DNA of 51,937 nt, taken from the NCBI GenBank assembly GCA_964019425.1, contig OZ025780.1, forward strand, positions 1,860,001 through 1,911,937, read 5' to 3'. Below are positions 1 to 51,937 of the stretch, piece after piece. The notes under the pieces were generated by a model that did no database searches, was not told the origin of the DNA, and saw only the letters and a program-made list of their open reading frames with translations. The first letter of the stretch is position 1. The number at the start of each line of letters is the position of its first letter. Source of the DNA: Flectonema sp. DT1601. Taxonomy: Eukaryota. The translations under genes and the position numbers were made by a program.

Positions 1-2302
1 GTATAGGTACTGTATTGTAATAACGCGATTGTTTTGCAATGTAATCAGTTCACTTTCACATTTCAATTCCCCAAATGACCTTCCCGGCGCAACATTTCTT
101 TATTTTCTTTTTTTTAAATAATTTTTATAAACACTTTCTTTTCGTTGATTTCGTACCTTTCTTTTAAAGTCTAGCGAATGGCATTCCTTCCGTGGTGATT
201 CCCCTGAACGCACAAACAAATACGCCTTGCGTGTCGGGGGGAAAGGTTTTGCCGCTGACTTTAGGTTATTAATTTGTTGTTTGTTCTGTTAGTTTGTTTG
301 CAATCATTCTTTCTTCTTTTTGTTATCAGGAAGGACATGTCACAAGTGATGTGGTGGAGAGGAAGTGGGGGGAGGAGAGTAAGTTAAGTGGAAAATGGTA
401 CCACTTGCCGTGTGATGGAAGGAGGGATCGTTGAGAGGGCTTTGCGGTGATGGTGACATGAGAGGGTGTTTGCAATTTTGTAACTTTTGTATATTTTTCA
501 ATTTTTTTTAACAGGAGCTGAACTTATGATGAGGTGAGCAGAAGCTTCACTAAACCTCCTCGCGGTGTGTGTGTATGCATGTATGTGTTGTGCGTTGTTT
601 GTTGAAACTCTGACGAGTTCTCATTACCCTTTGTGTGTGTTGTGTGTTCATACGTGTAGTTTGAGTGCTCGTGTGTCTGTGTCAGATGTTTCTGTGAAAC
701 TATTTCTTTTGCCTTCCTTGATTTTTCTGAACTTGTTCTTCGTGTTGTGATTTGTGGTGAAGTTGTGTTGTGTTGTGTTTTTATTTGTAGCTACTAATTC
801 CGATTTCGTACAAAAGGCGATTATCTGTTTTGATTTCTCTTTTACTCATCCACCCGTTGCATTTAAAGGCTAGAAAATCCTGGAGAAGAACCAACGTAGA
901 GATGAACAAGGCAGAGTTTTATTGAAAAAAGCAAGACGAAAGTTTGAACAGAACTATTCAAAGAAGTTAATAATAGCCGACGGAAATGATAAAGAAGACA
1001 GAAAAAAAATGCTAACGAACCCCCTCATTGGATTCGAAGATTTGCGAGCCACGAAGTGAAGAGAATAATAAAATGCAGGCAATCATAGTAGCACGCAGCG
1101 GCTCTTGAAATTAAGAGATAACGGAAGAAGAAGCGGTTGAAAGATTGCCCCTGGTTCTGTACGAAGATGCTTCACCCTTATGAAAAGAAAATAGACTTTA
1201 ACGCAAGTATTCATAAGAAGTTACTGCCATCCGGCTTACCGACCAAAACATCCTATGGCCTCAGTAGGACGTTAGGATCGAAAGTATTTAACACGAACAC
1301 GATCGAACTAGAACAGGCACTTCTACTAAAGAAGAGAATTGTAATGCCAAACATGTTGCAGGACATTGTTCTTCTTTGAAATGTAGCACTCAATTGAGGG
1401 AAGTGTTAAAGTTATGAATACTTTACCGTATTCACTGTTCACAACATGAGATGACACAAGAACTTCATGAAGCAGCTGATGGATTTACCGACAAGGTCAC
1501 CAGATATATGTCAGGCGCATAAATAGATGGCTGAAATTAGAACTCTCGGCACAATTAAAACCTACCTAACGATGCAACTTTGGCAAAATGTGAAAGATCT
1601 AATCTGGTACATGAATTAAAAACTATATGAAACTTGCTATAACGTAGGGGTGGTTACCGAGTAATGGCGCCTCTGTTTTATGTTTTATGTTTTATTCCCT
1701 GTATCAGGCTTTTTGGCCTTTAATCTTTTGGGGCATCCTTTCTGTTGTTCTTGCTCTCTGTTAATTTTAATTCTCTGTTTCATTCAGTTTTTCTTAGAAA
1801 ACGCAAAATGAACTTAAAACAAATAATCCTCTGCCAAAGCTTTTTGCAACAGACATTAAATTTTGTGTCTACTGCTTCCCTCCTTCGTTCCTTCTCAGTT
1901 CCTCTTTCTTAGTTGCCCATTTTTATCTTCTTGATGTGGTACTTCAGTTTCAGGGTTTTACCTTCCACAATCTTTTGGGAAGGCAAAACCCTGAACCATA
2001 GCAGCATCTTCTTTCCACATCCCCTTGGCCTTTTGCAATGTTTCAGGATCTGCCTTCCCTTTTTCAATTGCAGTTTCTTGGGCAGCTGCACCCTGCAAGT
2101 AATCGAAGCTGTTGTTCGGGAAAAAGGGTCACCGTATTGTGTGTTCTTTCAAAATTCCTTTAAATTTGAATTAAATTTGAAAAAGTGAAACAGGGTTCGA
2201 AATCTGAATGGTAATTGTCCTTCCATGCTTTGCACCTGTTGAAATAATAAAACTTAAAAACTACACACGCACCAAAAACAAGCGATTACACTAGAACGCG
2301 CG

Positions 2303-2483
2303 AACCCACAAACCTGCAAACCCTTACCACTTGGGAACCTTGCAAATGGCAGTGTTTAATTTATCTAATATCATTTTCTCTTGTTTTCATTTCATTATTT
2401 ATTGCGAATTTCGTAATATCATCCTTTGTCTTTTCTGCTCTAGTGTGCAACGAAGTTTGAGTTCTCATCTTCGATCATTTCCT
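2303..2483 (+). mobile_element. Diverged A-type terminal repeat of a YR retrotransposon, preceded by degenerate AAACCCGC units (duplicate at 12075-12255)
   Basis: aacccac-aaacctgc-aaaccc is followed by cttgggaaccttgcaaatggcag...cgtaatatcatcctttgtcttttctgctctagtgtgcaacgaag, shared with the family-2 A repeat at 7218/26923/28600. Confidence 0.75.
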
Positions 2484-2920
2484 AGAATTCATTCAGGTAA
2501 TCAAGCTTAGCACCGGAAAGAAATAATCAAAGGAATCAGACAGAAAAGTGTATGATTCCGAAGTTGGAAAAATGAACAAAACAACAGACATTTTTTATAT
2601 ATTCTTTAGCCTTCTATTTTTTCAAAAAGAAATTCTTTATACAGCTCGATCACTTCTTTCTCTCACACTCACGTTTTCGAAGCGGTCGGAGCTTCAGGAG
2701 CAACTACTGATAGCATCCGAAGATCCTGTAGAAAAGGCGAATGCCTTGATAGTAAAAAAGAAGAGAGCACGCCCACCAACCTTTGTAAAGAAACTGAATG
2801 TGGGTAACCGCTTTCAGTTCAGACCGAAGGGAAACTTTAACGCCGGGGGGGGCTCACGTCTACAGGCGAAGTGAACCGCGGGAACCCCTTCTATCGCAAG
2901 TCAGCATGGAGCTGCAAGTT

Positions 2921-3405
2921 CGTCCAGCCTGGGACTGTACAGGAACAAAAATCAATTGAAGGCCGATCTGTCGTTGAGAACGGTGTCCGACCTGGGACTG
3001 TACAGGAACGTAAAACTATTGCAAGTCGATCTGTCAGAGAGAACACCGTCCGACCTGGGACTGTACAGGAACGCAAATCAATTACAAATCGATCTGTCAG
3101 TGGGAACTCCGTCCGACCTGGGACTGTACAGGAACGCGAATCAATTACAAGTCGATCTGTCAGTGGGAACTCCGTCCAACCTGGGACTGTACAGGAACGC
3201 AAATCAATTACAAGTCGATCTGTCAGTGGGAACTCCGTCCAACCTGGGACTGTACAGGAACGCAAATCAATTACAAGTCGATCTGTCAGTGGGAACTCCG
3301 TCCGACCTGGGACTGTACAGGAACGCGAATCAATTACAAGTCGATCTGTCAGTGGGAACTCCGTCCAACCTGGGACTGTACAGGAACGCAAATCAATTAC
3401 AAGTC
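2921..3405 (+). repeat. 63-bp tandem repeat, ~8 units
   Basis: Unit ccgtcc(g/a)acctgggactgtacaggaacgc(a/g)aatcaattacaagtcgatctgtcagtgggaact; first units diverged; last unit cut at ...acaagtc. Confidence 0.95.
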
Positions 3406-3458
3406 AAACCCGCAAACCCGCAAACCCGCAAACCCGCAAACCCGCAAACCCGCAAACC
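3405..3458 (+). repeat. (AAACCCGC)n telomere-like tract, left flank of YR element 1
   Basis: About 6-7 perfect units ending ...cgcaaacc. Confidence 0.95.
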
Positions 3459-3698
3459 AACACTCAGACTGGGAACTGCACAAAAGGCAAGTGAAGTACG
3501 ATATACTCTTATAATATTTTCCTTTTCATTAATCAACATTAAATGTTGTTTAAGTATCATTTTTGTTCTCTTGTTATTACTTCAGATTTATCATTTTACT
3601 GTTCTCTTATCAATATTTCATTGTACTCATTTATTCAGGCTAGGAAGGGTCTTAACGCAAAGCGTTTTCGGAGGGACGATCGACACCGTGGAGACACG

Positions 3699-4580
3699 AT
3701 GGAAGTAAGGGTGGACCACGACACAGCGTTGGAGCGCCTGGGGGTGGTCGTCGCGTCGATGTGGGCGGACGAAACCTCGTCGAAGCGCAGAAACCTCTGG
3801 GGTCGGTTGGAACAATGGGCGTTGGCTCAGCGTCTGCCAATGTCTGCCGAAACAGCTGCGTTGTTCGTGCTGGCCACAGACGTGAGACCGCAGGGACAGC
3901 TGCAATACGCAAAGGCGCTGTCCGGGATCTACCGACACCTTGGTCTGGAAAACCAACCGCTCCTCAGCCTGGCAAGCGCGCTGAGGGCAAAAGGGGCGGC
4001 CGTTCCGCGTTCGCAAGCAGTTCCCATGTCAAAGGAGCAGCTGTTGGGTTGGGCGAGAAGTCTAACGGGACGTTTGAGGCTCGCGGCGCTGGTGTGTTGG
4101 AAGTCGGCTTCCCGGTGGGGAGAAGTGCACGTGCTGACGTCGGCGCATTTCGTTCTGGTGGAGGACGCGGAAGTGATCGTGGACTGGGGGACGTCGCCAA
4201 AACACCGGAGAGCAAACCCGTTCGTGCCGTCCCGTTGGGCGGTCTTGCGGGGGGATCTGGTCGGGGAGATCGCAAGCTTGTTTCGGGAGCTGGCTCCTTT
4301 CGATCGGCTGACGGATGTCACCACCGAGCGGTTGGCAGAGTTGTGGCGGGGGACTCCGGGAATGCGGGGTTTTACGGGCCACTCGATAAAACGAGGCGCC
4401 GCCGCGGCTTTGATGCGAGCGATGGCCGAGGGAAGGCTCACAGAAGGGTACCTGGTATCACGACTGTTGAAGCACGCCGAAGACGGAACCAACATCTCTG
4501 CAACAACGATCAGGTATTCGTCGGATTTCGTGGACACCGCCCGAGCGCTGCAAACGTGGAAGGTCACCATCCTGCTGTAG
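3699..4580 (+). CDS. Tyrosine recombinase (ORF track start 3543; likely ATG 3699, just after A1)
   Basis: Catalytic motifs KSASRWGE (R), GHSIKRGAA (HxxK/R-R), LLKH and TIRY (Tyr nucleophile). Confidence 0.88.
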   Translation: MEVRVDHDTALERLGVVVASMWADETSSKRRNLWGRLEQWALAQRLPMSAETAALFVLATDVRPQGQLQYAKALSGIYRHLGLENQPLLSLASALRAKGAAVPRSQAVPMSKEQLLGWARSLTGRLRLAALVCWKSASRWGEVHVLTSAHFVLVEDAEVIVDWGTSPKHRRANPFVPSRWAVLRGDLVGEIASLFRELAPFDRLTDVTTERLAELWRGTPGMRGFTGHSIKRGAAAALMRAMAEGRLTEGYLVSRLLKHAEDGTNISATTIRYSSDFVDTARALQTWKVTILL

Positions 4581-4612
4581 TTGCGGAGGACGTTGGCGAC
4601 GAAGGTGAGGCG

Positions 4613-6259
4613 ATGGAAGCGGTGGCGCGGCTGTCTCCGTGCACGACGCACAGCATCATCAGGAGGGGCAAGCGGACAAGACTGCCGTCGACGGCGGAGG
4701 AACGTTCGTCGCCTTTGCATGTGAGTGGCGTTGAGACGATGGATGTTGACGGACTCAGAAGTAGGATGACTGATGTTGCGAGGGAGAGGTTCGATCAGGT
4801 GTGGAACTTGACCTTTTACCCGGAGGTGGGGAAGTTGAGTCGCTCGTCGTCTACTTCATCTTTCGCTGGGAGGCACGCTGCGGAGTTGCTGAGGAACGGG
4901 ATCGCGCGAGCTGCGAGTGGACCGGGGAGAGCGGTGAACGTTCCATTCACCGTGGTGGAGGAGAAGCCGGAGGGACTGCGGCAGCGGTTCATCCTTTGGA
5001 CGAGGGATGCGAATGGTTGGGCCGAAGAAGCTTACGAAGCTCACGTCCCGCTGTTCCACATCTCAAAATATTTGGATCGGGTTCTGACCGAGGTTGGCTC
5101 GACACGGGATTTCAAGACAGGTTTTTATGCTATTGAAATCCCGGAGGAAGCGAGAGATCTCTTCCGATTCAAGACGACGGAGGGTGAATGGTTCGAGCTG
5201 TGCCGTTTACCGATGGGGCATGTCTGCGCGCCGGAGCTTATGCACTCTTTGGCAGCGGCGGCTGCGGGGGATCCAGCTTACGTGCGACGTCAGTGGGCTG
5301 CCAGGGATGTTGGCGTTGACGTGTTCATCGACAACATTCGGTACACGGGGACGGAAGGCGCGGTGTTGGCGGCGACGGTGAATCTCGATGCTGCGGCGGC
5401 GGACTTCCGTCTTACATGGAAGCCGTCTGACTCGAATACGGCGGTGAGCAAGTACACGTTTTTGGGTGTGGACTTTGACCACGAGGCGTCGTCGGTCATG
5501 CCGTCAGCGAAGATCCGGCGGAAGTTGGCGGCGGTGGACTTGTCGTCTGTGACGGCGAGTCAGTTGGAGTCGATGGCTGGGAGGCTGATGCATGCGTCGG
5601 CGATCGCTGCGGCGTCTCCGGGGAAATACTGGTATGCCTTGAAGTTCTTGCGGAGGTTGTCGAACGGCTTGAACCGCGGGGTGAGGCAGGTGCATGATGT
5701 GGTGTCGGTCCCTGTTTCGGTCGCGATGGAGTTGCGCAGTTGGTCGGCTGCCGCTGTGACGAGGAGGGTGGTTGCGCGGGAGCCGGCTGAAGATGAATTC
5801 ACGACGTTCGTGGATGCTTCATTGAGAGGTTGGGGCGGAGTCGTTGTGAACGACAGGACGGCCGAGGTTACTGTCTTGGGGGATGCGTGGGGTCCTTCGG
5901 AACAGTCGCTCCACATCAATGTTCTCGAGGGGATGGCGTTCAGGAACACGGTCTCGGGGATGCCGGTTTGCTGTGATGGTAAGCGGATGACCATCTGGAT
6001 CGACAACACGTCCGTCATTGGCGTAGCACGGAAGAAGATGTCAGTCCGATCGCAACGGCTGAACGATGCGGTCGTGCAGGCCATCGATGTGCTGGCAGAC
6101 AGAAAGGTTAGTTTCTGTATTGCCTATGTGAAGTCGGCGCTGAACCCAGCAGACTTGCCATCGAGGGTGGATCCAGGAGTTATAGGCTCATCGGAGCATC
6201 AGCGGGAAGTTGAACTTGCGGTGAGGGCCTTTCTGACTCGCGATGTGGTGGTGGTGTGA
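4613..6259 (+). CDS. Reverse transcriptase-RNase H of DIRS-group type (frame open from 3761; true start uncertain)
   Basis: RT motifs RDFKTGFY, RLPMG, FIDN (YxDD variant), YTFLG. RNase H motifs FVDASLRGWG, HINVLEG, WIDNTS, NPADLPSR. Confidence 0.9.
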   Translation: MEAVARLSPCTTHSIIRRGKRTRLPSTAEERSSPLHVSGVETMDVDGLRSRMTDVARERFDQVWNLTFYPEVGKLSRSSSTSSFAGRHAAELLRNGIARAASGPGRAVNVPFTVVEEKPEGLRQRFILWTRDANGWAEEAYEAHVPLFHISKYLDRVLTEVGSTRDFKTGFYAIEIPEEARDLFRFKTTEGEWFELCRLPMGHVCAPELMHSLAAAAAGDPAYVRRQWAARDVGVDVFIDNIRYTGTEGAVLAATVNLDAAAADFRLTWKPSDSNTAVSKYTFLGVDFDHEASSVMPSAKIRRKLAAVDLSSVTASQLESMAGRLMHASAIAAASPGKYWYALKFLRRLSNGLNRGVRQVHDVVSVPVSVAMELRSWSAAAVTRRVVAREPAEDEFTTFVDASLRGWGGVVVNDRTAEVTVLGDAWGPSEQSLHINVLEGMAFRNTVSGMPVCCDGKRMTIWIDNTSVIGVARKKMSVRSQRLNDAVVQAIDVLADRKVSFCIAYVKSALNPADLPSRVDPGVIGSSEHQREVELAVRAFLTRDVVVV

Positions 6260-7087
6260 CGGTGCCAACCTTTCCCCCGGCCGATTTTAGGCCGTGGTCG
6301 AACATGCAATTGTACAAGCATGCGGTGCCGTTTTCCCATTACCCCTTCGTGAATGAGTTGCTTCGTGTTAACTTGGTTCTCCTTTGTCTTTCTCATCATC
6401 ATTTTATTCAGCTGAGAAAATGGGAAAGCTAAGACGACATGAGGCTTATGATGCTAGTATCTTGTTATGTGGTTAATTCGTGTGATTGTTTTTATCAGAC
6501 TCTCCTTTATGACTTTTCCTTTTCAACAGTACTTCACTGAGAATGCCGAGCGGTTCCCAACACTCAGACTGGGAACTGCACAAAAGGCAAGTGAAGTACG
6601 ATATACTCTTATAATATTTTCCTTTTCATTAATCAACATTAAATGTTGTTTAAGTATCATTTTTGTTCTCTTGTTATTATTTCAGATTTATCATTTTACT
6701 GTTCTCTTATCAATATTTCATTGTACTCATTTATTCAGGCTAGGAAGGGTCTTAACGCAAAGCGTTTTCCCACCCGCCCTACCCCTGTGACGGTGCCAAC
6801 CTTTCCCCCGGCCGATTTTAGGCCGTGGTCGAACATGCAATTGTACAAGCATGCGGTGCCGTTTTCCCATTACCCCTTCGTGAATGAGTTGCTTCGTGTT
6901 AACTTGGTTCTCCTTTGTCTTTCTCATCATCATTTTATTCAGCTGAGAAAATGGGAAAGCTAAGACGACATGAGGCTTATGATGCTAGTATCTTGTTATG
7001 TGGTTAATTCGTGTGATTGTTTTTATCAGACTCTCCTTTATGACTTTTCCTTTTCAACAGTACTTCACTGAGAATGCCGAGCGGTTC

Positions 7088-7217
7088 CCCGCAAACCCGC
7101 AAACCCGCAAACCCGCAAACCCGCAAACCCGCAAACCCGCAAACCCGCAAACCCGCAAACCCGCAAACCCGCAAACCCGCAAACCCGCAAACCCGCAAAC
7201 CCGCAAACCCGCAAACC
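7088..7217 (+). repeat. (AAACCCGC)n tract, ~16 units, between YR elements
   Basis: Perfect units ending ...gcaaacc before the family-2 A repeat. Confidence 0.95.
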
Positions 7218-8369
7218 TTTCCTTGGGAACCTTGCAAATGGCAGTTTTAAATTACGTAATATCATCCTTTGTCTTTTCTGCTCTAGTGTGCAACGAAGTT
7301 TGAGTTCTCATCTTCGATCATTTTTCCTCAATTTAGACGAGTCCGATCATGGGCAAAAAGTGTTGCGCCGACCTGGCTGCAGACACTGTCTCTAGATAAG
7401 GCATTTTACATTTAACAATTGTTTCAGATGTGCAAATTCCGTGTGTTATAAAACAAGCTTGCATTATTACAAGTTATCCTTGGGAACGTGTCCCTCAATA
7501 TATCAGAAAATTATTCATCGTTTAACTTTTCCATTTTGTCATTCTTTACGCTTTATCACACGAACTTTGTCGGTTGCCGATGGGCCATGTGTGTGCGCCG
7601 GAGATCATGCACACGCTGGCCGCGGCGGCTGCCGGCGACCCTGCGTACGTCCTGCCGGAGTGGCGTGTGCGGGGTGTACGGGTTGATGTCTTCATAGACA
7701 ACATCCGGTATACAGGTGAGGCTGGTATGGTACTTGCAGCTACGGCGAACCTCGATGCGGCTGCAGGTGACTTTTGTTTAACCTGGAAACCAGCTGACAG
7801 CTTTACTGCGGAGACGAAGTACACTTTCTTGGGGGTGGACTTCGACCATCGGGAGTCGGAGGTGAAGGTATCGACGAAGATATGTCGGAAGCTGCAGGGT
7901 GTGGACATGGACAATGTGACGGCTGGGCAACTTGAGTCGATGGGTGGAAGGTTGATGCACGCTTCGGCGGTGGCCGGGGAGACACCGGGAAAATACTGGT
8001 TTGCATTGAAGTTCCTCCGGCGCTTGGCGAACAATCTGAATGCCGGGAGGAGGTTGGTCGGGGACAGAGTCCATGTTCCGGTTTCTATTTCGACTGAGTT
8101 GCGGGAGTGGGCGGCTGGTGCGACGGCTTCGAGACGGATGCTCGCTCCGTTTGATGGGGCGGAGCAGAAGTTCTCCATCTTCATCGATGCCTCGAAGATG
8201 GGATGGGGAGGAGTCGTTGTGAACGACGTGACGGCCGAGGTAGTGGTGATGGGGGACTCCTGGGATGCGGAACAGTGCATGCTGCACATTAACATCCTGG
8301 AGGGTCTAGCATTCAGCAAGGCGATGCAGCAGATGTCGCCGGAGCTGGATGGTTGCACGATAGCCATCT
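7218..8369 (+). mobile_element. YR retrotransposon family 2, internally deleted and 3'-truncated copy (near-identical to 26923-28074)
   Basis: A repeat joined directly to the RT motif ELCRLPMG. Homology stops inside RNase H at ...gccatct 8369. Confidence 0.88.
7561..8369 (+). pseudogene. Partial RT-RNase H
   Basis: PMGHVCAPE, FIDNI, YTFLG, FIDASKMGWG and HINILEG present. The ORF tail beyond 8369 is unrelated low-complexity sequence. Confidence 0.85.
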
Positions 8370-8695
8370 ATAACTTTGTTTTATATACCTTTCTTTATTT
8401 GTTTTGTATACCTTTCTTTATTTGTTTTGTGTACCTTTCTTTGCTTTGTTTTGGATACCTTTCTTTATTTGTTTCCGCGGGAGGGAAGGCGCACGCTGCC
8501 GACCGATCCCCCCGCTCCAATGTTGTTCTCGTTGATGTTGTGGATGTGATGGTCCAGTCTGCTGTCTTCCTTTTTTTTTTTCCCCTTCTCTTTTCTCTCA
8601 CTCTCTCGCGGTGGCAAGTGCTCTGGTCTTTTGAGAGGCTGGGAAAAAGGAAAACCAGTTTTGCTGATTTTCACCCTTTTTTTTTGTTTTTACTG

Positions 8696-8778
8696 CGAGA
8701 GAGACGGAACGAGAGATACAGAGAGAGAGAGAGAGAGAGTGACAATGCAAAGAAAACAAAACTGACCTTTTACGTATT

Positions 8779-8812
<34 letters not shown>

Positions 8813-9380
8813 AAAAAAACAATTTCACCCTGGTTTTGTTTGTGCTGCTCCTCGATCATAGGGATACTCTTGCGGCAGTTGTCGAGTATCCCGTAAAAAC
8901 TACCACAACAAAAACAACAAAAACATTTACCAACTCGATTCTCACTTCCTGTTCCTTGGTGAGTTTTAGCAAAAGCTGACCAACTCGACTCACGCAGCAG
9001 CTGCAGTTCCTCGCCGAGACGGAACCAGCCTCAATGATCCGAGTTGAGCGCCCACTCAGTTGGTCATCGGAGTGTAGTTATCAGCGGATTTCCTGGTTTC
9101 TCGCACAGAGAGCCAGGTTTCCCAACATAGCAACGCTTGTGGCAAAACTTGTCGTGGGAGGCTACTCGGGATTGGAGGTTGGCAGGTAAATGGGGGAAGC
9201 GAATGAAGAGAGGAGGAGACGCACGAGAGAGAATGGCAATATGTATGCGAGTGAGCCAGCTGCTGTGCTGCTGTGATTTGATTGGTATTTTTGCTAAGCA
9301 GTGTATTTCTTGCTCTGTGAACTGTTTTTGATGTTCAGGACGTGTTCATATTACTGAGGAAGGAGCCACCATCTGAGATC

Positions 9381-9412
<32 letters not shown>

Positions 9413-9603
9413 GGTGGTGTGCGGTTAAATCTCTAATTTTGGTAAATGAAATTCAATCTTTTGCAGCAATATACTTATCGTCTCTCTCTCTGTGACATTT
9501 TCGATTTAGAAAAAGTAAAATCCTGTGATCAGTACTGCTTTCATTCGTCACCCATGTGGGTTGTTGTTGTCTTGTCTTTTTTCTTCTTTTTTTTCGTGCC
9601 TGC

Positions 9604-9636
<33 letters not shown>

Positions 9637-9640
9637 GATG
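8696..9640. repeat. Microsatellite-rich segment: (GA)n, (GAT)n/(GGT)n, (GTCGTT)n
   Basis: Directly visible at ~8720, ~8780, ~9380-9419 and ~9604-9635. Confidence 0.85.
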
Positions 9641-12600
9641 ACGGCCTCACGGCAGTTACAAGTCTTCGGGAGTGGGGGGTTGTGTGATTCCTTCTTCACG
9701 CAGGAGTCACGCCCCCCTGGTGAGAAATAATAATAATAAAACTAACAATGATAATGATAATATTGTACTTTTGTATAGGTACTGTATTGTAATAACGCGA
9801 TTGTTTTGCAATGTAATCAGTTCACTTTCACATTTCAATTCCCCAAATGACCTTCCCGGCGCAACATTTCTTTATTTTCTTTTTTTTAAATAATTTTTAT
9901 AAACACTTTCTTTTCGTTGATTTCGTACCTTTCTTTTAAAGTCTAGCGAATGGCATTCCTTCCGTGGTGATTCCCCTGAACGCACAAACAAATACGCCTT
10001 GCGTGTCGGGGGGAAAGGTTTTGCCGCTGACTTTAGGTTATTAATTTGTTGTTTGTTCTGTTAGTTTGTTTGCAATCATTCTTTCTTCTTTTTGTTATCA
10101 GGAAGGACATGTCACAAGTGATGTGGTGGAGAGGAAGTGGGGGGAGGAGAGTAAGTTAAGTGGAAAATGGTACCACTTGCCGTGTGATGGAAGGAGGGAT
10201 CGTTGAGAGGGCTTTGCGGTGATGGTGACATGAGAGGGTGTTTGCAATTTTGTAACTTTTGTATATTTTTCAATTTTTTTTAACAGGAGCTGAACTTATG
10301 ATGAGGTGAGCAGAAGCTTCACTAAACCTCCTCGCGGTGTGTGTGTATGCATGTATGTGTTGTGCGTTGTTTGTTGAAACTCTGACGAGTTCTCATTACC
10401 CTTTGTGTGTGTTGTGTGTTCATACGTGTAGTTTGAGTGCTCGTGTGTCTGTGTCAGATGTTTCTGTGAAACTATTTCTTTTGCCTTCCTTGATTTTTCT
10501 GAACTTGTTCTTCGTGTTGTGATTTGTGGTGAAGTTGTGTTGTGTTGTGTTTTTATTTGTAGCTACTAATTCCGATTTCGTACAAAAGGCGATTATCTGT
10601 TTTGATTTCTCTTTTACTCATCCACCCGTTGCATTTAAAGGCTAGAAAATCCTGGAGAAGAACCAACGTAGAGATGAACAAGGCAGAGTTTTATTGAAAA
10701 AAGCAAGACGAAAGTTTGAACAGAACTATTCAAAGAAGTTAATAATAGCCGACGGAAATGATAAAGAAGACAGAAAAAAAATGCTAACGAACCCCCTCAT
10801 TGGATTCGAAGATTTGCGAGCCACGAAGTGAAGAGAATAATAAAATGCAGGCAATCATAGTAGCACGCAGCGGCTCTTGAAATTAAGAGATAACGGAAGA
10901 AGAAGCGGTTGAAAGATTGCCCCTGGTTCTGTACGAAGATGCTTCACCCTTATGAAAAGAAAATAGACTTTAACGCAAGTATTCATAAGAAGTTACTGCC
11001 ATCCGGCTTACCGACCAAAACATCCTATGGCCTCAGTAGGACGTTAGGATCGAAAGTATTTAACACGAACACGATCGAACTAGAACAGGCACTTCTACTA
11101 AAGAAGAGAATTGTAATGCCAAACATGTTGCAGGACATTGTTCTTCTTTGAAATGTAGCACTCAATTGAGGGAAGTGTTAAAGTTATGAATACTTTACCG
11201 TATTCACTGTTCACAACATGAGATGACACAAGAACTTCATGAAGCAGCTGATGGATTTACCGACAAGGTCACCAGATATATGTCAGGCGCATAAATAGAT
11301 GGCTGAAATTAGAACTCTCGGCACAATTAAAACCTACCTAACGATGCAACTTTGGCAAAATGTGAAAGATCTAATCTGGTACATGAATTAAAAACTATAT
11401 GAAACTTGCTATAACGTAGGGGTGGTTACCGAGTAATGGCGCCTCTGTTTTATGTTTTATGTTTTATTCCCTGTATCAGGCTTTTTGGCCTTTAATCTTT
11501 TGGGGCATCCTTTCTGTTGTTCTTGCTCTCTGTTAATTTTAATTCTCTGTTTCATTCAGTTTTTCTTAGAAAACGCAAAATGAACTTAAAACAAATAATC
11601 CTCTGCCAAAGCTTTTTGCAACAGACATTAAATTTTGTGTCTACTGCTTCCCTCCTTCGTTCCTTCTCAGTTCCTCTTTCTTAGTTGCCCATTTTTATCT
11701 TCTTGATGTGGTACTTCAGTTTCAGGGTTTTACCTTCCACAATCTTTTGGGAAGGCAAAACCCTGAACCATAGCAGCATCTTCTTTCCACATCCCCTTGG
11801 CCTTTTGCAATGTTTCAGGATCTGCCTTCCCTTTTTCAATTGCAGTTTCTTGGGCAGCTGCACCCTGCAAGTAATCGAAGCTGTTGTTCGGGAAAAAGGG
11901 TCACCGTATTGTGTGTTCTTTCAAAATTCCTTTAAATTTGAATTAAATTTGAAAAAGTGAAACAGGGTTCGAAATCTGAATGGTAATTGTCCTTCCATGC
12001 TTTGCACCTGTTGAAATAATAAAACTTAAAAACTACACACGCACCAAAAACAAGCGATTACACTAGAACGCGCGAACCCACAAACCTGCAAACCCTTACC
12101 ACTTGGGAACCTTGCAAATGGCAGTGTTTAATTTATCTAATATCATTTTCTCTTGTTTTCATTTCATTATTTATTGCGAATTTCGTAATATCATCCTTTG
12201 TCTTTTCTGCTCTAGTGTGCAACGAAGTTTGAGTTCTCATCTTCGATCATTTCCTAGAATTCATTCAGGTAATCAAGCTTAGCACCGGAAAGAAATAATC
12301 AAAGGAATCAGACAGAAAAGTGTATGATTCCGAAGTTGGAAAAATGAACAAAACAACAGACATTTTTTATATATTCTTTAGCCTTCTATTTTTTCAAAAA
12401 GAAATTCTTTATACAGCTCGATCACTTCTTTCTCTCACACTCACGTTTTCGAAGCGGTCGGAGCTTCAGGAGCAACTACTGATAGCATCCGAAGATCCTG
12501 TAGAAAAGGCGAATGCCTTGATAGTAAAAAAGAAGAGAGCACGCCCACCAACCTTTGTAAAGAAACTGAATGTGGGTAACCGCTTTCAGTTCAGACCGAA

Positions 12601-12692
12601 GGGAAACTTTAACGCCGGGGGGGGCTCACGTCTACAGGCGAAGTGAACCGCGGGAACCCCTTCTATCGCAAGTCAGCATGGAGCTGCAAGTT

Positions 12693-13555
12693 CGTCCAGC
12701 CTGGGACTGTACAGGAACAAAAATCAATTGAAGGCCGATCTGTCGTTGAGAACGGTGTCCGACCTGGGACTGTACAGGAACGTAAAACTATTGCAAGTCG
12801 ATCTGTCAGAGAGAACACCGTCCGACCTGGGACTGTACAGGAACGCAAATCAATTACAAATCGATCTGTCAGTGGGAACTCCGTCCGACCTGGGACTGTA
12901 CAGGAACGCGAATCAATTACAAGTCGATCTGTCAGTGGGAACTCCGTCCAACCTGGGACTGTACAGGAACGCAAATCAATTACAAGTCGATCTGTCAGTG
13001 GGAACTCCGTCCAACCTGGGACTGTACAGGAACGCAAATCAATTACAAGTCGATCTGTCAGTGGGAACTCCGTCCGACCTGGGACTGTACAGGAACGCGA
13101 ATCAATTACAAGTCGATCTGTCAGTGGGAACTCCGTCCAACCTGGGACTGTACAGGAACGCAAATCAATTACAAGTCGATCTGTCAGTGGGAACTCCGTC
13201 CAACCTGGGACTGTACAGGAACGCAAATCAATTACAAGTCGATCTGTCAGTGGGAACTCCGTCCGACCTGGGACTGTACAGGAACGCGAATCAATTACAA
13301 GTCGATCTGTCAGTGGGAACTCCGTCCAACCTGGGACTGTACAGGAACGCAAATCAATTACAAGTCGATCTGTCAGTGGGAACTCCGTCCGACCTGGGAC
13401 TGTACAGGAACGCAAATCAATTACAAGTCGATCTGTCAGTGGGAACTCCGTCCAACCTGGGACTGTACAGGAACGCAAATCAATTACAAGTCGATCTGTC
13501 AGTGGGAACTCCGTCCGACCTGGGACTGTACAGGAACGCAAATCAATTACAAGTC
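12693..13555 (+). repeat. 63-bp tandem repeat, ~14 units
   Basis: Same unit and same truncation point as 2921-3405; six more units. Confidence 0.95.
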
Positions 13556-13588
13556 AAACCCGCAAACCCGCAAACCCGCAAACCCGCA
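13555..13588 (+). repeat. (AAACCCGC)n tract, ~4 units, left flank of Helitron 1
   Basis: Ends ...cccgca immediately before ctag. Confidence 0.93.
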
Positions 13589-13789
13589 CTAGAGATACCC
13601 CTTCCAGGCTCGCGTTGCTCGCACACAACTTTTTTTTTTTAAGCTTTCTGAACAAACATTATTTTTACAACCAAGTCACGTCTGTTTTTATTCCCTGGCT
13701 AATCGCTCGCGTTAAGTTAAGTCCAATTTTGTACCCTTTTCCTTGCTACTTTCTTCTTACTAATTTTTCTGGTTGAAAAACACAAAAAA

Positions 13790-13859
13790 TGTGCCTGGGA
13801 ATTGAACCCTTGCCATGGCTACCGAAGAGATTTAAGGTATCCACTCGGCTGTGCAGCCC
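13790..13859 (-). pseudogene. tRNA-like (Pol III A/B box) remnant inside the Helitron
   Basis: Minus strand agccgagtgg...ggttcaattcc followed by a T-run. No complete cloverleaf; homologous to 40249-40331. Confidence 0.5.
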
Positions 13860-14032
13860 TGGGATTTTCTTTTTTTTTTTTATTTATTTATTTGTGTGTT
13901 CTTAGCCTCTTTATGGAAATCCTTCCATTTTCCCTTCCCCCCAGTCTTAACGTAGGAGAGTCTACCAGGTGCTTACCCTTCGGGCGCGGGATTTGAACTA
14001 ATTGCGTGTACGGGCGCGATGGGTTATTGCAG

Positions 14033-14096
14033 TGGCAGGGGGTCGAACCAGCGATCACCCAGCCCCAGGGCGAAGGTTATACCACTACCCCTGGGA
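14033..14096 (-). pseudogene. Second tRNA-like remnant
   Basis: Minus strand ggggtagtggtataacc...ggttcgaccccc: A/B-box spacing is tRNA-like but the stems are imperfect. Confidence 0.35.
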
Positions 14097-14178
14097 TATC
14101 GCAACTTTTTATTATTATTACTTTTCTGCAATTTTTATTTATAAATAAGTTTTCGAAAAGGTGGGAAAAAAAAATAAA

Positions 14179-16007
14179 ATGGCTGGTAAGAAAGCAATGC
14201 GTCCGCAAGATAGAAGGGCAGCGGAAAGGAGAGAAAGAGAAAGGAAAGAGGCGAAGATGATGAGGGAACAAGCCAGAAATGAGATCCGGGAAGAAGAAGA
14301 GGGGTCTCAGCAGGAGATAGAGTCCCAGCAACAGGAAGAAATGGAGATGGACTCTCCAGAAGTGCCAGAAGGAATCTCAGTAGAGGTGACCGCAGTAGGA
14401 CCTCCAGCAGCATTTCAAGCAAGCCCTCAAAACAAGGAGGCAATTCAAACAAAGACAAGCCCTCAAAACAAAGAGGCAATTCAAATAAGCCCTCAAAACA
14501 TAGAGGCACAAGGAAGTGTTTTAAAAACAAAACAAAGCCCTCCATCAAATGAGGCACCCCAATCAAGCCCTCAAATCAAAGAGGCACAAAGAAGATCGAC
14601 GGTGATGATGAATGGACCACCACCAAAGTTTAACAAGGAGCATTTTAAATGCAAAATACTCCAGCCAACTGATGACCTCAACAGCAAGACCAACGGCATT
14701 ATACTTGCATTATCTCAACAAGGAAGAAACCTGGACGAAGACTACTTCGAAAAGGCTAGCAAAACGCAACAACTGACGATAGTGTTCACACGACCACCTC
14801 CAAAACGTGCCCTACAACACGCAACTGACTGCAGTCAGATTCAGACGCCAGTCCAATTCGATGGACAATTAAAAATTAGAAGCTGGTGGTTCGTTACAAT
14901 GTCAGGCACGACCCACAGACCAACATTGACCATCGCCAAAAAGGTCAACCCACCGGAGACACATGAACTGATAGCCTGGATGACAAAGAAGGACATCTCC
15001 AAGGCGCAGGTGGAAAGCCCCTCAGCAGTAACAGCCATGATAAAAGCGGTTGTTGCACAACACGGAAGGGTGGATCAAAGATCGTACAGATCAGTGGAGG
15101 GAGACTTTGCGGAGTTAACAATCCTGCCAACGGATGTAGACTCAGCAGTAAAGTTACTGAAGAACTCGGGAACAGACAAGGTCTACTTCCGAATCAAACA
15201 AACGCTGGGACAGTCAGCAACCAAGTACAGTACCGTGTGGCTGGACCGCAAGACGACGAATGATGAGGCAGTTGGCATTCTGAAAGCCCAACAAGACCTC
15301 TGTTACGGACTCACCATCAGCCACGGCAAAATAGGGTTGAGAGTGATTAAAACAAAGGACGTCGACAAAGTAAGGAAGGGAGCTGGGAAGTACGCCAGCA
15401 CTGTATACGGCGAAGGGCTACACCGTCTCAGCGGAGCGCCTTACAGCTGGGGCAACAGGCTCCAGAATATTCTATCGCAGTTGGGACTGAGGTCTAAATT
15501 TGTAAGGATGGATCGGGGTGACTTCATCATCGCGTTGGACAAGAAGCCGGAAACGAAACTTGTCCAATGTGGTGAGGTAGTCATCCTAATTGAAAAATTA
15601 GAAAGTGTGGAAGTGGAAGTGAAGAAACCCGTCGTTGTGAAATACCGCGAGGCCAAGACTTCGTATGCAGCCGCAGTCAAAAAGACGTTACCGACTCCGA
15701 AAAATCCAACAACTGAAGTACAAAACTCTGAGAGCAGTGTTAAGGAACTCAGAGAAAAGACTGACAACATGATGGCACAACTTAAGAATGATGTTACAGA
15801 TCTGCAGAAAAGATAGAGGAGGGACTCTACAATCTAACGAAGGTGGTCGCAACCCTGACGGAGGCCGCTAATAAAAACGAAAAGAACTATAACAACATGG
15901 CCATAGCCATCACAAGTCTGGTAGAATCGGTGAAGCGGATGGAAGCCACTATTGGTCTCGGTCGAACAACAAGTACGAATAAAAACAACAACACTGGCCA
16001 ATCATGA
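14179..16007 (+). CDS. LINE ORF1 (frame broken at ~15808-15816; continues in the shifted frame to TGA 16005-16007)
   Basis: Long ORF upstream of ORF2 with a basic/acidic N-terminus and SPQNKEA repeats. The shifted-frame stop overlaps the ORF2 ATG (ATGA). Confidence 0.75.
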
Positions 16008-19000
16008 TTGTGATTTGGTCAAATAACATTCGCTCAGTTCTGAAACCAGAAAACTACTTCAAACTGAATTGGGCTCTCAAAGAAGAAAAACCTGAAATAA
16101 TACTACTACAAGAAACATGGTTAACCGATGACAAACCCTTCTCTGTTGACGGGTACAAAACTTACAGAAGAGACAGCACCACCAAGATGGGACATCGTGG
16201 GCTCATTACATTGGTAAGGAATGATCTTAAAAATGCGATTACTAAACTCAACGACATCTCATTTGACCAAACTGAGATACTATCAGTAGAATTACAGTCT
16301 AATCCACCTCTTATAATACATAATGTTTACCACCCGCCTGAAATCAAGGCAACAACCTGGAAGATTAAATCAGAACTCGGCACATTAATTGCAGGTGATA
16401 TAAATGGACACCATCCGACATGGTCTAATGGAAATAAGAACACTACTGGCATAAGCTTCTATAATTGGTCACTGGAAGCTGCGATGAAAGTTATTAACAA
16501 CCCTCAACAACACACGAGACCGCTAAGCCTGACATCCCCAGACATTGTAGCCTTGGACAACACGATGGAAGCAGAAGTTAAAATTATGAGAGGGTGGGGT
16601 AGCGACCATCAGCCACTCAAAATAATCATCGAAGAAATAAAGACTCAAGAGCAACATCAGAAAACTTACAATTGGAAATGGAAATGGCACTGTGCCGACT
16701 GGGAATACTACAGAAGAATATTGCAAGCTGCAGCACCCAAGCTGGAACATATAAAAACAGTCCAAAAACTGGGAGCAAGAATAAACAATGAAATACTAAA
16801 GGCAGCGGGAAGGGCCATACCAGGATATAACAAAGAAGTAGGTGGTGCCTTCACAGTGAGGGACCCTGAACTTGAGGAGTTAATGACTGAGACGGATCCG
16901 GATAAAACAACTACGGATGCTATAGCAGAAGGAATCCGAAAGGTAAAACAGAACATTATCGAATGTGATATGTCGGGAAAAGATTATCGGTGGGCCTTTC
17001 GGAAAGTCAAACAGCTAGAAGGTAGAACGATCGATCATGCGATCAGTAACATAACACACAAAGGGAGGGAATTAACTGATTCACAGGAAATAGCAAATGC
17101 TTTTACTGAAACGTACGCAAACCAATTCCCGAAAGATGGGGAAATGGAGACAATTTCGGAACGACCGGATGAAAATGATGAGGAATTTGGGATGTCGGAA
17201 CTGGTGAGACAGCTCACAAAAACGAAGGAAAAGAAAGCACCGGGACCCGACAAGATCTGGAATTCTATGATCAAACAACTGCCGGAAGCCTTTCTCAAAC
17301 AACTGTTGCGACTGTTTAACCTGTCATGGCAACGATCAGCTGTACCAAGGTGCTGGAAAAGCGGTATGGTCATACCCATATTAAAACCAGATAAGGACAA
17401 AAAGCAAGTTCTTTCTTATAGACCGATAACACTCACCTCTTCTATTGCGAAGCTCTTTGAGAGGATGATCGTTGAACGCATGCATCATTTATTAAATAAG
17501 ACGATGAACCCAAGACAGGCGGCCTACAAACGCGGACGAGATGCTACAGAAAACCTATGCATCGTAACTGACCGGCTTCTCAGTGCTAGGGACAGGGGAA
17601 AGGAAGCAATACTAATCACCTTTGATCTACAAAAGGCATTTGACGCGGTACAGCCAAAAACTCTTATGGACAAGATGATGACCGCAGGGTTACCAACAAG
17701 GTATCTGAGGTGGGTACAAAACTATCTGACCGGAAGAAAAATCACAACGAGGGTGAACGGAACAAAAGGTAATTTCCAAAACATACAAGTGGGTGTACCA
17801 CAAGGAAGCGTGCTGGGCCCCCAGCTCTTTTCGATATTTATAAACGATTTAATAGAGAAACTGGAGAAGTTTGAGCCAACCGTCTTTGCTGACGATGTTG
17901 GGATAGTTATCGCATCCGATACCATCAACCGTCTGGAGGATCGAGTCAATGAAGCGGTACGAATCTTTGAGGAATGGGCATTAGACTCCCAAATAAAAAT
18001 TAATAAGAACCCTGGCAAAACTGAATACATTCATGTGAAGCCGAACAGAATGCAGGACAAGTCCCCAGTTGTGGTGTACTCTGAAGAGCATACTTTTAAA
18101 TATGTTGTGGCCACAGCAGAACAGATAAGAAACCTTGTGAAAGACGATGGCACAACAACAGTAGAAAAGAAGGAAGACTATGCTGTCACTCACTTGTACG
18201 TGGTGCCGCCACATAGAATAAAGACAAAGCTGCCGAACAAACCAACAGTAATAAAAACACTAAAGATGAATGCTCAGCGCTTCCCCCAACTAAAGAAAGT
18301 TCACAATCGGGGGGAAATAGATAAGATGTTGGAAACAGTGGGGCCAGGACTTCACGGATTCGCACTTGCAACTGGACGGAAAGTACATAAGACGAAAGTT
18401 GTAAGATACCTGGGAGTACACTATGACGAGAACCTGACATTCGAGTCACAGATGGGGAAAATGATGATAGCTGCATCCAGAGGTCTTGGCTTACTGACTA
18501 GACTTACCCGGATAGGCTGTAGGAAGAGAACGCTGATTAGCATCCTAGTGACGGTGGTCCTAGCAAGGATCCTTTATGGTGTTGAGAGCTTTGCTTGGGT
18601 ACTAACAAGCAACTTTCTCCAGCAACTGGAATTAATTATAAACAGAACAGTGAGGCTGGTCACTGGATGCCTGCGGAGCACAGAATTAACAAGACTGTAC
18701 GAAGAGGCAGACACTCCACGACTAAAGGAACACATCCAATACAAGATGTGCAGAACATATGAACGATTCAAGCTCAGTCCACACCTACCAGCACATGAAC
18801 TGACAAAAACAAAAAGAATGGAAGAGAACCCACCAAAAACGATATGGGGATGGACTGTCTGGAATTACTATGTATCTGGGATCCCTGGTCTTGACATAAA
18901 CAGAAGTATCATAAGCCAAGAAGTAAATCCGGAGCACTACACGCTACCACCGTGGAAAGAAACTAATGCGATGAAGTTCACTTACCCAGGTGACAAAGAC

Positions 19001-19924
19001 GAGGCGAAACGGAGTGAAGCAGACTTACCTGCTCAAGACACGAGAGTTTACACGGATGGGTCGATAAGACACAAGTCTAAGACCTACATGACGAATGCAG
19101 CTGCTGCTGTGGTTATAGTAGACAAAGGCAAGACGTGTCTACTTGGATACAAAATACCGGTGGCGGGTTCCTCCTACAGGACTGAACAGATCGCTGTAAA
19201 ATTGGCGATGGAGAATCTTGTTCAAGCAGCGAAGGAGGAACGAGAATGTCCAACAGCAACGACGCACCTGTTGACTGATTCGATGTCAGTCATGCAGGCA
19301 TTGGAACAAGGACCATACAAACAAAGGTCCCCAATGAATAAAGACATCTGGAAGTTAGCTATGAAGCTAGAGAGGAAGGGTGTTCAAATTAACGTACAGT
19401 ATGTGCCAGCGCACAGAAATGTACGATACAATGAAGTAGCAGACCAGCTTGCGAAGTATGCAGCAGGCCTGAAGGATGATCCACCTTATAAGGATGTAAT
19501 TATTAAACAACTACCCGCTCAACTTGATATGGGAACGATGATGACCTTCCACAAGCGGAGAAAACGGGAGAACTGGTTAGGGCCAGGAGAGGTAAGGCAC
19601 CCTCCATACATTGATGAGCTCACCAGACCGGAAGAAGTGATCATGTCACGCTTTAGAGTGGGACACTGCAGATCCTTGAAACTCAAGGGACAAAATGAGA
19701 AATGCATTTTCTGCAAAGATGCAAGGGCAACACCACATCATGTGGCCTTATTATGTGAACACTGGTGCGTGGAATTCTTAAGAGACAAGTACATCGATCC
19801 TATGATAAACGAAGAAGGAGAAGAACCATGTTCTCTAGAAGACTGTTACTTACCGAATAACCAACGAAGGATGTTAAACTTTGTCACTGCCTTGGACGAA
19901 CTAGCAGTACTAACAGGAAGGTAA
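16004..19924 (+). CDS. LINE ORF2: AP endonuclease, reverse transcriptase, RNase H, C-terminal CCHC
   Basis: APE: LQETWL, GDINGH, SDHQP. RT: APGPD, YRPITL, DLQKAFD, GVPQGSVLGP, FADD, YLG. RNase H: YTDGS, TDS, VPAH..NEVAD. C-terminus: CIFC..HVALLC. Confidence 0.95.
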   Translation: MIVIWSNNIRSVLKPENYFKLNWALKEEKPEIILLQETWLTDDKPFSVDGYKTYRRDSTTKMGHRGLITLVRNDLKNAITKLNDISFDQTEILSVELQSNPPLIIHNVYHPPEIKATTWKIKSELGTLIAGDINGHHPTWSNGNKNTTGISFYNWSLEAAMKVINNPQQHTRPLSLTSPDIVALDNTMEAEVKIMRGWGSDHQPLKIIIEEIKTQEQHQKTYNWKWKWHCADWEYYRRILQAAAPKLEHIKTVQKLGARINNEILKAAGRAIPGYNKEVGGAFTVRDPELEELMTETDPDKTTTDAIAEGIRKVKQNIIECDMSGKDYRWAFRKVKQLEGRTIDHAISNITHKGRELTDSQEIANAFTETYANQFPKDGEMETISERPDENDEEFGMSELVRQLTKTKEKKAPGPDKIWNSMIKQLPEAFLKQLLRLFNLSWQRSAVPRCWKSGMVIPILKPDKDKKQVLSYRPITLTSSIAKLFERMIVERMHHLLNKTMNPRQAAYKRGRDATENLCIVTDRLLSARDRGKEAILITFDLQKAFDAVQPKTLMDKMMTAGLPTRYLRWVQNYLTGRKITTRVNGTKGNFQNIQVGVPQGSVLGPQLFSIFINDLIEKLEKFEPTVFADDVGIVIASDTINRLEDRVNEAVRIFEEWALDSQIKINKNPGKTEYIHVKPNRMQDKSPVVVYSEEHTFKYVVATAEQIRNLVKDDGTTTVEKKEDYAVTHLYVVPPHRIKTKLPNKPTVIKTLKMNAQRFPQLKKVHNRGEIDKMLETVGPGLHGFALATGRKVHKTKVVRYLGVHYDENLTFESQMGKMMIAASRGLGLLTRLTRIGCRKRTLISILVTVVLARILYGVESFAWVLTSNFLQQLELIINRTVRLVTGCLRSTELTRLYEEADTPRLKEHIQYKMCRTYERFKLSPHLPAHELTKTKRMEENPPKTIWGWTVWNYYVSGIPGLDINRSIISQEVNPEHYTLPPWKETNAMKFTYPGDKDEAKRSEADLPAQDTRVYTDGSIRHKSKTYMTNAAAAVVIVDKGKTCLLGYKIPVAGSSYRTEQIAVKLAMENLVQAAKEERECPTATTHLLTDSMSVMQALEQGPYKQRSPMNKDIWKLAMKLERKGVQINVQYVPAHRNVRYNEVADQLAKYAAGLKDDPPYKDVIIKQLPAQLDMGTMMTFHKRRKRENWLGPGEVRHPPYIDELTRPEEVIMSRFRVGHCRSLKLKGQNEKCIFCKDARATPHHVALLCEHWCVEFLRDKYIDPMINEEGEEPCSLEDCYLPNNQRRMLNFVTALDELAVLTGR

Positions 19925-20893
19925 TCTTATAATCGACAAATGTCAAGATCAAGACCGCAGCCTACAAGACTAGGAAGTACTGATGGCAATTTAGCAACAC
20001 ATCCGAAGACGTCCAAGTGGACAATTTACTCTGTAGTATTAGTTTTAAGTTATCAAAACAAAGAAAGGAGATACGAAGCCTACGGGATCCCCACCCCCAA
20101 CCCCCAAAACAAAGAAAGTAAGAAAGAAAGAAAGAAAAAGAACAACCGCGCCTAACAGCGCAATCAGCATCACAGACTCACGGGTCGTGGTGCACACAAA
20201 AAAAAAAAAAAAAAAAAAAAGGTGGGAAGTAACGGACTGGGAGCTTTTGGCTCCTGCCCTATTCCCGATGTAAACTTTCTTTTTTTTTTTTTTTTTTTTT
20301 TTTAACAGGCCCAAAGGGCGACAATGAAAGATGCTGACCAAGGAATAATATTCAAATGAATTTTCGTTTCAAAGAAACGAACAGGATTAAGGGAGGCAGA
20401 AAAAAAAAAAAAAATAATATGAAGAGGAAATAATCAAACATGAAAAAAAAAAATGAAAAAAAAATAAATAAACGTTATATATAAGCAATTTCTTTTTTTT
20501 TTCGCAATTTTTTATTTATTTATTACTTTTCTGTCCCAACGGGACGACAAATGAAAAATGTCCTCCCTTAGCTGAAAATGCACACTGCACCCTGTTTTAT
20601 CATGTCCTTTGTTTTTGTTTTTCTGAAAGATATCTGTAGTTGTTGTTATATTAATATGCTAGCACGAAAACGGCGGCTAGGTTTATGATGATTGGATATG
20701 TGGCTTAGGTTATCTGTTTGTTACATTTGGAAGTATTTTACAACAGGTTTATCGAACCTGTATCTGCAATGTGTGCGACCCTGGGATGGGAATATAGGAA
20801 TTTAGTTATATTAATAAGGTTATTGTTCATTATTTCCAATAAAATAGAAATGTGGGAAGAACTATGGGATGGCGGAACGCAGCCCCCCCCCCC

Positions 20894-20970
20894 AACCCCC
20901 CCCAAGGGGGGGGAGCCACTAATAAAGGCCAACCTCCTGAAAAAGAATCAAGAAAAAACAAAAATGCCCT
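20894..20970 (+). repeat. ~75-bp direct repeat, left copy, beginning with a C8-AA-G8 palindrome
   Basis: Recurs at 24295-24370. Confidence 0.92.
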
Positions 20971-21008
20971 ACACATAATTCGCATTCTGCCCTACAAAAA
21001 ACAATCCT

Positions 21009-23936
21009 ATGGAGAAACTCCAATTTCCGAACCTCGATTATCCAACAATGGAGCCCCACATGGAAAACAAACAAGAGAAAGATACTCTTAGTCAAAAGAC
21101 GAATGATAACGATGACACAGCACTGTTATACGAGATGTTACAGAAATTTGAAGAGGATGATATCTCTACAACAGCTAAAGCCGCAGATCCATTGGATTTG
21201 AGATCTTCGAATGAAAATACTACTCATAAGGAAGTCATTCAAGAACCAAAGAAAGTCATTCAAGAACCGAAGGAAGTCATTCAAGAACCAAAGGAAGTCA
21301 TTCAAGATCCAAAGGAAGTCATTCAAGATCCAAAGGAAGTCATTCAAGATCCAAAGAAAGTCATTCAAGATCCAAAGGAAGTCATTCAAGAACCAAAGGA
21401 AGTCACTCAAGATCCAAAGGAAGTCACTCAAGATCCAAAGAAAGTCATTCAAGATCCAAAGGAAGTCATTCAAGATCCAAAGGAAGTCACTCAAGATCCA
21501 AAGGAAGTCACTCAAGATCCAAAGAAAGTCATTCAAGATCCAAAGGAAGTCATTCAAGATCCAAAGGAAGTCATTCAAAATCCAGAGATAGATACACACC
21601 TAGATCCAAAAATAGGTCAGCAAGATGTGGATTTGGACGATAAGGAAGCAATAGTTGTTGCTAACAAGGCTTCTAAACCCAATACTCACTTCGACATCAC
21701 TGATTACATAACTTCTGAAGATCAAAAGTCAAATGATTTTGTAAGTGGAACCACAAAGCTCACTAAGTTTCCCAATCATATCTTGAACACCAATCAGAAT
21801 ACTAACTTATGTCATATGGAATATGCTACACCAAATACCGATGTACATATGGAATCACCAATGACCACTATTCTAACTGGTCCACTTTATAATACGGATA
21901 CACAATTTAATTACGAAAATACAACACTTATAATTGCAACACCGCAGATTATACCAACCATCCCAAACTTTCATAACCTATATCACAGCTCATCTGGGTG
22001 TCAAATCATGGCGGTATCACCTCCGAGAATATACAAAGTAAATACAATTGCTGCCATCTCACCCCCACAAGTCTATCACAACGGGGACAGCATTGTTGCC
22101 ATCTCACCGCCAACTATCCATGATACTAAGAGTCCAACAGATGTTACTTCACCAACTCGGATGGATATTGATATTGACACGGTGATTGCCGTCAATAACA
22201 GAAGTCTATATGATATTGACATCATCCCACCACCACATGTGGATACTCTTATAAGTACCAAGAAAAAGAGTAACGACTCAATTCATAAAACTTGCCTTAC
22301 CGATGTCGATAACAATAGCTACAACGAGATATCACCACCACAAACGGATGTACATATGTTGATCAATAACAATGATCTCAACGTAATTGAGCCTATTGCA
22401 CCACCACATACGGGTGTTCATACGGTAATTAACAACAACAGTCTCGAGACATTCGGGTATATTTCACCACCGCAGACTGGTATTCATATGCCTATAGTTA
22501 TCGACAACAACAGTATCAACGCAAACGAACTTGCTTCACCACCACAAACTAATGTTCATATGGAGGTCAGAAACAATAGTCTCATTGCGACTGAGGCTAT
22601 ATCACCACCGTGTTTAGAAACACCTGAACATCGACATGTGTTTGAAACACCGGTAAAACAAAAGTCGGGAGGCAAAATCAAAACTCCGACAACCAACAAG
22701 ATTGTCCCACAAGAACCACTAACTTGTTGGAATGGACACAATCGGGAGCTTATTTATGATTTAGCAATGAATAGGCAACCTAACAAGATTGTTACAACAT
22801 ACACTGCACCATCGTTAAAAGTTACAACTCCGAAAACAGCAGCACGAAATAACACTGTTGTCATAGACACAGAAGATAGTATGAACCCCGTAACTTCAAT
22901 GCCGGAAAGTTTAAGTGATGCCCTTGAACCTTGTTCAAAACGTAACAAAAAGTCCAATATACTGTCTCATAAACATGCTATGAAGCAATCCAAAAAGAAA
23001 GCTTTCAATAATGGATCTCACGAGTCAATTATCCCTAAAACTAAAGTCATTACGCAATCACATACGCAGATTAAGGATAAAACATCGGAACCTATCAATG
23101 AAGAATCTAGTAAGATACTTCCCCAACTTAAAGATGAAACCGGAAGTAAGAAAGATGAGACATCGTCGCATGTTGAACTAGAAAAGGCAACAGAAGTTAA
23201 TACAATAGTTGAGAACTCAATGACCGACGTGCCAACGACAACATCCTCGTCAGAACCATCCTACAAAGATACAACGCATATCAAGAGGAAATGTAAATAT
23301 TGCTTCAAGACTAAAAAATCAATTATTGATCATGTCCACATATGCGCAATATTCAGAGCCTCAAAGGACTTTCCATATTACATGGATCATGATAATACAA
23401 CGTATGAAGTTAACAACAGTGATGGCTCCAACAAGATCACAATGGTCATCAAGGAGAAGAAGAAATTAAACATGCGGTCTATCAAAAGAGGTACAAAACT
23501 AGTAACACAAATTCTTGAGAAAGAGGATAGTACACTAACTACACCAAAAAGAGATACCCGCAAAAGATTAAATTCTGAAAGTCCGATTCCAATAATCGAA
23601 TTTAATGGATACATGGACAAGGACAAGAGAAAAAAGTTAGAGAATAAGAACGGATCTAAAAGTAAACGCAAGATCAAAGTTGAGGTTAATAAGATGCTAG
23701 TCGCTTCAACAAAAAAGAAGGAGAAGTCGAAATATACAAAGAGATTAAATTCTGAAAGTCCTATGCAGCCGCTACTAAGAAAAGATGTACGAAAGAAACG
23801 AGCCAAACAAGAAGATATCAACACACCTAAAAGTGAAGATAAAGAGAACGTTACGAACATCTTAGATACTCCTTCGACTCCTGCTTTACATAATTTTGAA
23901 GATGTATCAGAGTATGCATCAGAGCTTGATAATTAA
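21009..23936 (+). CDS. Hypothetical 975-aa protein with KEVIQDP heptad repeats, SPPxT repeats, a C2HC finger and a Lys-rich C-terminus
   Basis: 2.9-kb uninterrupted ATG-started ORF in AT-rich DNA; CKYC-x9-HVHIC motif. Confidence 0.7.
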   Translation: MEKLQFPNLDYPTMEPHMENKQEKDTLSQKTNDNDDTALLYEMLQKFEEDDISTTAKAADPLDLRSSNENTTHKEVIQEPKKVIQEPKEVIQEPKEVIQDPKEVIQDPKEVIQDPKKVIQDPKEVIQEPKEVTQDPKEVTQDPKKVIQDPKEVIQDPKEVTQDPKEVTQDPKKVIQDPKEVIQDPKEVIQNPEIDTHLDPKIGQQDVDLDDKEAIVVANKASKPNTHFDITDYITSEDQKSNDFVSGTTKLTKFPNHILNTNQNTNLCHMEYATPNTDVHMESPMTTILTGPLYNTDTQFNYENTTLIIATPQIIPTIPNFHNLYHSSSGCQIMAVSPPRIYKVNTIAAISPPQVYHNGDSIVAISPPTIHDTKSPTDVTSPTRMDIDIDTVIAVNNRSLYDIDIIPPPHVDTLISTKKKSNDSIHKTCLTDVDNNSYNEISPPQTDVHMLINNNDLNVIEPIAPPHTGVHTVINNNSLETFGYISPPQTGIHMPIVIDNNSINANELASPPQTNVHMEVRNNSLIATEAISPPCLETPEHRHVFETPVKQKSGGKIKTPTTNKIVPQEPLTCWNGHNRELIYDLAMNRQPNKIVTTYTAPSLKVTTPKTAARNNTVVIDTEDSMNPVTSMPESLSDALEPCSKRNKKSNILSHKHAMKQSKKKAFNNGSHESIIPKTKVITQSHTQIKDKTSEPINEESSKILPQLKDETGSKKDETSSHVELEKATEVNTIVENSMTDVPTTTSSSEPSYKDTTHIKRKCKYCFKTKKSIIDHVHICAIFRASKDFPYYMDHDNTTYEVNNSDGSNKITMVIKEKKKLNMRSIKRGTKLVTQILEKEDSTLTTPKRDTRKRLNSESPIPIIEFNGYMDKDKRKKLENKNGSKSKRKIKVEVNKMLVASTKKKEKSKYTKRLNSESPMQPLLRKDVRKKRAKQEDINTPKSEDKENVTNILDTPSTPALHNFEDVSEYASELDN
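21228..21585 (+). repeat. 21-bp coding tandem repeat, ~17 units
   Basis: Unit aaggaagtcattcaagatcca. Confidence 0.93.
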
Positions 23937-24294
23937 TCATCTTATACTTTCTACATTTATTGTAGAAGAGTGCTCCACTAGTAGTGCGCTACGAACTAGT
24001 AATAACAAGAAGAATGTTTTTTTTTTTATAAACATTATAACAAAGTAACTACATCCTAGTCTTGCTAACTAAGATGCTTCAGTCACAACAGATGATTGAC
24101 TTACTTCTACACCATACTGATGATGAGAGAATAGAGGTAAGAGGTATATGGATTACTCTCGAAACCTAATAGTTACTTTAAAAGGCTAAGTTAAGCATCA
24201 CACCTAGTCACTGTATCTCAGAACTAATGTTAAATTATCGTTATGTTTTTTATGATACAAAACATTTGTATTTTACGTACAAAATCAAACAGTT

Positions 24295-24370
24295 AACCCC
24301 CCCAAGGGGGGGGAGCCACTAATAAAGGCCAACCTCCTGAAAAAGAATCAAGAAAAAACAAAAATGCCCT
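24295..24370 (+). repeat. ~75-bp direct repeat, right copy
   Basis: Matches 20894-20970 with one fewer C. Confidence 0.92.
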
Positions 24371-24948
24371 CGCCCAGGGTCGAACTGGACGGTTTACAGC
24401 CATTTTGGGTTTTGTAAAGAATGGTTAGTTCTGAAACTATTTGTGTAGGAAAGACCCTTTACCCAAAAAGAAATGAAATCAAAGATTGCTTTTTCACAGC
24501 TTGGCACCTAAAATCCAAAACTCATTAAGAAGGAAAAAATTATTTCAAAAAGAAAATTTTTGCTAACTAAATTGGCAGCCATACACCAAATTTCAAAACC
24601 ACTTACTAACAGAATTTCTTTCTCATCACTTTTTATATTTTAAGAAAATGGTTAACAGGAATTTATGAAGACTTTTGGATAGATCAACTATGTGTTCCCA
24701 TCTTTTTTAGGAGATCTGTAGAAAAAAATAAATCTTTCAGAAAATATTATAAAGGAAAGATTTTTTCTGAAGAATTCTTTTTTAACTACCTACTAAATTG
24801 GCAACCATACACTTAAATTTCAAAACCATCACATTTTATACTTTAAGAAAATGGTTACCCATCTTTTTTAGACCTGCTCAGGCACAAAAATCCAGCATTT
24901 TTCCTTAGGCAAAAATAAGTCTTACTTACTTCCTACTGAAGGAAATTG

Positions 24949-25828
24949 GCAGCTTAAATTTGTTTGCAGGAAAAAAGTAAGCAGCTAAAATTTGCTTGCG
25001 GGAAGAAAATAAGCAGCTAAAATTTGCTTGCGGGAAGAAAATAAGCAGCTGAGATTTGCTTGCGGGAAGAGAATCAGCAGCTAAAATTTGCTTGCGGGAA
25101 GAAAATAAGCAGCTAAAATTTGCTTGCGGGAAGAAAATTAGCAGCTAAAATTTGCTTGCAGGAAGAAAATTAGCAGCTAAAATTTGCTTGCGGGAAGAAA
25201 ATAAGCAGCTGAGATTTGCTTGCGGGAAGAGAATCAGCAGCTAAAATTTGCTTGCGGGAAGAAAATAAGCAGCTAAAATTTGCTTGCGGGAAGAAAATAA
25301 GCAGCTAAAATTTGCTTGCGGGAAGAAAATAAGCAGCTGAGATTTGCTTGCGGGAAGAAAATAAGCAGCCAAAATTTGCTTGCGGGAAGAAAATAAGCAG
25401 CTAAAATTTGCTTGCGGGAAGAAAATTAGCAGCTAAAATTTGCTTGCGGGAAGAAAATAAGCAGCTAAAATTTGCTTGCGGGAAGAAAATAAGCAGCTGA
25501 GATTTGCTTGCGGGAAGAGAATCAGCAGCTAAAATTTGCTTGCGGGAAGAAAATTAGCAGCTAAAATTTGCTTGCGGGAAGAAAATTAGCAGCTAAAATT
25601 TGCTTGCGGGAAGAAAATCAGCAGCTAAAATTTGCTTGCAGGAAGAAAATTAGCAGCTAAAATTTGCTTGCGGGAAGAAAATAAGCAGCTAAAATTTGCT
25701 TGCGGGAAGAAAATTAGCAGCTAAAATTTGCCTGCAAGAAAAAAATAAGCAGCTAAAATTTGCTTGCGGGAAGAGAATCAGCAGCTAAAATTTGCTTGCA
25801 AGAAGAAAATTAGCAGCCAAAATTTGCT
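24949..25828 (+). repeat. 32-bp minisatellite, ~27 units
   Basis: Unit gcagctaaaatttgcttgcgggaagaaaataa, head-to-tail with point variants. Confidence 0.95.
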
Positions 25829-26910
25829 CAGGGGTGCTACATAAGCATTGATTGCAGAAAGGTGGCAAAAATGAAAGGAATTATTTATTAAAACCCAAAT
25901 TGTCTAAACCATAACAGAAAGACAGCTTGGCACCAAAACTCTAAAACCTATTCTCCTCAGGGATTTGTGAAGCCTTTTCGAGATCGATAGGCCAAGGGAT
26001 AACCATAAAAAAGGTGTAACCATGAATTCTTGGAGGTGAGTGGCACAAAAAGCAGTAAAAAAAAAAAAAAAAAAATCCCGTGACAAAGGCAAATAACTGC
26101 AAAAGCAGCAATTCTCTTTCCGCAAACGCCCCCCCGTGGGTCATCAGGTCATTTGGTAGTGCCAACCTGCAACAGGTTAACATGCAACACTCTACATTTC
26201 TTCCCGTAATGCGTGACACCATTCAACACCTTACGTAGCACTTAGCACCAGGCCTGCTTGCGGGAAGAAACAGAAGCCTAAGCCATTCTCAGTACGGAAG
26301 TAGCTAGGCCAGGCCTTACATAGCACTTCTGAGCAACCTAATATTATTCCTGTAATCCGTGACACTATTACGTAGCACTTAGCACCAGGCTTGCTAGCAG
26401 GAAGAAACAGAAGCCCCATTCCCAGTACCGAAGTAGCTAGGCCTGACCAGCTTACAGTGCTGCGTAAGTTTTGACTGGCAAACAACTGCAAAACTTTTTT
26501 CTCCACCCAGAGATTTGTGAAGACTTTTCGGGGCCGATAGATCGAGAGATAACCATAAAAAAAAGATGTACTCATGTTTTTTTGGAGGTGAGTGGCGCAA
26601 AAAGTGGTAAAAAAAAAAAAAAAAATTCCGTGACAAAGGCAAATAACAGCAATTTTCTTTCTGCAAACGCCCGCCGGATCATCAGACTGTCATTTGGTAG
26701 CGCCGACTTGCCACAGGTCAATATGCAACGCTACTTTTCTTTCCGTAATGCGTGGCACCAGTCAACACTTATGTTGCCAGACCTTCTTGCGGGAATGCAA
26801 AGAAGAATTAGTGTGTAATTAGGTGAGGCCTGGCCTGGGTACCTGGCCCAGGACTTGGTGGATTTCCTCAGAACCCAAAATATCCCCAATGCTGACAATT
26901 ATATAGGAGA

Positions 26911-26922
26911 AACCCGCAAACC
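26911..26922 (+). repeat. Residual AAACCCGC tract between Helitron 1 and the YR family-2 element
   Basis: aacccgcaaacc. Confidence 0.8.
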
Positions 26923-29242
26923 TTTCCTTGGGAACCTTGCAAATGGCAGTTTTAAATTACGTAATATCATCCTTTGTCTTTTCTGCTCTAGTGTGCAACG
27001 AAGTTTGAGTTCTCATCTTCGATCATTTTTCCTCAATTTAGACGAGTCCGATCATGGGCAAAAAGTGTTGCGCCGACCTGGCTGCAGACACTGTCTCTAG
27101 ATAAGGCATTTTACATTTAACAATTGTTTCAGATGTGCAAATTCCGTGTGTTATAAAACAAGCTTGCATTATTACAAGTTATCCTTGGGAACGTGTCCCT
27201 CAATATATCAGAAAATTATTCATCGTTTAACTTTTCCATTTTGTCATTCTTTACGCTTTATCACACGAACTTTGTCGGTTGCCGATGGGCCATGTGTGTG
27301 CGCCGGAGATCATGCACACGCTGGCCGCGGCGGCTGCCGGCGACCCTGCGTACGTCCTGCCGGAGTGGCGTGTGCGGGGTGTACGGGTTGATGTCTTCAT
27401 AGACAACATCCGGTATACAGGTGAGGCTGGTATGGTACTTGCAGCTACGGCGAACCTCGATGCGGCTGCAGGTGACTTTTGTTTAACCTGGAAACCAGCT
27501 GACAGCTTTACTGCGGAGACGAAGTACACTTTCTTGGGGGTGGACTTCGACCATCGGGGGTCGGAGGTGAAGGTATCGACGAAGATATGTCGGAAGCTGC
27601 AGGGTGTGGACATGGACAATGTGACGGCTGGGCAACTTGAGTCGATGGGTGGAAGGTTGATGCACGCTTCGGCGGTGGCCGGGGAGACACCGGGAAAATA
27701 CTGGTTTGCATTGAAGTTCCTCCGGCGCTTGGCGAACAATCTGAATGCCGGGAGGAGGTTGGTCGGGGACAGAGTCCATGTTCCGGTTTCTATTTCGACT
27801 GAGTTGCGGGAGTGGGCGGCTGGTGCGACGGCTTCGAGACGGATGCTCGCTCCGTTTGATGGGGCGGAGCAGAAGTTCTCCATCTTCATCGATGCCTCGA
27901 AGATGGGATGGGGAGGAGTCGTTGTGAACGACGTGACGGCCGAGGTAGTGGTGATGGGGGACTCCTGGGATGCGGAACAGTGCATGCTGCACATTAACAT
28001 CCTGGAGGGTCTAGCATTCAGCAAGACGATGCAGCAGATGTCGCCGGAGCTGGATGGTTGCACGATAGCCATCTGGATTGACAACACCTCGGTGGTAGGG
28101 GTTGCCAGGAAGGGTATGTCGGTTCGGTCGCAAGAGCTGAACGGCGCAGTCATCAGCGCTTTGCTGGAGTTGCAGAGGAGGGCGATCACGTTCTCGGTGC
28201 AGTATGTACGATCACAACTGAATCCAGCTGACCTACCTTCACGGGTCGATCCGACACAAATCAAAACACGAAAGCACAGGGAAGAGGTCACACTGGCGGT
28301 TAGGGCTTTCTTCACTCGCGATGTGGAGGTGGCGCGTGACGGCGCGCGCCCGGCCGAGCCTCACCACGAGGACACGATCAGGCGGCGCCACGCTACCCCG
28401 TTGTGAATGTTTGGAAATCTTGCTCTGTTAGTACTTGTGGCTTAACCCTTTCTTTCGCTCTGTCTACAGGAAAATTAGTTTAACCAATGGTACAATTCAC
28501 TTTGTACAATGTTCTTGCTTTATTCATTTCTATCCCTTGTTTCTGCTTTATTTCATTTCACCCCAGTACAATTAACAACGTAAATGCCGCACGGTTCCCT
28601 TTCCTTGGGAACCTTGCAAATGGCAGTTTTAAATTACGTAATATCATCCTTTGTCTTTTCTGCTCTAGTGTGCAACGAAGTTTGAGTTCTCATCTTCGAT
28701 CATTTTTCCTCAATTTAGACGAGTCCGATCATGGGCAAAAAGTGTTGCGCCGACCTGGCTGCAGACACTGTCTCTAGATAAGGCATTTTACATTTAACAA
28801 TTGTTTCAGATGTGCAAATTCCGTGTGTTATAAAACAAGCTTGCATTATTACAAGTTATCCTTGGGAACGTGTCCCTCAATATATCAGAAAATTATTCAT
28901 CGTTTAACTTTTCCATTTTGTCATTCTTTACGCTTTATCACAGGGTTTTTTCATACTTGTACATTTAAGTTTGAAATCCCACCCACCCACCCCCTGTGAC
29001 GGCGCGCGCCCGGCCGAGCCTCACCACGAGGACACGATCAGGCGGCGCCACGCTACCCCGTTGTGAATGTTTGGAAATCTTGCTCTGTTAGTACTTGTGG
29101 CTTAACCCTTTCTTTCGCTCTGTCTACAGGAAAATTAGTTTAACCAATGGTACAATTCACTTTGTACAATGTTCTTGCTTTATTCATTTCTATCCCTTGT
29201 TTCTGCTTTATTTCATTTCACCCCAGTACAATTAACAACGTA
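26923..29242 (+). mobile_element. YR retrotransposon family 2, internally deleted: A1 26923-27265, B1 28336-28599, A2 28600-~28977, B2 28996-29242 (cut by Helitron 2)
   Basis: Same split-repeat layout as family 1. YR and the RT N-terminus are missing. Confidence 0.9.
27266..28406 (+). pseudogene. C-terminal RT plus complete RNase H of family 2
   Basis: FIDNI, FIDASKMGWG, WIDNTS and NPADLPSR; clearly homologous to the family-1 protein. Confidence 0.88.
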
Positions 29243-29889
29243 CTAGAGATACCCCTTCCAGGCTCGCGTTGCTCGCACACAATTTTTTTTTTTTAAATCT
29301 TTCTGAACAAACCTTATTTTTACAACCAAGTCACGTCTGTTTTTATTCCCTGTGTCTAGCTAGGTACCCGTCCAGGATACAAAATTGTATCCTCATCGCA
29401 ATCTTTTTATTATTCATTTATTACTTTTCTGTCCCAACGGGACGACAAATGAAAAATGTCCTCCCTTAGCTGAAAATGCACACTGCACCCTGTTTTATCA
29501 AGTCATATCACAGAATGGACGAAGATAAGGTTATTCTTTATTTATTGTTTTTGTTTTTCTGAAAGATAGTTATATTAATATGCTAGCACGAAAACGACGG
29601 CTAGGTTTATGATGATTGGATATGTGGCTTAGGTTATCTGTTTGTTTCATTTGGAAATATTTTATAAACCATTCACAACAGGTTTATCGAACTTGTATCT
29701 GCAATGTGTGCGACCCTGGGATGGAAATATAGGAATTTAGTTATATTAATAAGGTTATCGTTCATTACATTATTTTCAATAAAATAGATATGTGAGAAGA
29801 ACTACGGGATGGGGAATAACAGTGGTGAAAAAAGCATCAGCCGATTGCGGGTTTATAGTGCTTCTGTATGTATGTGGGGTGGGTGACTA

Positions 29890-30480
29890 TTCTACTTCGG
29901 CCTCTTGATGCCTTGGGTTCTTCCAGTGGTTGATCTTTGTTTCGCCTGCTGAGGCTTTCACCGCCAGCGCTTCCTTCTGTCGAAAATGGTAGCTCCTCGA
30001 GCGGCCACCCTGCAGGCTATCGAGACATCCCGAGCCGCAGCCTTTACCTCCTGCTGACGTTTCTCAACATCAGTTGCCGCTTCCCCTTCGTCGAAGAGCA
30101 GCCGCCACCTTCCGAGCAGACTCTGCCATTTGTTCCTTCTGCTGACGTTCCCTCAATAGGATCTCCACCTCCAATGGTTCCTTCCTTTCGGGCTGGTGTG
30201 TGTGTGTGTGTTGTCGTACTCCTTCAGCTCACGTTCCTTTGCCATGACTGCCGAAGCTTGGAGCTTCAACGCTTCTCTTCGACGAAGGGTTGCTTCTCGA
30301 GCAGCCTTTCGAGCTGCTATCTGGAGTTCCTTCTGCTTTAGTAAGTTCACCTCCAAGGCTTCTTTCCTTTGAAGGGCACATTCTCGAGCCTCTATCTCCT
30401 TCAATCGCTTCTGCTCTGGCTCCTTCGCCATGACTGCTGCGTGCCACCGCCGGCGTCTTGCTTCCAAGGTGTCCTTAACC
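29890..30480 (-). pseudogene. Diverged, frameshifted duplicate of the RepHel C-terminal charged region (30828-31460)
   Basis: LEARRRRWHAA...KQKELQIAARKAAREATLRRRE matches ORF 30828-31814. Confidence 0.8.
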
Positions 30481-30632
30481 ATGATGTTGTTACTGCTGTG
30501 GAATTATATTTTAGATTTGAGTTTAATAATGTTATTCAAAACAGGTTAATACATAAACCCAAAAAATGTGCCGCGTGATCGCGTATTGAACCCTCAGTCA
30601 CAGGAATGCAAGAGCGATTAGTCGACGACCAT

Positions 30633-30638
30633 ATTATT

Positions 30639-30698
<60 letters not shown>

Positions 30699-30700
30699 TT
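30633..30700. repeat. (TTTA)n microsatellite
   Basis: Directly visible. Confidence 0.9.
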
Positions 30701-30827
30701 GTGTGTTGCTATCCTAGGATGAAAATAAGGGTTTATTGTGCATTAACTTAATTTCCGTCCTGCTCAGTGTTCCAAAACGAAAATGTGAACTTCTGTATGT
30801 GCTAGTTTTGCGGGTGACTGTTGTTGT

Positions 30828-31832
30828 CTACTTCGGCCTCTTGATGCGCTGGGATTTTGCGGGGGGTGCTTTCCGCTTCATTGCAGCTGGCTTCTGGGAC
30901 GAAGTTCCAGGCTTTTCTTTCGCCTGCTTTCGGGAGGTTCTCACCGCCAGGGCTTCTTTTCGTCGAATGGCAGCTTCTCGAGCGGCCACCCTGCGGGCTA
31001 TGGAAGCATCCCGAGCCGCAGCCTTTACCACCTGCTGACGTTTCTCAACATCAGTTGCCGCTTCCCTTCGTCGAAGAGCAGCCGCCACCTTCTGAGCAGA
31101 CTCTGCCTTTTGTTCCTTCTGCTGACGTTCCCTCAACAGGATCTCCACCTCCAATGCTTCCTTCCTTCGGGCTGGCGTGTCGAACTCCTTCAGCTCACGT
31201 TCCTTCGCCATGACCGGCGGCGAAGCTTCCAACTTCAATGTTTCTCTTCGACGAAGGGTTGCTTCTCGAGCAGCCTTTCGGGCCGCTATCTCGAGTTCCT
31301 TCTGCTTGAGTAACTTCACCTCCAAGGCTTCTTTCCTTCGAAGGGCAGATTCTCGAGCCTCCACCTCCAGAGCCAGTGACCTCATTCGCTTCTGCTCTCG
31401 CTCCTTCGCCGTGACTGCATGCCACCGCTGGCGTCTTGCTTCCAAGGGGTCGTTAGCCGTCAGGCGGTATGTATCACGCAACCTGATGAGTGCTTCCTCT
31501 GGACTGCGGGACCGCAGGTTGACGTAATGCAGACCTAGTGCATGGATGATTTCCCCCAGCTGATTCCAAATGAAGATAGTTCTGTTGGTGTGGTGGGTTA
31601 GAAGAAATGAGAAATGGTCGTGAACCTCATTTTGGTCTTCCGTAAAGAAACACGACTCCGGGAAGAACCCTCCAACTCGTAGCCCGTCTTGCTGTAGTAC
31701 GACGATTTTTATATGTAGCAGCACCGCGGCTGCGTCGATTGCCTCGTTCGTCAGCCAAGACCCGTCGGTTCGATATTGCTCGACCCAGGATGAGTCACTA
31801 CCTGCGCGGACCATCTCTTCGCAGATCTGGTG
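30828..31832 (-). CDS. In-frame continuation of RepHel after one TGA: rest of the second OTU-like domain plus a charged helical tail
   Basis: ctc TGA cac cag atc tgc gaa gag ATG is a single frame. WLTNEAIDAAA..LHYVNL parallels WLTDRAVDAAS..THYINL. Confidence 0.8.
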   Translation of the reverse strand, partial: HQICEEMVRAGSDSSWVEQYRTDGSWLTNEAIDAAAVLLHIKIVVLQQDGLRVGGFFPESCFFTEDQNEVHDHFSFLLTHHTNRTIFIWNQLGEIIHALGLHYVNLRSRSPEEALIRLRDTYRLTANDPLEARRQRWHAVTAKEREQKRMRSLALEVEARESALRRKEALEVKLLKQKELEIAARKAAREATLRRRETLKLEASPPVMAKERELKEFDTPARRKEALEVEILLRERQQKEQKAESAQKVAAALRRREAATDVEKRQQVVKAAARDASIARRVAAREAAIRRKEALAVRTSRKQAKEKPGTSSQKPAAMKRKAPPAKSQRIKRPK

Positions 31833-34800
31833 TCAGAGGTCTCCATGGGAAGGGATATCCGCATTCGCATACCAGTGGACATCACGGAGCGCATTCTGTA
31901 TGGCATATAGAAGGCAGTTACCGTCCGATCCTGTTCGCCGCATCTCGAGCCCAAAGAGATGCCACATGACGTAGGCGTATTCTTGTGATGGGTGAGTGAA
32001 TGTTGGATCCAAACGGGTTGCTGAACCGAGGTAAGCCTGAGGATCGAAGGCAGGAAGTTCCATCCTCTTCCGTTTTCGAGCAACTTCTGAAGGCGCACGC
32101 GTCGAAGAAGAAGATGGATCCTTTTTTTGTGCCGCGATCTTGTGCCACACGGTGGACAGCGATTCGAGAGATGTTTTTACTCCGAAGAAAGGTTTCAAAT
32201 TGATGTAGTGGGTGTGCAGGCCCCCTGCCGTTTCGCAACTCCACAGGAAGATGACCCTGGAACTCTGCAACAACAGCCATCTGAGTTCTTCATGCACGGT
32301 TCTCTGTGAAGCCCCCTCCTCCTCCTTCTTCTCTGGGAAGGTAACGATCTGACTGAGGCCGTCTTGTTTCAGCAGCACAATGTCTAACTGCAGGATTCTG
32401 GAAGCCGCGTCGACTGCTCGATCCGTGAGCCATGCTGATCTCCAACTGCTGTGTTCGGAATCCGATGATGATGATGATGATGATGATGGGCAACCGTCGT
32501 CACTTCTCTGCTGCTGCTCATCTAAGAGTTGTATCTGCTGACCGATATACTTGCGGAAGCTTTCCGGATCCGAAGTGATGGAAGCAGTATCCACAAACCA
32601 CGCGGAATCACCGAGCGCAGTGCAGATGGCGGAATGCAGACAATCACAGTCAGCCTTGGTGTTTCCGAGGGCCAAGCCGAAGAGGCTTTGCAGCACATGG
32701 TCGTAGACATGCATCGGATACGACCGCTCGCTGTCGAGGCGCACTCCAGGAGCGAGGTATATCTCAGGGCTGAGCCACTTCGGCAGGCTAAGCCCCGCTG
32801 TCTGGTCGGGTTCGAAGGTGTCGGGTATTCTGGTCCACTCTTCAACTTGCTGTGAAACGCCGACGAACTGCTGCTCTTTGATGTTTTGTTGCTCTTCCAC
32901 GACAGCGTCCGGGTCTTGCGGTGCGTCCGTCCACTCGTGGTACTCTTCGACCCCAGCTGGCCTTGCAACGTTGCCCCTCGCTGCCTTCGAAGCTTCTTCA
33001 GCGACTCTGCGGATCTCCGCTCGGGATCGCGGACTGAGGGGATGGCCGCGGATTGCCTGCTCGACGCTGCTAATGACGTTCAGCTGGACGGGATTCCTGA
33101 ACGACTCCCTCTTAGCCGGCTGCGTTGCGACGCGAATATCAGCAGCGTGTCGGACGCGCGTAAATGCCACGTAGGCTTGTCCGTGTGCGAAGAACTCCGA
33201 TTTCGTCAAGTCAAGCCCAAGACGATCAACGGTTTGCCCCTGGAGCTTATTCACTGTGAGGGCAAACGCATTACGCACGGGAAACTGAACACGCTCCATC
33301 TCGAAGGGGACTTTTCCTGGTTCCGGTGTCAGCTTGATCCTAGGGATCAGCACGAACTCCCTTGTCCTGCGGTCCTGGCAATAGAGTACTTTCCGGTGAC
33401 AGCGGATGACCACCAGCCTCGACCCGTTGCAGATGCGTGCACCGCTTCCGGAGTAAATGTTCCGAGTGCAGATGATCGGAGAGTTCACCTTGAGCAGCAG
33501 CTTTTGGGGAGGCAGCCCTGCGGTGACTTGCGACATGTAGTCCTCGGTGGCCAAGTCAGGCGAGGCAGTCTCGGTGCAGCGATTGGCGGCGATGAATTCG
33601 AACACCCTGCCTGGGAAGGTATTGAGGCAAGCAGCGTTTAGCTCGTCGACGTCGCTGTTGAGTAGGGAGGCAATTGCAACGTTCTCGTCGATGATGCCTT
33701 CGTCCAGCTGGGGATACACGAAATTGATGAGGTCTTGCCGTACGTAGATGCGTTCTCCGGAGTTGCCAATCCTGCCGTACAATCGTGTCCAGCCGTTGAT
33801 GTCACAATTAACACCCTTCCCGAGGCCCTGAGTCCACTTCAAGTAACCCTCATCCTGAATCCGCATGCTCTTTGTCAACTCCACCGCCTGAAACCCGTCA
33901 CCACCCCAGAGATACGATGTATGAAGCGAAGCATTTAAAGCAGGCATGTCGCCATCTGCCCTCACAATCGGAAGTGTCTGCTGTAAGTCGGCGATGATAA
34001 TCATGGGGCACCCTCCGAACCGCTTGTTCCACTTGTGTGAACGGATGCGACGCATGGTCCTGTCGAGCAACTCAAAATGGCGGCGGTCCGTCATTCCTGC
34101 TTCGTCCCATAAGATGCAACTGCACTCCTGCAGCGCCCTCCACTGCTTGCCGTATTCTGTGATGTTGAGCACCTGCAGTTGTTGGTTGTCGTTCAGGACG
34201 ATGGGGAGTCGGAAGCGCGAGTGAGCGGTTGTTCCAAGCTCGAGCAAGGTAGCGGCAATTCCCGTCGAAGCAACCGCAATCACACTCCGTGGTACACAGA
34301 TTCCCTGTTCTCCGCGGGTACTCCTCGCCCAATTCAGGAAGCAGTTGGCAAGAAATGTTTTACCGGTTCCAGCTGGGGCCTGCACAAAGATGGTGTCACC
34401 TGCGCCGCCTCCCTCTGCCTTGCGAACCGCGTTCTGCAGCATCTCCAACGCCGCAGATTGGTCGCGGTTGCTGCTTCGGATGAGTACCGCACTCTTTTCG
34501 TAGGCAGAGTAGTATTCCTCGGCCTTCCTCCTAGCAAGCATGACCCCCATTGGGATGGACACTCCTCCGGTCGGCAGCGGCAGCGGAAGCTCTTCGTCGA
34601 GATTAACCATCGGCAACCCATCCTCGTTGCTGAGTAGCTGGTGGATGTCGAGAATGCACTCGCGCTCGCGCTCGGGTGGGATGAATCCAACACCGTGAAC
34701 CTCCTCTTGCAGCTGCCGCTCCTGCGCGCTGAGACGCTCGTCGTAGCACATCTTGCCTCTGAATCGCTCCCAAGCGCCCTTGATGCAGTTGAGCATCCCG

Positions 34801-37800
34801 CAGCTGATCAGAACGGCGAAAAGGTACCGAACATACATCGAGGAGTAGCACTTCGCTGCTTCGAGCGCCGACTCCGCCTCCTTGTCGTCGAGAAAGAGCC
34901 CAAGTGCTGTCGCAGCAGCCAGCATCGTGTCGTGAACCACGCCGTCGACCGTCATGGCATCATCGAAGCTCTTCAGGCCTGGGCGCGCGTTGAGGATCAG
35001 CCGCAGGCAATACGCTTCGGTGTCACGGGGTGATACCCAAAAAATCCTGCCTATTTGAACGTCGGTCCAGCGCCTACCTGTTGTGTCCTTGCGCCGGAAG
35101 CGAGATTCTTCGCGCGAATACTCATATCCTTGGCGCAGCTTCCACTCACCCTTGACGTAGCTAAAATAGGTGGGGAAGTCGCGGTACAACAGGGTGCGAC
35201 AACCGTCGGATTGGTTCTTGTCGTTGAAATTGAACCAAGCCAGCAGTGTGGTGCTTTTGGACGCGACCTTCTCGGCCAACTCATCCACGGTGTCGTCGCT
35301 GTTGAAGAAGATGGTCTCCTTCCCCTTGACGTGGATGTCAAGCCGTTTGACAGCTGGGACGTTGGAGTGTTGAGGCATGCTCAGAAGGCGGCCCGCAGCC
35401 TCGCAAGAACCCATGACCCTTGCATTCTGGTACTGGGTCACTTCGTCTTGCACTTCCCTCGCACCTTCCTGCTTCAAGACAAAGCTCAGTCCAGGCTCTG
35501 CCTTCGTAATGTACTTGAATAAGTACCCGACGCAGTCGCCCATGCCGTTGGTTAACTCGACGTTGATGTGAGTTTGGTACCTCATCATCAAGCCGGCGTT
35601 GTAGGGAACCACCCATTCGTTCCCCTGTCCTCTGTGAGTGGTGACGCCTGTCCGACGTCGGCGAATGGTCGAGAACCCGGACACACCTATGTGCGATATG
35701 TCCGTGAATGGTTTCGGGAAGTTGTTCTTGCAGTAGAGTTTCCCATCCTTCCCTTGCTTGTGGCACGGGCAGATCACGCCCTGGCGAGAGCAGTCGTTGT
35801 GCACCATCTTCGAAGCAATGAGGCTGTAGAGGGCTGGCTGCCTTACCGGGTCGGGTAGTTCGGCATGGACCACCGAGTCGATGTCCTCAGCTGCTGCTGG
35901 TGGATGCTTGTTCCAGGCGAGGAGGTGCATGTGCGGAAGTCCCCGCTGCTGATACTCGTAAACCCAGACAATGGCGTTGTTCTTGCCGAGAACCCCGCTT
36001 CGGATGTCTTCGCGCAGAGCACGTGCCTTGCCGTCCCAGACACGCATGATGAGCTCCGGTCGGTCGTTGGGTCTCTGGTTCAAAGCCTCCCCGCCTTCTC
36101 GCAAGATCTGCTGGATCTCCGGCCACTGGGTGTTGCATGTCATGGTGACGAAGAAGGTTGGTTTGCCGTATTTCGCCATGATCGCAAGCGCGTCTTCCCG
36201 CAGCTCTCTCTTCCCGCGGGGTCCGCCTTTGAACGAAACCGGAAGAATGATGCGTCGGTTTTCGATTGCGGTGGCTGCCTCATTCTGCTGCACCGCCTGC
36301 CTGACGTCGCTGGCCGCCGCCTTCCTGCTGTGCCGAGCTCCAAAGGGTGATCGATACCAGTTGAGACGCAGATGCTCTGCACGTGCCGCCATGTCCAGTA
36401 TGTACACCTGGGTCAACTTGCCAAGGCGCAGGAGCATGTTCTTTCCAGTCCTGAGAGGCCGTTCAAACATGTGAAATCCACCGTACTCCGTGGCACTCAC
36501 GAAGGAGCGCCTGCTGTTATCAGTGTTTTCGGCAGCATAATCGCCATTGTAATCTACCTCACGGCCAGCGTCGCTGTTGTTGTTTCGGGGACGAAATCTC
36601 CTGTACTTGCCTAAACCCCAACCGCAGTGGAAGACACGCACTGCATCTTCCTGACCACCACCGCTGGCCTTCCACTCCCAAGACGGGGTGGGAAAGATCA
36701 CGGGGTAACTCAGAATCTCGTACAACGGATCTTTCTCATCAATGAACAGCTTCCGACTTCGTGGGGCGGGTACCGATGCCGAATCTCCAAAAAACAACGT
36801 GATCTTCCGATTGTCCCTCTTGATGGAGTCGTGGTCCAGGTCGAGGACGATCCTGATCTCGTCGAAGAACTCCTTCGAGGTGTGATCTTCTGCACGGGAC
36901 GGCTGGTGGCGCTCAAGGTTTATGCTGATGGCTATATCTGTCGTTCTACGGTCCCCGTCCTGTTCCTTCGCCAGCGCTTTCTCAGCAGCATCGAGGCACT
37001 CTAGGAAGGGGTGCTGCCTGTTGCTGCTCCCTTTTCTGATGATGACTGCAAGGCGTTTTGCGAAGCCGTGCTCCGTCCCTAACTTGCGGATTTGCGAGTT
37101 TGCGTTGTCGAGGTCGCCAGCAATGTACCAGCTTTGTCTCGGGTTGGTTTTGTCAATCACGGGATCGGTGATGTGATGTGTCCTGCCCTGAATGGAAACT
37201 GACTGGGGACCTGTTGGCTTGGATAGGCAGCTGCGACGCATCAGCGGAACAGCGAATGACAACCTGCTGTTGACAATGTGCGAGACGCTGCGAAACTTTG
37301 ATGTCTTCAACATGTCCTCGACTTCGGGGTGGATGGAGATAAGGTCAAGCTTCGAGGCAGTCCCTGCCGCGCAACACCGTGATGAAGGCTCATAGCAATA
37401 GCGCTCAGCCCCGCACCATTCGCACAAAGTGGGGTCAAGCTGCAGTGGGTTGTACCGAAAATGTGGCAGTTCCGAAATTGGTGTGGGGGATTCGTTCACT
37501 TCATCAAGCGTGATGCAACATGACCCATGCAACTTCCTTCTCCTTCGTCGGAATCTCCTAGGTCTCTTCCATCCTTCCTGGTCTCCCACTGCCAAGGCTG
37601 CCGTTCGTTCAACATCTATCTCCTTGTCCTGAATCTCCGATCGAACACAGCGCTCAAGGAGTCGCACCCTCTCAGGAATTAGCATCCCACAGATCTCAGC
37701 TGCTTCGCGCATTCTGAACACTTCCCTTGCACTGACAGCCATGTCGGCCTTTATCTGGGTGTTGAATCTTTCTTCCAACAGGCGACGTCCGATGGCAATC

Positions 37801-38615
37801 CACCAGCCAGTCAATGCACTGAACTTGGCAGCGATTCCTTGTTGCTGCCATGCACGTATTCCCTCCAGCGGGCGCACTGCTGTGGTGGTGGTGGCTGGCG
37901 ATGAAGTGTTCTTCCTTCTTGTCATCGAAGTGATGGCGACAACACCTGCAAGCAAGATGATTGTTGAAGCGGATGCTGTAGCTGAAAGACGGATGTGAGA
38001 CTTGTACCGAACACCGTTGTTGCCATCGAATCGAAAGGGGTTCATGTAGCAGGCAAGTATGTGTTTACTAAGACCTCTTGGATCGAAGCTTCTTTCACAG
38101 TAACCACACTTCCTTTTACAGGCCTTTTCATGTTCTTCCAGGGCTACCAATGTTCTGAGTGGCGACCCACAGTTCTTGCAGTGATTCTGCTGACCGAACT
38201 GGTTGCGAAGTGCAAGGGAAGCAACACATGGAGCATGCCTGCCTGCGACGGTGTCAGCCACCGCATGTTGCATCTGCTTCAAGATAGCTTCAATTTGCGA
38301 AAGGTGTGCACCTGATTTGAGGACGGTATCCACAATCACAGTAAGCCTGCCGATAAGCGCAGCACAGACATTCTTATCATTGTTGTTGTTGTTCATTCCT
38401 CCAGGCAGTTGTTGCAGTAAGTGCCACCATTTTCTTGCCTGCTGGAGTCGGTACAGGCATCCAACATGCTGGTGTGCCTGGAGATGCAGGAGCTTATTGT
38501 GGTATGTTGGGAGCTGTGCTGATTCCTTTGTCGCATGCAACGCCAGAATAGCAGCTGCAAGAACTGCACATGGATACCCTTCTTGGTGGTGGAGGTATAG
38601 TATAAAGGTTTCCAT
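31833..38615 (-). CDS. Helitron RepHel: zinc fingers, HUH Rep, PIF1-family helicase, OTU-like domains
   Basis: Rep: FFVTMTCN, EYQQRGLPHMH, YLFKYITK. Helicase: APAGTGKT, WDEAGM, DLQQTLP, FALTVNKLQGQT, HGQAYVAFTRV. OTU-like: DCDCL and DGNCLLYA. Confidence 0.95.
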   Translation of the reverse strand: METFILYLHHQEGYPCAVLAAAILALHATKESAQLPTYHNKLLHLQAHQHVGCLYRLQQARKWWHLLQQLPGGMNNNNNDKNVCAALIGRLTVIVDTVLKSGAHLSQIEAILKQMQHAVADTVAGRHAPCVASLALRNQFGQQNHCKNCGSPLRTLVALEEHEKACKRKCGYCERSFDPRGLSKHILACYMNPFRFDGNNGVRYKSHIRLSATASASTIILLAGVVAITSMTRRKNTSSPATTTTAVRPLEGIRAWQQQGIAAKFSALTGWWIAIGRRLLEERFNTQIKADMAVSAREVFRMREAAEICGMLIPERVRLLERCVRSEIQDKEIDVERTAALAVGDQEGWKRPRRFRRRRRKLHGSCCITLDEVNESPTPISELPHFRYNPLQLDPTLCEWCGAERYCYEPSSRCCAAGTASKLDLISIHPEVEDMLKTSKFRSVSHIVNSRLSFAVPLMRRSCLSKPTGPQSVSIQGRTHHITDPVIDKTNPRQSWYIAGDLDNANSQIRKLGTEHGFAKRLAVIIRKGSSNRQHPFLECLDAAEKALAKEQDGDRRTTDIAISINLERHQPSRAEDHTSKEFFDEIRIVLDLDHDSIKRDNRKITLFFGDSASVPAPRSRKLFIDEKDPLYEILSYPVIFPTPSWEWKASGGGQEDAVRVFHCGWGLGKYRRFRPRNNNSDAGREVDYNGDYAAENTDNSRRSFVSATEYGGFHMFERPLRTGKNMLLRLGKLTQVYILDMAARAEHLRLNWYRSPFGARHSRKAAASDVRQAVQQNEAATAIENRRIILPVSFKGGPRGKRELREDALAIMAKYGKPTFFVTMTCNTQWPEIQQILREGGEALNQRPNDRPELIMRVWDGKARALREDIRSGVLGKNNAIVWVYEYQQRGLPHMHLLAWNKHPPAAAEDIDSVVHAELPDPVRQPALYSLIASKMVHNDCSRQGVICPCHKQGKDGKLYCKNNFPKPFTDISHIGVSGFSTIRRRRTGVTTHRGQGNEWVVPYNAGLMMRYQTHINVELTNGMGDCVGYLFKYITKAEPGLSFVLKQEGAREVQDEVTQYQNARVMGSCEAAGRLLSMPQHSNVPAVKRLDIHVKGKETIFFNSDDTVDELAEKVASKSTTLLAWFNFNDKNQSDGCRTLLYRDFPTYFSYVKGEWKLRQGYEYSREESRFRRKDTTGRRWTDVQIGRIFWVSPRDTEAYCLRLILNARPGLKSFDDAMTVDGVVHDTMLAAATALGLFLDDKEAESALEAAKCYSSMYVRYLFAVLISCGMLNCIKGAWERFRGKMCYDERLSAQERQLQEEVHGVGFIPPERERECILDIHQLLSNEDGLPMVNLDEELPLPLPTGGVSIPMGVMLARRKAEEYYSAYEKSAVLIRSSNRDQSAALEMLQNAVRKAEGGGAGDTIFVQAPAGTGKTFLANCFLNWARSTRGEQGICVPRSVIAVASTGIAATLLELGTTAHSRFRLPIVLNDNQQLQVLNITEYGKQWRALQECSCILWDEAGMTDRRHFELLDRTMRRIRSHKWNKRFGGCPMIIIADLQQTLPIVRADGDMPALNASLHTSYLWGGDGFQAVELTKSMRIQDEGYLKWTQGLGKGVNCDINGWTRLYGRIGNSGERIYVRQDLINFVYPQLDEGIIDENVAIASLLNSDVDELNAACLNTFPGRVFEFIAANRCTETASPDLATEDYMSQVTAGLPPQKLLLKVNSPIICTRNIYSGSGARICNGSRLVVIRCHRKVLYCQDRRTREFVLIPRIKLTPEPGKVPFEMERVQFPVRNAFALTVNKLQGQTVDRLGLDLTKSEFFAHGQAYVAFTRVRHAADIRVATQPAKRESFRNPVQLNVISSVEQAIRGHPLSPRSRAEIRRVAEEASKAARGNVARPAGVEEYHEWTDAPQDPDAVVEEQQNIKEQQFVGVSQQVEEWTRIPDTFEPDQTAGLSLPKWLSPEIYLAPGVRLDSERSYPMHVYDHVLQSLFGLALGNTKADCDCLHSAICTALGDSAWFVDTASITSDPESFRKYIGQQIQLLDEQQQRSDDGCPSSSSSSSSDSEHSSWRSAWLTDRAVDAASRILQLDIVLLKQDGLSQIVTFPEKKEEEGASQRTVHEELRWLLLQSSRVIFLWSCETAGGLHTHYINLKPFFGVKTSLESLSTVWHKIAAQKKDPSSSSTRAPSEVARKRKRMELPAFDPQAYLGSATRLDPTFTHPSQEYAYVMWHLFGLEMRRTGSDGNCLLYAIQNALRDVHWYANADIPSHGDL

Positions 38616-39151
38616 TCTGCTGTTCGTGCGTCAGCCTGGAAGGGATTCCCTGGACAGAATGCAATATGTTTAAAAAGTCGATTTCTCCCAAAGTACAAAC
38701 CACAGAAACCACAGGTTCCACTGCACTCAGAAGCGTGCTTCTTTACATATTCAGCAGGGTTGTTGTTGTTGTTGTTGTTGATTCTTCCTGGGTCCGTGAG
38801 CTGCAGCCCACAGTTTGTGCACTTGCCTTGCACAATGGAATCTTGGTACAATAGTCCATCATCGCTGCTGTCATCACTTCCAATCTCGAAGTCCGTCAAT
38901 ATTTCTTCTTGGAAGTCAAACACTGTTGCAACTGCAGTGGTAGTTGGTGTTACCCTACTGCCTCGTGCAAACTTGCTGGGTGGTTTTGGCAAGCTCCGAC
39001 CAAAGTCGAAGTCCATCAATCTTGCCAGTGCAGGGGTCTGTTGTACACTTTGGACCCTGCTGCCTCGTGTAAACATGCTGGGTGGCTTTGGTGCACTCCT
39101 TGGCAAGTCCATCAACATTACTACTGGCTTGTTAGCTGGTTTGTCAGGCAT
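38393..39151 (-). CDS. Upstream zinc-finger ORF overlapping the RepHel start in another frame
   Basis: CTNC..HASEC-x3-CGFC..HIAFC.GNPF mirrors RepHel CKNC..HEKAC-x3-CGYC..HILAC.MNPF. Confidence 0.6.
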   Translation of the reverse strand: MPDKPANKPVVMLMDLPRSAPKPPSMFTRGSRVQSVQQTPALARLMDFDFGRSLPKPPSKFARGSRVTPTTTAVATVFDFQEEILTDFEIGSDDSSDDGLLYQDSIVQGKCTNCGLQLTDPGRINNNNNNNPAEYVKKHASECSGTCGFCGLYFGRNRLFKHIAFCPGNPFQADARTAEWKPLYYTSTTKKGIHVQFLQLLFWRCMRQRNQHSSQHTTISSCISRHTSMLDACTDSSRQENGGTYCNNCLEE

Positions 39152-39531
39152 TTTACTTATTATCACTGAAAAAAACAGGTTAATAAAACATTTTTGAATA
39201 TCAACAAATGTACAATGTAATAATAAAGTGTGCTACTGACTGATGTTCTGTCCTGTGCCAAAAAAAAAAAAATGAAATTGAAAAAATGGAATTCAAAGAT
39301 TTTTCTTTTACTTTTATTGGTTAGATGTGACAAAGTGGAAATAACTGCAACAAAACTTAACTATAACAAAAAGACAGCTTGGCACCTAAAATTTTCTCCA
39401 CTCAGGAATTTATGAAGAGGTCAAGAGATAACTATAAAAAATGTGTTCCCATCTTTTTTAGGAGATCTGTAGCAAAAAAAAACCTGTAGCAAAAAAAATT
39501 GAAAAAATAAAATTTTTCAGAAAATATTATA

Positions 39532-39801
39532 CTGCAACTGGAAATATTACTGCGCGGAAAAAACCGCACTAATTTCCAAATCTGCAAAAAACCGCACTAA
39601 TTTTTCCACGCAGTAATATTTCCACCGCACTAATATTTCTGCTCAGAAGTGATTTTTTTTCCAGCTGCATTTTTCTGCTGGTGCCTTACACAGCAAAAAA
39701 GCAACCAAATTTTTTTCTACCACCAAGTGGAAAAAACCGCACTAATCTTTTCTCAAAAAAACCGCACTAATTATTCAGCGCAGTAATATTTCCAGTTGCA
39801 G
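39532..39801. mobile_element. 270-bp MITE, 24-bp TIRs, TA target duplication (Tc1/mariner-like)
   Basis: TA-ctgcaactggaaatattactgcgc ... gcgcagtaatatttccagttgcag-TA. The empty site aatattaTAaaggaaa is seen at ~24743 and ~40081. Confidence 0.9.
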
Positions 39802-40248
39802 TAAAGGAAAATTTTAAATTGGCAATCATACACCTAAATTTCAAAACCATACCAAAAAAAAATTTTCATCACATTTTATACTTTAAGAAAATGGTTACCC
39901 ATCTTTTCTAGACCTGCTTGGGCACAAAAACCCAGCTTTCCTTAGGCAAAAATTTTTCTTTGTGTTCAAAAAAAAAAAATTTGAAATTGCTGTAACAAAG
40001 GCAAATAACTGCAAAAGTGAAGGAATTAGAGTGAAAAAAAGATCTGTAGCAAAAAAATTGAAAAAATAAATTTTTCAGAAAATATTATAAAGGAAAATTT
40101 TTTTCTGAAGAATTTTTTTTTTAAATTTCCAAATTGGCAACCATACACCCACAATTTCAAAACCATACCACTTACTAACAAAATTTGTACTCTTTTCCTT
40201 GCTGTTTTCTTCTTACTAATTTTCCTGGTTGAAAAACACAAAAAATAT

Positions 40249-40331
40249 GCTGTAACAGGGAATTGAACCCGTGCCACGGCTACCGAATAGACTTAAGGTC
40301 GGTGACCATATCCACTCGGCTATGCAGGCCC
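40249..40331 (-). pseudogene. tRNA-Leu(TAA)-like remnant
   Basis: Minus strand tagccgagtgg (A box), cttaag, variable-arm hairpin cgg-tag-ccg, gggttcaattccc (B box), then a T-run. Acceptor stem does not pair. Confidence 0.5.
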
Positions 40332-40694
40332 TGGGAAAAAAAAAATTTTTATTTATTTATTTATTTTAAAAAAAGGGATTTTCCATTTTTTATTTATTTA
40401 GTCACATCCCCCCTGTCTTTCCACTTTATTTTTCTTCATTCTGAGCATTTTATAAACCATTCACAACAGGTTTATCGAACTTGTATCTGCAATGTGTGCG
40501 ACCCTGGGATGGAAATATAGGAATTTGGTTATATTAATAAGGGAATGACCATCTTCATCCATTTTGTATTGTTAAACTAATTAAGACAAAATTAAGAATT
40601 GAACTGAGGTTATCGTTCATTACATTATTTTCAATAAAATAGAAATGTGAGAAGAACTACGGGATGGGGAATTTGGCGGAACGCAAGCCCCCCT

Positions 40695-43600
40695 CTTGCC
40701 GTATTCTGTGATGTTGAGCACCTGCAGTTGTTGGTTGTCGTTCAGGACGATGGGGAGTCGGAAGCGCGAGTGAGCGGTTGTTCCAAGCTCGAGCAAGGTA
40801 GCGGCAATTCCCGTCGAAGCAACCGCAATCACACTCCGTGGTACACAGATTCCCTGTTCTCCGCGGGTACTCCTCGCCCAATTCAGGAAGCAGTTGGCAA
40901 GAAATGTTTTACCGGTTCCAGCTGGGGCCTGCACAAAGATGGTGTCACCTGCGCCGCCTCCCTCTGCCTTGCGAACCGCGTTCTGCAGCATCTCCAACGC
41001 CGCAGATTGGTCGCGGTTGCTGCTTCGGATGAGTACCGCACTCTTTTCGTAGGCAGAGTAGTATTCCTCGGCCTTCCTCCTAGCAAGCATGACCCCCATT
41101 GGGATGGACACTCCTCCGGTCGGCAGCGGCAGCGGAAGCTCTTCGTCGAGATTAACCATCGGCAACCCATCCTCGTTGCTGAGTAGCTGGTGGATGTCGA
41201 GAATGCACTCGCGCTCGCGCTCGGGTGGGATGAATCCAACACCGTGAACCTCCTCTTGCAGCTGCCGCTCCTGCGCGCTGAGACGCTCGTCGTAGCACAT
41301 CTTGCCTCTGAATCGCTCCCAAGCGCCCTTGATGCAGTTGAGCATCCCGCAGCTGATCAGAACGGCGAAAAGGTACCGAACATACATCGAGGAGTAGCAC
41401 TTCGCTGCTTCGAGCGCCGACTCCGCCTCCTTGTCGTCGAGAAAGAGCCCAAGTGCTGTCGCAGCAGCCAGCATCGTGTCGTGAACCACGCCGTCGACCG
41501 TCATGGCATCATCGAAGCTCTTCAGGCCTGGGCGCGCGTTGAGGATCAGCCGCAGGCAATACGCTTCGGTGTCACGGGGTGATACCCAAAAAATCCTGCC
41601 TATTTGAACGTCGGTCCAGCGCCTACCTGTTGTGTCCTTGCGCCGGAAGCGAGATTCTTCGCGCGAATACTCATATCCTTGGCGCAGCTTCCACTCACCC
41701 TTGACGTAGCTAAAATAGGTGGGGAAGTCGCGGTACAACAGGGTGCGACAACCGTCGGATTGGTTCTTGTCGTTGAAATTGAACCAAGCCAGCAGTGTGG
41801 TGCTTTTGGACGCGACCTTCTCGGCCAACTCATCCACGGTGTCGTCGCTGTTGAAGAAGATGGTCTCCTTCCCCTTGACGTGGATGTCAAGCCGTTTGAC
41901 AGCTGGGACGTTGGAGTGTTGAGGCATGCTCAGAAGGCGGCCCGCAGCCTCGCAAGAACCCATGACCCTTGCATTCTGGTACTGGGTCACTTCGTCTTGC
42001 ACTTCCCTCGCACCTTCCTGCTTCAAGACAAAGCTCAGTCCAGGCTCTGCCTTCGTAATGTACTTGAATAAGTACCCGACGCAGTCGCCCATGCCGTTGG
42101 TTAACTCGACGTTGATGTGAGTTTGGTACCTCATCATCAAGCCGGCGTTGTAGGGAACCACCCATTCGTTCCCCTGTCCTCTGTGAGTGGTGACGCCTGT
42201 CCGACGTCGGCGAATGGTCGAGAACCCGGACACACCTATGTGCGATATGTCCGTGAATGGTTTCGGGAAGTTGTTCTTGCAGTAGAGTTTCCCATCCTTC
42301 CCTTGCTTGTGGCACGGGCAGATCACGCCCTGGCGAGAGCAGTCGTTGTGCACCATCTTCGAAGCAATGAGGCTGTAGAGGGCTGGCTGCCTTACCGGGT
42401 CGGGTAGTTCGGCATGGACCACCGAGTCGATGTCCTCAGCTGCTGCTGGTGGATGCTTGTTCCAGGCGAGGAGGTGCATGTGCGGAAGTCCCCGCTGCTG
42501 ATACTCGTAAACCCAGACAATGGCGTTGTTCTTGCCGAGAACCCCGCTTCGGATGTCTTCGCGCAGAGCACGTGCCTTGCCGTCCCAGACACGCATGATG
42601 AGCTCCGGTCGGTCGTTGGGTCTCTGGTTCAAAGCCTCCCCGCCTTCTCGCAAGATCTGCTGGATCTCCGGCCACTGGGTGTTGCATGTCATGGTGACGA
42701 AGAAGGTTGGTTTGCCGTATTTCGCCATGATCGCAAGCGCGTCTTCCCGCAGCTCTCTCTTCCCGCGGGGTCCGCCTTTGAACGAAACCGGAAGAATGAT
42801 GCGTCGGTTTTCGATTGCGGTGGCTGCCTCATTCTGCTGCACCGCCTGCCTGACGTCGCTGGCCGCCGCCTTCCTGCTGTGCCGAGCTCCAAAGGGTGAT
42901 CGATACCAGTTGAGACGCAGATGCTCTGCACGTGCCGCCATGTCCAGTATGTACACCTGGGTCAACTTGCCAAGGCGCAGGAGCATGTTCTTTCCAGTCC
43001 TGAGAGGCCGTTCAAACATGTGAAATCCACCGTACTCCGTGGCACTCACGAAGGAGCGCCTGCTGTTATCAGTGTTTTCGGCAGCATAATCGCCATTGTA
43101 ATCTACCTCACGGCCAGCGTCGCTGTTGTTGTTTCGGGGACGAAATCTCCTGTACTTGCCTAAACCCCAACCGCAGTGGAAGACACGCACTGCATCTTCC
43201 TGACCACCACCGCTGGCCTTCCACTCCCAAGACGGGGTGGGAAAGATCACGGGGTAACTCAGAATCTCGTACAACGGATCTTTCTCATCAATGAACAGCT
43301 TCCGACTTCGTGGGGCGGGTACCGATGCCGAATCTCCAAAAAACAACGTGATCTTCCGATTGTCCCTCTTGATGGGGTCGTGGTCCAGGTCGAGGACGAT
43401 CCTGATCTCGTCGAAGAACTCCTTCGAGGTGTGATCTTCTGCACGGGACGGCTGGTGGCGCTCAAGGTTTATGCTGATGGCTATATCTGTCGTTCTACGG
43501 TCCCCGTCCTGTTCCTTCGCCAGCGCTTTCTCAGCAGCATCGAGGCACTCTAGGAAGGGGTGCTGCCTGTTGCTGCTCCCTTTTCTGATGATGACTGCAA

Positions 43601-45164
43601 GGCGTTTTGCGAAGCCGTGCTCCGTCCCTAACTTGCGGATTTGCGAGTTTGCGTTGTCGAGGTCGCCAGCAATGTACCAGCTTTGTCTCGGGTTGGTTTT
43701 GTCAATCACGGGATCGGTGATGTGATGTGTCCTGCCCTGAATGGAAACTGACTGGGGACCTGTTGGCTTGGATAGGCAGCTGCGACGCATCAGCGGAACA
43801 GCGAATGACAACCTGCTGTTGACAATGTGCGAGACGCTGCGAAACTTTGATGTCTTCAACATGTCCTCGACTTCGGGGTGGATGGAGATAAGGTCAAGCT
43901 TCGAGGCAGTCCCTGCCGCGCAACACCGTGATGAAGGCTCATAGCAATAGCGCTCAGCCCCGCACCATTCGCACAAAGTGGGGTCAAGCTGCAGTGGGTT
44001 GTACCGAAAATGTGGCAGTTCCGAAATTGGTGTGGGGGATTCGTTCACTTCATCAAGCGTGATGCAACATGACCCATGCAACTTCCTTCTCCTTCGTCGG
44101 AATCTCCTAGGTCTCTTCCATCCTTCCTGGTCTCCCACTGCCAAGGCTGCCGTTCGTTCAACATCTATCTCCTTGTCCTGAATCTCCGATCGAACACAGC
44201 GCTCAAGGAGTCGCACCCTCTCAGGAATTAGCATCCCACAGATCTCAGCTGCTTCGCGCATTCTGAACACTTCCCTTGCACTGACAGCCATGTCGGCCTT
44301 TATCTGGGTGTTGAATCTTTCTTCCAACAGGCGACGTCCGATGGCAATCCACCAGCCAGTCAATGCACTGAACTTGGCAGCGATTCCTTGTTGCTGCCAT
44401 GCACGTATTCCCTCCAGCGGGCGCACTGCTGTGGTGGTGGTGGCTGGCGATGAAGTGTTCTTCCTTCTTGTCATCGAAGTGATGGCGACAACACCTGCAA
44501 GCAAGATGATTGTTGAAGCGGATGCTGTAGCTGAAAGACGGATGTGAGACTTGTACCGAACACCGTTGTTGCCATCGAATCGAAAGGGGTTCATGTAGCA
44601 GGCAAGTATGTGTTTACTAAGACCTCTTGGATCGAAGCTTCTTTCACAGTAACCACACTTCCTTTTACAGGCCTTTTCATGTTCTTCCAGGGCTACCAAT
44701 GTTCTGAGTGGCGACCCACAGTTCTTGCAGTGATTCTGCTGACCGAACTGGTTGCGAAGTGCAAGGGAAGCAACACATGGAGCATGCCTGCCTGCGACGG
44801 TGTCAGCCACCGCATGTTGCATCTGCTTCAAGATAGCTTCAATTTGCGAAAGGTGTGCACCTGATTTGAGGACGGTATCCACAATCACAGTAAGCCTGCC
44901 GATAAGCGCAGCACAGACATTCTTATCATTGTTGTTGTTGTTCATTCCTCCAGGCAGTTGTTGCAGTAAGTGCCACCATTTTCTTGCCTGCTGGAGTCGG
45001 TACAGGCATCCAACATGCTGGTGTGCCTGGAGATGCAGGAGCTTATTGTGGTATGTTGGGAGCTGTGCTGATTCCTTTGTCGCATGCAACGCCAGAATAG
45101 CAGCTGCAAGAACTGCACATGGATACCCTTCTTGGTGGTGGAGGTATAGTATAAAGGTTTCCAT
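40695..45164 (-). pseudogene. Truncated RepHel: complete Rep, helicase cut after Walker A
   Basis: Translation matches 31833-38615 up to ITEYGK apart from one S/P change I noticed; no Walker B or later motifs. Confidence 0.9.
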
Positions 45165-45233
45165 TCTGCTGTTCGTGCGTCAGCCTGGAAGGGATTCCCT
45201 GGACAGAATGCAATATGTTTAAAAAGTCGATTT

Positions 45234-48200
45234 CCCGCAAACCCGCAAACCCGCAAACCCGCAAACCCGCAAACCCGCAAACCCGCAAACCCGCAAACCC
45301 GCAAACCCGCAAACCCGCAAACCCGCAAACCCGCAAACCCGCAAACCCGCAAACCCGCAAACCCGCAAACCCGCAAACCCGCAAACCCGCAAACCCGCAA
45401 ACCCGCAAACCCGCAAACCCGCAAACCCGCAAACCCGCAAACCCGCAAACCCGCAAACCCGCAAACCCGCAAACCCGCAAACCCGCAAACCCGCAAACCC
45501 GCAAACCCGCAAACCCGCAAACCCGCAAACCCGCAAACCCGCAAACCCGCAAACCCGCAAACCCGCAAACCCGCAAACCCGCAAACCCGCAAACCCGCAA
45601 ACCCGCAAACCCGCAAACCCGCAAACCCGCAAACCCGCAAACCCGCAAACCCGCAAACCCGCAAACCCGCAAACCCGCAAACCCGCAAACCCGCAAACCC
45701 GCAAACCCGCAAACCCGCAAACCCGCAAACCCGCAAACCCGCAAACCCGCAAACCCGCAAACCCGCAAACCCGCAAACCCGCAAACCCGCAAACCCGCAA
45801 ACCCGCAAACCCGCAAACCCGCAAACCCGCAAACCCGCAAACCCGCAAACCCGCAAACCCGCAAACCCGCAAACCCGCAAACCCGCAAACCCGCAAACCC
45901 GCAAACCCGCAAACCCGCAAACCCGCAAACCCGCAAACCCGCAAACCCGCAAACCCGCAAACCCGCAAACCCGCAAACCCGCAAACCCGCAAACCCGCAA
46001 ACCCGCAAACCCGCAAACCCGCAAACCCGCAAACCCGCAAACCCGCAAACCCGCAAACCCGCAAACCCGCAAACCCGCAAACCCGCAAACCCGCAAACCC
46101 GCAAACCCGCAAACCCGCAAACCCGCAAACCCGCAAACCCGCAAACCCGCAAACCCGCAAACCCGCAAACCCGCAAACCCGCAAACCCGCAAACCCGCAA
46201 ACCCGCAAACCCGCAAACCCGCAAACCCGCAAACCCGCAAACCCGCAAACCCGCAAACCCGCAAACCCGCAAACCCGCAAACCCGCAAACCCGCAAACCC
46301 GCAAACCCGCAAACCCGCAAACCCGCAAACCCGCAAACCCGCAAACCCGCAAACCCGCAAACCCGCAAACCCGCAAACCCGCAAACCCGCAAACCCGCAA
46401 ACCCGCAAACCCGCAAACCCGCAAACCCGCAAACCCGCAAACCCGCAAACCCGCAAACCCGCAAACCCGCAAACCCGCAAACCCGCAAACCCGCAAACCC
46501 GCAAACCCGCAAACCCGCAAACCCGCAAACCCGCAAACCCGCAAACCCGCAAACCCGCAAACCCGCAAACCCGCAAACCCGCAAACCCGCAAACCCGCAA
46601 ACCCGCAAACCCGCAAACCCGCAAACCCGCAAACCCGCAAACCCGCAAACCCGCAAACCCGCAAACCCGCAAACCCGCAAACCCGCAAACCCGCAAACCC
46701 GCAAACCCGCAAACCCGCAAACCCGCAAACCCGCAAACCCGCAAACCCGCAAACCCGCAAACCCGCAAACCCGCAAACCCGCAAACCCGCAAACCCGCAA
46801 ACCCGCAAACCCGCAAACCCGCAAACCCGCAAACCCGCAAACCCGCAAACCCGCAAACCCGCAAACCCGCAAACCCGCAAACCCGCAAACCCGCAAACCC
46901 GCAAACCCGCAAACCCGCAAACCCGCAAACCCGCAAACCCGCAAACCCGCAAACCCGCAAACCCGCAAACCCGCAAACCCGCAAACCCGCAAACCCGCAA
47001 ACCCGCAAACCCGCAAACCCGCAAACCCGCAAACCCGCAAACCCGCAAACCCGCAAACCCGCAAACCCGCAAACCCGCAAACCCGCAAACCCGCAAACCC
47101 GCAAACCCGCAAACCCGCAAACCCGCAAACCCGCAAACCCGCAAACCCGCAAACCCGCAAACCCGCAAACCCGCAAACCCGCAAACCCGCAAACCCGCAA
47201 ACCCGCAAACCCGCAAACCCGCAAACCCGCAAACCCGCAAACCCGCAAACCCGCAAACCCGCAAACCCGCAAACCCGCAAACCCGCAAACCCGCAAACCC
47301 GCAAACCCGCAAACCCGCAAACCCGCAAACCCGCAAACCCGCAAACCCGCAAACCCGCAAACCCGCAAACCCGCAAACCCGCAAACCCGCAAACCCGCAA
47401 ACCCGCAAACCCGCAAACCCGCAAACCCGCAAACCCGCAAACCCGCAAACCCGCAAACCCGCAAACCCGCAAACCCGCAAACCCGCAAACCCGCAAACCC
47501 GCAAACCCGCAAACCCGCAAACCCGCAAACCCGCAAACCCGCAAACCCGCAAACCCGCAAACCCGCAAACCCGCAAACCCGCAAACCCGCAAACCCGCAA
47601 ACCCGCAAACCCGCAAACCCGCAAACCCGCAAACCCGCAAACCCGCAAACCCGCAAACCCGCAAACCCGCAAACCCGCAAACCCGCAAACCCGCAAACCC
47701 GCAAACCCGCAAACCCGCAAACCCGCAAACCCGCAAACCCGCAAACCCGCAAACCCGCAAACCCGCAAACCCGCAAACCCGCAAACCCGCAAACCCGCAA
47801 ACCCGCAAACCCGCAAACCCGCAAACCCGCAAACCCGCAAACCCGCAAACCCGCAAACCCGCAAACCCGCAAACCCGCAAACCCGCAAACCCGCAAACCC
47901 GCAAACCCGCAAACCCGCAAACCCGCAAACCCGCAAACCCGCAAACCCGCAAACCCGCAAACCCGCAAACCCGCAAACCCGCAAACCCGCAAACCCGCAA
48001 ACCCGCAAACCCGCAAACCCGCAAACCCGCAAACCCGCAAACCCGCAAACCCGCAAACCCGCAAACCCGCAAACCCGCAAACCCGCAAACCCGCAAACCC
48101 GCAAACCCGCAAACCCGCAAACCCGCAAACCCGCAAACCCGCAAACCCGCAAACCCGCAAACCCGCAAACCCGCAAACCCGCAAACCCGCAAACCCGCAA

Positions 48201-51200
48201 ACCCGCAAACCCGCAAACCCGCAAACCCGCAAACCCGCAAACCCGCAAACCCGCAAACCCGCAAACCCGCAAACCCGCAAACCCGCAAACCCGCAAACCC
48301 GCAAACCCGCAAACCCGCAAACCCGCAAACCCGCAAACCCGCAAACCCGCAAACCCGCAAACCCGCAAACCCGCAAACCCGCAAACCCGCAAACCCGCAA
48401 ACCCGCAAACCCGCAAACCCGCAAACCCGCAAACCCGCAAACCCGCAAACCCGCAAACCCGCAAACCCGCAAACCCGCAAACCCGCAAACCCGCAAACCC
48501 GCAAACCCGCAAACCCGCAAACCCGCAAACCCGCAAACCCGCAAACCCGCAAACCCGCAAACCCGCAAACCCGCAAACCCGCAAACCCGCAAACCCGCAA
48601 ACCCGCAAACCCGCAAACCCGCAAACCCGCAAACCCGCAAACCCGCAAACCCGCAAACCCGCAAACCCGCAAACCCGCAAACCCGCAAACCCGCAAACCC
48701 GCAAACCCGCAAACCCGCAAACCCGCAAACCCGCAAACCCGCAAACCCGCAAACCCGCAAACCCGCAAACCCGCAAACCCGCAAACCCGCAAACCCGCAA
48801 ACCCGCAAACCCGCAAACCCGCAAACCCGCAAACCCGCAAACCCGCAAACCCGCAAACCCGCAAACCCGCAAACCCGCAAACCCGCAAACCCGCAAACCC
48901 GCAAACCCGCAAACCCGCAAACCCGCAAACCCGCAAACCCGCAAACCCGCAAACCCGCAAACCCGCAAACCCGCAAACCCGCAAACCCGCAAACCCGCAA
49001 ACCCGCAAACCCGCAAACCCGCAAACCCGCAAACCCGCAAACCCGCAAACCCGCAAACCCGCAAACCCGCAAACCCGCAAACCCGCAAACCCGCAAACCC
49101 GCAAACCCGCAAACCCGCAAACCCGCAAACCCGCAAACCCGCAAACCCGCAAACCCGCAAACCCGCAAACCCGCAAACCCGCAAACCCGCAAACCCGCAA
49201 ACCCGCAAACCCGCAAACCCGCAAACCCGCAAACCCGCAAACCCGCAAACCCGCAAACCCGCAAACCCGCAAACCCGCAAACCCGCAAACCCGCAAACCC
49301 GCAAACCCGCAAACCCGCAAACCCGCAAACCCGCAAACCCGCAAACCCGCAAACCCGCAAACCCGCAAACCCGCAAACCCGCAAACCCGCAAACCCGCAA
49401 ACCCGCAAACCCGCAAACCCGCAAACCCGCAAACCCGCAAACCCGCAAACCCGCAAACCCGCAAACCCGCAAACCCGCAAACCCGCAAACCCGCAAACCC
49501 GCAAACCCGCAAACCCGCAAACCCGCAAACCCGCAAACCCGCAAACCCGCAAACCCGCAAACCCGCAAACCCGCAAACCCGCAAACCCGCAAACCCGCAA
49601 ACCCGCAAACCCGCAAACCCGCAAACCCGCAAACCCGCAAACCCGCAAACCCGCAAACCCGCAAACCCGCAAACCCGCAAACCCGCAAACCCGCAAACCC
49701 GCAAACCCGCAAACCCGCAAACCCGCAAACCCGCAAACCCGCAAACCCGCAAACCCGCAAACCCGCAAACCCGCAAACCCGCAAACCCGCAAACCCGCAA
49801 ACCCGCAAACCCGCAAACCCGCAAACCCGCAAACCCGCAAACCCGCAAACCCGCAAACCCGCAAACCCGCAAACCCGCAAACCCGCAAACCCGCAAACCC
49901 GCAAACCCGCAAACCCGCAAACCCGCAAACCCGCAAACCCGCAAACCCGCAAACCCGCAAACCCGCAAACCCGCAAACCCGCAAACCCGCAAACCCGCAA
50001 ACCCGCAAACCCGCAAACCCGCAAACCCGCAAACCCGCAAACCCGCAAACCCGCAAACCCGCAAACCCGCAAACCCGCAAACCCGCAAACCCGCAAACCC
50101 GCAAACCCGCAAACCCGCAAACCCGCAAACCCGCAAACCCGCAAACCCGCAAACCCGCAAACCCGCAAACCCGCAAACCCGCAAACCCGCAAACCCGCAA
50201 ACCCGCAAACCCGCAAACCCGCAAACCCGCAAACCCGCAAACCCGCAAACCCGCAAACCCGCAAACCCGCAAACCCGCAAACCCGCAAACCCGCAAACCC
50301 GCAAACCCGCAAACCCGCAAACCCGCAAACCCGCAAACCCGCAAACCCGCAAACCCGCAAACCCGCAAACCCGCAAACCCGCAAACCCGCAAACCCGCAA
50401 ACCCGCAAACCCGCAAACCCGCAAACCCGCAAACCCGCAAACCCGCAAACCCGCAAACCCGCAAACCCGCAAACCCGCAAACCCGCAAACCCGCAAACCC
50501 GCAAACCCGCAAACCCGCAAACCCGCAAACCCGCAAACCCGCAAACCCGCAAACCCGCAAACCCGCAAACCCGCAAACCCGCAAACCCGCAAACCCGCAA
50601 ACCCGCAAACCCGCAAACCCGCAAACCCGCAAACCCGCAAACCCGCAAACCCGCAAACCCGCAAACCCGCAAACCCGCAAACCCGCAAACCCGCAAACCC
50701 GCAAACCCGCAAACCCGCAAACCCGCAAACCCGCAAACCCGCAAACCCGCAAACCCGCAAACCCGCAAACCCGCAAACCCGCAAACCCGCAAACCCGCAA
50801 ACCCGCAAACCCGCAAACCCGCAAACCCGCAAACCCGCAAACCCGCAAACCCGCAAACCCGCAAACCCGCAAACCCGCAAACCCGCAAACCCGCAAACCC
50901 GCAAACCCGCAAACCCGCAAACCCGCAAACCCGCAAACCCGCAAACCCGCAAACCCGCAAACCCGCAAACCCGCAAACCCGCAAACCCGCAAACCCGCAA
51001 ACCCGCAAACCCGCAAACCCGCAAACCCGCAAACCCGCAAACCCGCAAACCCGCAAACCCGCAAACCCGCAAACCCGCAAACCCGCAAACCCGCAAACCC
51101 GCAAACCCGCAAACCCGCAAACCCGCAAACCCGCAAACCCGCAAACCCGCAAACCCGCAAACCCGCAAACCCGCAAACCCGCAAACCCGCAAACCCGCAA

Positions 51201-51937
51201 ACCCGCAAACCCGCAAACCCGCAAACCCGCAAACCCGCAAACCCGCAAACCCGCAAACCCGCAAACCCGCAAACCCGCAAACCCGCAAACCCGCAAACCC
51301 GCAAACCCGCAAACCCGCAAACCCGCAAACCCGCAAACCCGCAAACCCGCAAACCCGCAAACCCGCAAACCCGCAAACCCGCAAACCCGCAAACCCGCAA
51401 ACCCGCAAACCCGCAAACCCGCAAACCGCCGCAAACCCGCAAACCCGCAAACCCGCAAACCCGCAAACCCGCAAACCCGCAAACCCGCAAACCCGCAAAC
51501 CCGCAAACCCGCAAACCCGCAAACCCGCAAACCCGCAAACCCGCAAACCCGCAAACCCGCAAACCCGCAAACCCGCAAACCCGCAAACCCGCAAACCCGC
51601 AAACCCGCAAACCCGCAAACCCGCAAACCCGCAAACCCGCAAACCCGCAAACCCGCAAACCCGCAAACCCGCAAACCCGCAAACCCGCAAACCCGCAAAC
51701 CCGCAAACCCGCAAACCCGCAAACCCGCAAACCCGCAAACCCGCAAACCCGCAAACCCGCAAACCCGCAAACCCGCAAACCCGCAAACCCGCAAACCCGC
51801 AAACCCGCAAACCCGCAAACCCGCAAACCCGCAAACCCGCAAACCCGCAAACCCGCAAACCCGCAAACCCGCAAACCCGCAAACCCGCAAACCCGCAAAC
51901 CCGCAAACCCGCAAACCCGCAAACCCGCAAACCCGCA
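45234..51937 (+). repeat. (AAACCCGC)n array, ~6.7 kb (~840 units), telomere-like
   Basis: Near-perfect 8-mer array to the window end; one variant at ~51423-51432. Confidence 0.97.

What the first reader, a model, noticed from the sequence alone, without database searches (positions are those of the whole stretch)
3405..29242. One 8-bp telomere-like repeat serves as the landing pad for two unrelated transposon classes
Seen: YR family 1 (3459), YR family 2 (7218/26923, one event duplicated), an older A repeat (~2324) and Helitron 1 (13589-26910) all abut AAACCCGC units. For family 1 and Helitron 1, deleting the element restores a perfect repeat. Known: Leishmania TATE YR elements target telomeric repeats. 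Inference: a community of repeat-targeting elements, including a Helitron, exploits and remodels this repeat.
Basis: partly seen in the sequence, partly recalled or inferred. Interest (0 to 1): 0.85.

Follow-up and report, generated by a model that had tools for sequence, protein, structure and literature searches.

The report
Two transposon classes share telomere-like target
In a diplonemid-like protist, a recombinase-type retroelement and a rolling-circle Helitron are each joined to the same 8-base repeat at their own fixed base, four bases apart, which likely means that two unrelated transposons both target what is probably the telomere repeat.

Summary
Two VIPER/TATE-like tyrosine-recombinase (YR) retroelement families join (AAACCCGC)n at AAA-CC-CGC through a 2-bp CC core. 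A Helitron with TC...CTAG ends sits in the G-rich strand at GGGTT|TGCGGG. No genome was held, so I read junctions on other contigs from predicted proteins that run through the stop-free repeat. Of 38 informative tract edges, 23 fit a Helitron-type end at exactly the window's base, and 6 are YR starts at the YR base; 0 of 26 bacterial tracts fit. A second, related genome shows the same Helitron phase. Against: the window's other Helitron 3' end lies 15 bp outside the repeat at a look-alike site, the sample was found repeat-first, and a plain T|T preference plus tolerance is not excluded. That the repeat is the telomere is probable but not shown; its polarity at the window end is odd. Each half has a precedent (Leishmania TATE; Paramecium telomeric Helitrons, 2026). 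New here: an HLE1-like Helitron on the opposite strand at T|T with single-base precision, sharing one 8-mer with a YR element.

The parts
2294..2322 (+). Degenerate AAACCCGC units before the old A repeat (copied at 12066-12094)
   Evidence: 24 of 29 bases match the repeat
2323..3404 (+). 5' remnant of an older YR2-like element: A repeat, then possible gag-like remains ending in a 63-bp array that is cut off by the repeat tract (copied at 12095-13554)
   Evidence: A homology 2295-2480; array; gag-like reading is inference from position and ORFs
3405..3458 (+). Repeat tract, 54 bp, left flank of YR1
3459..7089 (+). YR1, split-direct-repeat YR retroelement (A1 3457-3669, B1 6255-6558, A2 6557-6769, B2 6786-7089); lacks the 5' coding part
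   Evidence: A1/A2 212 of 213, B1/B2 304 of 304; residues 1-77 of the full relative P0006 missing
3699..4580 (+). Tyrosine recombinase ORF, 293 aa, with R139-K168-H228-R232-H259-Y273
   Evidence: Atlas 0.98 to Phage_integrase clusters; alignment with 6 metagenome relatives; no Pfam hit
4613..6259 (+). RT/RNase H coding part; the frame is open from 3656 and overlaps the YR ORF
   Evidence: 75 homologs, best named ones Diplonema papillatum at about 50%; Atlas 0.98 Euglenozoa clusters
6530..6600 (+). YR1 B1|A2 junction (predicted circle junction): long imperfect hairpin with the CC core at the inner end of the 5' arm
   Evidence: z -4.9, 0 of 200 shuffles; CC invariant
7088..7217 (+). Repeat tract, 130 bp, between YR1 and YR2
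7218..8369 (+). YR2 copy 1, internally deleted and 3'-truncated
13555..13588 (+). Repeat tract, 34 bp, at the 3' (CTAG) end of Helitron 1
13589..26910 (-). Helitron 1: non-autonomous, TC...CTAG, inserted at GGGTT|TGCGGG; non-coding arms collinear with Helitron 2; carries nested inserts
14149..20220 (+). LINE nested in Helitron 1 (ORF1; APE-RT-RNase H ORF2 15983-19924; poly-A); not in the repeat
   Evidence: poly-A
26911..26922 (+). Repeat tract, 12 bp, between the Helitron 1 5' end and YR2
26923..29242 (+). YR2 copy 2, internally deleted (A1, RT/RH part, B1 28336-28599, A2 28598-28942, B2 28996-29242 lacking its last 15 bp)
   Evidence: junction hairpin z -3.7
29243..40180 (-). Helitron 2: CTAG end at 29243 outside the repeat (site CGTA|AA); RepHel coding region 30831-39151 with one frameshift and one stop; 5' end lost
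   Evidence: 3' end 96% to Helitron 1; Helitron_like_N and PIF1; full relative P0219, 2,784 aa
40181..45233 (-). Helitron 3: deleted derivative, both termini lost, joined directly to the long array
   Evidence: 34146-38692 = 40695-45241, 99.9%
45234..51937 (+). Near-perfect (CCCGCAAA)n array of at least 6.7 kb, running to the window end
   Evidence: 838 copies, 99%; one variant near 51428

Best explanation
Two unrelated transposon classes are joined to the same 8-bp repeat at their own fixed bases, four bases apart, and each likely integrates there by reading the repeat, which is probably this protist's telomere sequence. Shown: YR elements join at AAA-CC-CGC with a 2-bp CC core shared by the element's B|A junction and the target; Helitron ends join the G-rich strand at GGGTT|TGCGGG. 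Inferred for YR: the RT rebuilds the B|A junction on a cDNA, the junction folds as a hairpin, and the recombinase exchanges at the CC core, likely one strand only, because the 7- or 12-nt loop does not match the target and always ends up on the left junction. Inferred for the Helitron: RepHel peels off its top strand and joins it into the G-rich strand where that strand is single-stranded, recognising TT|TRCG, possibly through its N-terminal zinc fingers. Repeated insertion builds arrays of elements spaced by repeat tracts of variable length; deletions and duplications then rearrange them.
For: Window junctions. Predicted proteins that read through the repeat (scored): 47 have 28 or more repeat residues, 9 give no flank, and of 38 informative edges 23 fit CTAG or CAAG at CCCGCA| (null 1.0% per edge), 5 more fit that base with another motif, 6 are YR starts at AAACC|, 1 is a Helitron-type end by hand, 3 are unassigned. 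On the C strand all 20 CTAG/CAAG fits are at one base and 0 at the other seven, including the other T|T site. Three reading frames together fix one family's first bases as CTAG and a variant's as CAAG. Five proteins carry the YR right junction GGTTC|CCCGC (null 0.14%). Bacterial tracts: 0 of 26. One Helitron-like 5' end runs into the repeat in 20 of 20 listed cluster members on 14 contig lengths, with different tract lengths and neighbours. The one off-repeat site matches 6 bases of a variant unit. The pure 8-mer has depth 5,000 against 2 for Helitron sequence in run X1. RepHel has HUH and Y2 motifs and 3-4 N-terminal zinc-finger-like motifs.
Against: 1 of the 2 Helitron 3' ends in the window is outside the repeat. 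Junction proteins were found repeat-first, so they show what borders tracts, not where most elements lie; for the window's genome only 3 in-repeat Helitron ends are known, while the RepHel cluster has 19 members whose flanks I could not see. Against a T|T-only rule (two such sites per unit) five families choosing one site is only about 1 in 16. The 28-residue cut-off was chosen after seeing the data; of the 13 shorter rows dropped, 1 fits CAAG and 0 fit CTAG. Second-genome ends are called Helitron ends from their CTAG signature, phase and shared contigs with RepHel, not from DNA contiguity. The long array runs C-rich towards the window's 3' end, the wrong polarity for a right-hand telomere, and no paper with this motif as a telomere was found.
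Confidence: 0.72

Rival explanations
1. Only the YR elements are sequence-specific. The Helitron inserts at T|T (or short TT|TRCG) sites anywhere, and copies survive in gene-free repeat regions.
For: Helitron 2 is off-repeat. T|T exists only on the G strand of the unit, which alone would fix orientation. TTTRCG also occurs some 50 times outside tracts in the window. Sampling was repeat-first.
Against: 20 versus 0 at the two T|T sites by locus; 20 of 20 listed cluster members of one 5' end run into the repeat; the tract held about 1% of local T|T sites.
Confidence: 0.17
2. The repeats travel with the elements or the junctions were multiplied by segmental duplication and tandem amplification of a few founders, so there were few true insertions.
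For: The window holds a 100% identical 3.4-kb duplication. P0267, P0275 and the window's Helitron 2 all place a Helitron 3' end next to a YR2 right end.
Against: Tract lengths vary from one unit (P0517) to about 500 bp; the same end meets different neighbours; five unrelated end sequences share the phase; Helitron 1 has both ends in register.
Confidence: 0.08
3. The arrangement is an assembly artefact of a repetitive contig end.
For: Exact duplication 1-3405/9773-13177; two window ORFs are listed on a 27,740-bp contig, shorter than the window.
Against: The same junction types recur on many contigs and in a second set of contigs with a RepHel only 34% identical; run X1 holds Helitron 2 sequence with 0 differences over 695 bp.
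Confidence: 0.03

Closest known systems
TATE / VIPER-like YR retroelements of kinetoplastids (PMC6681497, PMC12278014)
   Same: A1-ORFs-B1-A2-B2 split direct repeats, overlapping YR and RT/RH ORFs, no target duplication; TATE inserts at GGG^TTA, and the cut here can be written GGG^TTT.
   Different: 8-bp repeat with a CG; diplonemid-like host; window copies lack the gag-like ORF; a B|A junction hairpin is not mentioned in the text of PMC6681497 (0 hits for 'hairpin'). TATE versus VIPER placement not tested.
Paramecium telomeric Helitrons (PMC13085455)
   Same: Helitrons flanked on both sides by telomere-type repeats of variable length, one orientation, satellite-laden non-autonomous derivatives.
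   Different: [quoted passage not shown] This one is HLE1-like, ends TC...CTAG without a significant hairpin, and inserts into the G-rich strand at one resolved base.
Canonical HLE1 Helitrons, e.g. Helraiser (PDB 7LCC; PMC11417382)
   Same: 5' TC, 3' CTAG, no terminal inverted repeats, RepHel match E 1.7e-138.
   Different: Inserts at T|T, not A|T; no 3' hairpin; OTU domain downstream of RepHel; fixed site in a repeat.
DIRS-1 (PMC7192593)
   Same: YR retroelement whose circle junction shares a short core with the target; single-stranded cDNA intermediates were observed there.
   Different: DIRS-1 has inverted LTRs with an internal complementary region and a trinucleotide core; here split direct repeats and a dinucleotide core.

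Membership tests
VIPER-like YR retroelements (VIPER/TATE) | Split direct repeats A1...B1-A2-B2 | tested here: met
VIPER-like YR retroelements (VIPER/TATE) | Overlapping YR and RT/RH ORFs, YR first | tested here: met
VIPER-like YR retroelements (VIPER/TATE) | Gag-like ORF1 | tested here: inconclusive
   Absent from the window copies, which are internally deleted; full copies not seen as DNA
VIPER-like YR retroelements (VIPER/TATE) | No target-site duplication | tested here: inconclusive
   2-bp shared core and perfect restoration, but an 8-bp duplication cannot be seen in an 8-bp repeat
TATE | RT/RH groups with TATE rather than VIPER | not tested
   No named TATE or VIPER sequence was among the hits
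TATE | Insertion at a fixed position in the telomeric repeat | tested here: inconclusive
   Fixed position met; telomeric identity of the repeat not shown
HLE1 (canonical Helitron) | 5' TC and 3' CTRR | tested here: met
HLE1 (canonical Helitron) | RepHel with HUH/Y2 and PIF1 helicase, HLE1-type | tested here: met
   no DUF6570 or endonuclease hit; by best hits, no tree with HLE2 built
HLE1 (canonical Helitron) | Short 3' hairpin | tested here: not met
   z 0.14, 103 of 200 shuffles fold as well
HLE1 (canonical Helitron) | Insertion between A and T | tested here: not met
   T|T at Helitron 1; T|T inferred for Helitron 2 from the B1 twin
HLE2 (Helitron2/Helentron) | Short terminal inverted repeats | tested here: not met
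   Longest inverted match 8 bp, reached by 56 of 500 random pairs
HLE2 (Helitron2/Helentron) | Insertion between T and T | tested here: met
Paramecium telomeric Helitron clade | CCAA end, C-rich-strand insertion | tested here: not met
   CTAG end, G-rich strand
Telomeric repeat | Caps chromosome ends with the G-rich strand running to the 3' end; made by telomerase | not testable with these tools
   No genome held; abundance and homogeneity fit, polarity at the window end does not

The most novel reading that the evidence does not exclude
A canonical-type (HLE1-like) Helitron lineage in diplonemids has become a truly sequence-specific integrase that reads the telomeric G strand to the base, independently of the Paramecium clade; a YR retroelement integrates half a repeat away from a folded single-stranded junction by one strand exchange; together they build the chromosome ends as alternating element-repeat arrays.
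Probability: 0.35. Interest if true: 0.88.

Novelty: new variant of a known kind. Interest (0 to 1): 0.74.

Why it matters
Helitrons are described as nearly unspecific (A|T or T|T). The one repeat-targeting case my searches found is a divergent Paramecium clade on the C strand. A close relative of Helraiser, which has a solved structure and a working assay (assay recalled, structure), that lands at one base of an 8-mer would make it directly testable how a rolling-circle transposase acquires a target. The YR junctions give a concrete, testable model for how VIPER/TATE recombinases choose sites. It also points to a candidate telomere motif for diplonemids, for which I found none in print.

Tried and rejected
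Whole genome: none held. Helitron 3'-end pattern in metagenome contigs: 0 hits; repeat pattern in viral contigs: 0. Run X1 was too shallow to show element flanks: no cover of YR2 or the Helitron 1 5' end, and no contig over the Helitron 3' terminus. 80 metagenome loci of YR relatives: 8 held a YR match and 2 of the first 12 showed split repeats, but contigs end at the element and no telomere-like flank was seen; uninformative. Single-sequence fold of the YR: pLDDT 36, unusable; PDB sequence search gave nothing. Rejected: that proteins ending in the repeat mark contig ends; a variant unit gives a stop codon in that frame. Rejected: a 3' hairpin or terminal inverted repeats in the Helitron. The junction hairpin was seen in one metagenome relative (L001, z -2.6) but not at the comparable place in another (L004, z 0.07). 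Earlier findings: three look-ups returned nothing.
Full report
Setting. No genome is held. The RT/RNase H protein at 4613-6259 has 75 homologs; the best named ones are Diplonema papillatum models at about 50% identity, and the nearest Atlas clusters are euglenozoan. The host is therefore diplonemid-like (inference). The 8-mer forms five tracts, all C-rich on the plus strand: 3405-3458, 7088-7217, 13555-13588, 26911-26922 and 45234-51937.

YR elements. YR1 has the order A1-ORFs-B1-A2-B2 (A 212 of 213, B 304 of 304 identical), the layout given for VIPER and TATE (PMC6681497). Its first ORF has no Pfam or PDB hit but scores 0.98 to integrase clusters and keeps R139, K168, H228, H259 and Y273 invariant in a 7-sequence alignment, with R232 in 6 of 7. 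The internal B1|A2 junction reads GGTTC-CC-then A; the left genomic junction reads AAA-CC-then A; the right reads GGTTC-CC-CGCAAA. That is a conservative exchange in a 2-bp CC core. YR2, whose RT/RH is about 63% identical, has the same core and left junction. On the G strand one of the three equivalent placements is GGG^TTT, the position given for TATE (GGG^TTA). Both B|A junctions fold as long imperfect hairpins (z -4.9 and -3.7). The core lies at the inner end of the 5' arm; the loop (12 or 7 nt) does not match the target and goes whole to the left junction. I infer a folded junction and a single strand exchange. Single-stranded cDNA has been observed for DIRS-1 (PMC7192593, passages); the parallel with folded-strand recombination in integrons and CTX phage is recalled, not from a call. 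A duplex model with inverted binding sites is not excluded.

Helitrons. 13589-26910 begins TC and ends CTAG on the minus strand, sits at GGGTT|TGCGGG, and its removal leaves 46 of 46 perfect bases. It has no RepHel; its arms are collinear with those of Helitron 2, and it carries a LINE. Helitron 2 shares the 3' end (96%) and encodes a RepHel with a full-length relative of 2,784 aa. RepHel matches Helraiser at E 1.7e-138; the best 120 of 228 hits are mostly plant and animal Helitron-type proteins or unnamed; no DUF6570 or endonuclease was found. By the definitions in PMC11417382 (passages) it meets the HLE1 termini but fails the 3' hairpin and the A|T site, and lacks HLE2 inverted repeats. It works like an HLE1 but should not be filed as a canonical one. 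Against the finding: the 3' end of Helitron 2 lies in the YR2 B2 repeat, 15 bp short of the element end. The site (CGTA|AA) equals six bases of a variant unit seen elsewhere. P0275 shows this Helitron subfamily behind a complete YR2 right junction and a tract, so a later deletion or a near-cognate insertion could both explain it; neither is shown.

Test beyond the window. The repeat has no stop codon, so gene calls run through tracts into the flanks. I searched with the C-strand peptide (91 hits) and the G-strand peptide (best 150 of 1,138) and expanded 20 clusters. One search scanned all stored proteins other than the window's own five: 60 had a run of 14 or more repeat residues. I kept the 47 with 28 or more (cut-off set after seeing the data, because short tracts occur in bacteria); of the 13 dropped, 1 fits CAAG and none CTAG. 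Nine give no flank at the relevant edge. Of 38 informative edges, 23 fit CTAG or CAAG directly after CCCGCA (simulated null 0.6% and 0.45%), 5 fit that base with another motif, 6 are YR A-repeat starts after AAACC (3 match window families, 3 carry a similar motif), 1 is the reverse read of a CTAG family with a one-base slip, and 3 are unassigned. On the C strand the 20 fits are all at one base, 0 at the other seven. Different reading frames of one family jointly fix its first four bases as CTAG, of a variant as CAAG, and mixed families are inconsistent. These collapse to five distinct end families among about 17 flank types: P about 7e-7 against random flanks, but only about 1 in 16 against a T|T-only rule. 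Five proteins carry the YR right junction (null 0.14%), confirming the junction predicted for YR2, which the window lacks. In 26 bacterial tracts the edges spread over all eight phases and none fits.

Which genomes. By shared contig lengths, P0266, P0267, P0275, P0371 and P0026 lie on contigs that also carry near-identical copies of the window's YR or RepHel proteins. A second set shares contigs with a RepHel only 34% identical: 6 of its 12 listed contig lengths also carry a junction protein. In that set one end, compatible with the Helitron 5' junction (null 10%, so weak alone), runs into the repeat in 15 of 15 listed members of an 18-member cluster and 5 of 5 of another, two of them by only 2-3 residues. 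This is the nearest I have to an element-first sample; whether off-repeat copies would have joined the cluster depends on rules I cannot see. For the window's own genome the tally is three in-repeat Helitron 3' ends and one outside.

Is it the telomere? For: a T3GCG3 unit, a 6.7-kb array with one variant, depth 5,000 against 2 in run X1, one polarity throughout, the TATE-like cut, and the same peptide in two D. papillatum models. Against: the array runs C-rich towards the window's 3' end, and ragged breakpoints inside ORFs occur mainly at the 5' edge of C-rich tracts (3405, 45234; P0026, P0261, P0278, P0280), the opposite of ordinary healing, though gene calling favours such cases. I put telomeric identity at about 0.65 (judgement).

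Literature. [quoted passage not shown] PMC6681497: first three of nine parts and passages. PMC12278014, PMC10161547, PMC11417382, PMC7192593: passages only; seven supplementary files of PMC10161547 were searched for the motif with no hit, and files not held as text may bear on the telomere question. Searches that found no report of this motif as a telomere, or of an HLE1 or euglenozoan repeat-targeting Helitron: (open-access library only). Independent origin from the Paramecium clade is inferred from termini, strand and best hits; no joint tree was built.

Verdict. Real, reproduced across contigs, and a new variant of two known kinds sharing one target. Targeting by the YR elements is well supported; by the Helitron likely; the molecular steps are inferred.

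Noticed in passing
window 3405, 13555, 45234; P0026, P0261, P0265, P0272, P0278, P0280: Ragged breakpoints inside other elements sit at the 5' edge of C-rich tracts, while 3' edges are mostly precise element ends; the long array runs C-rich to the window's 3' end. This is the reverse of normal telomere healing and is unexplained (fusion to telomere ends, directional deletion, or gene-calling bias).
   Followed up: partly
window 20897-24370: A 985-aa low-complexity ORF (20979-23936, 21-bp repeat, no Pfam hit) bracketed by a 74-bp exact direct repeat inside Helitron 1; an unclassified insert.
   Followed up: no
window 24938-25828: 32-bp satellite, 27.8 copies, inside Helitron 1; its unit contains TTGCGGG, part of the target repeat.
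   Followed up: no
window 13600-13625 (minus); second-genome family P0264/P0507/P0352: A GCGAGC motif lies shortly before the terminal CTAG in two unrelated Helitron ends and resembles the target's GCGGGT; a candidate binding site.
   Followed up: no
P0269, P0270, P0277: A recurrent element end ('REVSNHM' peptide) joins the repeat at or next to the Helitron base but has no CTAG; unidentified.
   Followed up: no
P0345, P0349: Two Diplonema papillatum gene models contain the repeat peptide, one at the truncated end of a SLACS-type RT, so the 8-mer may be shared across diplonemids.
   Followed up: partly
window 3761-8893: Two stored proteins match the window exactly but are listed on a 27,740-bp contig, shorter than the window: another haplotig or assembly version.
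   Followed up: no
L001 4340-4410: A distant metagenome YR relative with split direct repeats also folds its B|A junction as a hairpin (z -2.6).
   Followed up: partly
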